Virus record (IMG/VR): IMGVR_UViG_3300024261_002139
Span: 2,921 to 66,920 of that record
Strand: one strand, 5' to 3'
DNA: 64,000 nucleotides
Source of the DNA: a virus
In this document: positions 1-64,000 of the stretch, one piece after another
How the letters are laid out: each line of letters begins with the position of its first letter
Numbering within the stretch: the stretch's first letter is position 1
Notes under the pieces: generated by a model
The model's database searches: none
Seen by the model: the letters and a program-made list of their open reading frames with translations, nothing else
What the model was told of the DNA's origin: nothing
Position numbers and translations under genes: made by a program

Positions 1-129
1 TGGGAAGCAATAAAAGAATTTAGTGCTATGGGAGCAGTCGGAGGCGGAGCTGTTGCTGGTAGTGCTGTCCCAACAAATACTGATAAAAAGAAGAAAGGTA
101 AAAAGAAAAAATTAACAATATTTAGATAG
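1..129 (+). CDS. 3' end of an upstream gene (partial), low-complexity Gly/Lys-rich tail
   Basis: Frame 1 open from window start: WEAIKEFSAMGAVGGGAVAGSAVPTNTDKKKKGKKKKLTIFR, TAG at 127-129. Confidence 0.6.
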   Translation, partial: WEAIKEFSAMGAVGGGAVAGSAVPTNTDKKKKGKKKKLTIFR

Positions 130-145
130 GACAGTAATCTAAAAA

Positions 146-152
146 CTACTTA
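146..152 (+). promoter_or_regulatory. Putative late promoter element CTACTTA
   Basis: Matches recurring (C)TAnTTA motif found in intergenic gaps upstream of many genes in this window. Confidence 0.55.
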
Positions 153-170
153 TGTAGTGAGGGATATTCT

Positions 171-950
171 ATGATCACAGATAGACACAGTTTTGCTCAA
201 GAGATGTTATTGAGAGAGCAGATCAGAAATAATATTAGAGAACTAATAACAGAAGAAAAAAGTAAAATTCTCAAAGAAGAGAAGAAATTAAGATCTATTA
301 TTCGCAGCCTGTTAACAGAAGAACAATCTACTTCAGTTAACTTTCTAGAAAATTTGTTTTCTGATACAAATTTAGTATCTACTTTACAAGACGGTTATGA
401 ATCTTTGGGAAAAGAAGAAGAAAAGAAATCTTATAAAGCACACGTATTAAGTTCTTTGATAAAAACCTTAGATATTTATGATACGAATATTAATGCAGCT
501 GGTGGTGAAGAAGCTTCATTAGAAGAAGAAGTAGGAATAGAACTAGAAGATGATCCAGATAGACTATTAGGCCAAAAAGAAGAGAAAGTCGATGATTCAG
601 CTATGACTGGATTTACTATAGCAGGAGAAAACGAAACAGGTAGAAATCTAGCTCTAGGTGTTCCTGGTGAAAGAGATAAAGGTGTAGTTGATATTGTTTG
701 GCCAAGTATAAGAAATTGGTATAGTAAAATTGGTTCAGATGACGATGAAGGAAGAGAAGTATTTAAAGATTATTTATTAATAAATATTAAAAAGTACTTT
801 GAACTATGGGATTCGGAATCTGATTCTGGGATAGAAGAACCGGAAGTAGAAGAACCAGAGGATATGGTTGAGCCTGGAATGGAAGCTTCAGAAGATCCCA
901 TGGGTGAGCCAATAGAAGATTCGGATGAATTTAGTGATTTGAATCTATAG
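171..950 (+). CDS. Acidic hypothetical protein, possible internal head protein
   Basis: 259-aa ORF with GAGGG RBS; N-terminus rich in L/I-x-E motifs (LLRE, LITE, ILKE, LLTE); very acidic C-terminus. Confidence 0.7.
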   Translation: MITDRHSFAQEMLLREQIRNNIRELITEEKSKILKEEKKLRSIIRSLLTEEQSTSVNFLENLFSDTNLVSTLQDGYESLGKEEEKKSYKAHVLSSLIKTLDIYDTNINAAGGEEASLEEEVGIELEDDPDRLLGQKEEKVDDSAMTGFTIAGENETGRNLALGVPGERDKGVVDIVWPSIRNWYSKIGSDDDEGREVFKDYLLINIKKYFELWDSESDSGIEEPEVEEPEDMVEPGMEASEDPMGEPIEDSDEFSDLNL

Positions 951-958
951 AATATAGA

Positions 959-987
959 TCTATAGCATATAAATCCTAAATTGTCAA
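959..987 (-). promoter_or_regulatory. Sigma70-like promoter pointing antisense into ORF 171-950
   Basis: Minus strand TTGACA (987-982), 17-nt spacer with TG, TATAGA (964-959); A-tract upstream. Confidence 0.45.
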
Positions 988-1021
988 TAGGGTTCTTAAG
1001 AACTTTTTTTTTGAGTGTCAT

Positions 1022-1375
1022 ATGTCCTGGAATAAAAAGAGAAAAATCTCAGGAAAGAATACAAACTATTCTATCTTGAACTCCCTTAAAGAAAAAAAAT
1101 TATCAAACGATGAATTTGAAGTTATGATCAATTCTATATCATTAGAAGATCTAATAGCTATGAAATTAGAATTAGCAACTAAAGCAGCTGGTGGTTATTT
1201 GTATGGCTTGCCTATTTGGAAGTCTACAAAGAATGTGGTTAGAGATGCATTATTAAAATATGCTCTATCAGCGACAAGAACCAAAAAAGAAGCTTCTAGA
1301 TTTTTAGGTATATCTATACTAGAATTAAATCTTTTCCTTAAGGAATACAAAACAGAAAAGTATTTTGAAGAATAG
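1022..1375 (+). CDS. Fis-like helix-turn-helix DNA-binding protein
   Basis: C-terminal ALSATRTKKEASRFLGIS resembles the Fis/NtrC HTH pattern (AL..t.GN...AA..LGIS). Confidence 0.6.
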   Translation: MSWNKKRKISGKNTNYSILNSLKEKKLSNDEFEVMINSISLEDLIAMKLELATKAAGGYLYGLPIWKSTKNVVRDALLKYALSATRTKKEASRFLGISILELNLFLKEYKTEKYFEE

Positions 1376-1387
1376 TGCTTATTTTTC

Positions 1388-1416
1388 TTGACTTTACTTT
1401 TATCTTATGTTACTTA
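1388..1416 (+). promoter_or_regulatory. Promoter for the ncRNA/tmRNA transcript
   Basis: TTGACT (1388-1393), 17-nt spacer with TG, TACTTA (1411-1416), which also fits the TAnTTA late motif. Confidence 0.5.
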
Positions 1417-1444
1417 TAGAAGAATATAAAAAATAAGACTTTAT

Positions 1445-1596
1445 ATGGTTTAAAGGGTTGTAAGAATGTGGCAATAATTTATTAATAAAAAATAAAGTAC
1501 CAGCAATGGTCGGCCTCCATGTCTCTAACGAGGTTTATAATTGAAGAGAGACTAGTATGGTTGTGATTCTAGAAAACAACCCGCCTTTTAAATCAT
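1445..1596 (+). ncRNA. Unidentified structured RNA upstream of tmRNA
   Basis: Ends pair: 1445-1454/1587-1596, 1455-1461/1576-1582, 1463-1467/1566-1570; internal ACCA-GCAA-TGGT tetraloop hairpin and GTCTCT/AGAGAC stem; no ORF. Confidence 0.5.
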
Positions 1597-1613
1597 TCGT
1601 TTTTTAACTTTTC

Positions 1614-1919
1614 GGGGGTGAGTAGGTTCGATTGCGTAAATAAAAAATTTGTTCAAAGATGTGTAGACAACACAGTAAAAAACATCTAAAATATAAAAGC
1701 CAACGATAATGTTGAATTTGTTCCTGCAGCCATAGCGGCTTAGGTTACTGGGTGCTAACAACCTGGAAACAGAAAGTTAGAAAAGAGTTTACTGAAACTT
1801 TAAATCAGGTGGTGTGGGAATAGAATGGTTTGTTAAGTGCCTAACTTAGCTAACTTTGTAAGTAAACAAATTTTTGATCTTTGTGTAAGACGCGGGTGCA
1901 ACTCCCGCCACCTCCACCA
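1614..1919 (+). ncRNA. ssrA: tmRNA, tag peptide (A)ANDNVEFVPAAIAA
   Basis: 5' GGGGGTG pairs with 3' CACCTCC-ACCA incl. G3.U wobble; T-arm GCGGG-TGCAACT-CCCGC; helix AAAAATTTGTT/AACAAATTTTT; tag ORF 1699-1743 ending AA-stop. Confidence 0.95.
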
Positions 1920-1944
1920 CCTTTACAGCAGAAAGGTAATATAT

Positions 1945-2340
1945 ATGAAGCACAGAAAACCAACTTGGAATCAAATTTGGATGTTGTTGGCAGAGAGTAT
2001 AGCCGATAAATCTTCAGATGCTCACAAGAAAAATGGTTCTGTGATCGTGACAGGAGACAATGCCAGTGTTTTAGGCATCGGATACAATAAAACAAAAAAA
2101 GATAGCACAAATAAATCAAGAGAGGGTGACTTCGACCATGCCGTAGCAATGGTATTGTTGAATTTTAATTTTGGAGACCTTAGGGAAAAGAAAATGTATA
2201 TAACAGAAGCACCCTGTGAACAATGTGCTAACATGATTGTTGACACTGATATAAAAACAGTGATATATCGCAATGATTATGGAGATAACACAGGATTAAA
2301 TATTCTAAAAAGTTCAGGAATAAACTTAGTTCGAGCTTAG
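1945..2340 (+). CDS. dCMP deaminase-like zinc protein (catalytic Glu absent)
   Basis: True start ATG 1945 after AAAGG; GIGYN, DHAV (instead of HAE), APCEQC, VIYRNDY motifs. Confidence 0.8.
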   Translation: MKHRKPTWNQIWMLLAESIADKSSDAHKKNGSVIVTGDNASVLGIGYNKTKKDSTNKSREGDFDHAVAMVLLNFNFGDLREKKMYITEAPCEQCANMIVDTDIKTVIYRNDYGDNTGLNILKSSGINLVRA

Positions 2341-2347
2341 AGGATTT

Positions 2348-2551
2348 ATGAAGATAAATACAAGAGAAAGAGATCTGTTGTTAAGAATAGCAGAGCACCT
2401 ACCACAAATAAGTAGTGCGATCATCGGTTTGGTCGAATACGTAAATGATTTAGAAACAGCCTATGTTGAAGAGCACGAGGCAAATTTAATATTGTATGAT
2501 GAGATGTGCAAGCTTCAAGATGATTTACAAAATTCCAACATGGTACATTAA
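2348..2551 (+). CDS. Small helical hypothetical protein
   Basis: 67-aa ORF with GAGGA RBS; stop overlaps the convergent protease stop. Confidence 0.6.
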   Translation: MKINTRERDLLLRIAEHLPQISSAIIGLVEYVNDLETAYVEEHEANLILYDEMCKLQDDLQNSNMVH

Positions 2552-3249
2552 TCAGCAAGTTTTTCATACATGTCTAAGTGGCTATTAATGAATGTGAATA
2601 ATTGTGCATGTGTTATAGACACTGATAAGTGGTGAAAATCCCTGTTCACAGCATACAGCAAACCAATCAATTCACCATACTGATTGACAACGGGAGATCC
2701 AGAACTTCCCGGATAGGAAGGTATCGTATAAATATCAGATTTCATATGTTCTGAATATCCAGAATAAACACCTTTAAAAAGTGGCACCATATTTCTTTCC
2801 AAGACCCCTCCTGGGGAAGCTATATTATATGCTGTTTCACCTTTTTTAGGTCCGTGTAGGGACAACTTTATTTTTGGTTTGTTAATTCTTTCGCTCTCTA
2901 ATATACAAATATCTTTATTTTCGCTTCTGGCAAAAACAACAGATTTGTATTTTTCGTTATCGATATCTATTAATATTCTTTTAATTACTGAATCATCACC
3001 GCACACATGATTGGCTGTTAAAATATAACTTTTATTTTTTTTATGGTGGATTATCGAGCCCGAACCAGAACTGGTGGCCACAATGGCAAGCTCCACTTCT
3101 AGATCCCCAATGGGTATTTCTTTCACTTCATAATTTTCTATTTTTATAAAAGACTGGGTGGGATAATATTTCTTAGGCGTGTTAAAGCATCCAGATATCG
3201 TCAGTGATATACTGGCAGCCAAAACAAGTAGATGCCTTGTCGCCTTCAT
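2548..3249 (-). CDS. Trypsin-like serine protease, putative lipoprotein
   Basis: Start ATG 3249; signal peptide ending LTISGC (lipobox-like); triad motifs LTANHV, KDIC, PGSSGSP. Confidence 0.85.
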   Translation of the reverse strand: MKATRHLLVLAASISLTISGCFNTPKKYYPTQSFIKIENYEVKEIPIGDLEVELAIVATSSGSGSIIHHKKNKSYILTANHVCGDDSVIKRILIDIDNEKYKSVVFARSENKDICILESERINKPKIKLSLHGPKKGETAYNIASPGGVLERNMVPLFKGVYSGYSEHMKSDIYTIPSYPGSSGSPVVNQYGELIGLLYAVNRDFHHLSVSITHAQLFTFINSHLDMYEKLAD

Positions 3250-3286
3250 AATAGTAACTATATTATAAAAATGTTTTTTTACGACA

Positions 3287-3293
3287 CTATTTA
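3287..3293 (+). promoter_or_regulatory. Putative late promoter element CTATTTA
   Basis: (C)TAnTTA motif upstream of phoH. Confidence 0.5.
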
Positions 3294-3326
3294 GAATATA
3301 CCAAGAGGCACACTTTAGGATGTTGA

Positions 3327-4664
3327 ATGACAAAAAAGACATATGTTATTGATACTAGCGTTTTCTTAACTGACTCTGAATGTATTTATGCTTTTGAAAA
3401 CAACGATATCGTTATTCCGATAAAAGTATTAGAAGAAATAGACAAACACAAGGGACGCCAAGACTCGCCTGGACTCAATGCCAGGAGGACGATAAGAACT
3501 TTGGATGCCTTTCGAAAAAAAGGTAGTCTTAATGTTGGTGTCCGAATAGGAAAAGGAAAAGGAAAAATCAGGGTGGCCAACTTGGGCACCGAGCCTAATC
3601 TCCCAGCTGAAATGTCAATGGAGGTTCCAGACCATCAGATAATTGCAACAGCCACCAATGAACAGGAGTTGCTCAAGCCGAGAAAAGTTATAATGGTGTC
3701 TAGGGATATCAACATGAGAGTTTTATGCGATTCTCTCGAACTTCTTTCTGAGGATTATAAATCTGGCAAGGTTGTAAAAGAAAGAACTGACTTATATGAT
3801 GGGTTTTCTAGACTTCTGGTTGATGATGAAATAATTGATAGATTCTATTCAGAAGAGAAAATAATTTTAGAGGAAAAAGAATCAAAGCTATTTTACCCAA
3901 ATCAATTTTTGATGCTTGTTTCTAATTCAAGCGAAAAGAAAACTTGTTTAGCTAAATATGCGAACCACGGTGAACCACTGGGGCAAATTGGTAAGTTTAA
4001 AAGCGGAAATAGTATATGGGGAGTTGACCCCAGGAATAAGGAGCAAACATTTGCTCTAGATCTACTAATGGACCCAGACATACCGATTGTCACATTAGTC
4101 GGTAAAGCTGGGTGTGGGAAGACACTATTAGCAATCGCTAGCGGCCTACAGCAGGTCATAGGCAAGTCAGGCAAGGTAGACGGGGACTACACAAGGCTAA
4201 TAGTTACAAGGCCAGTACAGCCGCTAGGAAGAGACCTGGGCTACCTTCCAGGCACCCTTGAAGAGAAGATGAATCCGTGGCTGGCTCCAATACAAGATAA
4301 CTTGCAATTTTTGATGGGAAATGATAAAGTGACCCTTGAAGAATACAGCATGCAGGGGATAATAGAAATAGAAGCACTTACTTACATCAGAGGGAGATCT
4401 CTGTCAAAGGCTTTCCTTATCGTTGACGAGGCTCAAAATCTCACTAGCCACGAGCTAAAGACAATAGTGACTCGTGTTGGCGAGGGGACAAAAGTGGTAC
4501 TAACAGGAGACATAGAGCAAATCGACAATGTGTATATTGACGAAACATCAAACGGATTGGCATACGCCATAGAAAAATTTAAGCATTATTCGTTGTCCGG
4601 ACACATCACTCTAAATAAGGGAGAACGATCCGAAGTGGCAACACTGGCATCTAAAGTTTTATAA
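3327..4664 (+). CDS. phoH: PIN-PhoH ATPase (PhoH2/YlaK-like)
   Basis: N-terminal PIN (YVIDTSV, EEIDKHK, SRDINMR); GKAGCGKT, LGYLPG, YIRGRS, IVDEAQN, TGDIEQID. Confidence 0.93.
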   Translation: MTKKTYVIDTSVFLTDSECIYAFENNDIVIPIKVLEEIDKHKGRQDSPGLNARRTIRTLDAFRKKGSLNVGVRIGKGKGKIRVANLGTEPNLPAEMSMEVPDHQIIATATNEQELLKPRKVIMVSRDINMRVLCDSLELLSEDYKSGKVVKERTDLYDGFSRLLVDDEIIDRFYSEEKIILEEKESKLFYPNQFLMLVSNSSEKKTCLAKYANHGEPLGQIGKFKSGNSIWGVDPRNKEQTFALDLLMDPDIPIVTLVGKAGCGKTLLAIASGLQQVIGKSGKVDGDYTRLIVTRPVQPLGRDLGYLPGTLEEKMNPWLAPIQDNLQFLMGNDKVTLEEYSMQGIIEIEALTYIRGRSLSKAFLIVDEAQNLTSHELKTIVTRVGEGTKVVLTGDIEQIDNVYIDETSNGLAYAIEKFKHYSLSGHITLNKGERSEVATLASKVL

Positions 4665-4674
4665 AGGAGAATAT

Positions 4675-5037
4675 ATGACAAGCTTAGGTAACACAGCAAA
4701 CGAAGAAGAAGTGATAAATGAAGATTTAAGGAAGGAGGTGCAGATAGATTCTCACCTTAAGACATTGTTGGTGAACTATGTTGGTGCTCAGCATAACCCA
4801 GAGAACAACGAAATCACAGTGGAAATGATTGTTGAAACTATGGCGAAAGAATTCCCAGAATTTCTTATGGCAGTTGCTGAGGAAAACTTTATCAGGGGAT
4901 ATAAGCAAGCTTTTGCTGATTTGGATGAGCACCAGAGACAAGTTGAAGAAGAAAACAAAAAGCAAGAACCAACGAAAAAGAGCAAACCAAGAAAGAAAAA
5001 AAAGGCTAAGAAAAAAGATGCCAAAAACACTGACTGA
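4675..5037 (+). CDS. Conserved-looking hypothetical phage protein
   Basis: 120-aa ORF with AAGGAG RBS; EFPEFL..AEENFIRGY core, Lys-rich tail. Confidence 0.7.
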   Translation: MTSLGNTANEEEVINEDLRKEVQIDSHLKTLLVNYVGAQHNPENNEITVEMIVETMAKEFPEFLMAVAEENFIRGYKQAFADLDEHQRQVEEENKKQEPTKKSKPRKKKKAKKKDAKNTD

Positions 5038-5710
5038 TTACATATCAAGTTCCAATAATCGAAAACCCAATGAGTTATTATTATTCAAAAAAATACCGAT
5101 ACGAATTATAAACAGTTTCATATATGATATCGATATAAGAAATGTCTTATCAACTATAGAAAAAAGAATCCCATCTAGATATTTTAGCGGTATTGAAGCC
5201 ATATATGTTGGGGATTTCGATTTTCTGGAAGACAGGGAACTAACTTCGTTGTATAGTGACGGTGCAGTTTACATATCACCAGCTCAAACAGGAGAGCAGG
5301 ATTTATTCTCAGATGTCGTTCACGAGGTTGCCCACTCACTAGAAGAGTCCTATGCGACTGATATCTACGGCGACGGTGAAATAGAAGAAGAATTCTTGAA
5401 AAAAAGAAATAAACTTCTTGACATTCTCGTCAGAGAAGGGTATGGTGATGTTGTAAGATCGTTTGATTTTGGACAGTTAGAATATTCGTCAGAATTTGAT
5501 AACCTCCTTCACAAGGAGATTGGATATCATCCGTTAACAATGATGACGCTAGGTTTATTTGTTTCTCCATATGGGATCACTTCTCTTAGAGAATATTTTG
5601 CAAATGTATTTGAAGAATATTACTCTGGAGACAAGAAACATTCTTGTAAGGTGAGCCCTTCTGTTTGCGAAAAAATAAATCTGTTGCAGGAAAGTATGGA
5701 GGTATATTAA
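5018..5710 (+). CDS. HExxH zincin-like metallopeptidase
   Basis: Start ATG 5018; VHEVAH with downstream REYFA third-ligand-like motif. Confidence 0.65.
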   Translation: MPKTLTDYISSSNNRKPNELLLFKKIPIRIINSFIYDIDIRNVLSTIEKRIPSRYFSGIEAIYVGDFDFLEDRELTSLYSDGAVYISPAQTGEQDLFSDVVHEVAHSLEESYATDIYGDGEIEEEFLKKRNKLLDILVREGYGDVVRSFDFGQLEYSSEFDNLLHKEIGYHPLTMMTLGLFVSPYGITSLREYFANVFEEYYSGDKKHSCKVSPSVCEKINLLQESMEVY

Positions 5711-5714
5711 AAAA

Positions 5715-6071
5715 ATGAATATCGAGCATGAATATGATAAAAACTTAGAAGAATTAAAAATTACCATAACAATTCCGAAAAGAATTTATGCATCTCAGAA
5801 AATTGTTGCTGTAAGGAATCAGGAAGCCACTGCGGCAGCAGAAGCCATTTTATCAGAAATGGGAAAAAAATATAAAAATATAGAAGTGCTTTCTGGTACG
5901 AAGTTGCACAATGATAATAGGCTGTCTGGGACTTGGGTATTCAAAATAGAAACAGAAAAAAAAGAACAACCAAAGAAAACTCTAGAGACCAAGAAATTTA
6001 ACGATAAGACGAACCAAAGAAAGAAGGTGGATTTTGCCACGATTAGTGAAAATAAACAATTCGAAGAATAG
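5715..6071 (+). CDS. Hypothetical protein
   Basis: 118-aa ORF with GGAGG RBS, tightly packed. Confidence 0.6.
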   Translation: MNIEHEYDKNLEELKITITIPKRIYASQKIVAVRNQEATAAAEAILSEMGKKYKNIEVLSGTKLHNDNRLSGTWVFKIETEKKEQPKKTLETKKFNDKTNQRKKVDFATISENKQFEE

Positions 6072-6849
6072 ATTACTAGAACACATATCCTACTCAGCAC
6101 TAAAAGTGTGGAATGAGTGCCCACACAAGCATAAACTTATATATATTGATAGAAACAAGAGGTTTGTAGGAAACCTACACACAGCCTTTGGTAAAGCCGT
6201 TCATGATGCTTGTGAGCTTGTCCTGCGCGGAGCTAGCGATATAGAAGACAAGTTTGCTTCATGTTTTGAGAAAGAACTGATGGCCTTGGATAAAGAGGTC
6301 TTTCACGAATTGGACCAGGAGACCGTTACTGAATTCGAGCAGCAGGGTAAAGAAATACTGCCTTTGATAATGGGTTCTCTTAAAGATTATTTCGGTGATT
6401 TCACATTATCAAGAACAGAAGAAGATTTATTTGAAAGAATAACAGAATACGAAGATTATGATCGCAGGTTTAAAGGGTATATTGATCTTGTATTAAACAC
6501 CCCAGACGGCAAGACACACATTATTGACTGGAAGACATGCTCTTGGGGCTGGAAACAAGAAAGAAAGAATGAAGCGATAACCACATATCAGCTCACACTT
6601 TATAAACATTTTTATGCCAGGAAACACAACATCGATCCAGACACAATCGAGACACACTTTGCATTATTAAAAAGAACAGCAAACAAAAACAAGGTGGAAT
6701 TATTCAGGGTTAGTAGCGGAAATAAAAAAACAAATAATGCCTTGACATTGCTAGACAAAGCATTATATAATATCGACAGTGGAAATTATCTTAAAAACAA
6801 ATTATCTTGCAATTACTGTGAATTTCGTAAAACAGAAGATTGTCCGTAA
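6034..6849 (+). CDS. PD-(D/E)xK nuclease, Cas4/AddB-like
   Basis: ISYS..W.ECP, FGKAVH, GYIDLV, IIDWKT, YQLTLY and C-terminal CxxC.......C; start position uncertain. Confidence 0.85.
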   Translation: MPRLVKINNSKNRLLEHISYSALKVWNECPHKHKLIYIDRNKRFVGNLHTAFGKAVHDACELVLRGASDIEDKFASCFEKELMALDKEVFHELDQETVTEFEQQGKEILPLIMGSLKDYFGDFTLSRTEEDLFERITEYEDYDRRFKGYIDLVLNTPDGKTHIIDWKTCSWGWKQERKNEAITTYQLTLYKHFYARKHNIDPDTIETHFALLKRTANKNKVELFRVSSGNKKTNNALTLLDKALYNIDSGNYLKNKLSCNYCEFRKTEDCP

Positions 6850-6861
6850 GTGAGAGGAAAT

Positions 6862-8121
6862 ATGAGTGATAAAAAAACAAAAATACTTACCATAAGCGAT
6901 CACCCGATGTCTCCATCTGGTGTCGGCACCCAAACAAAGTTCATTATTGAACATCTTTTAAAAACTGGTAAGTACTCTTTCTTGTCCTTGGGGGGAGCAG
7001 TAAAGCATCAAGACTATAGGCCAATGAAAACAGAACAATATGGAGAAGACTGGCTAATTCACCCAGTAGACGGGTATAGTAACCCCAATATTATCAGAAG
7101 TATAGTACGAGACCAAAAACCAGACATCCTTTGGTTTATGACGGACCCAAGATTTTTTACTTGGCTGTGGGAAATGGAAGATGAGATAAGGCCACATATG
7201 CCAATGATATATTATCATGTGTGGGACAATTATCCTTATCCAAAATTTAATAAAAGATTTTATGATTCAACTGATGTCATCTGTACCATATCAAAGGTAA
7301 CAGATGACATTGTTCGTACAGTAGCACCAGATGTTGAATGTCATTACATTCCACACTGCACAAATATGGATATATTCAAAAAGAACCCGGAAGAAGAGAC
7401 AGAAAAGTTCAGGAAGATGGCACTACCCCAAACTGAAGGTAAATTTTTCTTTTTTTGGAATAACAGAAATGCTAGAAGAAAACAAAGCGGTACTTTGCTT
7501 TGGTGGTTTAAGGAATTTCTTGATAAAGTTGGCCATGACAAGGCAATACTAATGATGCATACAGAAGTTCATGATCCCAATGGGCAAGATTTACAAGCAA
7601 TTATTCATGAGCTTGGTTTGACGAATGGCGAAGTTCTATTTTCTCCTGAGAAGATCCCCCCATCAGAACTGGCAAAATTATATAATGTTGCTGATTGTAC
7701 TATAAATGTCTCTGACGCTGAAGGATTTGGCCTCGCCACACTGGAATCACTTGCCTGTGAGACACCAATATTAGTTAATATGACCGGCGGCCTTCAAGAA
7801 CAAGTTACTGATGGTGAAAAATGGTTTGGCATAGGCATTGAACCCGCATCAAAAGCCATAATAGGCTCACAACAGGTTCCATATATTAGAGAGGATAGAC
7901 TGAATAAAGAAGACTTCCTGGAAGCCATGTTGAAAATGTATAATTCTTCAGAAAAACAAAGAAAAAAAATGGGCAGTGATGGAAGAAAACACTTGCTAAA
8001 GAATTATAATCATGATACGATGATGAGTAAGTGGGAAGAAGTATTAGATAATGTATGTGAAACAAGAGGCTCGTGGGCAGAAAGGAAGCAGTATGAGCCA
8101 TGGTGCTTAAGGGAGCTATAA
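6862..8121 (+). CDS. GT-B (GT4-like) glycosyltransferase
   Basis: SGVGTQ N-terminal loop, NRNARRK, SDAEGFGLATLES. Confidence 0.9.
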   Translation: MSDKKTKILTISDHPMSPSGVGTQTKFIIEHLLKTGKYSFLSLGGAVKHQDYRPMKTEQYGEDWLIHPVDGYSNPNIIRSIVRDQKPDILWFMTDPRFFTWLWEMEDEIRPHMPMIYYHVWDNYPYPKFNKRFYDSTDVICTISKVTDDIVRTVAPDVECHYIPHCTNMDIFKKNPEEETEKFRKMALPQTEGKFFFFWNNRNARRKQSGTLLWWFKEFLDKVGHDKAILMMHTEVHDPNGQDLQAIIHELGLTNGEVLFSPEKIPPSELAKLYNVADCTINVSDAEGFGLATLESLACETPILVNMTGGLQEQVTDGEKWFGIGIEPASKAIIGSQQVPYIREDRLNKEDFLEAMLKMYNSSEKQRKKMGSDGRKHLLKNYNHDTMMSKWEEVLDNVCETRGSWAERKQYEPWCLREL

Positions 8122-9381
8122 ATGAAGAAAAAGGTTTTAGTAAGAGGCCCCGCACTTTCTAGAAGCGGATATGGAGTTCACGCTCGAACAATTTTGCGGG
8201 CTCTTCGTGCCCACGAGGAATACTTTGACATTTTCCTCCAGAACATCAATTGGGGCAAGACCGGCTTCATACATGAGGACAACGAAGAAAAGGATTGGTT
8301 AAACCATCTAGCTGCCAAAACGGCAAAACATGCAAATGATGGAGGAAGCTTTGATGTATCATTGCAAGTAACTATCCCACCAGAGTGGGAGAGGCTTGCC
8401 CCTGTAAACATAGGAGTAACAGCCGGGATAGAAACAACCAAGATAGCACCTCAGTGGGTTGAGAAATGTCAATTGGTTGATAAGATAATTGTTGTTTCTG
8501 AACACGCCAAGGCAGGGTTCGATAACACAGCATATAAGGTAAAGCATCCGCAGACTCAAGAAGAAATAAACTTTAAAAATGAAAAACCAATTGAGGTGGT
8601 TCATTATCCTGTTCGCGAAGTTGAAGCAAAAAATCTAGATTTAGATTTGCAAACAGATTTTAATTTTCTTGTAGTGGCTCAAGTTGGCCCTCGTAAGAAT
8701 GTCGAAAACACAATTCGTGGCTTTATAGAGGAGTTTAAGGAAGATGAGAATGTTGGCTTGGTACTGAAGGTTACCAAAATAAACAACTGTATCTCAGACC
8801 GTATGATGATGGAAGCTGCTTTAGGGGCAGTCTCTCGTGAAATTCCAGACAGAAAATGCAAGGTATATCTTCTTCACGGTCATATGACAGAAGAAGAGAT
8901 GACTGGCTTGTATCGTCATCCAAAAATCAAAGCATTGGTTACTTTGGCCCACGGTGAGGGGTATGGCCTTCCTATATTCGAAGCAGCACACAATGAGCTT
9001 CCTGTAATCTCCCCAGCCTGGGGAGGGCAGTGTGACTTTCTCTACATGCCAATAAAGAACAAAAAGACTGGAAAAATAAAAAATAAACCTGCTTTTACCA
9101 AAGTGGCTTTTGATATAAATAAGATCCAACCAGCAGCCGTTTGGAAGGGTGTTTTGGAAGAAGATTCTATGTGGTGTTTCCCTAGAAAGGTGAGCTATGA
9201 ATCTGCTTTACGGGAAGTATACAAGAATTATGATCCGAAGAAGTCAGAAGCAAAGAAGTTAGCGAAGCACATAAAGAAGAATTTCACAGAAGAAAAGATA
9301 TATAAAGAGATTGCAAGTTGCATTGGGGAAATTAATACAGACTGGCATAAGAAGATAGGTGAAATTAGTGAAGAGGGGTAA
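8122..9381 (+). CDS. GT-B (GT4-like) glycosyltransferase
   Basis: SRSGYG, PRKNVE, HGEGYGLPIFEAA. Confidence 0.9.
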   Translation: MKKKVLVRGPALSRSGYGVHARTILRALRAHEEYFDIFLQNINWGKTGFIHEDNEEKDWLNHLAAKTAKHANDGGSFDVSLQVTIPPEWERLAPVNIGVTAGIETTKIAPQWVEKCQLVDKIIVVSEHAKAGFDNTAYKVKHPQTQEEINFKNEKPIEVVHYPVREVEAKNLDLDLQTDFNFLVVAQVGPRKNVENTIRGFIEEFKEDENVGLVLKVTKINNCISDRMMMEAALGAVSREIPDRKCKVYLLHGHMTEEEMTGLYRHPKIKALVTLAHGEGYGLPIFEAAHNELPVISPAWGGQCDFLYMPIKNKKTGKIKNKPAFTKVAFDINKIQPAAVWKGVLEEDSMWCFPRKVSYESALREVYKNYDPKKSEAKKLAKHIKKNFTEEKIYKEIASCIGEINTDWHKKIGEISEEG

Positions 9382-11161
9382 AACAATTGTTTTCGTTGCT
9401 GATTTCTTCAAGGGCGATTTGTTCGGCGGCGCTGAGAATAACGATTCTGTCCTTATTGAGCATCTTGAAAAAGTAGGATATGAGGTAAAAAAGGTTCATT
9501 CGCAAGATTTGCGAGTTTCTGATCTGGACTCGAATAGTTCGACCTTCATTATTGGTAACTTTATTGGATTGACTGAGGAAGTAAAAACTGCTATGTCATC
9601 CGCCAGTATTGATTATATAATCTACGAACATGATCACAAATATTTAAAAACAAGAGACCCTTCTGTTTTTGCGAATTTTAAGGCACCAGATGATCAGATT
9701 ATCAATCGTTCGTTTTACGAGAATGCCAGAGCAGTTGTCATTTTGAGCAAAGTGTGTAAAGAAATTGCTGAAAGGAATTTAGGCATTGGTAGTGTGTATA
9801 ATATTGGCTCAAGCCTTTGGTCTGAAGACAAGTTCAGTTTGCTGGAGAGGCTTTCTGCAGAAAGGAAACAAAAATCTATTCAATATGGCATTTTGGATTC
9901 CAAAAACCCAATCAAAGGAACAAAACAGTCCGCAGAATGGTGTACCAATAACAACAAGGAATATAAACTTATTGGAAGTTCTGACGAAGTTGTATTCTTA
10001 GATCAATTGCGAGATTGTGAAAAGTTAGTTTTTATGCCACAGGTTTTGGAAACATTTTCTAGACTTACTGCTGAAGCAAAAATGCTAAAGTGCAAACTGG
10101 TGACCACAAAAGGGCTAATTGGTTTTGCCAGCGAAGATTGCTATAGTCTTTCGGGCCTAGAGTTGATTGCCGAAATGAGAAGACGAGTAGGTGATGCTCT
10201 AGAGTTGTTTGAGAAACTAGTAGAAGGTGAGGAGCCTATACAACAGATTAAGAAAGTTGCTTTTATAGGGAAATTTCGTAAAATTTATGACGAACAAGGA
10301 AAGGCGCTTTCTTTAGAAAAAAGCGGATTTGAAGTTAGGAGATTTGATGAAAATACTTTCAATAAAGTGCTGCTAAACAACATAGACACTCTTATTGATT
10401 ATAATCCTGATGTTTTGATTTTTACAAAACTTCGCGTCCCCAATGCTCAGGAGGTTATTGACAAGTGCAGAAACAATGGAATTGTGACCGTTTCTTGGAT
10501 GCCGGATCTTTATTTTGGCCTAAAAAGAGAAAAAGAAATAATAAACAAGAGTCCGATGTTCCAAGCTGATTTTGTTTTTTCACCTGATGGCGGAAATCAA
10601 GATAAGTTTGAAAAAAATAAGGTTAATCATTTTTTAATAAGACAAGCGATTTATGACGAATCTTGTGAAATAAAAAATGTAGAAAAGAATCATGATTTAT
10701 TGTTTGTCGGCACCTTGGGGCCAGAACACGGAAATAGTCGTGCCGAACTATTATCTTTTTTAGAGAAAGAATATGGAGAAAAATTTTATTGGGCTGGAAG
10801 AACTGGGCCTCACGAAATAAGAGACGAGGCGCTTACAAGATTAATATCTGAATCAAAAATTGTAATTGGTGACTGCGTATTTTCAGACAAATATTGGTCT
10901 AATAGGGTTTATGAGACCTTGGGCCGGGGCGGCTTTCTTGTACATCCCAAAATTCCTGGTATTGAAGATGAATTTGAAGATGGTAAACACCTTGTTATGT
11001 TTGAACACGGAAATATGAAAGAGCTTTCTGAAAAGATAAATTATTACTTGAATTCTGAAAAAGAGCGTGAAAAAATCCGTCACTGTGGTTTAGGATATGT
11101 AAAAACAACGCACACTTTAATGAACAGGGTGGAGCAAGTAATGGAGATACTTCAAAAATGA
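9359..11161 (+). CDS. Two-module glycosyltransferase (GT4-like + CgeB-like)
   Basis: N-module GGAE and ETFSRLTAEA; C-module DLLFVG, YWSNRVYETLGRGGFL, ERE.IR..G. Confidence 0.8.
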   Translation: MKLVKRGKTIVFVADFFKGDLFGGAENNDSVLIEHLEKVGYEVKKVHSQDLRVSDLDSNSSTFIIGNFIGLTEEVKTAMSSASIDYIIYEHDHKYLKTRDPSVFANFKAPDDQIINRSFYENARAVVILSKVCKEIAERNLGIGSVYNIGSSLWSEDKFSLLERLSAERKQKSIQYGILDSKNPIKGTKQSAEWCTNNNKEYKLIGSSDEVVFLDQLRDCEKLVFMPQVLETFSRLTAEAKMLKCKLVTTKGLIGFASEDCYSLSGLELIAEMRRRVGDALELFEKLVEGEEPIQQIKKVAFIGKFRKIYDEQGKALSLEKSGFEVRRFDENTFNKVLLNNIDTLIDYNPDVLIFTKLRVPNAQEVIDKCRNNGIVTVSWMPDLYFGLKREKEIINKSPMFQADFVFSPDGGNQDKFEKNKVNHFLIRQAIYDESCEIKNVEKNHDLLFVGTLGPEHGNSRAELLSFLEKEYGEKFYWAGRTGPHEIRDEALTRLISESKIVIGDCVFSDKYWSNRVYETLGRGGFLVHPKIPGIEDEFEDGKHLVMFEHGNMKELSEKINYYLNSEKEREKIRHCGLGYVKTTHTLMNRVEQVMEILQK

Positions 11162-11661
11162 ATAGACCAATTGATAAGCTTGAATTTTGGAAATCAAGAA
11201 TTGATTCCTCCGGTGATAATAAGCACCACAGTGTTTACCGATGTGATAGCGGATTGTGGAGTGTTATAGAGAAGCATCATGTGAAGCAGATCAGGCAATT
11301 TATAAAACCTACAGATAGAGTCCTTGATGCTGCATGTGGATATGGCAGAATGGCAAAGTATTTTGCTTGTGAAAACTATACTGGTGTAGATTTCTCCCCA
11401 GACTTTATAGATTTATCTTCCAAGCAATTTCCTGATTATAATTTTGTTGTTGCAGATTTAAAAAAACTTGCTTTCAAAGATAACCAATTTGATTGGTGTT
11501 TTGGTATCTCGATTAAAGCCATGATTGTTCGCGAACTTGGAGACGATCAGTGGCTAAAGATGGAACAAGAAATTAGGCGCGTTTCCAAGAAGACAATCTT
11601 TTTAGAGTATTCGGATGGAAAAGGTAATCATCTTAAGGACAATTATGAGGTGCTGGGGTGA
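11158..11661 (+). CDS. Class I SAM-dependent methyltransferase
   Basis: VLDAACGYG, YTGVDFS, F..NQFD. Confidence 0.85.
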   Translation: MNRPIDKLEFWKSRIDSSGDNKHHSVYRCDSGLWSVIEKHHVKQIRQFIKPTDRVLDAACGYGRMAKYFACENYTGVDFSPDFIDLSSKQFPDYNFVVADLKKLAFKDNQFDWCFGISIKAMIVRELGDDQWLKMEQEIRRVSKKTIFLEYSDGKGNHLKDNYEVLG

Positions 11662-12509
11662 AAATACTTATTGTTAAACCAAAATCAGTAAACATAGATC
11701 CTTGGGTTCCTGAATTACAAAGACGTGGGCACACTGTTATAGAAAATGATTCTAAATCTATAAAACCAGATGTCATTATTGGTGCCAGCATTTCTGTAAT
11801 TAACAAAATTCGGCATGCTCATAATATCTTTCCAGATGTGCCCATGATCAATTATAATTGGGATGTTTATGAATGGGTTTGGAAACATCCTAGAGGTTAT
11901 GATTGGGAGAATTACGGAGAGCTTTTAAAGAAGAGTCACGAAGTGTGGTGTCCGTCAGAGTCAGTTGTAAGAAGAAATTGGGATTGGTTTAAAATTGGTG
12001 AAGATAAATCTATAATTATAAAAACGTTCGCTAGGTTGTTTGATTACGAGGGAGAAGTGAAAGACGAGAGATTTATTTATAATCCACTTCGGTCCATTCC
12101 CGATAGAAATTTAGGCTGGTTAAACAAGGCATGCACAAAATTAAACATACCTTTAGTGCAGAGCGCTCACCGCTTGACAGAATCTAAATTTCAGAAAACA
12201 ATTTTAAATTGTAGTTTTATGGTCTGTGAGTACTATGAAGCTTCAACAGGCGGCTTAACATTGGTTGAAGGCCATAAATACGGAAAGCCTGTACTTGTAA
12301 GCGATTCCCCATACATGGGCGCTAGAGATTATTTCGGTGACAGGGCGGAATATTTTAAGCACGATGATTATGGATCGTTTGAAAAAAAAATAAAAGAACT
12401 TTGGGAAAACACTCCTATTTTGAATCGTGACGAATGTGAAAAATTTGTTGAGCAATATACCATAGAGTCTATGATAGATAAAATGGAAGAGAGGTTAGCC
12501 AAGTTGTGA
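11658..12509 (+). CDS. Glycosyltransferase (divergent GT-B)
   Basis: VWCPS, EASTGGLTLVEGHKYGKPVLVSD (Ex7E-like). Confidence 0.75.
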   Translation: MKILIVKPKSVNIDPWVPELQRRGHTVIENDSKSIKPDVIIGASISVINKIRHAHNIFPDVPMINYNWDVYEWVWKHPRGYDWENYGELLKKSHEVWCPSESVVRRNWDWFKIGEDKSIIIKTFARLFDYEGEVKDERFIYNPLRSIPDRNLGWLNKACTKLNIPLVQSAHRLTESKFQKTILNCSFMVCEYYEASTGGLTLVEGHKYGKPVLVSDSPYMGARDYFGDRAEYFKHDDYGSFEKKIKELWENTPILNRDECEKFVEQYTIESMIDKMEERLAKL

Positions 12510-12958
12510 AAAAAAGCAATGTAGAAGATTATCTCACAATTGCTGATTGTGAGATAGGGAAAAGAGTAAAAATTATGGAACCCGTTAACATATACGGGTG
12601 TAAAATAGGAGAAGGATCTTTTATTGGCCCATTCGTAGAAATACAAAAAGGAGTCAACATTGGAGAAAACACAAGAATTAGTAGCCACACTTTCATATGT
12701 GAGGGAGTTACAATTGGAAATGGTGTGTTTGTTGCTCATGGTGTTATGTTTGTAAATGATAAATTTATTGACAACAATAAAATGAGAAAAACAATAATAG
12801 AAGATGAAGTAAAGATAGGTTCGGGAGCAGTCATTCTTCCAGTAAAAATCGGCAAAGGGGCAGTGATAGGTGCAGGATCCATAGTTACCAAAAACATCCC
12901 CGAAAATGCAGTTGTGAGCGGAAACCCTGCTGAATTTAAGTACAGGAGAGGCAATTGA
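12506..12958 (+). CDS. Hexapeptide-repeat sugar N-acetyltransferase (WbpD/WxcM-like)
   Basis: GCKIG, IGPFVEIQK, SSHTFICEGV, FVND, GAGSIVTK, SGNPA. Confidence 0.9.
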   Translation: MKKSNVEDYLTIADCEIGKRVKIMEPVNIYGCKIGEGSFIGPFVEIQKGVNIGENTRISSHTFICEGVTIGNGVFVAHGVMFVNDKFIDNNKMRKTIIEDEVKIGSGAVILPVKIGKGAVIGAGSIVTKNIPENAVVSGNPAEFKYRRGN

Positions 12959-13587
12959 CTAGAATAGAACTTTCAAATTATGTTAAAGTTTTAAAAGAAA
13001 AGACCAACATTGAACCTAGGGTTCTTTTTGAGGCCGGCTCTAAAACTGGTGACGATGCTCTGTGGCTAGCACAAAATTTATCTATACCGAACGAAGGGGT
13101 GTTCGTCGTAGAGCCACACTCTAAGTTTTTTTCAGACATAGTTGGAAAATATCCGCAGTTTACAGTTTTAAACTTGGCTATCTTTAATAAAGATGGCACA
13201 ATGGTTTTTCATGAAGCAGATAATTTAGATGATGGCCGTTCTTCTCTGATGGATAGGGAGATTTATACAAAAGACTTTACTCGGAAAGAGATAAAAACAG
13301 TCAGAATGGATACCCTGATGAAAGAACTCGACATCGATACCGTGGATGCATTCAAATTAGATGTAGAAGGAGCCTCATACGAAGTTTTAGAAAGTTTTGG
13401 AGAGTGTATCGATGATTTGAAATCAGTTCAAATCGAAGCAGAATACAGCGAAGTGTGGAAAGGGCAAAAAACTTATGGTTCTATTGTCGATTTTATGATA
13501 GAGAACGAGTTTATGAATGTGTGGGAACATGACATCATAGGAATTCAGGTGGATTCCGTCTGGGTTAAAAAGGAGTTTTTAAAGTGA
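12955..13587 (+). CDS. FkbM-family methyltransferase
   Basis: EAGSKTG, VVEP, KLDVEGASYEVL. Confidence 0.85.
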   Translation: MTRIELSNYVKVLKEKTNIEPRVLFEAGSKTGDDALWLAQNLSIPNEGVFVVEPHSKFFSDIVGKYPQFTVLNLAIFNKDGTMVFHEADNLDDGRSSLMDREIYTKDFTRKEIKTVRMDTLMKELDIDTVDAFKLDVEGASYEVLESFGECIDDLKSVQIEAEYSEVWKGQKTYGSIVDFMIENEFMNVWEHDIIGIQVDSVWVKKEFLK

Positions 13588-14591
13588 GAGTTGGTTCTGT
13601 TGTGTTATCAACATTTCAGGGGTTGGGAATTTTAGCTAAATCATTTTATGAAAACGGTATTTTAGACGAGGTTCTAATTAAACGTTCTGGCAGGATGGAA
13701 AATCATCCCCAATGGTTTGCAAATTCCCCGCTAATTGGCAATCCTTTGAATGATTTTGAAAAAAAGTTTTCAAAATCAGAACACCCAGCTGTCGTTGACT
13801 TTCTTTCTAAAATTGATGTTCTTTTGTTGTTCGAAATACCTTTTGTTGATGAACTGATCACCCTGGCAAAACAGATGGGTGTCAAGGTTGCACTAATGCC
13901 AATGTATGAATGCACTCCCTATCCTGTTTATGCCGACTTGTACATTTGCCCTTCAGTTTTGGACGAAGATTATTATAGAAACCTGTATCCTGATTCCAAA
14001 GTAGTTCAAATAAATGTACCTGTTGATGTTAAATGGCGGCTAAGAAAAAAAGCTGAAGTCTTTGTTCACAATGCAGGCAATGGAGGAACATATGGCAGAA
14101 ATGGAACAAAGGAACTTTTAGAAGCGATGAAATATGTTAATTCCCCAATTAAGCTTATCCTCAGAACTCAAAAAGATGGCCTTTCGTCCGATGATTCCCG
14201 TATAGAAATAGTAACAGAAACTGTACCATTCGAAGAATTATGGAAAGAAGGGGACGCTTTTGTTTTCCCAGAAAAATTCAATGGCCTTTCTTTGCCACTG
14301 CAAGAAGCTTATGCCAGTGGTATGATGGTAATGGCGGGGGATCGCCGGCCAAATAATGTTTGGTTACCTAATGAGCCTTTGTTTCCAGTACATTCAGAGA
14401 AAGAGACTAGAATTGTTAATGTTAATTTCAAAATGTCAAAATTTGAACCAAGAGAAATAGCAAAAAAAATTGATAAATGGTATAATAAGGACATACAAAA
14501 ATTTTCTTTAAAGGGGAAATCATGGGCTGAAGATAATTCTTGGGGCAACCTTCAGCCAATCTACATTGAAAGTTTGAGGAGTATAAAATGA
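13584..14591 (+). CDS. Glycosyltransferase (GT-B)
   Basis: QGLG loop, GRNGT, PEKFNGLSLPLQEA. Confidence 0.8.
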   Translation: MRVGSVVLSTFQGLGILAKSFYENGILDEVLIKRSGRMENHPQWFANSPLIGNPLNDFEKKFSKSEHPAVVDFLSKIDVLLLFEIPFVDELITLAKQMGVKVALMPMYECTPYPVYADLYICPSVLDEDYYRNLYPDSKVVQINVPVDVKWRLRKKAEVFVHNAGNGGTYGRNGTKELLEAMKYVNSPIKLILRTQKDGLSSDDSRIEIVTETVPFEELWKEGDAFVFPEKFNGLSLPLQEAYASGMMVMAGDRRPNNVWLPNEPLFPVHSEKETRIVNVNFKMSKFEPREIAKKIDKWYNKDIQKFSLKGKSWAEDNSWGNLQPIYIESLRSIK

Positions 14592-15550
14592 GTAGAAATG
14601 AGAAAATAGAAAATTCTAAAGTTTGTGTAATTGGTGGAGCAGGTTTTCTTGGCTCACATTTGGTTGATCACCTAATTCAAGATAAAAAGTGTGAAGTATT
14701 GGTGCTTGACAATTTAATTACGGGCCTAACAAAATATGTCAATAAAGATGCTAAATTCAAGTGGTTTGATATTAGGGATGATGAAAATGATTTAGCAAAG
14801 ATTCTAGAAAAAGAGGAAATAGAGTGGGTTTTTAATTATGCTGCGGAACCTTACATTCCAGAATGTTTTGAGCGCCCAATGCATTTTTTTGATATTAATG
14901 CAACGGCAGTCTTGAGAGTTTTAAATGCCAGCCAGAAAGCAGGAATTAGGGGCTTGCTACAGGTTTCTTCTGCGGAAATTTATGGAGACATGAAAGGAAA
15001 AATCACAGAAAAAGATCTTGTAATACCACACTCAACTTATGGTGTTTCGAAAATGGCTGCTGATGGATTGGTGCAGGTGCGCCGGAGAGAAGCAGGTGTT
15101 CCTGCTATAGCAATGCGCCAGTTTAACTGCGTCGGAGAGAGAGAAACACACGAATATGTTATACCTGAAATAATTCAACAACTAGCAAAATCAAATATGG
15201 TCCGTTTGGGAAATAATTCGTTTAGAGATTTTCAATATGCTGGAGACGCCGTAAGAATGGCAGTGGAATTGCTTGAAAAGGGAGAACTTGGAGAAGTCTA
15301 CAACATGGGTAGTGAAAACGGAATTCAAATATACGATCTTGCTTACCTGATTGGCGATTTAATGGGCCACAAAGAAATAATTATTGAAACAGACGATTCA
15401 CGTAAAAGACCGTGGGAAATTTGGCATCTTCAATCTGACAACACTAAGCTTTATTCTGTTATTGAAGCACGCCCCGAAGTTAATTTAAGGGATGCTTTGC
15501 AGAAAACTATTTCTTATTTTTGTGAAAATGGTAATAACTGGGATTTCTAA
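14588..15550 (+). CDS. NAD-dependent nucleotide-sugar epimerase/4,6-dehydratase
   Basis: GGAGFLG, SSAEIYG, YGVSK, RQFNCVG, RDFQY. Confidence 0.93.
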   Translation: MSRNEKIENSKVCVIGGAGFLGSHLVDHLIQDKKCEVLVLDNLITGLTKYVNKDAKFKWFDIRDDENDLAKILEKEEIEWVFNYAAEPYIPECFERPMHFFDINATAVLRVLNASQKAGIRGLLQVSSAEIYGDMKGKITEKDLVIPHSTYGVSKMAADGLVQVRRREAGVPAIAMRQFNCVGERETHEYVIPEIIQQLAKSNMVRLGNNSFRDFQYAGDAVRMAVELLEKGELGEVYNMGSENGIQIYDLAYLIGDLMGHKEIIIETDDSRKRPWEIWHLQSDNTKLYSVIEARPEVNLRDALQKTISYFCENGNNWDF

Positions 15551-16548
15551 TGAAGCCTGAATATATTAAACTTGAAGAAGAATATTGTAAATTTGTAGGA
15601 ACTTCTGGGTGCGTGACCACGAATACAGGAACTGGCGCCCTGCATCTTGCACTCGAAGGCTTGAATTTAGAGCCGGGTGATGAAATTATAGTTCCTGAGT
15701 TTACCATGATAGCGTCTGCTTGGTCAGTTGTATATGCTGGACTAAAGCCCGTTTTTGTAGATTGTGATGAAGAGCTTCTTATTGATGCTAGCAAGATTGT
15801 CAATAAAATTACATCGCACACAAAAGCTATTATGGTTACCCACATATACGGCCGTGTATGTGACATGAGTTCTATAATGAATATAGCAAACAAATACGGC
15901 TTAAGAGTTATCGAAGATGCTTGTGAATCTCAAGGAGCTTTTTATGGTGGCGACGAAGGCTCCGCAACAATACCAAATAAAATGGTCGGTTCTTATGATA
16001 TAGGTTGTTTTTCTTTTTACAGAAATAAGATTGTTTGTGCAGAAGAGGGGGGTGCGATCACAACAGACGACAAAGAATTGTTAAAAAGATGTGCAGATTT
16101 AAAAAGCATGTCTTTTGGTGAGAATCACGATTATCTTCATGGTAAAATTGGTTTCAACTACAGAATGACAGACGGGCAGGCAACAAAAGCACTAGAATCA
16201 CTTAAAAATGTAGAGAAGAACAACAAAAAGAGAAAAAAGATAGAAAGGTGGTATAATAATTTTATACCAGATTATATAAAAATGCCTGATACTAGGAAAG
16301 TTGTTTGGGTATATGATATCAAAATACCTGACGAGAGAAAAGACGATTTGGTGAAATTTTTGAATAACCGCAATATTGCTGCAAGGCACAGCTTTAAGCC
16401 AATGTCTATGCAACCAACATTCAATTACAATTACAAACACCTAAATGCGTATAAAATGTCCAGAAAGGTATGTTATTTGCCAGTTTTTCCAGACCTAAGA
16501 GAGACAGATGTTGCTGATATTTGCAAACTAGTTAAGGAATTTTTATGA
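15550..16548 (+). CDS. DegT/DnrJ PLP-dependent sugar aminotransferase
   Basis: TGTGALHLAL, THIYG, IEDACE, SFYRNK, EEGGA, GFNYRM. Confidence 0.93.
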   Translation: MKPEYIKLEEEYCKFVGTSGCVTTNTGTGALHLALEGLNLEPGDEIIVPEFTMIASAWSVVYAGLKPVFVDCDEELLIDASKIVNKITSHTKAIMVTHIYGRVCDMSSIMNIANKYGLRVIEDACESQGAFYGGDEGSATIPNKMVGSYDIGCFSFYRNKIVCAEEGGAITTDDKELLKRCADLKSMSFGENHDYLHGKIGFNYRMTDGQATKALESLKNVEKNNKKRKKIERWYNNFIPDYIKMPDTRKVVWVYDIKIPDERKDDLVKFLNNRNIAARHSFKPMSMQPTFNYNYKHLNAYKMSRKVCYLPVFPDLRETDVADICKLVKEFL

Positions 16549-17363
16549 AAAAGACAATTGGAATAATTGGTTATGGTTTTGTAGGAAAAGCGGTTTCTCA
16601 ATTGAAAGAAAAATATCCTGTAGAAATTTACGATCCATACGTGCCGCCATATGATAAAAGCTTAAAAGCTTTTCAACAAAACTATGTGTTTGTTTGTGTG
16701 CCCACACCGCTCAGCGCCGCCGGCAATTATGATTTGTCAGCACTAGAACAGACTGTTGCTAGGTGGAGAGAAAAGGGAGCAAAAGAGTCTATCTTGATAA
16801 TTAAATCCACTATTTCGGTAGGTACGGTGAGGCGCCTGTGTGGCCATTTCGGAACAGACAGGATTTTACACAATCCAGAATTTTTAACACAAAAAACTGC
16901 GATGAAAGATTTTCTTAGTCCTTCTGAGATTATTGTTGGGGGCAGTAGAAAAGATTTATCAAAAAAACTTATTGATTTATATAAAAAGTTTTATCAGTTA
17001 AATCATCATGAGACGAAATATTATGCAATAGATGCAGAAATGGCCGAAATGGTTAAAACTGTTAGAAATTCATATTATGCCACAAAGGTAAGTTTTTTTA
17101 ATGAAATTTATGAATTGTGCGAAAGTCAAAATATAGATTATAACAATTTTCGCAAAGTTCTTACTTCAGAAGGAGAACACCCATGGCTCGCGAAGCAACA
17201 CACACAGGTTCCGGGTCCAGATGGCATGTTTGGTTTTGGCGGTGCATGTTTACCAAAAGACGCCAATGGATTAGCAGACTTCGCCCGCAAAATAGGTGTA
17301 GAGATGAAAGTGTTGGAAGCGGCAATTGCATCCAATAACAAAAGGAGAAAAAGAGATGATTGA
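16545..17363 (+). CDS. UDP-glucose/GDP-mannose dehydrogenase family protein (short form)
   Basis: GYGFVG, CVPTP, IKST, NPEFL, GFGGACLPKD; ends shortly after catalytic Cys. Confidence 0.88.
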   Translation: MKKTIGIIGYGFVGKAVSQLKEKYPVEIYDPYVPPYDKSLKAFQQNYVFVCVPTPLSAAGNYDLSALEQTVARWREKGAKESILIIKSTISVGTVRRLCGHFGTDRILHNPEFLTQKTAMKDFLSPSEIIVGGSRKDLSKKLIDLYKKFYQLNHHETKYYAIDAEMAEMVKTVRNSYYATKVSFFNEIYELCESQNIDYNNFRKVLTSEGEHPWLAKQHTQVPGPDGMFGFGGACLPKDANGLADFARKIGVEMKVLEAAIASNNKRRKRDD

Positions 17364-18084
17364 TAGCGGAATAAGGAGTGTTGTAAAATCATTGTCGTGG
17401 AGGGCAATCGCAACTGTTGTTCTGGGAACTGTCTCCTATCTTGCGACAAGAGACCCCATTCAGACATCTATAATCACTATAGTCTATCACATATTTCAAG
17501 TGGGGGTGTTCTTTCTGCACGAACGCATCTGGAATTATGTGGCTTGGGGCCGCACTAGTGGCTTATTTGTCCAAATGACAGGTCTTAGTGGAGCTGGCAA
17601 ATCCACAATTGCCAAAAAAGTACAGAAAGGGCTTATTGGGAAAGGGTTTCGAGTAGAGGTCATTGACGGGGATGAATACCGCGAAGGGCTGTGTAGTGAC
17701 CTTGGTTTTTCAAAGGAAGACAGGAACACCAATATTCGTAGGCTTGGCTTCGTGGGGAAAGTCCTCGCAAGGAACGATGTGATTACTATCATGTCCGCAA
17801 TCAACCCATACGAGGAAATTAGGAAAGAGTTGAGAGAGCTATCCGGGAAAAGCAGGACCGTTTTTATTAATTGTGGTTTGGAAGAATTGAAGAAAAGGGA
17901 CACAAAAGGACTATACAGGAAGGCCCTCCTGCCAGACGGAGACCCAGAAAAAATAAATAATTTTACAGGAATCTCCGACCCTTTTGATTCTCCTCTCGTA
18001 TGCGACCTTACAATCAATACCGAAAAGGAAACAATAGAACAATCCGCCGCCAGGTTAGAGAAATTTATCTTGGAGAGCATATGA
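17356..18084 (+). CDS. cysC: Adenylyl-sulfate kinase with N-terminal DUF2061-like membrane domain
   Basis: KSLSWR...LHERIW membrane hairpin; TGLSGAGKST, DGD, DLGFSKEDRNTNIRR, RDTKGLY, FTGISDPF. Confidence 0.92.
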   Translation: MIDSGIRSVVKSLSWRAIATVVLGTVSYLATRDPIQTSIITIVYHIFQVGVFFLHERIWNYVAWGRTSGLFVQMTGLSGAGKSTIAKKVQKGLIGKGFRVEVIDGDEYREGLCSDLGFSKEDRNTNIRRLGFVGKVLARNDVITIMSAINPYEEIRKELRELSGKSRTVFINCGLEELKKRDTKGLYRKALLPDGDPEKINNFTGISDPFDSPLVCDLTINTEKETIEQSAARLEKFILESI

Positions 18085-18449
18085 AAGAGGTAAAGACAGA
18101 GTTTAAGGAAAAAACAATAGCGATTGATTTTGATGGTGTCATACATAAATATTCGAAAGGGTTCCAGGGTCTTGAAAATGCTTATGACCCGCCCATGGCA
18201 GGAGCAAGGGAATCAATTCAAGATTTAATAAAAAAAGGATATCGTCTGATAATTGTATCGAGTCGCCCAGTTGATGTGATCAAGCAATGGCTAAAAAAAG
18301 AGAAAATGGACCATTTTTTTGATGATGTCACAAACACGAAACATCCCGCACGATATTATATTGATGATCATGCGATTCGCTTTGAAAAAGGCGACCCGAA
18401 TGCATGGCCAGATACCTTAAAGCTTATAGATAAATTGGAGAGCGAATAA
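18081..18449 (+). CDS. HAD-superfamily phosphatase (capless)
   Basis: Start ATG 18081; IAIDFDGVI, VSSR, YYIDD. Confidence 0.85.
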   Translation: MKEVKTEFKEKTIAIDFDGVIHKYSKGFQGLENAYDPPMAGARESIQDLIKKGYRLIIVSSRPVDVIKQWLKKEKMDHFFDDVTNTKHPARYYIDDHAIRFEKGDPNAWPDTLKLIDKLESE

Positions 18450-18850
18450 TGAAGAGAGCAATGTTTATTGGCCGCTGGCAGCCCATGCACAACGGCCACA
18501 AATGGCTAATCAGCCAAAAATTAGATAAAGAAATCCCGGTTCTAATTTGTGTCAGAGATATTCCACCAGATGAAAAGAACCCCTTCACCACCGCACAAAC
18601 AGTAGAGATGGTTGAGGATGTGTATAGCGAGAAAGATGTTGAAGTTATGGTGATACCTGACATTGAAAGTGTGAACTGGGGCCGTGGAGTTGGTTACGAA
18701 ACAAACGAACATAAGCCACCCCCCAACGTAGGTTTTGTTTCAGCAACAAGTATTAGAGAATCTATAGCGAACGGAACAGACGAGTGGAAAGAGAATGTAG
18801 ATGAAAAAATTCACGACAAAGTGATAAACTATTTGAAGGAGAACAATTAA
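18449..18850 (+). CDS. Small HxGH nucleotidyltransferase (cytidylyltransferase-like fold)
   Basis: IGRWQPMHNGH, NPF, SATSIR. Confidence 0.85.
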   Translation: MKRAMFIGRWQPMHNGHKWLISQKLDKEIPVLICVRDIPPDEKNPFTTAQTVEMVEDVYSEKDVEVMVIPDIESVNWGRGVGYETNEHKPPPNVGFVSATSIRESIANGTDEWKENVDEKIHDKVINYLKENN

Positions 18851-18851
18851 A

Positions 18852-19043
18852 ATGAAATTATCAGATCAAGCAGTCGGCGCAGTTATGATGGCACTTCAAA
18901 AGTGTCTTATGGAACAAACAGACATTGTTCCCATTTTAAAGGAGATGAACTTGGAAGCAAAAAAAGTTCAAGGAAGCGAAGAGCTGGTTGTTGACAACCC
19001 ACCAGTTGTTCAGGCAGATTTAGAGCAGTTACAACAGGAGTAG
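18852..19043 (+). CDS. Small hypothetical protein
   Basis: 63-aa ORF in operon with AGGAG RBS. Confidence 0.65.
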   Translation: MKLSDQAVGAVMMALQKCLMEQTDIVPILKEMNLEAKKVQGSEELVVDNPPVVQADLEQLQQE

Positions 19044-19046
19044 AAC

Positions 19047-19310
19047 ATGCCTAGGTATTCATACAGGTGTGATAAGTGCGAGTGCATAATGGATGTCACT
19101 CACCCCATGAAGGAAAGATATACAGATTGTTCGGAATGTGAAGCCGAGGGCTCGTTGACGAGAGTGCCATCGACTTTCTTTTCCGAATCAATAATATCTG
19201 AGAACAGGGAGAACATCAAGCCTGGTGAAAAGGTAAAAGAATACATCGAAGAAGTTAGAGAAGAGATCAGAACAGAGAAACAAAGACTAAGAGAAAGGAA
19301 ACACGAATGA
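19047..19310 (+). CDS. FmdB-type zinc-ribbon protein
   Basis: MPRYSYRCDKC...CSEC. Confidence 0.85.
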   Translation: MPRYSYRCDKCECIMDVTHPMKERYTDCSECEAEGSLTRVPSTFFSESIISENRENIKPGEKVKEYIEEVREEIRTEKQRLRERKHE

Positions 19311-19741
19311 TAAATTATTATTTTATAGTAGCTTTGAGTATGTCCGGAGTATTGAACATATTTCTTTTTTGGTATACATGGAAAGCACTTAAAAAATTAT
19401 TGTTTGTTTCTGACAACATAGGTTATCTGCATGAAGCTATGACCGGGTTCTCAGAACATTTGACCAATATTCATGAACTAGAGATGTTTTATGGTGACGA
19501 AACACTAAAATCACTGATAGAGCATTCAAAAGGATTCAAAAAGATAATCAATGAGTTTGAAGATATTCATGCTTTGACGGATATCCAAGAAGAATATATT
19601 GACGATAATGATGGCATCCTTTCTCTCCCAATAGACATTACACAGGGAGATATATATGGGAGCGACCCAGCCGAAGAGAAAATTGACACCAGTGAGAAAA
19701 AGGAAGCCAAAGGGGAAGCTGTATTTCACGCAGCTTCATGA
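19307..19741 (+). CDS. Membrane-anchored hypothetical protein
   Basis: Hydrophobic N-terminus followed by helical region with EMFYGDETL. Confidence 0.65.
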   Translation: MINYYFIVALSMSGVLNIFLFWYTWKALKKLLFVSDNIGYLHEAMTGFSEHLTNIHELEMFYGDETLKSLIEHSKGFKKIINEFEDIHALTDIQEEYIDDNDGILSLPIDITQGDIYGSDPAEEKIDTSEKKEAKGEAVFHAAS

Positions 19742-20375
19742 GGATGCTATAGTCGAATATGCTAGGAAGGAAACAGAACTTTTAAGAAGGCAAGAGCTTT
19801 ATACCAAGTACATTGGTCCAACATTCAACGAAATGGTTGACAAGATAGTGTTCACTTACAAGTTCACATCGTTGCCAAATATTGACGATCTGAGATCTGA
19901 GTGCAAGGTATTCTTAACCACCGTACTTGGAAAGTTTGACCCTGCCAAGGGCTCGAAAGCATTTTCATATTTCAGTGTCATTACTAAAAATTGGTTTATA
20001 CACAAGGTAAAGAAGAACTCCCTACAAATGAAAAGGGAAGTTTATTATGATGACATGTCAAAGGATTCGGAATTCTTTCATATGTCTGTGGAAAATGATT
20101 ACGAAGAAAAGAGAGAGAAGCACGAATTCTGGCAGGATATGTGGCAAGAGATGGGTAAGTGGGATGCCCAAGATCTAAAAGACAACGAAAGGAAAGTATT
20201 AGAAGCAATAAAGATACTGTTGGCAGACCCAGAGGCTATAGACATTTTTAACAAGAAGGCCATATATCTTTATATAAGAGAAATAACCGGTCTAAATACT
20301 AAGCAAGTTGTTAGTAATTTGAACAGAATAAGAAAGAAATACCATCTTTTTAAGAAAAAGTGGGTTCAAACATAA
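19656..20375 (+). CDS. Phage sigma factor, T4 gp55-like (late transcription)
   Basis: YFT..HEDAIVEY and KFDPAKGSKAFSYFSVITKNWFI region-2 pattern; C-terminal HTH-like segment. Confidence 0.75.
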   Translation: MGATQPKRKLTPVRKRKPKGKLYFTQLHEDAIVEYARKETELLRRQELYTKYIGPTFNEMVDKIVFTYKFTSLPNIDDLRSECKVFLTTVLGKFDPAKGSKAFSYFSVITKNWFIHKVKKNSLQMKREVYYDDMSKDSEFFHMSVENDYEEKREKHEFWQDMWQEMGKWDAQDLKDNERKVLEAIKILLADPEAIDIFNKKAIYLYIREITGLNTKQVVSNLNRIRKKYHLFKKKWVQT

Positions 20376-20397
20376 GATAACAAAATCTTTTAGAAAT

Positions 20398-20404
20398 CTA
20401 ATTA
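20398..20404 (+). promoter_or_regulatory. Putative late promoter CTAATTA, 5 nt before ATG
   Basis: CTAATTA-caggt-ATG(20410). Confidence 0.55.
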
Positions 20405-20409
20405 CAGGT

Positions 20410-20718
20410 ATGAAAGAACTAGAAGACTATCTTGTTGAAGCCGTAGGCAACATAAGAAATGATAGAAAATTAGCCACTCAATTACTTGAAGATGTGGCTA
20501 AGTATATTGGCGGTAGCGAAGAGCGGCACAAAGATGTCGGTGTCGTTGCCGCCAAATATATGGAAACCCTACAAAGATCCAACGAACAATTAGTTAAGAT
20601 TGTCGGCCTAATGGAAAAAGCCAATAGGGGCAGTGAAGGTTTGTCCGAAGAGGATAAAGATGACTTGTTTGATTTTATCGAGAGTGAGAAAAATAAAGAT
20701 AAAGAGGAAAACAAATAA
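20410..20718 (+). CDS. Helical hypothetical protein
   Basis: 102-aa ORF, NIRNDR and KYMETLQRSNEQLVK helices. Confidence 0.7.
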   Translation: MKELEDYLVEAVGNIRNDRKLATQLLEDVAKYIGGSEERHKDVGVVAAKYMETLQRSNEQLVKIVGLMEKANRGSEGLSEEDKDDLFDFIESEKNKDKEENK

Positions 20719-22352
20719 TGTCTAATACCGAAAAGTCTTTGGAGAAAAGCCTTGGCAAAGATGTTATACAAGGCCCCAGCGCCCAAAGAAAGTATTATGC
20801 TTCCGGTGAGCTGAATGCCGAAAAGGCAATTCGGGATGGTAAAACTTTGGATCCGGGGAACAATAGTGGGCTGCAATTACTAGCAGGCATAGCCGAAGAG
20901 AGAGCTAATCCAAGCTTTATAGATCCAGCTAGTTTTTATGGAAAATGGAAGGCAATTGTTTTGAGAGTAGAGCCGCCAGCACTGACAGCACAAAGTACAG
21001 AAATGCAATTGAATATGGGAAACACTACACTTCCGCTGACTAGGATAAAAGCACGAATACCAGAGATGGATGGTTTTTTGCCAGATCCTTTGTTCTATGG
21101 GAAAGGCGGCGGTACTGAAACAATAAATGTTCATAGGACATTTGAGGCAGCGAATACAGAGACGAGAGAGCCAGCAGTTGGAGACATCGTGTGGGTCGAG
21201 GTTACAAATTTAGATGATTTCGATTCTGCCGGAACTTATACAGATGTTGTTTTCCACACACCAGTTGATGGTGGGGCTGTTGGTGCTGACGACAAAACGG
21301 GCTCGAAAGCTTTCGATAAGGGAAACAAATTAAATGCCGCAGCTGCTACTGGCGATGGTATTGCCGGCCTTGGACCAGTTGGGATGACTGGGCAGACACC
21401 AACTCCGCTTCAGGAACAACTTGATCTTCTCCCTCCTGTCCCTGGCATCAATCCGCCGATTAGTAATAAACAGATGGCTTATGAAGGTAAAGGTGAAGGC
21501 TCCCCAATGGGTCCAATTATGTACAACAATAACCAATTCGGACCCAGAGGGCGACGGTGGCCATTCAGGAGAAACAAGCTTCCAGGATACAGGGAGCTTG
21601 GGGAGGTTGAGCTGACAAAGTGGACAAATCTAGGTCGGGGAACTTATTCTCGTGCCAGGAAAGACGGACAAGGAGACCAGAAGGATGTTGTTGCCGCAGC
21701 GTACCCCTATTTAAAACTATTTTCTAAAGCTCTCAACGAAGAATTTGGGGTGACACTGAGAGTGAATAGTGGCTTTAGGACAATGGCAGAACAAGAGAGG
21801 TTATTTAACAGATATCTTAGGCAAGTTGAGCAGTGGAAGAGGAGGAATAAAGACAAGACGAAAAAATTTCTCTGGAAAGGCGACAATAAATATTATTCAG
21901 GAAAGAGTTGGGGGTGGAAAACAGTAGAAGAAGAAGGGAAGCCGCCAAGAGAGGTGGAAAAGAGACCACCACCGGCTGCTTATCCTGGCAGATCAAACCA
22001 CCAGAGCGGTAGAGCATACGACTTAAAATATTATGATAAACGAGGCCGCCCCAAGAAACTATACAAGGGGACAAGAATATTTAACTGGATGATTAAAAAT
22101 GGACCTAAATATGGATTTAGTTGGGGTGAGGTAAAAAGCGAGCCGTGGCATTGGTCATTTGATATCAACAAAGCTCCACCAATAGCGGAGTCGTTCACTG
22201 AACCAAATAGTGTTTCTGATGATATTGGTCAGACACCTATTGACGGTGATGTTGACTTGCCACCGATGGACAACGAACAATCAGTTGAGAGCCCATGCGA
22301 AGAAGGCCAAAATCCAATTCAACTGCAAGACGGAACTATTGAGTGTATATAA
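20718..22352 (+). CDS. Baseplate hub (gp5-like N-domain) fused to M15-family cell-wall peptidase
   Basis: IKARIPE / PAVGDIVWV OB-like segment; SGFRT..EQ, SNHQSGRAYD, EPWHW. Confidence 0.75.
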   Translation: MSNTEKSLEKSLGKDVIQGPSAQRKYYASGELNAEKAIRDGKTLDPGNNSGLQLLAGIAEERANPSFIDPASFYGKWKAIVLRVEPPALTAQSTEMQLNMGNTTLPLTRIKARIPEMDGFLPDPLFYGKGGGTETINVHRTFEAANTETREPAVGDIVWVEVTNLDDFDSAGTYTDVVFHTPVDGGAVGADDKTGSKAFDKGNKLNAAAATGDGIAGLGPVGMTGQTPTPLQEQLDLLPPVPGINPPISNKQMAYEGKGEGSPMGPIMYNNNQFGPRGRRWPFRRNKLPGYRELGEVELTKWTNLGRGTYSRARKDGQGDQKDVVAAAYPYLKLFSKALNEEFGVTLRVNSGFRTMAEQERLFNRYLRQVEQWKRRNKDKTKKFLWKGDNKYYSGKSWGWKTVEEEGKPPREVEKRPPPAAYPGRSNHQSGRAYDLKYYDKRGRPKKLYKGTRIFNWMIKNGPKYGFSWGEVKSEPWHWSFDINKAPPIAESFTEPNSVSDDIGQTPIDGDVDLPPMDNEQSVESPCEEGQNPIQLQDGTIECI

Positions 22353-22361
22353 GGAGTTAAT

Positions 22362-23333
22362 ATGTCTGGAATAAAACCAAACAAAGGTAAAGAAGGTCTC
22401 GGTGATTTTTCGATTTCGCAAGATAGGAATGATGGGGTTCCCGATGCGATAAGGGCAGATAGTTTAGGGGTTGGGGGAGATCACTTATTAGAAGCTGGTG
22501 GTGCTATATCGTTCCAAAAACTTCCAAGTGAAAAAGTGGTCGTTGGGGCAAACAATTCCTGGATTGTCTTGGGCAGAGATCGTCCAGGCAAAGAATTCAG
22601 CGGCTACGGTGGTCTAAGTGACCATGGTGCTGGCTCGATTGACATCGTAGTCGGAAGAATGGGGCCAAGACCACAATGTGGTGTTTGGGTCGCTCCTGAC
22701 TTCTTTCAGGATGCTGCCAGAATACACATCAGCCAAAAGACAGATATAGATGAAAACTTTGGTTTGGCTACTGGGAGAGTTGGGGCTTCTTTTGCTCGCT
22801 CTGGCATAGGTATCAAAGCAGACGAGGTTAGAGTTGTGGCGAGAGAAGGAATAAAACTGGTCACCGGAACTGACTTTGAAAATTCCCAAGGCGGGGTTAC
22901 AGACTTGCAGCTAGGGGTAGATATTATAGCGAATAATGATGATACTGAATTACAGCCAATGGTGAAAGGAGATAATCTGGTTTTTGCTCTACACTATATG
23001 GTTGATTTGATTGATGAGACTTTGTCAATAATGACATCTATTCTCAAATCACAAATGGAATTTAACTCTAAAGTTAGCAGTCACTATCATGACGTGACAT
23101 ATTTCTGGAGCACACCAACATCAACTAGCGGAACATCAATCGGAGCCGGCGCAACTGCGATGACAACACAAATGCAAGACGGCATCAGCTCTCTTCAATT
23201 TATGAAGTCAAATATAGCAAATTTTTATCCTCAATATTTGAGAGATAATCCGCAACTAATTTCAAATCGAGAAAATCAATTACCACCAGGTACTGATAAA
23301 TACATACTGAGCAAATACAATAATGTCAATTAG
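22362..23333 (+). CDS. Baseplate central spike-like protein
   Basis: Beta-rich repeats (IGIKADEVRVVAREGIKL), PMVKGD, HYH motif; position after hub gene. Confidence 0.55.
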   Translation: MSGIKPNKGKEGLGDFSISQDRNDGVPDAIRADSLGVGGDHLLEAGGAISFQKLPSEKVVVGANNSWIVLGRDRPGKEFSGYGGLSDHGAGSIDIVVGRMGPRPQCGVWVAPDFFQDAARIHISQKTDIDENFGLATGRVGASFARSGIGIKADEVRVVAREGIKLVTGTDFENSQGGVTDLQLGVDIIANNDDTELQPMVKGDNLVFALHYMVDLIDETLSIMTSILKSQMEFNSKVSSHYHDVTYFWSTPTSTSGTSIGAGATAMTTQMQDGISSLQFMKSNIANFYPQYLRDNPQLISNRENQLPPGTDKYILSKYNNVN

Positions 23334-23346
23334 GCAAAATCAATAA

Positions 23347-26300
23347 ATGGTAGAAGAAAACGACAACATAGAATTGCCACCAGGCGACGATGACGAAGAA
23401 TCACCTCTTCACGATGATACTTTTCACCAAGGAGAAGACGAAGAAGATATTATTATAGAAGACGAAGAATCGCCCCTTCGTGACGATACCTTTCACCAAG
23501 GCGAAAAACAGAGATTAGATAGCTATGGGCGAGAGATAGAGGAAAGCCAAGGCGAAAAAAGAAGCTTCGTTATAAACCTTTTTAAGTTAAAAGAAAATTT
23601 AGATTTAGTATCACAACTTTTAACAAAATACGATAAAGACTTTAAGGAATCTGGAAAAAGTGCAACAGGTTTAGATTTTCTTCGTCTCGCTTCGGAGATT
23701 AAACAATTCCAGTCTGGGTTTGATCGATCTCTCAGAAGAGGGGTAGCATCGGTAAAGAGGAACAGAGATGAAGGGAAAGACTTGTTTGGGAATGAATTCA
23801 AAACATCTAACGGCAAACCAAGTTACAACAGAGCACAAATAATACACAGTAACGATTATATTATATTTTCAGTAAGGATGTATGACACGGGAGACAGAGA
23901 AGTAGAGAGTTTCTTACAGTCGTCCAATGCATATGTATTGACTGGCGAAGACATGTTGAATTTTAACGGTGGTATTGTTAATGATCCTACCATAATGAAC
24001 TTGGTTGCCAACTTGGACGAAATAGCAGAGCAAATAACCTTTTCAGGCTTGTTGCCCCAGAGCGGGCCACTTTCTTTACAGTGCGGGGGAAGAAATGCTT
24101 TTAGCGATATAGCATCTGGCCCAGGCTTATCAAATGCTGAAAAGCTTGGAGATGCCGCAGCAGACTTTGTTACTTCTACTGCCACCATAGAAGATTTGAC
24201 ATGGGAAGGTTTTACTAAAAAATATATTTATCCAACCGTAGATATCGAACCGGCTAAATCCAAGAAGATGACATCTGGCGATGCTGCTGCTTTCCTAAAA
24301 TCGCTAGAGAAGAAATTAAAGAATGTACGAACAGAAGCAGAAAGAGCCCGTGATCGTGACAAGTATGGTGCTGGTTTCAAATTGGCAATAAGCTCAGCCC
24401 GAGAAAAAGGATTTGAGTTTACAAACAGTTCACACAAACTGTTGTCAAACGAGGCAAAGGAAGAACTAAAAAATAGCTTGAATAGCTTTAGAGACGGGTT
24501 TACAGAGGTTTTGGATCGTGTGTCTCTCGGGTGCTTGCTAAAATCAGCAGCAGAATGTTTACTTCCGGCACTGAGTTGCCGCGACATACTTAGGGGAGTC
24601 AGGTTTGCCAACTTACCGAATCGCTTAAGTGCTGCTTTTCCCAACCAACCAAGGCTCGTTGAGAAGATAAATAAAGAACTTTGCAAAATAGAAGATCCAG
24701 ACGGAAACATAGATCTTGTTCTTGATACCATAGAAAAATTTGTGGATCTAGAAGTTCTTTGTGATGTTGGTAACTGGGCACTTGGCGGCGGTGGTGGCTT
24801 TGACTTGCCTCCGTTTTCTCTTCCGAGATTTGACATAATGGACTTGTTCGGCTCTCTTCGAATATCTATTGACCAGGCAGTTTTGGAGTTTTTAAACGAA
24901 GCCATCATACAGATGATTTTGGGCATATTAGAAGACCTGGCATCTTGTGACAATTTGGATGCTTTGGTATCTGGTGTCATTGACGGGGAAATAGGTACTG
25001 ATGCTGGTGTGGCTGGAGATGTAGCAAACCTATTTATTAAGGGCGAAGATTTTCAACCAGGGGAAAGTTCCATCGCTACTAGCCTTGGAAATAGGTGGGA
25101 AGAATTTGAAACAAGAGCAGAGCCCATGTTTGCTAGGCTTATAAAACTAGAACAATCTTCAGAATTCAATGCTCTTGGCGGAGCACTAGAGGCCAAGCAG
25201 GACTTCACCGCTAGGCCACTACAGACTGTTTTTCCTCGTAAAACCCAAAAAGCCAAAACAGCATCTGAACTGCTGGATGACGCTGTAGACCAATCTGCTG
25301 AAATATCTTTGGACACTAGAGAGCTAATAAAGTTTGACGGAGAAGGGAAAGAAGTATATGAATCTGCGGTTGATCAATTTGGGAAATACACTTTGTCTTC
25401 TGATGGAAAGCGATTCGTGTTTGAAAGACAAACTGATGATACTTTAATTGTTGAGTCTGTACCAGCAACCCCAGCAGGAGTTGCTTCTACGGTTCCAGTA
25501 CCTGGTGGTCAGGCACCTGGCGCTAGGCCCGGCTGCCCAGACGTTCCAGAGCCAGAAATAGAACTAGCACTACCATCAAAAAAAGAAATGCAACTCGCCC
25601 AAGCAGTTGCCATGAAAGAGGGTGTTTATAACCAATTGGCACAGAGATCTGGGACGAAAAGCGCAAGAGCAGGAATCAAAGATTTTTCTAAGCTGTTGGA
25701 CGATGTTACTGTTCTCTTTGCACCTAGAGAGGTGTTGAGATTGTTATCCGGAGAAGCAGATGAAGCACTCTGTAAAGAAGTCCAGAACTTTGCGAATATC
25801 AAACATCCTGGGCTGAAGTTTATGAAGAGCCCAATGAAGATTTGTCAGATGTTTGATACTCTTGGGAAAATAACTGGCCTTGACAAACTGCAAGATGATA
25901 TATTGCTTGCGTCAGCTGGGGCAACAATAAAAGAAGTTAAAATCCCTTGTGCCCCTGGCGACGATCCGGCAGAGAACTTACGAGAAAAAATTCTTGAAGA
26001 TGGTGGCCTTCCACCGGAAGAAATAAAAAAGAAGTTAGACGACATTAGAGACAAAAAGAGAGACAGATATAACGAAATAGCAGACACCATAGCGAACTTA
26101 CAAGATCCAACAATATCTCTAGAAGAAGCATTGGCACCTCTTGCTTGTGGCCTAGACCCATCCACTAGGGAGATGCCTCCATTGGTTGATAATATGCTGG
26201 ACCTCACAATCGACACTTACTTACAGCCTGTCCAGATATCATTTAATGAAGAGGTTGATGTATATACAGAAGCGATAACAGAACAAAAGATGGAGACAAT

Positions 26301-29300
26301 TGAGGTTCCCCCCACTCTTGGCTCCAGTCCCACCACCACACCCACTGGCGGATCCCCGCCCTCCCTTACTAGTTTTGAGGATATCGGACAGCTACTGATT
26401 CAGCTTGGCGGCGGCGGAGCTGACGAAGTATTTGGCGATGAAGAACGTGGCGATATGATGAACCCCCGCTGGGCAAAAATGATAAACGAGGGCTTTGTAC
26501 CGGCCAATGGCACACCCGATGATCCGCTCGGCCCATATACTGAGGCTTCGATGGAAGGGTGGTCAGGCACCGGCCCACGAAGTAACTTCGGCCCAGATTC
26601 AGGGTGGCCAACAGTGAAAGAGCCCACAAGTGTAATCGGAGAATCTTTGAAAGAAGGTTTAGCCAAATTTAAAATTCCTGATAATAATGGAGAAGCAATA
26701 TTCTTAGCCGGCAGCATGGGCGGGAGCACCAATTTCAGTAGCTTACTAGGAAGCGGTGATATCAACCTGGGTTTGAGTGGTTTTTTTCCCAATTCCGATT
26801 CTAACGATCCTGAATCTACACGGGAAGTGAACTTAAACACTTTCGTTATGAAGTACATTCCAGATAATAATGGTGAGACTGAACTTGATATAGTAACAAA
26901 TGGTTCGTCTAAAATGTTTCGACCTATACCTGGCAGGGATTCTTCTACTCTTTTTACGTTGAGGAAAACATACGAAAAAGACAAACAAATACAAAATATT
27001 TTAGATAACGAATTCAACGGTTCAAATTCTAGAGCTGAAACTTTCGCTGGTCTTATAATAAATAGGTTAAAAGGTGGTTTTGCGAATCAAGGCGATCCTG
27101 GAGAGGAATATAATGATTTCTTCCAAGGCAAACACAAAGACTTGGTTTCTGGAAGTGTCGAGGTCAAAGCCGCGAAGGTGATAGGCAACCGTCTCCTGGA
27201 AACACCGGCCTCTATAAATTCAACAACAAGCATGCCAGCACCGTCTGAGAGCAGCCCCTCGCAAAAGAATGCTATTGTTAGCATAGTAGATTTTGCTGCC
27301 TCTGCCTCTCCTGCCCAAAAGGCTTGTGGTCAAAATCCGAACTTAATGGCTCTTGATGATTTAAAATTTACGATGAAGGAAGAATTTTCCAGATCTAGTT
27401 GCGAAGACAGGAGGCCAGTTGGAGACGGCACAACTGAACAAAGAGGACCAGTAGTTAGTGCTGCTATCATTGGTGCCGTTATGGGAACGATTAGGCTCTT
27501 TATGGTAGACCAAGTTCTTCGTGCATTGTTTGTTTATGACGAGTTTAGGTATTCTGAAAATCTTTTTGTTGAAGACGATCTTTTGATGGACTTTACGATT
27601 GAGAGAATGAAAATTAGTATAAAATCTCAAGAAAAGAATGACAACTATTATAGGATATTCTTGAAAGAGTCAATACTGACATACAACAGGAGAATAAAAA
27701 AGGGCGATGTTAATCTTAAGGGCGATTTGATACCCTTTGAGAGAAAAGTGAACAAAGGGGAAATAAAAAAGAAAGTTAGTGGTGAAACACTTGAAATGAA
27801 AGAAGAGAGATATCTTTCTTCTTTGTCACTAGTGGACTTGGAAGACCTTGCAACAGCGGCACTTAAAGAATTGTCAAAAGAACAGATGAGATCAGTTCTT
27901 AAGAAATTTTCTTTTATACTTGGTGGAAGGCAGCCGGTGAATTTCAAAAGAGAACTCTTAAAAGAAACACCAATAGTTGAAATAAAGGATGAAGAAACTC
28001 CTGATAGATTTGACGGTATATTCGCAGAAGGCATTCCAGAAGGCGGCAAATTCATATTGGAGAAATATATCAGATCGGCAAAAGATCCATCCTCAGTTGA
28101 GGGTGTTGGTATTGTTGAAGTTAACGACAAGATCAACTCATTGGCGGAGTGGGATAGATTTATTCAGCAACAATCAGAAGAAAATTCTGAGATGAATATA
28201 AAAGACAACTTTAATGGTTTGTGGAAATACGGAATGAGGTTGACATACATACCATATATTGAACCAGACAATGTTCCTGATTTTTCTAGCAAAGTCGATC
28301 TGGACAAGGCAGATACTTTTAAGACATACCATGAAAAATTAGAAAATGGAAACATCATAACACCAATACCCATAACTACTGTGGAAATACCAATACAAGA
28401 GTTTGAGAAAATAGAAGATTCTCTAGGAAGGGTGTCCTCTCTATATAATTCGAAATACGAAGACATCTTGTTAAGTCTGATGGTGGAAGACCAATATTTT
28501 AAATTAATATTTGATTACTGCTTGTCAGCCAAGGAGAGTGCAGCACTTCTTACAATATACACCACCATGGTGCTAAACAGCATGGAAATGGACAAGTTAT
28601 TTGTTGAGACAAAGGGTAGATTGAAAAGTTTGCTTCTGGATGTTCTTGAATCAACGAACGCACTTAAAAAACCAGATCAAAGATTTGAGACAGACACATC
28701 AACAGAGTTACAGAATGCTCAGAGATCTGCAGGGCAAGAAAGCCCAGGAATGGGCCTTAAAGTCTTAAAAATAATATTAAACACCCCGATATGGATAATG
28801 AAAGGTGTTGCCGAAATGATAGATCCGAATGTCTTTATCACATCAAAGGTTCAAGCTGCCGGGAAAGCTGGGTACTTGATACCTAGGTTACAACTTAAGC
28901 CAGGCTGGAACAGGGCACCAAAACTGGACGGAGACGGAAACCCAATAGAGGGTGGAGGCTGTGACTTTGTTCCGACTGCACCAACCACCCCAGGCAAATA
29001 TAAAACACTAGAGGCTGCCATCGCAGACGAGCCACAAATAGAAGATTTTGAAGGAAAACTCCTGGGTGTAATAGAACCAAAGCCAAGCGATCTCCGCATC
29101 GCCGCAATTCCGGACCAAGATGATGGCCCAGAAGCTTTAGGAAAAACAGATATTGTAAAACTAGCCACTGAAGCCTCCGTTGAAGTAATGAAGCAACTAA
29201 CATTGTTGTTCGTTGCGACAACAGATCCATTGGGTGGCCTTGCTGCCGCCCTTGCGATCACCCTCCAGCCTGATATACCAATCTCTAAAAACCCAGCCTT

Positions 29301-29985
29301 GGCACTCCAACAACTGGAAAGCGGTTATTTAGGGCCAGGTCTTCCGTTTGCTGTAACTAATAAGATAGTGACTGCTGAAAATGCAAACTCTTTTTTTTCG
29401 AGCATCGTATCTAACGTGGGTATCCCCGGAGAAATACCAGAAATAAAAAACACAGCAAGAGATACAATAATAGAGGAATTGGATGGAACAGAGATCTCTG
29501 TGGTCTCCCTCTTGGAATCCTTGGGGCCTGTTTTTGCATCTCTTGGAATAAGTCAGTCAGCCATCGACACTGTTGTAACCCTCATCGAGCAGCCCTTGAA
29601 CGTTGCCGGCAATCCTTCGGTGACACTAAACAGGGACATAATAGAATATCTTTTGGATCTTCTTGATCCAGGCCCTTCAGCACCAGTTTTCCCAGGCCAC
29701 AAAGTAGACATTCCGTTGAACTTCTTGACTTGGGTTGTACCAATCTTTAGACCATATAATCTTTACCTAGGCCCAGGTCAGATTCTTTGGATTGGAATGG
29801 CATTTTTGCTTAACGAGGCCGCCCTTTATAATCTACCAAAAGCGAAGGAAGAAGCAAAATACAAGATAATTCCCCCAGAGATAGATTTCAACCCATCTTC
29901 TGCTAGTGAAGTAGAGTGTTCTCCGGGAGAAGATGACAATGGCAATCTTTCACCAGGTACAGCTAAAAACTGTTCTGAAACCTAA
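23347..29985 (+). CDS. Very large (2212 aa) hypothetical virion protein
   Basis: Uninterrupted ORF between spike and gp25 genes; many Cys; no recognised domain. Confidence 0.7.
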   Translation: MVEENDNIELPPGDDDEESPLHDDTFHQGEDEEDIIIEDEESPLRDDTFHQGEKQRLDSYGREIEESQGEKRSFVINLFKLKENLDLVSQLLTKYDKDFKESGKSATGLDFLRLASEIKQFQSGFDRSLRRGVASVKRNRDEGKDLFGNEFKTSNGKPSYNRAQIIHSNDYIIFSVRMYDTGDREVESFLQSSNAYVLTGEDMLNFNGGIVNDPTIMNLVANLDEIAEQITFSGLLPQSGPLSLQCGGRNAFSDIASGPGLSNAEKLGDAAADFVTSTATIEDLTWEGFTKKYIYPTVDIEPAKSKKMTSGDAAAFLKSLEKKLKNVRTEAERARDRDKYGAGFKLAISSAREKGFEFTNSSHKLLSNEAKEELKNSLNSFRDGFTEVLDRVSLGCLLKSAAECLLPALSCRDILRGVRFANLPNRLSAAFPNQPRLVEKINKELCKIEDPDGNIDLVLDTIEKFVDLEVLCDVGNWALGGGGGFDLPPFSLPRFDIMDLFGSLRISIDQAVLEFLNEAIIQMILGILEDLASCDNLDALVSGVIDGEIGTDAGVAGDVANLFIKGEDFQPGESSIATSLGNRWEEFETRAEPMFARLIKLEQSSEFNALGGALEAKQDFTARPLQTVFPRKTQKAKTASELLDDAVDQSAEISLDTRELIKFDGEGKEVYESAVDQFGKYTLSSDGKRFVFERQTDDTLIVESVPATPAGVASTVPVPGGQAPGARPGCPDVPEPEIELALPSKKEMQLAQAVAMKEGVYNQLAQRSGTKSARAGIKDFSKLLDDVTVLFAPREVLRLLSGEADEALCKEVQNFANIKHPGLKFMKSPMKICQMFDTLGKITGLDKLQDDILLASAGATIKEVKIPCAPGDDPAENLREKILEDGGLPPEEIKKKLDDIRDKKRDRYNEIADTIANLQDPTISLEEALAPLACGLDPSTREMPPLVDNMLDLTIDTYLQPVQISFNEEVDVYTEAITEQKMETIEVPPTLGSSPTTTPTGGSPPSLTSFEDIGQLLIQLGGGGADEVFGDEERGDMMNPRWAKMINEGFVPANGTPDDPLGPYTEASMEGWSGTGPRSNFGPDSGWPTVKEPTSVIGESLKEGLAKFKIPDNNGEAIFLAGSMGGSTNFSSLLGSGDINLGLSGFFPNSDSNDPESTREVNLNTFVMKYIPDNNGETELDIVTNGSSKMFRPIPGRDSSTLFTLRKTYEKDKQIQNILDNEFNGSNSRAETFAGLIINRLKGGFANQGDPGEEYNDFFQGKHKDLVSGSVEVKAAKVIGNRLLETPASINSTTSMPAPSESSPSQKNAIVSIVDFAASASPAQKACGQNPNLMALDDLKFTMKEEFSRSSCEDRRPVGDGTTEQRGPVVSAAIIGAVMGTIRLFMVDQVLRALFVYDEFRYSENLFVEDDLLMDFTIERMKISIKSQEKNDNYYRIFLKESILTYNRRIKKGDVNLKGDLIPFERKVNKGEIKKKVSGETLEMKEERYLSSLSLVDLEDLATAALKELSKEQMRSVLKKFSFILGGRQPVNFKRELLKETPIVEIKDEETPDRFDGIFAEGIPEGGKFILEKYIRSAKDPSSVEGVGIVEVNDKINSLAEWDRFIQQQSEENSEMNIKDNFNGLWKYGMRLTYIPYIEPDNVPDFSSKVDLDKADTFKTYHEKLENGNIITPIPITTVEIPIQEFEKIEDSLGRVSSLYNSKYEDILLSLMVEDQYFKLIFDYCLSAKESAALLTIYTTMVLNSMEMDKLFVETKGRLKSLLLDVLESTNALKKPDQRFETDTSTELQNAQRSAGQESPGMGLKVLKIILNTPIWIMKGVAEMIDPNVFITSKVQAAGKAGYLIPRLQLKPGWNRAPKLDGDGNPIEGGGCDFVPTAPTTPGKYKTLEAAIADEPQIEDFEGKLLGVIEPKPSDLRIAAIPDQDDGPEALGKTDIVKLATEASVEVMKQLTLLFVATTDPLGGLAAALAITLQPDIPISKNPALALQQLESGYLGPGLPFAVTNKIVTAENANSFFSSIVSNVGIPGEIPEIKNTARDTIIEELDGTEISVVSLLESLGPVFASLGISQSAIDTVVTLIEQPLNVAGNPSVTLNRDIIEYLLDLLDPGPSAPVFPGHKVDIPLNFLTWVVPIFRPYNLYLGPGQILWIGMAFLLNEAALYNLPKAKEEAKYKIIPPEIDFNPSSASEVECSPGEDDNGNLSPGTAKNCSET
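23392..23506 (+). repeat. Diverged 69-nt-period duplication encoding DEESPLxDDTFHQGE twice
   Basis: Copies start at 23392 and 23461, differing mostly at synonymous sites. Confidence 0.85.
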
Positions 29986-30031
29986 CAAAAAGAATGTCGC
30001 TTGATATTTATAGTGTAGGAGAATACGAACA

Positions 30032-30415
30032 ATGCCGGGATTAGCTCCATTAACACCTTTATCACTTGGTGGCCCATACGGTTACACTCTGGTAAACGAT
30101 ATACCCGCTCTAGTAAAGCAGAACTTGAAGATGTTGTTGTTGACAGCGCCCGGCGAAAGGATGATGGATCCTAACTTTGGGGTTGGCCTGAGAAACTATC
30201 TATTTGAGCAAAAATCGGAATCAGTATATGCAGACATTACATCCAACATTGGACAGCAGGTATCAACATATATGCCATTTATAAATTTGGTTGATGTTTT
30301 GATAGAGGATTTGAGAGATGAATCTTCCATCAGTGAGAATTCTGTCACACTGCGTGTTGTATATTCCATCCCGGCGATTGAAACACAAGATCAAGTTGAT
30401 GTTAGTTTGAAATAA
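30032..30415 (+). CDS. Baseplate wedge subunit, gp25/GPW family
   Basis: QNLKMLLLTAPGERMMDPNFGVGLRNYLFE; ATATTTA motif upstream at 30004. Confidence 0.93.
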   Translation: MPGLAPLTPLSLGGPYGYTLVNDIPALVKQNLKMLLLTAPGERMMDPNFGVGLRNYLFEQKSESVYADITSNIGQQVSTYMPFINLVDVLIEDLRDESSISENSVTLRVVYSIPAIETQDQVDVSLK

Positions 30416-30433
30416 AAGAGGAATCTACAACAG

Positions 30434-32239
30434 ATGGCAATAAAAAAGAATGTACCAATAAAATATACTAGCAGAGATTATGCCAGCATACGAGAAGATT
30501 TGATTCAGCATGCTAAAAGGTATTATCCAGATACCTTTAAGGACTTTAACGAAGCAGGCTTCGGATCTTTGATGCTTGACACCGTTTCTTATGTTGGGGA
30601 TGTGATGTCTTTCTATCTGGATTACCAAGCTAATGAATCTTTTTTGAGCACAGCAACAGAATTTCAAAATGTTATAAAACTTGGACAACAGCTTGGCTAT
30701 CGGTTCAAAGAAAACCCTTCATCTCACGGTGTCTGTACTTTCTTTGTTCTTGTGCCTGCCAATGAAACGGGAACAGGCCCAGATGCCAGATATATTCCAA
30801 TACTCAAGAGAGGCTCTCTGTTATCCTCTACGGATGGAAATAGCTTTTTGTTAGATGACGATGTGTTCTTTTCAGACCCAAGCAATGAAATAGTTGTTGG
30901 TAGGGCAGATGACGACACTGGTGTTCCGACAGCATATGCTATAAGAGCGTATGGGAAGATAGTTTCAGGAAAATTTGAACAAGTTCTTATACCAGTTGGT
31001 GAGTTTAAAAGATTTTTGAATACGAGAGTTAATTTATCCAATGTTACTGAGGTGATATCTGTATTTGACACCGAAGGGCACGAATACTTTGAAGTAAGTT
31101 ATTTGTCACAGGATGTTGTTTACAGGCCGGTTACAAACCGCACATTAACAACGAATGATCAAGCCTCAGCACTTCTTAAGCCATTTACGGTGCCTAGGAG
31201 ATTTGTGGTTGTTCCTGCTGCTGGAGGTGGTATTGCTTTACAATTCGGTACGGGAGATCAAAACTCCACAACGACGACTGCAAATGTTGCGGATCCAAGT
31301 AATGTAACTTTGGAGATTTTCGGTAAAGACTATATTTCAGATACTTCTTTTGATCCAACAAACCTTGTAAAAACGGACAAGATGGGTGTTTCTCCTGTCA
31401 ACACGACACTTAGGGTTGTTTGTAGGACGAACGACAGACTCAATGTTAATGCTGGTGCTGATAGCATTACAAATGTTGATTCCTCATTGTTTGAGTTTGA
31501 CAATGAAGTTGATTTGAGTCCTGTCTTAACAAAATTTGTTAGGAATTCTCTGGAGTCAACAAACGAGGAGCCCGTCATTGGAGATACAACATTCCCATCA
31601 GTTGACGAACTTAAAATAAGGATAAACGATTCATTCGCCACTCAGAACCGGGCGGTGACAAAACAAGATTATCAAAGTTTGATATATTCAATGCCACCAA
31701 AGTTTGGAAGTGTTAAAAGGGTTAATATTATGAGAGATCCTGATTCGCTGAAGAGGAATTTAAATCTTTATGTTGTGGCGGAGAATCTTGACGGAAGTTT
31801 AACGATGCCAAACAGTGTTGTAAAAGAGAATTTAAAAATGTGGCTCAATGAAAATAGGATGATAAATGACACCATTGATATAATAGATGGCAAGATAGTG
31901 AATCTTGCTGTGGAATTTGTTGCTGTTGGTGATTTAGAGACGAACCGTTTTGATCTACTTGACAGTGCATTGATAAATCTGAGAAGAGGGCTATTGAGAG
32001 GGAGAGATCTTGGTGAGCCATTCTTTGTAACGGATATATACGATCTATTGAAAGAAGTTGATGGTATTATAGATGTATCTGATGTAAAGGTAACCACAAA
32101 GAATGGAAGCTTCTATTCGGATGTAAAATTTAATGTAAAAGACAACACATCAGCTGACGGAAGATATATAAAGTGCCCAGGAAATGTTGTTTTTGAACTT
32201 AAATTTCCAAACTCAGACATTAAAGGATCTATTGAATAA
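30434..32239 (+). CDS. Baseplate wedge subunit, T4 gp6/baseplate J-like
   Basis: YTSRDY, DFNEAGFG, FYLDYQANESFL, QFGTG, QNRAVTKQDY. Confidence 0.9.
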   Translation: MAIKKNVPIKYTSRDYASIREDLIQHAKRYYPDTFKDFNEAGFGSLMLDTVSYVGDVMSFYLDYQANESFLSTATEFQNVIKLGQQLGYRFKENPSSHGVCTFFVLVPANETGTGPDARYIPILKRGSLLSSTDGNSFLLDDDVFFSDPSNEIVVGRADDDTGVPTAYAIRAYGKIVSGKFEQVLIPVGEFKRFLNTRVNLSNVTEVISVFDTEGHEYFEVSYLSQDVVYRPVTNRTLTTNDQASALLKPFTVPRRFVVVPAAGGGIALQFGTGDQNSTTTTANVADPSNVTLEIFGKDYISDTSFDPTNLVKTDKMGVSPVNTTLRVVCRTNDRLNVNAGADSITNVDSSLFEFDNEVDLSPVLTKFVRNSLESTNEEPVIGDTTFPSVDELKIRINDSFATQNRAVTKQDYQSLIYSMPPKFGSVKRVNIMRDPDSLKRNLNLYVVAENLDGSLTMPNSVVKENLKMWLNENRMINDTIDIIDGKIVNLAVEFVAVGDLETNRFDLLDSALINLRRGLLRGRDLGEPFFVTDIYDLLKEVDGIIDVSDVKVTTKNGSFYSDVKFNVKDNTSADGRYIKCPGNVVFELKFPNSDIKGSIE

Positions 32240-33681
32240 TGGCTATAAAGAGATATACAGCAGATGCTGATACAACCATAACCAATGCCTACAAACCGAA
32301 TCTAAGGACACGGGCAACAGATGCGAACATGGGGGAATCTGACATCCTAGAGACGTTCTCCATTTATGCTCAAGCATCTTCGTCTTCTTACGAGAAATCA
32401 AGGATATTAACGAAGTTCCCGATCAGTGAAATAATAAGTGACAGAGCAGCTGGATCTATACCTGCTAGTGGTAGTGTCAACTTCTTTATAAAATTATCAA
32501 ACGCAAAACACAGTGAAGCCACCCCAGAAGACTTTACATTAAATGTTCTAGCCGTTTCGAAATCTTGGGATGAAGGTTATGGTTTGGATATGGAGTCTTA
32601 TAAAGATTTGGGCACCGCTAACTGGATATCCGCATCTTGTCTTAATGGTACTGGAAGTGCTTGGGCCACCGAAGGCGGAGATTACCATACTTCCCCTGTA
32701 TATGAATCTTTCTTTGGCTACGGCACAGAAGACCTAGAAGTTGACATAACACAGCTTGTTGAGGAGTGGATTGACGGAACTAAATCAAATTATGGTGTTG
32801 GGGTCCACCTCACTTCGAGCGATGAAGGTGCTGCTAGGTCTTTTTACACAAAGAGGTTTTTTGCTAGAGGGAGCGAGTTCTTCTTCAAACGTCCGTATAT
32901 TGAGGCAAGGTATGACTCTACCATAAAAGACAGAAGAAACAGCTTTATCGTCAGTAGTTCGCTTTTGGAAGCAGAAGACAACGAGAACACTTTGTTCATA
33001 TACAACAGAGTTAGAGGTCATTTAAAAAACATCCCCGGAGTTGGAACGGGTTCTATACATGTTAGTCTTTACTCTGGGTCTTATTTGCCGGTCGGCAATC
33101 CCCTCACTTTATCAAATGGGAATCAGTCGGTTGAGGGAGGGTTTTACGATACTGGGATATACACAGCATCGGTTGGTGTGTTCGTAGAATTCCCTTATGT
33201 CTATGATGTGTGGCATAACGACTTGCCAGACCCTGGTAGGGTAGAATACACAACCGGGAGTAGAATAAGTGTACTGGCTCATGATGCCTCAAACCAGGTA
33301 GACACTGCTGGATATGTATCTTCGATAACAAACCTTCAGAGATCTTACCGGAAAGGTGAAAATGTCAGATTCAGGACTTTCGCAAGATTTAAAGATTGGA
33401 ATCCAACAATTTATACTGTATCAACAACCAACATCGAAAGTGAAATAATAGAAGATGCATATTATAAGATTTATAGAATTATAGATGGGTTTGAGGTTAC
33501 TGGTTATGGCACAGGAAGTTTAAATCACACCAGACTATCATATGATCTAGAAGGGAATTACTTCGACTTTGATATGTCTATTCTCGAACCTGGGTATATG
33601 TATGCTATCAAACTGGCATATTTCCGTTCTGGGAAGTACGAAGAGCAACCAGAAACTTTTAAATTTAAAGTAAAACAATAG
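32239..33681 (+). CDS. Virion structural protein (DNRLRE-like beta domain)
   Basis: ADTTI, SRIL.KF, WDEG.G, W..EGGD, DIT.LVEEW; context in baseplate cluster. Confidence 0.65.
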   Translation: MAIKRYTADADTTITNAYKPNLRTRATDANMGESDILETFSIYAQASSSSYEKSRILTKFPISEIISDRAAGSIPASGSVNFFIKLSNAKHSEATPEDFTLNVLAVSKSWDEGYGLDMESYKDLGTANWISASCLNGTGSAWATEGGDYHTSPVYESFFGYGTEDLEVDITQLVEEWIDGTKSNYGVGVHLTSSDEGAARSFYTKRFFARGSEFFFKRPYIEARYDSTIKDRRNSFIVSSSLLEAEDNENTLFIYNRVRGHLKNIPGVGTGSIHVSLYSGSYLPVGNPLTLSNGNQSVEGGFYDTGIYTASVGVFVEFPYVYDVWHNDLPDPGRVEYTTGSRISVLAHDASNQVDTAGYVSSITNLQRSYRKGENVRFRTFARFKDWNPTIYTVSTTNIESEIIEDAYYKIYRIIDGFEVTGYGTGSLNHTRLSYDLEGNYFDFDMSILEPGYMYAIKLAYFRSGKYEEQPETFKFKVKQ

Positions 33682-33693
33682 GTCTAACGTGGA

Positions 33694-36600
33694 ATGTCGA
33701 TAAAAAAGCTTTTTGGCGAGAAATCAAATAAGATCCTAACTGCGACAAGTTACGACGACTTGTCTAAGGAAGTTGAATCTAACAACTTTGTTAGTTCCAA
33801 GGCAAAAGAAGATAACAGGTTTGTACCAATAGTAGACTTCTCAAGACCCGAGAATTTTGCTAAATTTGGATCAGCAGAGAAGTATTACACAGATGCCATT
33901 AGGGGAATATATAATACATTTCCTTATGACGGCTCTTTATATGAAAAGCAGAATTGGCTCAATAGTGCTTCTTATATCGAGAACTACATTTTTGAAAACG
34001 AATACCCAAGATTCAATGGCTATATAAATATCGGGGATAGTTATGGATCTACTGGTTCAACTTCTGATGGATATGGAGAAGTAGCTGCTGCCAAAGAATA
34101 TATTTTCTTCAAAGGTGGCCCAAACGAGGATCCGGAAAGGACAAAACTAACAAAAATATTTCCAGATTACGATGGTAAGGCAAACGTATATGACCCTGAC
34201 GAAGATAGGGAAGCAAACCTCGTAATCAACGGAGCAGATGGGCTTACTTTAGAATTTTGGCTTAAGCGAAGTTCTTCTCTGGCACAAGAATCAGATAAAC
34301 AAGTAATTTTTGATGTATGGAACAGTGCTTCTTTTGGGAGTTCTGATTATGGTAGATTTAGGGTTGAAGTACATCCTGGAACCTCCGGAGAGGAAAACCA
34401 GATTTATGTAGAATTGATGTCTGGAACTTCCGGCATATTTGAAACATCTTTGGGGCAGAATTTAACAGTAACTGGGTCTTCCTGGCACCACTATGCTGTA
34501 TCAGCAGCTAACTCTGGAAGCGAACTGTCTCTCAGGCTAAGTGTTGATGGGGTAACGAACGACTCGTCAGTAACAGGCTCTTCTATCGGGTTGGTTACTG
34601 GATCTATGTTTGGCTATGTTGGTGCTCTTGGGACATCTGTTTCTGGGACACACGGAGATATAGGATGGGGTAAGTTATCTGGTTCGGTAGATGAAGTTCG
34701 ATATTGGAAAAAGAAAAGAACAGACAAAGACATAGGCAGATATTGGTTTAGGGATGCTGGCGGCGGAACAAACACCGATGATGCTAATACCTCTTTGGGG
34801 GTTTATTACAAGTTTAATGAAGGTGTAATAGATACATCCAACACGAACCAGACAGATGCTGTTGTCCTGGATTATTCTGGTAGGCTATCAAACGGAAATT
34901 GGGTTGGCTATTCTGTCGGTGCAAGAACTACTGGCTCTGCCATGGTGGAGTCGAATGCTGCCACAAGCGAATACAAAGACCCTGTGATTTATTCTTTTAA
35001 TCCAGAAGTAGTGTCATATACGAACAGCAAGACAGTAGCTGGTTCTGTATACGACACGACAAACAATGCTTCTATATATAATTCGTTGCCATCTTGGTTG
35101 ACCTCGGAAGACGAAGAAGTAGGTGGTCGTGTCTTGCTGAATCTTGTTCAGATAATCGCTGGCTATTTTGATAATCTATATCTACAAATAGAAGCATTGC
35201 CGAGAATAAAAGACTTAAATTATTTTGCAGCAGAAAACAAACCATATCCGTTTGTTGGAAGAAGTTTGGACAACATGGGATTTATAGCCCCAGAGCTATT
35301 TTCAGACTCTTCTGTAATAGAAGCCCTCTCAGCAAGAGACGAAACCAGAGACTACGAAGATAGATTAAGTGATATAAAGAACTTAATATATCAGAATATC
35401 TACAACAATTTAACACATCTTTACAAATCAAAGGGAACGGAAAAATCCTTTACAAACCTTATAAGATGTTTTGGTGTTGATGATGAGCTGGTTAGGATCA
35501 ACGCCTATTCGGATGGCATAACATACGAACTTAGGGACAATGTTAGATATACAAGTTATAAAAAGAAATATGCTGATTTCAACAATGTAGATAGGTTTGA
35601 CTCCACTGTCTTTCAGCAAACCGCTAGCAACAATCCAAATAGCTTTTCCTATATATCTGGCTCTATAGACACTAGGCACATGGGAACGACAACGGAAGCT
35701 GAAGTTATCTTTCCCAAAAAGTTTAAGAAAGGAGACCCTTTCTATTTTGCTACGGACTTTGTTAGTGGATCTATTTTTGGCATGCATGAGCCACTCTATA
35801 CGAGTTCAGACGACACAGCCTGGGCAACTACCGACAGGGGACACTTTTCTGTTTATGCTGTAAGAACAGAAGAAGAGTCTGATGATGTATATTTTAAATT
35901 AACATCTTCTTATATGGGTGTTGAGCTGACAAGTAGTGTTTACAAAGAAGTTTACAACAACGAGAAATGGAATTTTGCTGTAAGGGTAAGAGGGGCAGAA
36001 TATCCATCTCCATCTGGTGTTACTGGGGCATTCTCGGCAACTGACGAATACCTAGTAGACTTTGTTGGTGTTAATGCTACTTTGGATGTGATAAGGAATG
36101 AGTTTTCTCTGAGTGCTAGTGTCAGCAAAACATTGGCAGAAAATCACTTATCCGCAAACAAGAGAATATATGTGGGGGCACATAGAGAGAACTTTACTGG
36201 CTCTGTTCAGGATTTAATACCAGCAGAAAACACAGAAGAAAAATCTGATTTCAAGATATCCTCTACTAGATATTGGTTAAATTATCTTTCTGATGACACG
36301 ATAAAGAATCATGCAAAAGATGCATCGAGCTTCGGCTCAGAGAGCCCATATTGGAATGTAGGGTATGATGATGTGCGAGTTCCAGAGATAGCAACTCTAG
36401 CATTGCATTGGACATTTGATAATGTGACATCTTCAGATGCTGGAACGAATCCGATGATATTATTGGATGACGCTCAATTTACAGTAGAAGATGCTTCTTC
36501 CGGAAATATATCACAAGAAAACAGATATGGGTGGGTAGACGGGATAGTCAACAGACAACATCCGGGAGTAGGTGCTCTGTACCCGCCTTTTGATACTCAG

Positions 36601-37524
36601 GCCGTTGATGTAGAATATGTTTATGCTGCTCGCAAACAAATGCCAGAGACAATAAACAGCTCTGATATGGTTCAGGTGCTGAATCAGGAAGACGATGAGC
36701 TTTTCACCAAAGACACGAAGAGACCAATATCGTTTTTCTTCGCTGTTGAGAAGAGCATGTATCAAGTTATCTCCGATGAAATAATAAAATACTTTGCTAC
36801 CATAAAAGATTTCAATTTACTTGTTGGAAAACCAGTTGAAAGGTACAGACAGAAGTACAAACATTTAGAAAAATTGCGGAACTTGTTCTTTGAGAAAGTT
36901 GGGAATGTTCCCGACTTTGAAAGGTTTACTGATTTTTATAAATGGTTTGATTCCTCTATGACAGAGATGATAAACGAACTGATCCCGGCATCAGCAAACT
37001 TCGCAGACAATATGAGAAATATGGTTGAAAGCCACATTTTAGAAAGAAACAAATATTGGACTAAATTCCCAACACTAGAACTCAAGAGTACACCCCCAGA
37101 AGGCGGCACTCACGGTATTAACGAATTAAAATATGATTGGCAACACGGTCATGCTCCACCGGGAACACTTGTTGATATAAACGAGGTAGAGAGTGAAAAT
37201 TGCTTTTGGTGGAGAGAAAGAGCAGAAAGATCTGGAAGTTTGAACCCAGACAGGCAAGCGATACTTGATACAACTTTGCAGGTTCTTAATCGCAGATTCA
37301 CAACTCCATACGATTTTGCGGTAGACACATCAAAGTTTGTTTTAGACCTAGAGGCTAAAGGTGGTGCGATTTCTATAATAAGAAAGACAACTTCGTTTGG
37401 TTCTGGAAACTCGCTACTAATTACAACAGGAAGCTTGGTAGAGCAAGATTGTAATGATTCTCGTGATTCTCATCACGGAAAAAACAAAGTGAAGCTAGGG
37501 TTCACAGTTGTAATAGAGGAATAA
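33694..37524 (+). CDS. Large baseplate protein with LamG-like domains
   Basis: TLEFW, WHHYAV, GSVDEVRYW, YYKFNEG LamG patterns; LYKSKGT (gp7-like motif). Confidence 0.75.
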   Translation: MSIKKLFGEKSNKILTATSYDDLSKEVESNNFVSSKAKEDNRFVPIVDFSRPENFAKFGSAEKYYTDAIRGIYNTFPYDGSLYEKQNWLNSASYIENYIFENEYPRFNGYINIGDSYGSTGSTSDGYGEVAAAKEYIFFKGGPNEDPERTKLTKIFPDYDGKANVYDPDEDREANLVINGADGLTLEFWLKRSSSLAQESDKQVIFDVWNSASFGSSDYGRFRVEVHPGTSGEENQIYVELMSGTSGIFETSLGQNLTVTGSSWHHYAVSAANSGSELSLRLSVDGVTNDSSVTGSSIGLVTGSMFGYVGALGTSVSGTHGDIGWGKLSGSVDEVRYWKKKRTDKDIGRYWFRDAGGGTNTDDANTSLGVYYKFNEGVIDTSNTNQTDAVVLDYSGRLSNGNWVGYSVGARTTGSAMVESNAATSEYKDPVIYSFNPEVVSYTNSKTVAGSVYDTTNNASIYNSLPSWLTSEDEEVGGRVLLNLVQIIAGYFDNLYLQIEALPRIKDLNYFAAENKPYPFVGRSLDNMGFIAPELFSDSSVIEALSARDETRDYEDRLSDIKNLIYQNIYNNLTHLYKSKGTEKSFTNLIRCFGVDDELVRINAYSDGITYELRDNVRYTSYKKKYADFNNVDRFDSTVFQQTASNNPNSFSYISGSIDTRHMGTTTEAEVIFPKKFKKGDPFYFATDFVSGSIFGMHEPLYTSSDDTAWATTDRGHFSVYAVRTEEESDDVYFKLTSSYMGVELTSSVYKEVYNNEKWNFAVRVRGAEYPSPSGVTGAFSATDEYLVDFVGVNATLDVIRNEFSLSASVSKTLAENHLSANKRIYVGAHRENFTGSVQDLIPAENTEEKSDFKISSTRYWLNYLSDDTIKNHAKDASSFGSESPYWNVGYDDVRVPEIATLALHWTFDNVTSSDAGTNPMILLDDAQFTVEDASSGNISQENRYGWVDGIVNRQHPGVGALYPPFDTQAVDVEYVYAARKQMPETINSSDMVQVLNQEDDELFTKDTKRPISFFFAVEKSMYQVISDEIIKYFATIKDFNLLVGKPVERYRQKYKHLEKLRNLFFEKVGNVPDFERFTDFYKWFDSSMTEMINELIPASANFADNMRNMVESHILERNKYWTKFPTLELKSTPPEGGTHGINELKYDWQHGHAPPGTLVDINEVESENCFWWRERAERSGSLNPDRQAILDTTLQVLNRRFTTPYDFAVDTSKFVLDLEAKGGAISIIRKTTSFGSGNSLLITTGSLVEQDCNDSRDSHHGKNKVKLGFTVVIEE

Positions 37525-37527
37525 GAT

Positions 37528-38367
37528 GTGTCTGAAGATCAAAGAAACATACAAGAAATACAGATACCGCCAGCAGATATAGAGAATGTTGATGTTGCGA
37601 TATATAATTGGCTCAATGATGAAATGAACCTTTTCTCCACCACGAACAGGAGCTGGAAAAAAGTTCCTACATTGTGGGTGTCGGCAGAAAGAGCATTTCA
37701 GACAAAAAGAGACAAGGGGCTAAGAGATAAAGACGGTGCTCTTATCTTGCCGATTATAACAATAGAAAGAACCGGAATAACAAAAGACCCAGGGAAGAAG
37801 GGCATTTACTGGGGCAACATACCCCCCGCTAATGATGCTCGCGGCGGCTCTATAGAAATAACAAAGATTATAAACCAAGATAAGACATCTAATTTTGCTA
37901 ATGCTGCATCGAAAAGAAAGACTGGACAACTAAACTTTGCGATGAAAGACCCAAACAAAAAAATAGTATATCAGACGGCATCTATCCCAATGCCTGTTTA
38001 TATTGAAATGGATTATGCTATTAATGTGAGGACGGAGTATCAGCAGCAGATGAACGAAATCACACAAGCATTTATGTCCAAACCAGGAGGCATAAACAGA
38101 ATTGAGATAAACAACAACGGCTATAAGTACGAAGGTTTCGTCCAGCCAGATTTCTCGCAAGAGAGCAACGTTGCCGATATGGGCGACGAAGAGCGAAGAT
38201 ACCAGACAATCATAACAGTTAAAGTCTTGGGGTATGTAATTGGAGAAGGTAACAATGAAAACAGGCCCGCAATCATTGTTCGCGAAAATGCCGTTGAAGT
38301 TAAATTTCCGAAAGAAAGTGTGATGGTTGGTGACGAATCCCCTTGGGATAAAATAAAGGGCTGCTGA
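37528..38367 (+). CDS. Tail completion/terminator-like protein
   Basis: KVP.LW...ER, LILP.ITIER, PVYIEMDY.I, QMNEI; lies directly before sheath. Confidence 0.6.
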   Translation: MSEDQRNIQEIQIPPADIENVDVAIYNWLNDEMNLFSTTNRSWKKVPTLWVSAERAFQTKRDKGLRDKDGALILPIITIERTGITKDPGKKGIYWGNIPPANDARGGSIEITKIINQDKTSNFANAASKRKTGQLNFAMKDPNKKIVYQTASIPMPVYIEMDYAINVRTEYQQQMNEITQAFMSKPGGINRIEINNNGYKYEGFVQPDFSQESNVADMGDEERRYQTIITVKVLGYVIGEGNNENRPAIIVRENAVEVKFPKESVMVGDESPWDKIKGC

Positions 38368-38397
38368 TAAAGAAACTTCTTTTGGGCTCTTGGACTA

Positions 38398-38404
38398 CTA
38401 CTTA
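38398..38404 (+). promoter_or_regulatory. Putative late promoter CTACTTA for sheath gene
   Basis: (C)TAnTTA motif in intergenic gap. Confidence 0.6.
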
Positions 38405-38472
38405 TTAGAGAAAATAGTGCGATTTTGAAGTAATTGCATACACCATATCACAAAAAACGAGGGCAAGCAATA

Positions 38473-41358
38473 ATGGCAATAGATCAAACACAGAAATTCA
38501 GATTTGTTTCACCTGGTATCTTCATCGATGAAATTGACAGATCGCAATTACCAAAAATACCCGGAGCAATCGGCCCAGTAGTCATTGGCAGATCCGAAAG
38601 AGGCCCCGGCTTGACACCAGTTAAGCTGAACTCTTACTTGGATTTTGTGAACATATTCGGAAACCCACAAAGGGGAGTTGGTAGCAACGATGTCTGGAGA
38701 AACGGAAACAACACTGCTCCTACATATGGTGCTTATGCTGCACAAGCATATTTGAAGAACTCTGCACCCCTGACTTTCGTTCGTTTGCTCGGCGCTGAAT
38801 CCCCCGATGCCTTTGCGAACGAAGGTGAGGCTGGATGGAAAACTAAAAACTTGGCCTTTGAATCAGACTCGCCTAGCACCAATGGTGGTGCTTATGGTTT
38901 GTTCTTAATCCCCTCTGGTACTTTTGCAGCAGACACCGCAGTTGATTGTCCTCTGGCAGCCGTCTTTTATGTTGGCGAAGGCAAGATGAGATTGGTTGGT
39001 AAAACCCCTGCCGGAAGAATTGTCTCTTCGTCTGCCGGCCAAGATGGTTGCGGAACCTTTGTCCGGACGATAGGTAGTGACTTTGAGCTTGAAGCAACTA
39101 TCTTTAAAGCTGATGGTACTGACATAGAAAAGAGAACGACTTTTAACTTTAATGAAAACTCTCACAAGTATATCCGAAGAGTGTTCAACACGAACCCTAC
39201 TCTTACAAACTCGGACATAACACCATCAGACGGACTCACGAACTATTGGCTTGGGGAAACTTTTGACAATTTCATCAAGAACAAGATCAATGCTAATCTA
39301 GATGCTGGCGAAGCATATGGTTGCTTAGTGCCGCTTCAACAAGGCTCATCAACTGCCTATGCCGATCAGAGACAGCCTGCTCAGGCAGCTGCTTCCGGTT
39401 GGGTAATCTCTCAAGATCTCAATACGGTTACTGCTTCTTTTGATCCTTCTGATATGACGAAGTTGTTCAAGTTCCATGCTCTTGGCGAAGGGGCTGGCGA
39501 ATGGGAACAGAACAACATTAAGGTTTCCATTACAGATATAAAAACCTCAAACAACCCATTGGTTAACGAGTATGGAAGCTTTACTGTCTTAGTCAGGCAA
39601 TTGGAAGATGATAAAGATGCATCTCCCGTCATACTAGAACAATATACTGAATGTGGCCTTAATCCCGCTGCAAATAACTATGTTGCCAATAAGATTGGTG
39701 ACAAGTCTTTGGAATGGAGTGACTCTGAAAGAAGATATACCACTCTTGGAACTTATCCCAACAGCTCAAGATATATTAGGGTAGAGATGAATCCAGATAT
39801 TGAAGTAGGTGGAGTTGATCCTAGGACTCTCCCCTTCGGTGCCTTTGGGCCTCTCAAGTTGAATACTGTACCGGTCGCTTCTGGTTCTAGTGTTGAGAGC
39901 GGAACTAGCTTTCTACAAGGTTCAGGAAGCTCTCCTGACTTTCCGACGACTGCGACAGGAAGTGGGTTTGACATAGATATTAGTTTCTCTGGCTCTTTCC
40001 TTTTTCCGGAAATCCCACTTGTTGCCACGGCATCAGAAACTGGGGTTCCTGATTTTAAGGATGCTTTCTATGGCATTGATGTAACTAAATCTGGTAGCTA
40101 TTCTTTTGATGAGGGGTACAGAGATTATGTCAAAGTAAAACCAAAAACAGTAGATAATCATGCTGACGATGGAAGCACTGTCTATCAATGGGTGTTTACT
40201 CTTGATGATGTCATTGCCACAACTGGTTCTTCAGGCGACATAGACGATGCTTATTATCAAGCAAACTCCAGGCTCTCAGGAACTTCCATCAGTGCTAGTG
40301 GTTCTCTGAACTATGAGAGCACCCTTGATGCCGGCGTCACACAGTTTACTATTCCACTGTTCGGTGGTTCTGACGGGCTAGACCTAACAGAACAAGAGCC
40401 GTTCAGAAACTCTGGAACGAAGAGCAAAACAGAGAAGACAAGCTATGCTTACTACTCAATCAAGAGAGCGATTGATTCTGTCTCGGATCCGGAAGTGATT
40501 GAGATGAATATAGCTACTGTGCCTGGTGTCACTAATACGGGTCTAACAGACCACCTTATGAACACTTGCGAATCCAGGGCAGATGCTCTTGCGATTATTG
40601 ACCCGGAAGGTGGCTACACTCCGGCATCGGAAGCAGCAACTACGGAAGCAGTAAGATCACGAACTGGTGTTGACGAAGTTGTATCAAACATACGGGATAG
40701 AGGATTAAACACTAGCTATGGCTGTGCTTACTATCCTTGGGTACAGATCAGAGATAGAACAACTAATTTTCCTCTCAATGTGCCACCTAGTGTTGTTGCC
40801 CTGGGCACCATGGCTAGTTCACAAGAGAGTACTGCGGTTTGGTTCGCTCCTGCTGGATTTAACCGAGGCGGATTGTCCGAAGGCTCCGCTGGTATCGCGG
40901 TGACAGATGTTAAAGATAGACTTACTGCCAAGAAGCGAGACAAGTTGTATGAACACAATATTAATCCGATTGCCTCATTCCCGTCAGAGGGTATTGTGAT
41001 TTTCGGACAAAAAACTCTTCAGTCTACTCCTTCTGCTCTTGACAGAATTAATGTTAGAAGATTGTTGATTTTCTTGAAGAAGGGTATTTCCAATATCGCT
41101 TCTAGAATTTTGTTTGACCAGAATGTCCAAGTGACTTGGGATAGGTTCACGAGCCAGGTTAATCCATATTTAGATTCTGTTAAATCCGGACTAGGGTTGA
41201 CTGACTATAAAGTCCTTCTTGATGAAACCACAACGACACCTGATTTGATTGATAGAAACATCTTGTATGCCAAGATTTTCCTGAAGCCAGCCCGTGCAAT
41301 TGAGTTCATTGCTTTGGATTTCATAGTCACGAGAACCGGTGCTTCTTTCGACGATTAA
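38473..41358 (+). CDS. Contractile tail sheath protein
   Basis: Start ATG 38473; FVSPGIFIDEID, YYPWV, PPS, WFAPAGFNRG, INPI, GQKTLQ, DRINVRRL. Confidence 0.96.
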   Translation: MAIDQTQKFRFVSPGIFIDEIDRSQLPKIPGAIGPVVIGRSERGPGLTPVKLNSYLDFVNIFGNPQRGVGSNDVWRNGNNTAPTYGAYAAQAYLKNSAPLTFVRLLGAESPDAFANEGEAGWKTKNLAFESDSPSTNGGAYGLFLIPSGTFAADTAVDCPLAAVFYVGEGKMRLVGKTPAGRIVSSSAGQDGCGTFVRTIGSDFELEATIFKADGTDIEKRTTFNFNENSHKYIRRVFNTNPTLTNSDITPSDGLTNYWLGETFDNFIKNKINANLDAGEAYGCLVPLQQGSSTAYADQRQPAQAAASGWVISQDLNTVTASFDPSDMTKLFKFHALGEGAGEWEQNNIKVSITDIKTSNNPLVNEYGSFTVLVRQLEDDKDASPVILEQYTECGLNPAANNYVANKIGDKSLEWSDSERRYTTLGTYPNSSRYIRVEMNPDIEVGGVDPRTLPFGAFGPLKLNTVPVASGSSVESGTSFLQGSGSSPDFPTTATGSGFDIDISFSGSFLFPEIPLVATASETGVPDFKDAFYGIDVTKSGSYSFDEGYRDYVKVKPKTVDNHADDGSTVYQWVFTLDDVIATTGSSGDIDDAYYQANSRLSGTSISASGSLNYESTLDAGVTQFTIPLFGGSDGLDLTEQEPFRNSGTKSKTEKTSYAYYSIKRAIDSVSDPEVIEMNIATVPGVTNTGLTDHLMNTCESRADALAIIDPEGGYTPASEAATTEAVRSRTGVDEVVSNIRDRGLNTSYGCAYYPWVQIRDRTTNFPLNVPPSVVALGTMASSQESTAVWFAPAGFNRGGLSEGSAGIAVTDVKDRLTAKKRDKLYEHNINPIASFPSEGIVIFGQKTLQSTPSALDRINVRRLLIFLKKGISNIASRILFDQNVQVTWDRFTSQVNPYLDSVKSGLGLTDYKVLLDETTTTPDLIDRNILYAKIFLKPARAIEFIALDFIVTRTGASFDD

Positions 41359-41371
41359 AAAAAAGACATTA

Positions 41372-41378
41372 CTATTTA
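41372..41378 (+). promoter_or_regulatory. Putative late promoter CTATTTA for tail tube gene
   Basis: (C)TAnTTA motif upstream of GGAGG RBS. Confidence 0.6.
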
Positions 41379-41404
41379 TTAGTAAATTTGGAGGATAATA
41401 AAAA

Positions 41405-42079
41405 ATGGCAAATGATGTAACTAACTTTTGGACAACCCCCGGAGAAGATCCGAAAAGAGCATATAGGTTCTTGGTTACTTTCCCTAACATGCCTAATGGA
41501 GCTACTTGGTATGCTAAAAAGTGTTCCAAGCCATCTATGACAATAAGTGAGGCAGCCCATAAATACATTAATCACACTTTTTATTATCCTGGCAAAGTTG
41601 AGTGGGACAAAGTTACCGTCACATTGGTAGACCCTGTTTCGCCAGATGCTGCTAATAATCTGGCAGCGTTGTTAGAATCGGCTGGGTATGTTATCCCAGG
41701 AGATTATGCAGATACCACTACTATGTCAAAAGCAGCTGCCACTAGGATGTTAGGGGAGATTAAAATTCGTCAACTTGGATCCAGATCACCAAACGGTGGC
41801 AATATCCAGCCAGCTTTGGAAACCTGGACATTGAAAAATGCTTGGATCACTTCCGTTAAGTTTGGCGAGTTGGACTATGATTCAGATGATCTGACGAATA
41901 TTGACCTTGAAATTCGATATGACTGGGCAGAATTAGAAACGTCAAACAAAGACATCACTTCCATCACAACAGCAGCAGACACGAATGCAGAACATGGTAC
42001 ACAGGCACCGAGCCCCAGTAATGCCAGATTTAAGCCCACCAGCCGCGACGCGGTAACCGATCCGGCTCTGGAATCATAA
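41405..42079 (+). CDS. Tail tube protein (gp19-like)
   Basis: PKRAYRF, YPGKVEW, TLVDP, ETWTLKNAW, FGELDY, IRYDWA. Confidence 0.92.
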   Translation: MANDVTNFWTTPGEDPKRAYRFLVTFPNMPNGATWYAKKCSKPSMTISEAAHKYINHTFYYPGKVEWDKVTVTLVDPVSPDAANNLAALLESAGYVIPGDYADTTTMSKAAATRMLGEIKIRQLGSRSPNGGNIQPALETWTLKNAWITSVKFGELDYDSDDLTNIDLEIRYDWAELETSNKDITSITTAADTNAEHGTQAPSPSNARFKPTSRDAVTDPALES

Positions 42080-42109
42080 GATAAGACAAAATAAATATAC
42101 GAGGTATTT

Positions 42110-42988
42110 ATGACCGTAAGAAACAATGAAGAGCGATTGGGGGTTAAAGACACTGGTACTAACCCGCCAATCACTCAACCTGCTTCAAGTGAAGCATCTG
42201 TTCCGAACACTCCATTACAATTTTCAACACCAACAGAATTTGTTGATTTGCCATCAAAGGGTAAATATTATCCAAGTGGTCACCCACTTCACGGCAAAGA
42301 CAGTGTTGAGATTCGTTTTATGACAGCGAAGGAAGAAGACATTCTAACATCAAAAACTCTTTTAAAGAAGGGCATAGCGATTGACAGAATGCTTCAGAAT
42401 TTGGTTGTTGATAAATCTGTCCTTATAGACGATCTTCTCGTTGGAGACAAAAATGCTCTAATAGTTGCTGCTCGTGTATCTGGGTATGGAGCAGAATATG
42501 AAACCAGTGTAACTTGTCCTGCTTGCGGGACATCCTGTAAACACTCTTTTGATCTAAGCGACGGCTCCGTCCAAGGGGGAGAAGAAAATTTAGAAGATGT
42601 CGGCATGGGAGTGACGAAAACACCAGACAACACTTTCATAACAAGGTTGATAAAAACAGATGTGGAAGTGGAATTGAGGTTGCTTATTGGGAAAGATGAA
42701 AAAGCCCTAATGAAGACAGCCGAGAAGAGAAAGAAACACAAGCTACCAGAAAACAACTCAACAGAACAAACCAAGATGATATTGGTGTCTGTTGGGGGGC
42801 ATACAGATGCAGCGACCATCAACTCTCTTGTTGATAATCTTCCGGCTCTTGATTCTAGACAGCTGAGAGAAGCATATCAAAAGATAACACCAAACATTGA
42901 TTTAACACAGGAGTTCGTCTGTGGCACTTGCGATTACGAACAGGACATGGAGGTTCCTTTTACAACGGACTTTTTTTGGCCTAAGTGA
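42110..42988 (+). CDS. Baseplate hub/tail assembly chaperone (T4 gp26-like)
   Basis: LPSKG.YY, MTAKEEDIL, two CxxC, ends DFFWPK. Confidence 0.85.
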   Translation: MTVRNNEERLGVKDTGTNPPITQPASSEASVPNTPLQFSTPTEFVDLPSKGKYYPSGHPLHGKDSVEIRFMTAKEEDILTSKTLLKKGIAIDRMLQNLVVDKSVLIDDLLVGDKNALIVAARVSGYGAEYETSVTCPACGTSCKHSFDLSDGSVQGGEENLEDVGMGVTKTPDNTFITRLIKTDVEVELRLLIGKDEKALMKTAEKRKKHKLPENNSTEQTKMILVSVGGHTDAATINSLVDNLPALDSRQLREAYQKITPNIDLTQEFVCGTCDYEQDMEVPFTTDFFWPK

Positions 42989-43166
42989 TGAATACATAAA
43001 AAATGTATATGAAGAATTTTTTCTAATGAAATATCATGGTGGGTGGAGCTTCATTGAGGCTTACAACCTTCCAGTGCTTATCAGAAGGTGGTTTTTGGAA
43101 AGATTAAGCGAGCAACTTGAAAAAGAAGCCGAATCTATGGAAAAAGCGTCCAAAGGCAAAAAGTAA
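42971..43166 (+). CDS. gp51-like chaperone segment, possibly expressed by frameshift from the upstream gene
   Basis: Frame open through T7 run: FFGLSDEYIKNVYEEFFLMKYHGGWSFIEAYNLP..IRRWF; no good RBS-linked start before Met at 43026. Confidence 0.65.
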
Positions 43167-43185
43167 AAAATAGGAACTATGCATT

Positions 43186-43213
43186 ATAAAAGAGCCAATA
43201 TTGGCTCTTTTAT
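43186..43213. terminator. Perfect 28-bp palindrome, probable bidirectional intrinsic terminator
   Basis: ATAAAAGAGCCAAT-ATTGGCTCTTTTAT followed by T-rich tract. Confidence 0.7.
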
Positions 43214-43228
43214 TTTGTTTTCAGTTGA

Positions 43229-43235
43229 CTAATTA
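43229..43235 (+). promoter_or_regulatory. Putative late promoter CTAATTA
   Basis: Directly downstream of terminator, upstream of AAGGAG RBS. Confidence 0.6.
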
Positions 43236-43268
43236 GAAGGTAAAGGTGAACCTTAAGGAGTGTTTTGC

Positions 43269-43613
43269 ATGGAAAATACGGAAATAAAAGAAGACAAACT
43301 ACAAGAAGTCACAATTGATCTGAATGCCGCCTCTAAAGGCAAGCTAGATGAAAGTTGGCTGACTATGTTTGGCTCTGGAATACAGATGATATTAAAGAAG
43401 ATGTTTGGGGGCTCTACGATACCTGTCGCTGTCAAAGGGACAAGAACTCAGATAGATTCTTTTGCCAAAACCATTGGAAGAGAAAAGAAATATATGGATA
43501 CATATCTCAAGCATGGTTTGGATAATCCACGAACATATAAGAGCAGATATAGACTTGATCAGGCGGTTAATAAATTTGAAAGAGCTACTGGTATAAAATG
43601 GCCTTTTAAATAA
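43269..43613 (+). CDS. Hypothetical protein of tail module
   Basis: AAGGAG RBS before ATG 43269; ends KFERATGIKWPFK. Confidence 0.7.
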   Translation: MENTEIKEDKLQEVTIDLNAASKGKLDESWLTMFGSGIQMILKKMFGGSTIPVAVKGTRTQIDSFAKTIGREKKYMDTYLKHGLDNPRTYKSRYRLDQAVNKFERATGIKWPFK

Positions 43614-43633
43614 ACAAAAAGGTTGTAGCATAG

Positions 43634-46600
43634 ATGGCAAACACCACAAAGAAAACACCGTTTAGCATATACAGTTCTTCGGTTAACACAGGTTACGGCT
43701 CGGAGATATCCTCCAGCTTTATGCCTGGTGTTGATATTACTAATCTACACTCAGATGAATACGGTGATTCTCGTGATGCCCCTGCTCAAGGCCCATTTAC
43801 AGAAAAGTATGTTGGTGGCAATCAACATAGACATGTTGCCTTAAACGATGGTGGCGATACTCCTGAAACCCGTCCAGAGTTGTTTCATTTATCAATGAGC
43901 CTTGGGGCTCTTGAGATATCTGGGATTGATACTTTGGACGTAAATCGACCAAGGGCATATTATCTTAGAGACGAACTCGCAAAGAGGCCCCTTAACATAA
44001 GGAATATCCAACAGACCACTGGCTCAACAATCATCGGGAATTATACTCACGATTATGAGTTTGTTCAGACTTCTGGAAGATTTGTAAACAACAGGGCATT
44101 CATAGAAAGTCAAGGTGAAGGGTTTGCTCAGTATGTTACAACACAGTTTATTACAGGGGCAAAAGACCCAAATAGAGCTTTACCAGACTTCGATCTAACC
44201 GGTTCAAACAAATTTGTATTTGTCAATCGTTTTAATGCCCCAGGAGGCCCTGATGTAAGCTCTAGGGGAGTTCTAGATACATACTCGGAAGAGTATGCCC
44301 CCAACAATGTAATGACAGTGAGGAACCACTCAGTTCGTTCTTTACTAAGAAGTGATTTAGCAAGACATACACCGAAGGCAACGACTCGAACTTCTGCTTA
44401 TAAAGGTTATACAACTCCAACTGAATTTCACAACGACAATAGAAATCCAAAAGCAACGAAAAATTTGAGAGTGTATCAATTAGGCTTATCACCACAGGAC
44501 TCAATTGAGGATTTGGTTGCGACCCCACCGTCGCCACATGGTGTTGCCATTGATGTGATTGCTGGGAAGATGTACTGGGTAGATGATAGCACCGATGAGA
44601 TTCAGAGAGCAAACTTAGATGGCTCTAACCAAGAAGTGGTTCTTGTGCCTTCTGGCAACCCCACCATGTATGATGTTGCCATAGACACAACTGCTGGAAA
44701 AATGTATTGGACAGATTATACCACTCCAAGAATCCAACGAGCAAACTTAGATGGATCCGGTGAAGAAGACCTTGTTACAGCAGGGCTATCTACTCCATTT
44801 GGTATTGCTCTGGACACAGATGCTGGAAAAATGTATTGGACAGATTATACCACTCCAAAGATCCAACGAGCGAATTTAGACGGCTCCAGTGTAGAAGACC
44901 TTCCCACAGTAGTAGGTTCTCAGCCAAAAGGTATCGCTTTGGACGTGACTGCGGGAAAGATGTATTGGATAGAGAGAGTCGGCTCAAAAATCCGTCGTGC
45001 AAACCTAGATGGCAGTGACTCTGAAGACATTCTTTCAGATAGTGGTACAATTTCTTACCTTTTTCTTGATACGGTTGCTGAAAAGATATACTGGACAAAT
45101 AATACATATGACAACATCAAAAGAGCAAATTTCGATGGAACGAGTGTAGAAAGCATTGTTAGCATTTCTGCTCCTAGTGAACTCACAGGCATTGCCCTTG
45201 ACACTTCGGCTGGGAAAATATACTGGGCAGACAGGACAACTGACAAGATTCAACGAGCAAATATGCCAGATGTGAGTGAATATAAATCATTCGACAATGC
45301 ACACGTAACTCACGAAATACCACAAGCAGATTTAAGATATGCTTGGATTCATGCTTCTGCCATCACAACAGAAGACCAATTACCAGGACACCAAAATAGT
45401 AGTTCTGTTCCTTATCGACCCTTTGATGATATTCAATATGTATCAAGCAGTGATTTTGTGTCGTTCGGGTTACAGGGTGATGTTGGGTATCCTAGTGGCT
45501 ATGCAAAAGGAAGAAGATTCGGAAAGAGCAAGTCAGATGTTTATACTGGAGGTTCAACGGATACTAGCGGGGGGTTAGATCTTCTTACCAACACTATCTC
45601 TTCTATGACAGTAGTAGATATGTCACTGGATCCATATAGAGAAAAAATATATTATATTGATAGAGCCACCGCCACTAATTTTAAAATAAAAAGAATAGAT
45701 TTTGATGGAATGAATGATGCGGTACTATATGAGACGGGATCTGAGATCACGGCATTAGAATTGGATATCCCAAATGAAAAAATTTATTTCTCAATTGCAT
45801 ATGACTCTGCGGCATCGCCTTCCGGTGCTGAAGTGTTTGAAATGCCATCAGCTGGAACTGCATCAGCTGCTTCCTCCTCTGTGGCTATTTTTGGAGATTA
45901 TGATACATCTGAGATAAAGGCATTAACATATGATTCTATCGACGCGAGATTATATTATAATTTAAACAATGGAGCATCCGCCCTCTCCGCTGATGACTAT
46001 ATTAAATTTGGATATATTGATATATCTGATTCATCAAGAAACGATGTCTGGACTAATCCACCTGGATCAAGACATTTTGTAACTTCTATGGCTTTTGATT
46101 CGGCAGAGAAAAAGATATACTGGGCTCAGCACCACGACAGTTCTGGCTTTGCAGAGATGGGGATATATAAGACATCTAGACTTGATCTTCCAGAAATCAC
46201 GGCATCTTTAATATTGTCAGTTGACGATGTTGGCTCTTCACCGAGGGAAGTCATTTCTGTATCTTTAGACAACTACCGCAATAAGGTGTATTTTACTGCA
46301 AGACAATCTTTGACTGGTGCCGAGATTCCAGAAATGTATCGTTGTGATAAAGATGGAAGCAACTTGGAATATGTCTTTACCGAATTATATTATGGACCAA
46401 ATGTATCTGCCCCTTTATCGTATGGTGTACAGATAAATTCGTTTGAATATAACGCTGCTGATGACGGAATCTATTGGGCATCTAGATCTGGAAGTTCTGA
46501 TGCCAGAATCGCCCGCTGGCGAGGTTTCCACGGACCTGGCACCCACACCGATCAAGTTTGGACTGACTTTGCTGGGATAAATTTCCATATCTATGAACCT

Positions 46601-49600
46601 GTAGATTTAACTCAGAATACGGCAGGACACACTGATTCAACTTTCGTTGCCGGCGACTCAGAACCAAATCAAAAGCCGAAGAATTTCGTAAAGACATTGA
46701 TAGACAACCCTTCTTCCCCCGCTACAACACTTAGAGATGTAGAGCTTGACACCGTTAACAAAAAAATGTACTGGACTGACTCAAGTTTGCACACTATAGA
46801 GAGAGCAGACTTGGATGGTGGCAATAGAGAGATTTTATATAATACAACTATAGACGAATATGGTGTTGCCATACAAAGTCCATATGGACTTGCATTAGAC
46901 ATTGATGCTGGCTTTCTTTATTTTACCGATTTTGGTACACTGCAAAAGAGAGTGAGAAGGGGCAGCCTTGATGGTACTGCTCCCTTGCTGGTCTTGGCAG
47001 ACAGCAACGACGGCTTGGGCCTTCCCGCTGGGATGAATATCGATGTGGCAAATTCAAGATTGTATTTTGTTGACAGTGTAGCTGATGTTATCTTTACCAT
47101 GAGCACCGTGTCTGGAAGCGCAGTTACCACCCTCCTACAAACTGGAAAAAGCCCAAACTGTATTGCACTAGATACGGTTAACAACAAAATGTATTGGACA
47201 GACTCTGGCGACGGCACCGCCGTCGATGACCTTGATACAATACAGAGAGCAAATTTAGATGGCACTGGTGCGGAGGTATTGATAAATTTTCCCAATCCAA
47301 CCGCTAACACTCCCCGTGGCATCGTCCTCGATGTGTCTGCCAATAAAATGTATTGGACAGACTCTAATATAGACAAAATCCAGCGAGCTAATCTAGATGG
47401 CACAAACATAGAAACATTGTTCGACAGTGAAGAGCCAGGCGATTTGCAAGACCCATCCGGCATAACAATAGATACCAGCACTGGTTTGTTGTACTGGTCT
47501 GATTTCGGTTCTTCGGAAGATAATATAAAAAGGTCTTATATACCAGAAGCTTTAATATTCGGAAATGCTAACGAAGCCGATCCCTCTGTATATAACGAAA
47601 GAGGCATTGTTCAGTATCTAAATGCTCACGGACCAGGACATACAATCGATTATAGAGTAGACGTTGACAATAGCGGGTCTGATATAGGCAGAACAGCCAT
47701 CTTCAACTCACTTATGCTTCATCGCAACGGACCATATCAACACCCTTCTTGGAAGTCAATCAGAACTGGCGAGCACAAAGTTGCTCGTCAAATGAAAAAA
47801 GAAAATATCATTTCAGTTGAAGATCCAGCTGAAGCATTTACTGTTGTTGAGGGTAACACAAGATTGACAATAAACCCAAAAGGCAGCAATACATCAACAA
47901 ACTTTACAGAGCCCCTAGTCAGCTCAAAGTATAAACCAGTCAAACACCTTTTCACTTTGAAAGGTGCTAAATCTAACACATCTGCTTATCAAGTGAAAAG
48001 CACATATGCTAATAACATATCTTATTTTGCGAACAAGGCATTGAATGCGAAATTAACTTTGCTTAAGTGTGGTGATCAAGCATATAATAGATTTCTGGAC
48101 ATGTATGATAGTGTCAATAGCACACTGGCAGAAGAAGAAAACCCAGTAAAAGATTTCATTTCTTTCAAATACAACGAAACAGTTTATCCAAAGGAAGAGA
48201 ACACTTATTTGAACATAATTCGCACAAGAGATCAATATGCCGAGGTTGCTGGTTATGGTGTTAATGGTTACGACAAGCAGTATGGAACCCAAAGAACCTT
48301 TTGGAGAGACAATATTGCTGATAGGCAGAGAACACCAGAAGAGTTTTTGGATTCTTTGGGGCAGAAAACGATAGAACCTATATTCACAGCTTTACAATCT
48401 GTTAAGGCAGGTAGCTTAAATGTTCATGCTGGTGGTAGGTCCGTGTGGCCAATTGATGTTGCGTCAGATATAGAATTTGAAAGTTTAGTTGATTCTGTTC
48501 TTTTAAGTTCCTTTGGCTTCACAACAGATTTGGAAACATGGCCCTGGAAGACTTTAAGCTCTCAGGATTCTGGAGAACTAGTAAAAGGTAATTTTATTTT
48601 TAACCTTATGTATAGTGGAACCAACCCCCCCTTAGACAATAACGGGTTTTTTAGATTAATACAAAGAGAAAGGTGGTATAATTCTTGGACAGATGAGCTT
48701 GTTGGCGGATACAGCGGTAGAAATGCTCCTCTTGACTATTGTTATTTTCTTGGTGGCTATCAATCTGGATCTGGTGTTTCTGGTTCATCTGCTCCATACA
48801 ATTCTACCTTAGATCACGGGTTAAACTATAAGATACAAGAAGAGTCTGGCAAAAAACCATGGTTTGATTCTTATGATGAGTATTCAAGTGATATTAGATA
48901 TGCAGCAAAGGACTATTCTGTCATTCCCGAATTTAGAATATCTGATCAAATAGAGTATTATTTCGGACAGAACACAGGAAAGCATGTGGGGATAAGTAAT
49001 AACAAGATTTTCAATTTGAAGGGTGCTAGTCTATCTTCCAGCGCCACAACAGAAACATCACCCTTTGATGAGGATTTCTTTAAGACATACCTTCATTCAG
49101 ATATTTCGAAAGATTATGATAGGGTATCTTCAGACCACAAAGGATTGGCTTCTTTAGACAGGATCACCCTCAGATGCAAGGGAATCAAAAAGCTCCTTCC
49201 ATATACAGGGTTCTATCCGCAAAACAGAACATTGCAAATGGCATCTCTCTTGTCGCAGTCTCTAATACCATATGTAGGCGGCAAGCAACTGGTGTTGGAC
49301 GACACAACAAATTTCTATACAGATGTGGATACCGAGACACAGATAAAAGCGTCGGCAACACAGCCACTCTTTAGTCCAGGAATTTTATATAACACGATAA
49401 AGTCAGGGATAGCTGTTGATTGGCCTCTCTTCACCGGCTCCATAATGGAAGACGAATATAGTGTTGCGTCACTGGCGAATCCTATAAATCGGCTATTTCC
49501 ATCGTCTACCCCGCCAGACACTTACGGGGAGTCGTTCCCCTGGCCCCACGAGGTATACGGTAGGGCCGCAAACTATAGATTACCGTTTGAGACGTTGGCT

Positions 49601-51658
49601 TCTTTGAAGCTCGGATTACCGCAAAGCTCCTCAAACGGAGAAGCGAAGATTTGGTATACCAATCACGAAGTTATACCTACTGGCTTGTCAGACCCATTGA
49701 CTGTTGGTGTCACACCGAAGGAGGGGCTGAGAATATCTTTTATAGGGCTCGATGTCCCAGGCGGCAACGATAACACATATTCTATTCCGTATTTCGACTG
49801 GGATCACAAACAATCCCTTCCATTATTCGAAATGGCAATGAACAACTTTTTGGCAGAAACAGTAAATTTCTTTATCAAAGGAAAACAGCTACTCTCTCTT
49901 AGTTCCAAAACACAATCTGAGTGGCAAGTGTTACAAAAAGATCTACCATATTATATGGATGTAACTCTGAACAAAGTAGACTTGGATATGATAAGGGCAT
50001 ACCATTCGTCAAATCATCCACTTGATACTGATGTGTATTCAGAAGGCAGAAAGATGAATGGTAGATATTTCGGCCCACCAAGTATGAGAAAAGAAGCCGA
50101 TGATCCTTCGTATGGGTCACCACCATACCCTACAGACGAATATGCATGGAACGATCCAGCCTATGCTCCGTATACTCCTCCATATTTTGAAGGAAAGGCA
50201 ACAGCAAGAATAACATTTACTCCGTCAGAAACAAAACAACACACGATAGAAGAAATATTCTCTGGCTCAACTGTAACATATATAAATGCTGGCTTTGGTG
50301 GAGATTATTCTGGATCAATTGCTCATAGCGGAACCATGAAGCTAGATTCTTCTATTAACATCTTTGGAAGACGGACGATATTGGAAAGAAAGTATGAAGT
50401 AGCTGATGATCAAAGTATAGCAGATACACAAGGGGTCCAGTATGCAGCGGGTAATCTCAATTTGACATCAGGTCCAGCGGGAGAACCACCCTTAATAGCG
50501 AAAGAAATAGGAATAGATTTTAGCGGAGACAATGATGTGTGGACTATTTCTCCAAAATTCGAATGCCCTGTTCTTGACTTTCAGGGAGAATTAGAAGCAC
50601 TAACGGGCAGAACTACTGGCAGCGGAGGACTGACAGATACTTCGTTGATACAGACGAGTGGCTTCGGTAGAGGAATGTGGGGCAATTACGGAACACAACC
50701 AACAGGTTCGCAAGGTATATTTTTAGGCGTGGAAGACCACCCCAAGCTTCACAATCCCAATGGCCCAATTCAGCCCACCACCATTCCGGGAGGCTCTTTA
50801 TTATCAGCACTTGGTTTTAGTGCCGAGCAAAAGAGAATTGGAGAAGTAGCAGATACTAAACAGATTAGTGAAGCTATTGTTGCTATTCCCTTTGTCGATT
50901 ATCCAGTAACGCAGGAAAATACAGATTTTGCTTTTACTAGAGAATATATCTGCAAGAATGTTATTGGCATTGACAGAGAGATTTTTGATATCCAGAAAGT
51001 CAATCTAGAGAAAGGAAGACCTGCCATTAGGGAAGGCGACTTCGGAAGCAACATTGCTGTTCAGTCTACATCAATAACAGACATGATAACAAAGATGAAG
51101 AAATACATCTTACCACCTCAACTTGACTTCGTTAAACTCAGTAGTGCCATTGATCCATTTGTTATGTATATAATGGAGTTTGAGCACACATTAGATAACG
51201 AAGATTTGTCAGATATCTGGCAAGGGGTTATGCCAAAGATCGCGATATCGGCAGAAAAAGATGAAGCAGTTGTTTCGCACAAAACTGGTAAATTTGAGTT
51301 CTTTGGCGACAAGGGGTTACCGACAGAACTTAGATGGATGGTGTTCAAGGTGAAGAGAAAGGCTGCAGATAATTATTTTAATTTGTTGCCAGAACTCAAA
51401 GACAAATCAATTAAACAAAACTTTAATTTTGATTATACTTATAACTGGCCATATGATCACTTTTCTTTGGTCGAATTGGCAAAAATAGAGGTAGAGACTG
51501 AATTCAATAACCACCTGGGATACGAGAACACACAGCAGGCAATGGCAACCAGCACTGGTGCCACAGCCAACCCCTCAAACATAGTCAACGCAGAGGGGGG
51601 GGCGAGCAAACTGAAGACGAATGTTCCCAATAGGGCGACTACAAAGAAAAAGAGATAA
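43634..51658 (+). CDS. Giant virion protein with LDL-receptor class B (YWTD) beta-propellers
   Basis: Repeated GIALD...GKMYWTD....IQRANLDG units; two clear and one degenerate six-blade sets. Confidence 0.85.
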   Translation: MANTTKKTPFSIYSSSVNTGYGSEISSSFMPGVDITNLHSDEYGDSRDAPAQGPFTEKYVGGNQHRHVALNDGGDTPETRPELFHLSMSLGALEISGIDTLDVNRPRAYYLRDELAKRPLNIRNIQQTTGSTIIGNYTHDYEFVQTSGRFVNNRAFIESQGEGFAQYVTTQFITGAKDPNRALPDFDLTGSNKFVFVNRFNAPGGPDVSSRGVLDTYSEEYAPNNVMTVRNHSVRSLLRSDLARHTPKATTRTSAYKGYTTPTEFHNDNRNPKATKNLRVYQLGLSPQDSIEDLVATPPSPHGVAIDVIAGKMYWVDDSTDEIQRANLDGSNQEVVLVPSGNPTMYDVAIDTTAGKMYWTDYTTPRIQRANLDGSGEEDLVTAGLSTPFGIALDTDAGKMYWTDYTTPKIQRANLDGSSVEDLPTVVGSQPKGIALDVTAGKMYWIERVGSKIRRANLDGSDSEDILSDSGTISYLFLDTVAEKIYWTNNTYDNIKRANFDGTSVESIVSISAPSELTGIALDTSAGKIYWADRTTDKIQRANMPDVSEYKSFDNAHVTHEIPQADLRYAWIHASAITTEDQLPGHQNSSSVPYRPFDDIQYVSSSDFVSFGLQGDVGYPSGYAKGRRFGKSKSDVYTGGSTDTSGGLDLLTNTISSMTVVDMSLDPYREKIYYIDRATATNFKIKRIDFDGMNDAVLYETGSEITALELDIPNEKIYFSIAYDSAASPSGAEVFEMPSAGTASAASSSVAIFGDYDTSEIKALTYDSIDARLYYNLNNGASALSADDYIKFGYIDISDSSRNDVWTNPPGSRHFVTSMAFDSAEKKIYWAQHHDSSGFAEMGIYKTSRLDLPEITASLILSVDDVGSSPREVISVSLDNYRNKVYFTARQSLTGAEIPEMYRCDKDGSNLEYVFTELYYGPNVSAPLSYGVQINSFEYNAADDGIYWASRSGSSDARIARWRGFHGPGTHTDQVWTDFAGINFHIYEPVDLTQNTAGHTDSTFVAGDSEPNQKPKNFVKTLIDNPSSPATTLRDVELDTVNKKMYWTDSSLHTIERADLDGGNREILYNTTIDEYGVAIQSPYGLALDIDAGFLYFTDFGTLQKRVRRGSLDGTAPLLVLADSNDGLGLPAGMNIDVANSRLYFVDSVADVIFTMSTVSGSAVTTLLQTGKSPNCIALDTVNNKMYWTDSGDGTAVDDLDTIQRANLDGTGAEVLINFPNPTANTPRGIVLDVSANKMYWTDSNIDKIQRANLDGTNIETLFDSEEPGDLQDPSGITIDTSTGLLYWSDFGSSEDNIKRSYIPEALIFGNANEADPSVYNERGIVQYLNAHGPGHTIDYRVDVDNSGSDIGRTAIFNSLMLHRNGPYQHPSWKSIRTGEHKVARQMKKENIISVEDPAEAFTVVEGNTRLTINPKGSNTSTNFTEPLVSSKYKPVKHLFTLKGAKSNTSAYQVKSTYANNISYFANKALNAKLTLLKCGDQAYNRFLDMYDSVNSTLAEEENPVKDFISFKYNETVYPKEENTYLNIIRTRDQYAEVAGYGVNGYDKQYGTQRTFWRDNIADRQRTPEEFLDSLGQKTIEPIFTALQSVKAGSLNVHAGGRSVWPIDVASDIEFESLVDSVLLSSFGFTTDLETWPWKTLSSQDSGELVKGNFIFNLMYSGTNPPLDNNGFFRLIQRERWYNSWTDELVGGYSGRNAPLDYCYFLGGYQSGSGVSGSSAPYNSTLDHGLNYKIQEESGKKPWFDSYDEYSSDIRYAAKDYSVIPEFRISDQIEYYFGQNTGKHVGISNNKIFNLKGASLSSSATTETSPFDEDFFKTYLHSDISKDYDRVSSDHKGLASLDRITLRCKGIKKLLPYTGFYPQNRTLQMASLLSQSLIPYVGGKQLVLDDTTNFYTDVDTETQIKASATQPLFSPGILYNTIKSGIAVDWPLFTGSIMEDEYSVASLANPINRLFPSSTPPDTYGESFPWPHEVYGRAANYRLPFETLASLKLGLPQSSSNGEAKIWYTNHEVIPTGLSDPLTVGVTPKEGLRISFIGLDVPGGNDNTYSIPYFDWDHKQSLPLFEMAMNNFLAETVNFFIKGKQLLSLSSKTQSEWQVLQKDLPYYMDVTLNKVDLDMIRAYHSSNHPLDTDVYSEGRKMNGRYFGPPSMRKEADDPSYGSPPYPTDEYAWNDPAYAPYTPPYFEGKATARITFTPSETKQHTIEEIFSGSTVTYINAGFGGDYSGSIAHSGTMKLDSSINIFGRRTILERKYEVADDQSIADTQGVQYAAGNLNLTSGPAGEPPLIAKEIGIDFSGDNDVWTISPKFECPVLDFQGELEALTGRTTGSGGLTDTSLIQTSGFGRGMWGNYGTQPTGSQGIFLGVEDHPKLHNPNGPIQPTTIPGGSLLSALGFSAEQKRIGEVADTKQISEAIVAIPFVDYPVTQENTDFAFTREYICKNVIGIDREIFDIQKVNLEKGRPAIREGDFGSNIAVQSTSITDMITKMKKYILPPQLDFVKLSSAIDPFVMYIMEFEHTLDNEDLSDIWQGVMPKIAISAEKDEAVVSHKTGKFEFFGDKGLPTELRWMVFKVKRKAADNYFNLLPELKDKSIKQNFNFDYTYNWPYDHFSLVELAKIEVETEFNNHLGYENTQQAMATSTGATANPSNIVNAEGGASKLKTNVPNRATTKKKR
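44692..44858 (+). repeat. Identical 38-nt direct repeat, 129-nt period, in adjacent YWTD blades
   Basis: TGCTGGAAAAATGTATTGGACAGATTATACCACTCCAA at 44692-44729 and 44821-44858. Confidence 0.9.
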
Positions 51659-51665
51659 TAAATGA

Positions 51666-52733
51666 ATGACATTTTTAGATAAAAAAGAACAAGTTTTAGA
51701 CATACAGCTTACTCAATATGGCAAATTTCTGCTGTCGCAGGGTAAGCTGAAACCCGTTTATTATAATTTTTTTGATGATGATATATTATACGATTCAACA
51801 TATGCCGGCATAACTGAGCAACAAAACGAAACTCAGGGTAGAATATTAAACCAAGCCAGAACAGAAACACAATATGTTTATGATGGCTTGGAAACAAATA
51901 TTAGAAAAGCCCAAGAGTTGGTTAGGAACGGACTAACACCAAAGATAAGAGAGAAGATACAGAAGACACCAGAAAAACATTATGCCCTATCTGCTCCGAT
52001 AGGAAATAGCAGCCTTATGTCCAATAAGATGCCTGCTTGGAACTTAGATATTCTATATGGCGAGATAAGCGGAAGTGTATCTTACTCAACAGGTTCTCAC
52101 CAAACATTGAGAATTCCACAGGTTAATATTGACACTATAACTTTTGAAACCTACACAAAGAGAACAACCCAAACTCCAGAAGAGTTTGGGGAAGAGAGAG
52201 AGTTTTCTAGACAAGAGGGGCAAACATCTGATCTGACTTTGGCATCTGATTTGTTTAAAGACGGAACCTATATTGATGTCAAGGAAGATTATTTATTGCT
52301 GCAGGTAAGAGAAGAAAATTCAGTATTCTCAAACGAAAACTTTGATGTTGAGATATTTTTAGTTGAGGAAGAAAAGACAGATGTTGTTGTGGGTAGCAGC
52401 ACTTTAACGAACGAAGTTTTAGTTCCGTTAGTGTTCGACAAAAAGAAACCAAAGATAGTGAACAATATATTACTAGACGAGGAAGAAGAAGAAAATGTAG
52501 TGTTAGACCCTACATATGCTGACTATTATTTTTATGTTCACATAGATGATGAGATAGGCAGAGATATCTTGTGCCGGGCTAGCCCAACTCGGGATAAAAC
52601 TCTTTCTGAAGTTAAGAGTTTGGAAGATTTTGAGTGTCCAAGGCCAACTAAACCAGCTCCAGACATATATATAAGTGATGTTGATTTGTGTGACGATGTT
52701 TGTTGCCCGGAAATAGACTTTGAGGCTTCATAA
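51666..52733 (+). CDS. Putative baseplate protein
   Basis: N-terminus LDIQLTQYGK...FFDDDILYD resembles that of ORF 60123; Cys/acidic tail. Confidence 0.6.
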   Translation: MTFLDKKEQVLDIQLTQYGKFLLSQGKLKPVYYNFFDDDILYDSTYAGITEQQNETQGRILNQARTETQYVYDGLETNIRKAQELVRNGLTPKIREKIQKTPEKHYALSAPIGNSSLMSNKMPAWNLDILYGEISGSVSYSTGSHQTLRIPQVNIDTITFETYTKRTTQTPEEFGEEREFSRQEGQTSDLTLASDLFKDGTYIDVKEDYLLLQVREENSVFSNENFDVEIFLVEEEKTDVVVGSSTLTNEVLVPLVFDKKKPKIVNNILLDEEEEENVVLDPTYADYYFYVHIDDEIGRDILCRASPTRDKTLSEVKSLEDFECPRPTKPAPDIYISDVDLCDDVCCPEIDFEAS

Positions 52734-55700
52734 TGGCGATTAATCAAGAAGAAATAATTGGAATGCTCTTACCGTATGTCTCTATAAATAGAGTCACTCT
52801 GGAGTCGTCTGGCCTCACCCGAACCGAAGAAAATCCGCACATAGATTCTCCCTTGGAGAACCCTCTACCGGATAACCCAAGTGGGTTGAGAATTCGTCTG
52901 GACTTATACCTAAAGGATGTGGTAAATGATGATGCTATCAGTACTTGGTTTGACCAACAAGACTTCGCAAAATACATAAGTCTTAAAATATTCCAAAGTG
53001 TAGACCCTAGAATCACTAGCGTTTTGTCAGCCGGTAGAGAGATGATCTCTCTGGTGGACCCTGATGCGGGAATGAACGATAACGATGCCCGGAACAAAAT
53101 TCTTATGGCGGCACTAGATGTTGGTAATGTTGGAGATGCTAGAAATATACTTTTCAGGAAGACGAAATATAAAAAATTGTCACTAAAGAGAGATATGCTT
53201 GGTTCGTCTTCAAAATTATCACAACACGGAGCAAAAGTTGATGCTGACGGGGACAAAGTATTTGAAATAAATTATTCTGTTAATTTTGAATTGCCAGAAA
53301 TAACCCCAGAGCACATATCGTATTTTGCCATGACTTCGTTGGATGTTGAGGCGCTGGCTAGGGATTTCGGTTTAGATTTTCAGTCAACAAACTTATACAG
53401 AATGAACGGAAACCTCGTTTCAGAAATAGTGATTGATGACTATGCTGTCAAATCTGAGTCAACAATATACTATACTGACGATGGAAAAGTGTGGTCTGGG
53501 CCAATTCATAAATTGAAAGGCCAACTCAGAACTGGCTTTGAAGAGGCTTCCAATTCGAGAAATATCAGCAAAGCTACTGTTGTGAACTCGGTAGTACAGG
53601 ACTTTAGAGTTCCTGCTGCGATAAGGAGCATTCCGATAAATTTTTCTTCATTTAGCGATCCAATGCTGAAAGCCCCAATAAGGAATAAAGACAACAAGGG
53701 TGTTGTTCGGCATGAATCGTATTTTTCAGATATGTTTTTGACAAGAGACGCAAGCAGCAATGGAAGATTCTTGTTCGCAACTAACATTCGTAATCTGGTT
53801 TTACACAAAACTGTTTATGGCTCACTTATAAAAAATATGAGCCCAATGGCATTTCAAGAGCTGCTTCGCGATACTAGAATATTAAGCATGAAGGTGTGGA
53901 GAAAGAGAATAAAGAGAAAGGATAGATTTAAAAAAGATCTCCGCTCAGGGCTTAAAACAACCTTAGTAGACTTTGATGTGAACAACTATCCGCCTGAATT
54001 GGTTGCTTCTACTGGTGAGAAGGTTCCTGGAAAGTTAGCAAAAGTTGGGAACGGAAAATCTTATATACGGGAATCAAACTTAAGAGCCGGCAATGCTGCC
54101 GGTGTCAGGTTTTTTACCGGAATGGACAAAAGAACAAAGCAGCTCAATAGAGGTACTTACCAATATGGAGTTGAACTGGAAATAAATGATAGTTCGGTTC
54201 GTTTCTTTAAGAGGCATTTGAATTCTCTGAAAATAGCAAAAAAAGAATTGGTAGATTATTACAACGAGGCAGTTACCCCAACTATGTCAAAGTATCTTGC
54301 CGAAGTTAGCAATCCACATATAGATCACCCTGATGAGTTTGCTGGCACATACGGGGACACATATGGTGGTTGGGATCCATTCTTGGAAAGGTTCTCTCAA
54401 TCATTTATAAGAAAGATGAAAAAGAAATATGTTGACAAGAGAACCCAAGCACCTTGGATAAAGTCTGTTACGATTTATCTAAATGCTTTAAATATATTTA
54501 CTAATATTCTTGCCACGCCAGGCCCTCGCAAAAAACTATTGTTAAGTCTTGGCATGTATGTGAATCCGAAGACAGCAACCCCAAAGGGTATTAGCTCTGT
54601 TATAAAATTGATAGATGATTTGTCTTCCAAGATAGAAGAGATCTTGGAAACAACTGAAAAACGATCACGACACAATACAACTTCGGCTCAAGAGAGCCTT
54701 AATTTGAGGTCTGGCAAATCTACAACTAGAAAAATAAAAATATTAGAATACCTCTATGGGTCTTATGAAGCAGAATCAAATAATAAACCAGCATGGGATT
54801 ACATCGGGGTATCAGGAAAAGAGATAGGGAAGAATGATGGGTTGTTGAAGCTGTCGGCTGCTGAATGGACGGGAAGGGTTAATGCCGAAACTGCCAAACA
54901 CTTTAATGACATTCAAGCAGATATAAATATGCAAGGCGGAGACAAGACGATAACAACAGGTGATTCCATATCTGAGACGAGTCACGGATTTCTAACTCCA
55001 GCGATTATTCACTTTGCTCAAGACTCTGTGTCATTAACAGAGGGGATGCCAGATGCCACAATACAGCCCATAGAATCTCCCCCATCGGAGTCCGACAAAG
55101 AAGAAGGGAAGATAGACAGAAATGTCAAAAATATAAGCAACTTTAATATTTCCCCAGCCAAAAAAATGACTGAACTTAGGGCGAAGGTTCTACAACAAAA
55201 TTCCTCTACTTCGGCAGCAGGCACTGGCAGGCCATCACTGAGAGCAGAGAGAACCGAAGACAAAGATCAGATATCTGATAGCACAACATTCAATAGCATG
55301 AATGGCTTTTTGGCAACAACTATGAATATAGTTATAGAACCAGCAACGATAGAAGTGAAACCTCACGAAGACGGAACTCTTGGGATGAACTTCGTAACAC
55401 CTCAAGATTTAGCAGATATCATAGCACCTTGTGCCGGAAACATAGTTGATAAAGTTGTTGATGTAGGTGAAGGGTGTGCTAGCAACAAAAACAATACTGT
55501 TCCTGTGGAAGTTGACGAGGGTGGTGCAAATGTTCTTTTTGGGACTTTAATAAACACTCTTTCTATATCTGGGGCCACAAACGAAGAAAAAAAGAACCAA
55601 AGTGGTATATTGAGAAGAAGCAATGCTGCCTCTTCCGCGAAGCCAAAGCGGAGAACAACAATCAGCCGCTTTAGTCTATCTGGGCTTACTTCCGATGGTG

Positions 55701-57172
55701 GAAGTGGCTACACCGGAAACGGATATCAAGTAACAACAGCAGAAATAAGTGCATTACCTAACCAACTAAAGAGCTTGTATCTTGCTAGTGCCGGCTCTTC
55801 TGTGGTCAAAAAGAGTACTAAAAGGCTAGTCAGTGCTCTGACATCTCCTGACGGCGGCGCAATCAAAGCAGGGGCACAATTTACATTTAATTTTGGTATG
55901 ATATCTGAAGTGGAATTTCTTGCTGGGTTTAGAAAAGATATAACCGGAGAGGCAATCGTAAGTGAAGGGGTGTGGAAGCAGTTGACGGAAGAGGGATACA
56001 AGAACTTTATTGGAAAGGAAGTCCTCTGTCGATTCAAAGATTATGAAAACAAGAAGCTCGGAATCGAGAAGAGCAAGGGCATGAAAAACACGATGGTTAA
56101 TGAGTTTTTTATCTTGGTGCCAGAGAAACAGAAACCGCCACCACCCGCGCCCATCCTCGAAGGCCCAGAGATGCCCAGTGTAATCAGCAAGATAAATGAA
56201 GACTTTCGAGCCGCTTTCACCCGCAGGGTGCCTGGTATACCAAGCAAAGGTGCTTCTCCAGCAAGTGACTCTCCATCGGGTGGTTCTATTCCGTCTGGCA
56301 GGGGCATGCCGCCCCTTAACCCTCTTTTGAACAACATAGCTGCTACTTTGGGGGCACTAGATTGCGAAACTAATGAGATATCTTCTGACGATATGCAATC
56401 AAACAATTCAGATGACAACGAAGTTGATATTCCTGGCATCAATTGTCTTAATCCTGCTGATAGGGAAATCTTACAAGCAAGCATTGATGAAGCATCGCAA
56501 ATATTGACGGATGCAGAATCAAAGATAAACGATCTAAATAATCAGAAGCAGAATCTAAAGGCTGCTGGACTATCAGGGAGAGACTTGGCACCGGTCCACC
56601 GCGAAATAGTAGAAGCAACCGCTGTTCGTGATGGAGCACTTGCTTTGGTAAACGAAACCAAAGAAAAGCTCGAACTACCTCAATGTGGACAAACCCTCGG
56701 CTTCACTCTTCCTCTGACAGACCGTTCTGGCAATGATCCATGTGGTGAAGTAACTCCTGCCTCTACGGACGAAAATAATGGTGGGGCTTCCGGAGAGAGC
56801 GAAAACGGAGAAACGCTTCTTGGTCTTGCCGGCGGTATCCTTGCGGGAGGGCTTGCCGGCGGTGCTGCAGGAGCAGGCGCCGGCCTCGCGGGAGGGCTTG
56901 TCGGTGGTGCTGCAGGAGCTGCAATTGGCTTTGGTCTTGGTGCCGGAATTGGCTTTGGTCTTGGTGCCGGTACCGCAGCTGCAGCGTTACTATCGGACCC
57001 AGAAACACAAGAAGCACTGGACGACTGTGTTAACAACCCAGCTTTGTGTGCTGAAGAGGTAGTCGATGCTGCTCAGGATGATGCGGAAGAGGCTGTCGAA
57101 GAAGTTGGCGAAGCCGTTGGCACTGTTAGCAACACTGTCGGCAATGCTGTTGGTACAATTCTGGGCTTCTAA
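52733..57172 (+). CDS. Large hypothetical virion protein with C-terminal glycine zipper
   Basis: 1479-aa ORF; C-terminal GLAGG/GAGIGFG repeats. Confidence 0.7.
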   Translation: MAINQEEIIGMLLPYVSINRVTLESSGLTRTEENPHIDSPLENPLPDNPSGLRIRLDLYLKDVVNDDAISTWFDQQDFAKYISLKIFQSVDPRITSVLSAGREMISLVDPDAGMNDNDARNKILMAALDVGNVGDARNILFRKTKYKKLSLKRDMLGSSSKLSQHGAKVDADGDKVFEINYSVNFELPEITPEHISYFAMTSLDVEALARDFGLDFQSTNLYRMNGNLVSEIVIDDYAVKSESTIYYTDDGKVWSGPIHKLKGQLRTGFEEASNSRNISKATVVNSVVQDFRVPAAIRSIPINFSSFSDPMLKAPIRNKDNKGVVRHESYFSDMFLTRDASSNGRFLFATNIRNLVLHKTVYGSLIKNMSPMAFQELLRDTRILSMKVWRKRIKRKDRFKKDLRSGLKTTLVDFDVNNYPPELVASTGEKVPGKLAKVGNGKSYIRESNLRAGNAAGVRFFTGMDKRTKQLNRGTYQYGVELEINDSSVRFFKRHLNSLKIAKKELVDYYNEAVTPTMSKYLAEVSNPHIDHPDEFAGTYGDTYGGWDPFLERFSQSFIRKMKKKYVDKRTQAPWIKSVTIYLNALNIFTNILATPGPRKKLLLSLGMYVNPKTATPKGISSVIKLIDDLSSKIEEILETTEKRSRHNTTSAQESLNLRSGKSTTRKIKILEYLYGSYEAESNNKPAWDYIGVSGKEIGKNDGLLKLSAAEWTGRVNAETAKHFNDIQADINMQGGDKTITTGDSISETSHGFLTPAIIHFAQDSVSLTEGMPDATIQPIESPPSESDKEEGKIDRNVKNISNFNISPAKKMTELRAKVLQQNSSTSAAGTGRPSLRAERTEDKDQISDSTTFNSMNGFLATTMNIVIEPATIEVKPHEDGTLGMNFVTPQDLADIIAPCAGNIVDKVVDVGEGCASNKNNTVPVEVDEGGANVLFGTLINTLSISGATNEEKKNQSGILRRSNAASSAKPKRRTTISRFSLSGLTSDGGSGYTGNGYQVTTAEISALPNQLKSLYLASAGSSVVKKSTKRLVSALTSPDGGAIKAGAQFTFNFGMISEVEFLAGFRKDITGEAIVSEGVWKQLTEEGYKNFIGKEVLCRFKDYENKKLGIEKSKGMKNTMVNEFFILVPEKQKPPPPAPILEGPEMPSVISKINEDFRAAFTRRVPGIPSKGASPASDSPSGGSIPSGRGMPPLNPLLNNIAATLGALDCETNEISSDDMQSNNSDDNEVDIPGINCLNPADREILQASIDEASQILTDAESKINDLNNQKQNLKAAGLSGRDLAPVHREIVEATAVRDGALALVNETKEKLELPQCGQTLGFTLPLTDRSGNDPCGEVTPASTDENNGGASGESENGETLLGLAGGILAGGLAGGAAGAGAGLAGGLVGGAAGAAIGFGLGAGIGFGLGAGTAAAALLSDPETQEALDDCVNNPALCAEEVVDAAQDDAEEAVEEVGEAVGTVSNTVGNAVGTILGF
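56923..56970 (+). repeat. Perfect 24-nt tandem repeat within glycine zipper
   Basis: AATTGGCTTTGGTCTTGGTGCCGG x2. Confidence 0.9.
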
Positions 57173-57189
57173 AGGGGTATAGGGAAAAA

Positions 57190-60066
57190 ATGGCAAAACT
57201 TAGCAAAGACACAATATTAAGAGCGACACAGATAGAGATAGCAGATATCACTTCTCGTGTTTCACAAATCACATCTGCGACTTCTAGTGCGGAAGGTGAT
57301 CAGCTGAAGAATAATGATTTTTTTTCACGAGATGGGATTATTCCGCTTACCAAGAAAGGAAAGATATTTGAAGGTGGGAAGCTGGTGGACACTTTTGCAT
57401 CCCCAAGGGCCAACCCCACCGCGATAGATGAATTGATAACCAACATACAGAACGTTCCATCAAACTATGGCGAAGTTGAGGAAGTTAATAAGTCGAACTA
57501 CCCAGAAGAAGTTGGAGCACTGACAGTTTCAGCAGGAAAGAGGCTTGTTTCAATTGACAGAAATTTTTATGGCCCCAATGAACAGGTATATTTAGAGAAC
57601 TCTGATCCGAGAGAGGGGAAGAACTTTGTTGGAGATCCTCTTCGTGGAAGAACAGGGGCATATTGGACAAAGGACTCAGAAAATAGAAATTTTACTTTCT
57701 TGAACAAGCACAATATCCAAGGTAATGTTCCAGTTAAAATAAATTATCTTGAAGTATACGATGACGAGCCAAGGTACAATCACGGTCTTCAGAAAAGTGA
57801 TTTTGGAAGAACTTGGCAATGGCTTTTGATGAAACCAAACAAAACACAGTTTAAAACCCCAAAGGGGAATTATTCTAAGAAGCTTTGGTCTTCTTATGTG
57901 CAGGGTGGGACATATAGCGGAAAGAAGCTAGGATCTGCAGTTGTTCCAGCGAACAGGGCAGGAACATCTATTGGAGTTTCAGACAAGATAACGAGCACTA
58001 GACCAGGCTCACGACCAGCTGACAGAGGTGATTTCCGCCCATCATCACTAGGCGCCTTGCAAAATTCAGTTGCGAATGTCCCGACACGAACAGAGATATT
58101 CTTCGATCACTCTTTTGATATGGTTGCTCCCTTTGTAGAGAAAGAAGTAGAAAAGATCAATCCAATATTCGGTTCAAAAACAGCAGACATAAAAGCAGTA
58201 TACAATTTCTATATAGATGAATACGAAAGTACCATTTCCAGCAATATAGTATCAGAAAAGACACTTCCCAACATGTATGTTATGATATCTGAAAATGAGG
58301 CATCAAGCCCACCACCGATATTTAAGAAACACATAACTTTGAATAATAACCTGAAGACAGATCAGAAAGCATTTAGTCGTGTTGGTGAACAAAAATACGA
58401 TCTAAGGGATAGTCCAATCGGCGAGTACTTCGATCTTTACGGAACTCAATACGGAGAAATAATACGAAAAGATTCTTTAGAGGATTTAAAAACGACATTT
58501 ACGAATTTGATGTTTTCTGTGAATGACTTGGGTATGCTTAGGGAGCAAGCAGAAAAGAAAGAAATGTTCCCAATGTTCTTTGATATAAAATTCTCAACAG
58601 ATAAAAATGCATTCTTTGCCGAAATTTTGAAAGAAGCAAAGTTGATGGACTATATGACAAACTTTGTTATGAAGATGACGAAAAACAAACAATTTGAAAC
58701 GAAAGAATATCAAACAGGAAAAGAAATAGTAATTCAAAGAGGTGAAGAAGTTCAGAGAGAAATGAAGTTTACCACATCCAGAAGAAGAATGTGGGATATG
58801 AACCAGTGGTTAAGCCAGCCATTAGCGAACATACAAATTAGTGGTGGCACATTCTTAGGTGAGATGGACAACAGCATAATGGCAGAGAATGGAGAGCAAT
58901 ATAAACTTTTCAACAGTTTGATGCGGATTGTCATGACAGACAAAACCAACAAGCTGATTAGGACAAACTTTCGCACCTATGAGGATATGCTGAATGGTAA
59001 GCTAGCATATAACGAAACAGTATTATATAGAGTTGCTAAGTTTGAGGGCAGAACTACTTCGGGAGACCCCATACAGAATTTTTATTTCCCCAACTCCCTA
59101 GAAGAAGATATGGTGAGATATGTTGATACCCAAGTTAAATACGACAAGGAATACACATATGTTGTATATGCATATCAAATTGTTGTTGGGAACAAGTATT
59201 GGTATGACCAAACAAACGCCACCAACAATGAAGAGACCGCTCGGTGTAAACTCTTCCAGGAACCAAGTGTGACTTTGGTAGAAGTTCCTTATTATAGTTT
59301 TGCTGGCAGGATTGTGGACCGCCCACCAGTTATTCCAGATGTGACAATCACGCCGTATAAATCAATTGATAACAAGGTATTAATATCTTTTAATACTGGT
59401 GTTGGGGATTATAAAGATAACCCAATTGTTATTGAACCAGAAGACAGGACGGAAATAAACAAAATAAGAATGTTACAGAAGGTTGGCCCCGATGATCCAA
59501 TTGAATTTGGTAGCGATGATGGGGACTCAACATATGAGGTCTACAGGCTAGACAAAAAACCAGAGAGCTATTCAGACTTTTCTAAAAACCTTAGAGCTGT
59601 TGTTAGCACTGATGTTGATCCGCTCACAGCACAGAAGGCAACATCAGCTGCCTTTGTGGATGTGGTGAAGCCAAACAAAAAACATTATTATACTTTTAGA
59701 TCGATTGATGTACATGGCAACAAGTCTAATCCGACAGCACTGTACGAAGTCGAGATGGTTAATGATGCTGGCACTATATATCCAGAGTTTAATGTCGTGG
59801 ACTTTGACAAGCCAGAAACAATAGGGAGCAGAACAGCCAAGAAATACATCCAAATCATACCGACTATCTTTCAGGGCCTTATAAACGAAAAAGCTTCTGG
59901 GTTTGACAAGGTTGAATCAGCAAACGATTTACCAACAGGTGTCCAGCTTGGCATTGCAGAGGAATCGGTTTGGAATAAGAAATTCAAATTAGTGATGACC
60001 TCTCGGTCTTCTGGCAAAAAAATGCACATCAATTTTGATTTCAAACACAAACACGTGACTACATAA
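57190..60066 (+). CDS. Putative baseplate protein with FN3-like C-terminal domains
   Basis: YVDTQVKYDKEYTY, YEVYR, YYTFRSIDVHGNKSNP. Confidence 0.6.
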   Translation: MAKLSKDTILRATQIEIADITSRVSQITSATSSAEGDQLKNNDFFSRDGIIPLTKKGKIFEGGKLVDTFASPRANPTAIDELITNIQNVPSNYGEVEEVNKSNYPEEVGALTVSAGKRLVSIDRNFYGPNEQVYLENSDPREGKNFVGDPLRGRTGAYWTKDSENRNFTFLNKHNIQGNVPVKINYLEVYDDEPRYNHGLQKSDFGRTWQWLLMKPNKTQFKTPKGNYSKKLWSSYVQGGTYSGKKLGSAVVPANRAGTSIGVSDKITSTRPGSRPADRGDFRPSSLGALQNSVANVPTRTEIFFDHSFDMVAPFVEKEVEKINPIFGSKTADIKAVYNFYIDEYESTISSNIVSEKTLPNMYVMISENEASSPPPIFKKHITLNNNLKTDQKAFSRVGEQKYDLRDSPIGEYFDLYGTQYGEIIRKDSLEDLKTTFTNLMFSVNDLGMLREQAEKKEMFPMFFDIKFSTDKNAFFAEILKEAKLMDYMTNFVMKMTKNKQFETKEYQTGKEIVIQRGEEVQREMKFTTSRRRMWDMNQWLSQPLANIQISGGTFLGEMDNSIMAENGEQYKLFNSLMRIVMTDKTNKLIRTNFRTYEDMLNGKLAYNETVLYRVAKFEGRTTSGDPIQNFYFPNSLEEDMVRYVDTQVKYDKEYTYVVYAYQIVVGNKYWYDQTNATNNEETARCKLFQEPSVTLVEVPYYSFAGRIVDRPPVIPDVTITPYKSIDNKVLISFNTGVGDYKDNPIVIEPEDRTEINKIRMLQKVGPDDPIEFGSDDGDSTYEVYRLDKKPESYSDFSKNLRAVVSTDVDPLTAQKATSAAFVDVVKPNKKHYYTFRSIDVHGNKSNPTALYEVEMVNDAGTIYPEFNVVDFDKPETIGSRTAKKYIQIIPTIFQGLINEKASGFDKVESANDLPTGVQLGIAEESVWNKKFKLVMTSRSSGKKMHINFDFKHKHVTT

Positions 60067-60093
60067 ACAAAGAAGTATTTTGTTTCTAAAGAA

Positions 60094-60100
60094 CTATTTA
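60094..60100 (+). promoter_or_regulatory. Putative late promoter CTATTTA
   Basis: Upstream of AAGGAG RBS of ORF 60123. Confidence 0.6.
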
Positions 60101-60122
60101 TTTAGCAAAGGAGTTAAAAACT

Positions 60123-61037
60123 ATGGGTTTTCTTGACAATTCTGGAGATATCATTCTAGACGCCGTATTAACGGACACGGGAAGAATGAGATTAGCAAAG
60201 GGCGATGGTTCTTTCAAAATAGCGAAGTTCGCTCTTGGCGATGACGAAGTTGATTATTCTTTATATGATAAGAACAATGCTAGCGGAAGTGCCTACTTCG
60301 ATATAAGCATACTCACAACCCCTGTTCTAGAGGCATTCACTGATAATGCTGCTTCTATGAAATCAAAACTTATTTCAATTCCAGCCACGAACCTGCTATA
60401 CCTTCCAGTCATGAAGCTGAATGAACTTTATCCAAAAACATCGATGCATTCTAGCGGAGCTTTCATGGTCGCGGTAGACAAAGAGACTGAAGAAGCGGTG
60501 ACTATCAATGCAGATGGTGCTGCTGTTGACGGCATTATCCCTGGTTTTACTTTAGTTGGCGGAACTTCGATCAGGGCAGACCAGGGCCTGGACACTGCGG
60601 AGATATCTCCTGCCTCTACTATCGACTCGCAGTTGTTAGAGACCCAATATATCGTTGAGATAGACAATAGGTTTGGTAAGATAGTCAACTACAAGAACGG
60701 CAACACTGCTAAGGTTTCTTATATAGATGACGACAGCGTTGCTAGCTATTATTTCACTTCGGGAGTGGATCAGGACTTTGTTAGAGAGAACACTGATAAA
60801 GAAAAATCTACCGGAACAAAACAAGTTATAGCTGGCCCAAGAGGGACTATTTTTCAATTTGGCATAGGAGCTTCGTTGGAAACAAACACTAGTGATTTCT
60901 TGTTTGCGCAGCTTGGTGGCACCGCCACCTTGGAAGGAAGCAGTGTATATTTCATTGATTCAATTGTGAGGATAAACGGAGCAACAACCGGATATAAACT
61001 AGATATACCAGTCAGGTTTGTTAAGCTGGTGAGCTAG
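60123..61037 (+). CDS. Baseplate/virion structural protein
   Basis: MGFLDN..IILDAVLTDTGR..LA.G.F.IAKFALGDDEVDY. Confidence 0.7.
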   Translation: MGFLDNSGDIILDAVLTDTGRMRLAKGDGSFKIAKFALGDDEVDYSLYDKNNASGSAYFDISILTTPVLEAFTDNAASMKSKLISIPATNLLYLPVMKLNELYPKTSMHSSGAFMVAVDKETEEAVTINADGAAVDGIIPGFTLVGGTSIRADQGLDTAEISPASTIDSQLLETQYIVEIDNRFGKIVNYKNGNTAKVSYIDDDSVASYYFTSGVDQDFVRENTDKEKSTGTKQVIAGPRGTIFQFGIGASLETNTSDFLFAQLGGTATLEGSSVYFIDSIVRINGATTGYKLDIPVRFVKLVS

Positions 61038-61054
61038 GAAGGACATAATAAGAT

Positions 61055-62065
61055 ATGGCAACAGTATTTAAAACTTTTCTGAATGATGATGTAACATCAA
61101 CTAGAACATTGCTCCATGAAGCTATCCCTTTGACTGGGACGATTGTTTCGGGAACATATACAGATCTAAACATTAAGAATTATACCCACGGGATGTTTCA
61201 GTCGGTATACGATTATCCTTATCTAAGTTCATCTGCAAATCACATTTTTGATTTGACTTGCGGCTATTCTTCTATTTCTGCTTTGTCTGGTGCTGCCAGC
61301 GAACAGAATGCTAAGAAGATTCAAATATATAATCAAATGGCTCAAATACTTGTTGGACACAATGAGAGTGGAAACATTTTGAAATTTGATGCTGATGGAA
61401 ATATTATCGCGGGCGGAGCAAAGATGAACGAAGTTTATTTTGTAAACTTTGCAAGGCTTCTTAACAAAGACGAAATCAAGAAAGGGTCTTTTTCTATGGT
61501 TATCGGGGATACAGTTGCTTACGGTACTCCATTTGGGAGCACACAAACGATTGACGATTCAGGAGCACAAAACGATTATAGAGTGAATTCTCCAGCTGGA
61601 GAATATGCTATTTTGTCTTCATCTGTCACAGGAGACCAGGCCGGGTTGCTGTTCTACCAAGCTGGAGTGGCAGTCTTGACAGCATCTGTGTTTTCGTCGG
61701 CAGAAATGAATTCAAGTGCAGAATTAGTTGATGCTGTTTTGTCAGGTAGCACGATAGAACAAAATTCTGATGCCACAAGACACAGAATAAGTAATATTCA
61801 GTTTAACAATACCACAGAGCTTAATTCTACTATTTATTTCTGTAGGGTCAACCACAATGAATACAATTATAGTTCTAACCCAACATATCTAAGCTCCAGT
61901 AAGATGGTTGTGAAAGACACCACGGTAGATTCACCAGTATCTTATATTACGACTGTTGGGCTTTACTCTGCCGACAATGAACTTCTAGCAGTTGCGAAAC
62001 TTAGTGAACCGCTCAAAAAAGATCCAACGAACGAGCTGATTCTGAGAGTTCGTTTGGATTATTAA
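61055..62065 (+). CDS. Baseplate/fibre-attachment structural protein
   Basis: YNYSSNPT and C-terminal YITTVGLY....LLAVAKLSEPLKK...VRLDY. Confidence 0.7.
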   Translation: MATVFKTFLNDDVTSTRTLLHEAIPLTGTIVSGTYTDLNIKNYTHGMFQSVYDYPYLSSSANHIFDLTCGYSSISALSGAASEQNAKKIQIYNQMAQILVGHNESGNILKFDADGNIIAGGAKMNEVYFVNFARLLNKDEIKKGSFSMVIGDTVAYGTPFGSTQTIDDSGAQNDYRVNSPAGEYAILSSSVTGDQAGLLFYQAGVAVLTASVFSSAEMNSSAELVDAVLSGSTIEQNSDATRHRISNIQFNNTTELNSTIYFCRVNHNEYNYSSNPTYLSSSKMVVKDTTVDSPVSYITTVGLYSADNELLAVAKLSEPLKKDPTNELILRVRLDY

Positions 62066-62203
62066 CAGAGGTAGGTATGTTGTGCCTATCATTTCTAAGC
62101 CGAATTTTGTTTCAGACGAGATAGAAGATAAACAAACATCTAATTATAAAAGTAGCCGTTTACATATAAACGAACGGATACTTTTATTTTGGAGTAGTAT
62201 TGC

Positions 62204-63292
62204 ATGAGTCATCCAGATAGCGGTTCTATAGACCTATATGAGATGAACGTTGGTGTCGGTGAAGGACGGCCAGCGAGTAGTCTAATTTATCCTTTCACTG
62301 TGAAAGGCGGCTCATTAGACTCCTTCAAGACAATATCTACCACAGAATTCAGTAGTGACTATTCTTATGGTGCTGTCATAACAGGCACATATCCACTCAC
62401 TTCTGATATTTCTGTTAACAGATTCAATACTCCATATGCCGCCTTTGAGAGCGAGTTCATCCAGCAGAGAAGACGGCTATTGGCCTTAAAAAATACTTTT
62501 AATTATTATTCTGTCTTGAACCCTCATTATCAATTCAATTCTGATCTTGGAAACAAGGAAACACAATATTGTAGCTTGATAAGCATTCCATCTATCTTTT
62601 ACGGTGCATCCTTAGAGAAGGGGACAGTCAATCTTAAATTTTATGTGACAGGCACGTTGGTCGGAGAACTGAAGGACGAAAAGAAAAATGGCAGCCTTAT
62701 CCAAGTTGGCCCAGCCGGAAGCAATGGATCGGGAAGTGTCGCAGGGGTTGTTCTTTATAAGGAAGGATTTATTTATCTGACAGGCAGTTGGGATTTAGAT
62801 TCTAGCCACGAAGAGAAATACGAACCACACCCATCAGCACCGACTTTAACTGGGGCTTTGTTTAACCCTGCTTGGATATATTTTGGAACAACTGGCTCTA
62901 CTGCCGACCCAGGAACAAATGTTCCTTCTTCTAGCTTTGATTTGAAGTTTGATGGTGTAAACGAAATACCAGTTTTGACAATGATGGCACATGCTGTCAG
63001 AGGACAACTAAACAGTTCAAACAACCCAACTTACATACAAGCAGGCCAAGACGATAAACTAGTAGCAGCAACTGGTTCTGTTTATTATAAAGAGAGAAGC
63101 GATATCGATATAAAAAATACCATTAAATCACCATACACTGAAGACCCAGCACAATTTGAAAAACAAACATATATCTCTAAAGTGGCTATTTATGATGAAG
63201 ACAAAAATCTTATTGGCATTGCGAAATTGGCAACACCAGTTAGAAAAAGAGAAACAGACTCATATACATTTAAGATGAAGGTGGATTTTTAA
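62204..63292 (+). CDS. Baseplate/fibre-attachment protein, paralog of 61055
   Basis: LNSSNNPT and YISKVAIYD...LIGIAKLATPVRK...KVDF; CTAATTA upstream at 62140. Confidence 0.7.
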   Translation: MSHPDSGSIDLYEMNVGVGEGRPASSLIYPFTVKGGSLDSFKTISTTEFSSDYSYGAVITGTYPLTSDISVNRFNTPYAAFESEFIQQRRRLLALKNTFNYYSVLNPHYQFNSDLGNKETQYCSLISIPSIFYGASLEKGTVNLKFYVTGTLVGELKDEKKNGSLIQVGPAGSNGSGSVAGVVLYKEGFIYLTGSWDLDSSHEEKYEPHPSAPTLTGALFNPAWIYFGTTGSTADPGTNVPSSSFDLKFDGVNEIPVLTMMAHAVRGQLNSSNNPTYIQAGQDDKLVAATGSVYYKERSDIDIKNTIKSPYTEDPAQFEKQTYISKVAIYDEDKNLIGIAKLATPVRKRETDSYTFKMKVDF

Positions 63293-63294
63293 GA

Positions 63295-63513
63295 ATGCCG
63301 TATTACAAATTCAAATCTAGTGACGTTTTTAACAACACGATTAAGACTTATCCAAAAGCTGAATTTTTTATTTATAACGGGAAGGTGTACTATAACAAAA
63401 CCTATATTCCATTTTCAGGTTCCGCAGATATTGCTCCGGTTACCCATATCTTAACAGAAGCCAAAGAAAAGATTACAACAGAAGCAGGCGAACATTTGAT
63501 AACAGAGTCCTAA
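63295..63513 (+). CDS. Small virion adaptor-like protein
   Basis: MPYYKF..N-terminus; C-terminal ILTE..E.ITTE.GE.LITE repeats. Confidence 0.6.
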   Translation: MPYYKFKSSDVFNNTIKTYPKAEFFIYNGKVYYNKTYIPFSGSADIAPVTHILTEAKEKITTEAGEHLITES

Positions 63514-63543
63514 TTAGTATTGGAAATAAAGAGGAAAATTTAA

Positions 63544-64000
63544 ATGGCAAATGTAAAAATAACAGCTTTACCAGCAGCAACATCAATTACTAGTGATGAT
63601 TTGGTCCCCATTGTCGATGGTGTAGCAACAACCCAAAAAGCAACTTTCCAACAAGTTTTAAACTATGTTACTGGTTCTACTTTTAACGACCTTACAGTTA
63701 CATCACTGACTGCTTCTGTTAGCGGCACATTTGTTGGCGACGGCACTGGTATCACAGGTGTAATAGCAGAGTGGGATGGTTCACATGTTGGCGATGCCAG
63801 CATAACAGGATCTCTGTGGGTGAGTGGATCTCTCATAGCAGATGTAGCACTAAGCGGAGCAGTCGGTTCAGAGATAACATCTACTTCATATACTCTATCG
63901 GCAGATGACAGAGGAAAAACATTATTGTTTAGTAGTTCCGCCACACAAGGCATTACTTGCTCTTCTGGACTTAGCGTCGGATACAATAGCACTTTCATTC
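63544..64000 (+). CDS. Tail fibre-like protein (partial, runs off window)
   Basis: ATG 63544 after AGAGG; MANVKITALP..DDLVPIVD start, GTFVGDGTGITG fibre motif; CTAATTA at 63510. Confidence 0.75.
   Translation, partial: MANVKITALPAATSITSDDLVPIVDGVATTQKATFQQVLNYVTGSTFNDLTVTSLTASVSGTFVGDGTGITGVIAEWDGSHVGDASITGSLWVSGSLIADVALSGAVGSEITSTSYTLSADDRGKTLLFSSSATQGITCSSGLSVGYNSTFI

What the first reader, a model, noticed from the sequence alone, without database searches (positions are those of the whole stretch)
32239..64000. Candidate glycosylation sequon [S/T]-[G/A]-S painted on exposed virion proteins of a phage carrying its own glycan operon
Seen: SGS/TGS/SAS/TAS tripeptides recur densely in ORF 32239 (8 by eye in 480 aa, e.g. 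ASGSV, ISASC, GTGSI, YSGSY, YTASV), ORF 33694 (VTGSSIGLVTGSM, LSGSV, ISGSI, VSGSI, LSASV), ORF 43634 (QSGSGVSGSS, FSGST, YSGSI), ORFs 61055/62204 and the fibre at 63544 (VTGS, LTAS, ITGS, VSGS). In the sheath about ten copies sit in the middle region and none in the conserved C-terminal core; I saw none in the tail tube or PhoH and only about four in the 2212-aa ORF 23347. Established: middle insertion domains of sheaths face outward and the tube is covered by sheath. Inference: this is an acceptor sequon for O-glycosylation (or another modification) by the glycosyltransferases at 6.9-17.4 kb, giving a virion glycan shield analogous to giant-virus fibril glycosylation.
Basis: partly seen in the sequence, partly recalled or inferred. 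Interest (0 to 1): 0.88.

Follow-up and report, generated by a model that had tools for sequence, protein, structure and literature searches.

The report
Ser/Thr-Gly-Ser tag on phage tail
Several outer tail proteins of this uncultured aquatic phage carry the tripeptide Ser/Thr-Gly-Ser about four times too often, and this excess was seen only in phages that also encode a conserved pair of sugar-transferase genes, so it may mark where a phage-made sugar coat is attached, though no chemistry shows this yet.

Summary
In the window the ordered tripeptide [ST]-G-S (not really [ST]-A-S) occurs 50 times in 16 structural ORFs against about 12.5 expected. It is concentrated in ORFs 32239, 33694, 43634, 62204, the sheath insertion (38434) and, weakly, 51666 and 63544. 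It survives global and local shuffles and permutation controls, and its codons are diverse. ORF 61055 is not enriched.

The excess is a lineage trait. It appears in 9 of 9 genomes that carry an adjacent GT pair (homologues of ORFs 6850 and 8122), including cultured phages of Flavobacterium, Microcystis and Rhodothermus. It appears in 0 of 7 genomes without the pair. One of those, LR756508, is a relative that keeps the first GT, lacks the second, and lacks the first GT's C-terminal tail. A model supports a 6850-8122 heterodimer through that tail.

The variable sugar operon does not track the motif. Motif sites are partly position-conserved, sit at beta-strand edges, and some form hexad arrays, so a structural role remains a strong rival. 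No chemistry exists.

Best reading, about 0.45: an acceptor tag for the phage GT pair. This scan noted the same pattern on two other genomes.

The parts
6850..8121 (+). GT4 glycosyltransferase, first gene of the conserved pair
   Evidence: Pfam Glycos_transf_1 47.9 bits (cut-off 26.4). Homologues of 59-63% identity in 5 of 5 complete relatives. At least 589 related stretches in IMG/VR. Its C-terminal tail 417-423 forms the predicted interface with ORF8122.
8122..9381 (+). GT-B fold glycosyltransferase, second gene of the pair
   Evidence: Weak Pfam GT1 match. AF2 model pLDDT 91.7. Best PDB fold match is chlorovirus NY-2A GT 3oy2_A, E 1.8e-17. The GEG[FY]G.P..E motif is kept in 5 of 6 aligned homologues. 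It follows the first GT in 72 of 72 loci that have downstream sequence.
9359..18084 (+). Variable glycan-building block: GT (9359), methyltransferase (11158), weak GT (11658), hexapeptide acyltransferase (12506), FkbM methyltransferase (12955), weak GT (13584), 4,6-dehydratase/epimerase (14588), DegT aminotransferase (15550), NDP-sugar dehydrogenase (16545), APS kinase (17326)
   Evidence: Pfam and NCBIfam matches. DegT is present in only 3 of 5 complete relatives.
32239..33681 (+). 480-aa all-beta tail/baseplate-peripheral protein, motif-rich
   Evidence: 6 [ST]GS vs 0.77 expected. Family total 519 vs 73.5 in 76 homologues. AF2 pLDDT 82.2. CBM-like and Ig/FN3-like sandwiches.
33694..37524 (+). 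1276-aa tail protein, motif-rich
   Evidence: 12 [ST]GS vs 1.59 expected. Family total 849 vs 184 in 54 homologues.
38434..41358 (+). Tail sheath; motifs only in the non-conserved middle insertion (aa 333-622)
   Evidence: phrog_23, Pfam sheath domains at 687-965. 7 [ST]GS vs 1.33 expected. Positions.
43634..51658 (+). 2674-aa tail protein with YWTD beta-propellers, motif-rich
   Evidence: 13 [ST]GS vs 3.26 expected. Ldl_recept_b E 6e-58.
51666..52733 (+). 355-aa protein, weakly enriched
   Evidence: 2 vs 0.14 expected.
62204..63292 (+). 362-aa fibre-module protein, motif-rich
   Evidence: 5 vs 0.60 expected. Paralogue of ORF61055 in the C-terminal part.
63544..63999 (+). N-terminal part of a fibre cut by the window end, marginally enriched; holds one hexad pair TGSLWVSGS
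   Evidence: 3 [ST]GS vs about 0.9 expected under local shuffles, p 0.05. Its N-terminus recurs in motif-rich fibres of G001 and phage immuto.

Best explanation
The window is the tail and glycan part of a roughly 190-kb uncultured aquatic myovirus. Two adjacent, tightly linked GT-B glycosyltransferases (ORF6850 and ORF8122) probably form a heterodimer in the infected cell. They are proposed to O-glycosylate Ser/Thr in the short tag [ST]-G-S, which selection has multiplied on a subset of outer tail proteins: fibres, baseplate-peripheral beta-sandwich proteins and the outward insertion of the sheath. The neighbouring, variable sugar-building genes would diversify the glycan.

Shown: the motif excess; its order-specificity; its restriction to a few virion proteins; its lineage-wide co-occurrence with the GT pair; and a model that supports pair binding.

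Inferred: that the pair acts on proteins, that [ST]GS is the acceptor, and that the product is a glycan coat.
For: 1. Excess and specificity. TGS and SGS are the top non-repeat tripeptides. The order is specific (48 vs 8-21 for permutations) and robust to local shuffles. Codons are diverse.

2. The rich proteins show no BLAST similarity to each other except 61055~62204. A shared domain therefore does not explain the excess.

3. Family-wide pattern. ORF32239 family 519 vs 73.5 and ORF33694 family 849 vs 184. The adjacent wedge family has 8 vs 32.

4. Co-occurrence over whole genomes. The excess, with 2-14 ORFs at p<0.001, is found in 9 of 9 pair-bearing genomes: window 55/17.0, G001 81/42.4, G002 112/42.0, immuto 117/46.4, Mel-JY01 105/37.3, RM378 51/18.3, G007 133/67.1, G008 276/90.0, G009 174/59.2. 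No ORF reaches p<0.001 in 0 of 7 pair-less genomes: T4 19/27.2, S-MbCM100 78/55.2, LR756508 106/76.8, phi-pp2 43/35.8, F207 29/17.9, Lu11 51/43.3, Yaboi 24/18.9.

5. LR756508 shares wedge, sheath, tube, hub, ORF33694-like and ORF61055-like proteins and the first GT. It has no ORF8122 homologue, lacks the first GT's C-terminal tail and shows no excess. In the sheath tree it sits inside the pair-bearing group, sister to Mel-JY01 (97/97).

6. Complex model of ORF6850+ORF8122: score 0.85, best of 3 controls 0.00. The mark was reached by 58 of 80 solved complexes and 2 of 110 mismatched pairs. Runs agree in at least 93% of contacts and partner pLDDT is at least 89.

7. Sheath motif positions differ between lineages. 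In the ORF32239 family the motif occupies 24 site clusters against 8-15 for permutations. D/N do not replace S/T (NGS 5, DGS 12 vs TGS 229).

8. The pair is conserved in phages of three host phyla, which suggests a phage-intrinsic substrate (inference). ThyA-family hydroxymethylase is absent from 4 of 5 pair-bearing genomes searched, which argues against hydroxymethyl-base DNA glycosylation.

9. ORF8122's nearest solved fold is a chlorovirus GT.
Against: - No chemical evidence of any glycan on any of these virions.
- All pair-bearing phages form one broad lineage, so 9 of 9 against 0 of 7 may reflect one gain and one loss. Four of five trees leave LR756508 unresolved.
- Many sites are position-conserved, with S or T fixed per site (T 81 of 81, S 78 of 81). 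G is nearly invariant and the sites lie at strand starts or ends. This is what a structural turn would show.
- Across 643 sites the flanks are hydrophobic (-1, +3, +5), and spacings peak at 6 (50) and 12 (29). These are hexad arrays typical of a fibrous repeat.
- No avoidance of the motif in the other proteins of pair-bearing phages: 330 vs 266.7 expected, against 315 vs 263.6 in pair-less ones.
- The variable sugar operon does not track motif counts.
- Two large tail proteins have no motif.
- The pair lies beside a PD-(D/E)XK nuclease, a DNA-metabolism setting.
- GT-B fold matches do not separate protein from small-molecule acceptors.
- The complex pass may draw on the solved GtfA/GtfB complex.
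Confidence: 0.45

Rival explanations
1. [ST]-G-S is a purely structural element: a Ser/Thr-capped tight turn or beta-arc between short strands, and the rung of a hexad-repeat fibre. It would belong to tail-fibre and beta-sandwich modules that this phage lineage inherited. The GT pair would do something unrelated, such as modifying DNA, host envelope or a small molecule, and would co-occur only through shared ancestry.
For: - Position conservation with near-invariant G and site-fixed S or T in the ORF32239 family.
- 5 of 6 sites in the model lie in coil next to strands.
- Hydrophobic flanks and spacing peaks at 6 and 12 residues over 643 sites.
- No avoidance elsewhere in the proteome.
- The pair sits beside a nuclease gene.
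- The association is confined to one lineage.
Against: - The rich proteins are unrelated by BLAST and include a sheath insertion whose motif positions differ between lineages.
- Beta-rich tail proteins of T4, S-MbCM100, phi-pp2, Lu11, F207 and Yaboi show no excess.
- LR756508 keeps homologous tail proteins without the excess.
- Asp/Asn, the usual alternatives in such turns (recalled), do not substitute.
- In the window only one pair of sites is 6 apart.
Confidence: 0.35
2. The tag is recognised by another trans-acting factor of the lineage: a different modification (for example phosphorylation, or sulfation fed by the APS kinase) or an assembly factor. It would not be recognised by the GT pair.
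For: The lineage-specific, order-specific excess across unrelated proteins suggests a trans-acting reader. An APS kinase lies in the window and has a 59% homologue in G001.
Against: No candidate kinase or sulfotransferase was seen in the window. Only the GT pair was tested for co-occurrence, and it fits 16 of 16 genomes.
Confidence: 0.08
3. Chance, or a compositional or DNA-level artefact.
For: The motif was chosen by eye after reading the sequence.
Against: An unbiased tripeptide scan ranks TGS and SGS at z 8.0 and 7.2. The excess passes local shuffles and permutation controls. Codons are diverse. It is replicated in 73 of 80 ORF32239 homologues at z>=4 and in eight further genomes.
Confidence: 0.01

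Closest known systems
Mycobacteriophage virion O-glycosylation by phage-encoded glycosyltransferases (Freeman et al. 2023). I saw it only as cited in passages of PMC12619734; the paper itself is not held.
   Same: Phage-encoded GTs next to sugar-building genes. The proposed result is a glycan coat on virion proteins.
   Different: There, glycans sit at the C-termini of capsid and tail-tube subunits (passage in PMC12619734). Here the tube has no motif, the candidate sites are internal and follow a tripeptide, the targets are fibres, sheath insertion and baseplate-peripheral proteins, the phages are aquatic myoviruses, and nothing is chemically shown.
GtfA/GtfB two-subunit O-GlcNAc transferase of Gram-positive serine-rich repeat adhesins, and SdgB (PDB 4pqg, 5e9t, 7vfl)
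   Same: Cytoplasmic GT-B (GT4) enzymes acting on Ser in short repeated S-x-S-like contexts (recalled). They form a heterodimer of two GT-B proteins. They appear among the fold matches of ORF8122 (ranks 8, 25, 32). A model supports pair binding.
   Different: Identity is only 11-13%, and the matches are no better than those to sucrose-phosphate synthase or BshA. Both phage subunits keep the Glu-x7-Glu-like motif, whereas GtfB is non-catalytic (recalled). The targets are folded tail proteins, not long Ser-rich tracts.
Chlorovirus glycosyltransferases (NY-2A B736L, PDB 3oy2) and giant-virus capsid/fibril glycosylation
   Same: Virus-encoded GT4 enzymes. 3oy2 is the best solved match of ORF8122 by fold (E 1.8e-17) and a sequence match of ORF6850 (E 1.3e-4). 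These viruses make their own glycans for virion proteins (recalled).
   Different: Eukaryotic viruses; 14% identity. The acceptor of B736L is not known to me. Chlorovirus capsid glycans are N-linked at unusual sites (recalled).
HMW1C-type soluble N-glycosyltransferase with its partner glucosyltransferase (abstracts of PMC3012730 and PMC10507012, seen in the listing)
   Same: A cytoplasmic enzyme decorates many copies of a three-residue sequon on a beta-rich surface protein.
   Different: N-linked at Asn-X-Ser/Thr, GT41 fold, bacterial adhesins.

Membership tests
GT4 / Pfam Glycos_transf_1 retaining GT-B glycosyltransferases | Match to the family profile above its curated cut-off | tested here: met
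   ORF6850: PF00534 47.9 bits vs 26.4. ORF8122 itself is below the cut-off (19 bits), but its homologues in G001 and G002 pass (35.5 and 27.2 bits).
GT4 / Pfam Glycos_transf_1 retaining GT-B glycosyltransferases | Two-Rossmann GT-B fold with the Glu-x7-Glu motif (motif name recalled) | tested here: met
   ORF8122 model pLDDT 91.7. All top PDB matches are GT-B enzymes. GEG[FY]G.P..E is kept in 5 of 6 homologues, lost in RM378.
Phage virion O-glycosylation system (mycobacteriophage type) | Phage-encoded glycosyltransferases | tested here: met
   Five GT-like ORFs in the window.
Phage virion O-glycosylation system (mycobacteriophage type) | Glycan shown on virion proteins | not testable with these tools
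   Needs mass spectrometry or glycan staining of virions.
Phage virion O-glycosylation system (mycobacteriophage type) | Sites at C-termini of capsid and tail-tube subunits | tested here: not met
   The tube ORF41405 has 0 motifs. Candidate sites are internal. The capsid gene is not in the window.
GtfA/GtfB-type two-subunit protein O-glycosyltransferase | Heterodimer of two GT-B proteins | tested here: inconclusive
   The model supports binding: 0.85 vs best control 0.00 (58 of 80 solved, 2 of 110 mismatched reach the mark). This is a prediction, possibly helped by likeness to 5e9t.
GtfA/GtfB-type two-subunit protein O-glycosyltransferase | One subunit catalytically dead and serving as substrate binder (recalled) | tested here: not met
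   Both subunits keep conserved acidic motif residues.
Structural hexad-repeat fibre (rival filing) | Regular six-residue periodicity of the motif | tested here: inconclusive
   Spacings of 6 (50) and 12 (29) stand out among 643 sites, but most sites are isolated. In the window one pair is 6 apart.

The most novel reading that the evidence does not exclude
A very large clade of aquatic T4-like myoviruses (at least 589 IMG/VR stretches carry the GT) infects at least three bacterial phyla. It would use a dedicated heterodimeric glycosyltransferase to write a glycan coat onto its fibres, baseplate periphery and sheath surface through a minimal O-linked sequon, Ser/Thr-Gly-Ser. That would be the first sequon-directed protein glycosylation system of a bacterial virus. 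A variable sugar operon would diversify the coat.
Probability: 0.4. Interest if true: 0.85.

Novelty: new variant of a known kind. Interest (0 to 1): 0.7.

Why it matters
Virion glycosylation in phages is so far documented chemically for a few mycobacteriophages, without a sequon. A three-residue acceptor tag read by a conserved phage enzyme pair would make glycan coats predictable from sequence in a widespread group of marine and freshwater phages. It would also bear on host recognition, particle stability and escape from defences or grazers, and would offer a compact cytoplasmic O-glycosylation tool. The idea can be tested now because three members are cultured: Flavobacterium phage immuto, Microcystis phage Mel-JY01 and Rhodothermus phage RM378. 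If the motif proves structural instead, it still defines a lineage-specific fibre building block.

Tried and rejected
- DNA-level motif: rejected, codons are diverse.
- Local Ser/Gly/Thr-rich composition: rejected by block shuffles and permutations.
- Shared homologous domain among rich proteins: only 61055~62204 by BLAST.
- General property of phage beta-rich tail proteins: rejected by seven control genomes.
- Link to the variable sugar operon: DegT is in G002, G004 and G005 but not G001 or G003, while ORF32239-homologue motif counts are 3, 6, 9, 2, 8 for G001-G005. No relation.
- Avoidance of the motif in other proteins of pair-bearing phages: not seen.
- An independent lineage with an ORF8122-like GT (Streptomyces phage Yaboi, 24% identity over half the length): no excess, uninformative.
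- Hydroxymethyl-pyrimidine DNA glycosylation: a ThyA-family gene is found in only 1 of 5 pair-bearing genomes. This is weak evidence only.
- More pair-less relatives. The LR756508 GT as query found none in IMG/VR. A profile search gave 80 loci, all with the pair wherever sequence extends downstream. A wedge-profile search gave mostly close relatives and short distant contigs.
- Position-specific comparison with LR756508: the insertion domains are too diverged to align, and the shared ORF61055 C-terminal module holds no motif.
- Solvent exposure: model coordinates are not provided, so only secondary structure could be read.
- The PDB sequence search of the ORF32239 family gave nothing useful.
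- The Freeman et al. paper is not held. The marine phage proteomics paper PMC12014285 reports phosphorylation and acetylation only, on other phages (passages).
- Supplementary files were not consulted. Virion proteomes of immuto, Mel-JY01 or RM378, if published there, could bear on the claim.


Full report
**What the window is.** All but one of the ORFs of at least 100 aa treated as genes run on the + strand. The record is a 66,920-base virus contig and the window is bases 2921-66920. The left part holds:
- PhoH with a PIN domain, a dCMP deaminase and a PD-(D/E)XK nuclease at 6034;
- five GT-like ORFs at 6850, 8122, 9359, 11658 and 13584;
- two methyltransferases, a hexapeptide acyltransferase and a 4,6-dehydratase/epimerase;
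- a DegT/LegC-like aminotransferase, an NDP-sugar dehydrogenase, an APS kinase, a HAD hydrolase and a nucleotidyltransferase.

The right part is a tail module:
- a VanY-domain protein and a 2212-aa protein;
- a gp6-like baseplate wedge (30434);
- ORFs 32239 and 33694, a gp15-like protein, the sheath (38434), the tube (41405) and the hub (42110);
- a 2674-aa protein with YWTD propellers;
- further large proteins and a fibre cut by the window end.

The nearest cultured relatives are distant. They are Microcystis phage Mel-JY01, Flavobacterium phage immuto and Rhodothermus phage RM378, plus the 484-kb uncultured phage LR756508.

**The observation.** The enrichment of [ST][GA]S against 2000 shuffles is strong in ORFs 32239, 33694, 38434, 43634 and 62204, marginal in 51666 and 63544, and absent in 61055.

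An unbiased scan of all tripeptides shows that the signal is TGS (25 vs 5.8) and SGS (25 vs 6.7). TAS and SAS are ordinary in the window, although SAS and TAS are also frequent in the ORF32239 family.

The order of residues matters. There are 48 [ST]GS against 8-21 for the four permutations in the rich proteins, and only 4 in 7552 aa of the other structural proteins. The excess survives shuffling within 10-30-residue blocks and is encoded by many different codons. It is therefore real and acts at the protein level. The sheath copies all lie at aa 333-622, outside the conserved N- and C-terminal core.

**Behaviour in relatives.**
- ORF32239 has at least 184 IMG/VR relatives. Of 80 fetched, 73 have z>=4, with 5-10 copies against about 1 expected.
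- Several sites are conserved at 46-58% identity: SGS at residue 78 in 69 of 81 rows, SGS at 280 in 64, TGS at 340 in 52, and TGS at 426 in 76, where T is invariant. Others come and go.
- The motif occupies 24 site clusters in this family against 8-15 for permuted words. D/N do not replace S/T.
- By family, ORF32239 has 519 vs 73.5 and ORF33694 has 849 vs 184, while the neighbouring wedge has 8 vs 32.
- The rich proteins are not similar to one another by BLAST, apart from the C-terminal parts of 61055 and 62204.
- The AF2 model of ORF32239 (pLDDT 82.2) is all-beta, with a CBM-like domain and Ig/FN3-like sandwiches. Five of its six [ST]GS lie in coil directly before or after a strand.

**Association with glycosyltransferases.** ORF6850 has 59-63% homologues in 5 of 5 complete relatives. 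ORF8122, a GT-B protein by model (pLDDT 91.7), follows it directly. In a profile search led by the LR756508 sequence, which returns distant relatives, the second gene follows the first in 72 of 72 loci that extend downstream. Eight further loci end at the contig edge. The trio of nuclease, GT and GT is syntenic in immuto, Mel-JY01 and RM378.

Whole-genome counts of [ST]GS over ORFs of at least 100 aa (at least 150 aa for the window), observed vs expected, with the number of ORFs at p<0.001:

| Genome | GT pair | Observed | Expected | ORFs at p<0.001 |
|---|---|---|---|---|
| window | yes | 55 | 17.0 | 5 |
| G001 | yes | 81 | 42.4 | 3 |
| G002 | yes | 112 | 42.0 | 5 |
| immuto | yes | 117 | 46.4 | 5 |
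| Mel-JY01 | yes | 105 | 37.3 | 7 |
| RM378 | yes | 51 | 18.3 | 2 |
| G007 | yes | 133 | 67.1 | 5 |
| G008 | yes | 276 | 90.0 | 14 |
| G009 | yes | 174 | 59.2 | 10 |
| T4 | no | 19 | 27.2 | 0 |
| S-MbCM100 | no | 78 | 55.2 | 0 |
| LR756508 | no | 106 | 76.8 | 0 |
| phi-pp2 | no | 43 | 35.8 | 0 |
| Campylobacter phage F207 | no | 29 | 17.9 | 0 |
| Lu11 | no | 51 | 43.3 | 0 |
| Yaboi | no | 24 | 18.9 | 0 |

Against the mean of four permutations, pair-bearing proteomes stand at 1.8-2.9 fold and pair-less ones at 0.5-1.3 fold.

**LR756508 is the informative case.** It shares the wedge, two sheaths, tube, hub, ORF33694-like and ORF61055-like proteins, the nuclease and the first GT. It has no ORF8122 homologue by BLAST or by profile. 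Its GT ends about 25 residues early, lacking the conserved C-terminal tail. In the sheath tree rooted on T4 and S-MbCM100 it is sister to Mel-JY01 (97/97), inside the pair-bearing group. The wedge, hub, tube and GT trees leave its place open.

**The pair as a complex.** A complex model of ORF6850 with ORF8122 supports binding. The score is 0.85 and the best of 3 controls is 0.00. The mark was reached by 58 of 80 solved complexes and 2 of 110 mismatched pairs. Runs agree in at least 93% of contacts and partner pLDDT is at least 89. My own alignments were used, so the calibration holds only roughly.

The interface is the C-terminal tail of ORF6850 (417-423) laid against strand 247-255 of ORF8122. 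This is the tail that LR756508 lacks. A solved GtfA/GtfB complex exists, so the pass may partly reflect likeness. The best solved fold match of ORF8122 is the chlorovirus NY-2A GT B736L (E 1.8e-17; next 4e-12). Protein O-GTs GtfA and SdgB appear further down, among sugar-phosphate and thiol GTs.

**Evidence against the sequon reading.**
- The sites are partly fixed in position, and S or T is fixed per site.
- Over 643 sites in 56 rich proteins the flanks are hydrophobic at -1, +3 and +5. Spacings peak at 6 (50) and 12 (29), so a minority form hexad arrays such as TGSLWVSGS, as in a repeat fibre.
- Outside the rich ORFs there is no avoidance of the motif.
- The variable sugar genes do not follow motif counts.
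- ORF52733 and ORF57190 have none.
- The pair lies in a DNA-metabolism neighbourhood. However, a ThyA-family hydroxymethylase was found in only 1 of 5 pair-bearing genomes searched.
- All positive genomes belong to one lineage, so the 16-of-16 fit may rest on two evolutionary events.

**Verdict.** The reading that [ST]GS is the acceptor tag of a phage-encoded, probably heterodimeric GT pair is the best single explanation, at about 0.45. A purely structural turn or hexad element is close behind at about 0.35. Phage virion glycosylation is known from mycobacteriophages, as cited in PMC12619734 (passages), but with C-terminal sites and no sequon. If true, this would be a new variant.

Two earlier notes of this scan (e1-5835725, e1-5741587) reported the same excess and the GT pair on other genomes. 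I re-tested both claims here on my own set of genomes and they held. Literature searches turned up no paper describing a Ser/Thr-Gly-Ser tag on phage proteins. Those three searches are the only basis for saying it is not in print.

Noticed in passing
window 43634-51658 (+): A 2674-aa tail protein carries LDL-receptor class B (YWTD) beta-propeller repeats (Pfam E 6e-58, 5 stretches) plus Vgb-lyase/SGL-like propeller matches. The words MYW, YWT and KMY are the most over-represented tripeptides of the structural module.
   Followed up: partly
window 2548-3342 (-): The only sizeable minus-strand gene encodes a trypsin-like serine peptidase (Trypsin_2, E 3.7e-15) with a hydrophobic N-terminus. Its three [ST]GS include the catalytic GSSGSP box, unrelated to the tail motif.
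   Followed up: partly
window 17326-18084 (+): An APS kinase is fused to a DUF2061 membrane domain, next to the sugar genes. A 59% homologue is kept in G001, which lacks the DegT operon. This hints at sulfated products.
   Followed up: no
window 30434-32239 (+) and homologues in L005-L080: The gp6-like baseplate wedge family is depleted in [ST]GS (8 observed vs 32 expected over 73 homologues), the opposite of its downstream neighbours.
   Followed up: partly
window 33694-37524 (+); G002:68362-79515: Homologues of ORF33694 in relatives are much longer (mean 2542 aa; 3718 aa in G002). This tail protein gains and loses large modules.
   Followed up: no
L124 (Mel-JY01 83441-84929): The ORF6850 homologue of Microcystis phage Mel-JY01 is split into two ORFs of 190 and 302 aa, annotated as two glycosyltransferases. 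This may be a frameshift, a sequencing error or a real split.
   Followed up: no
LR756508 202463-208423 (L158): The 484-kb phage LR756508 has two adjacent sheath paralogues of 824 aa each, both without any [ST]GS.
   Followed up: no
window 3327-4664 (+) and 4829-5710 (+): PhoH is fused to an N-terminal PIN domain. ORF4829 has a sub-threshold Pfam match (19 bits, cut-off 27.4) to the ATLF metalloprotease-like domain, probably not meaningful.
   Followed up: no
window 20718-22352 (+): A 544-aa protein with a VanY D-Ala-D-Ala carboxypeptidase domain matches a tape-measure PHROG. It is likely a tail-associated cell-wall hydrolase.
   Followed up: no
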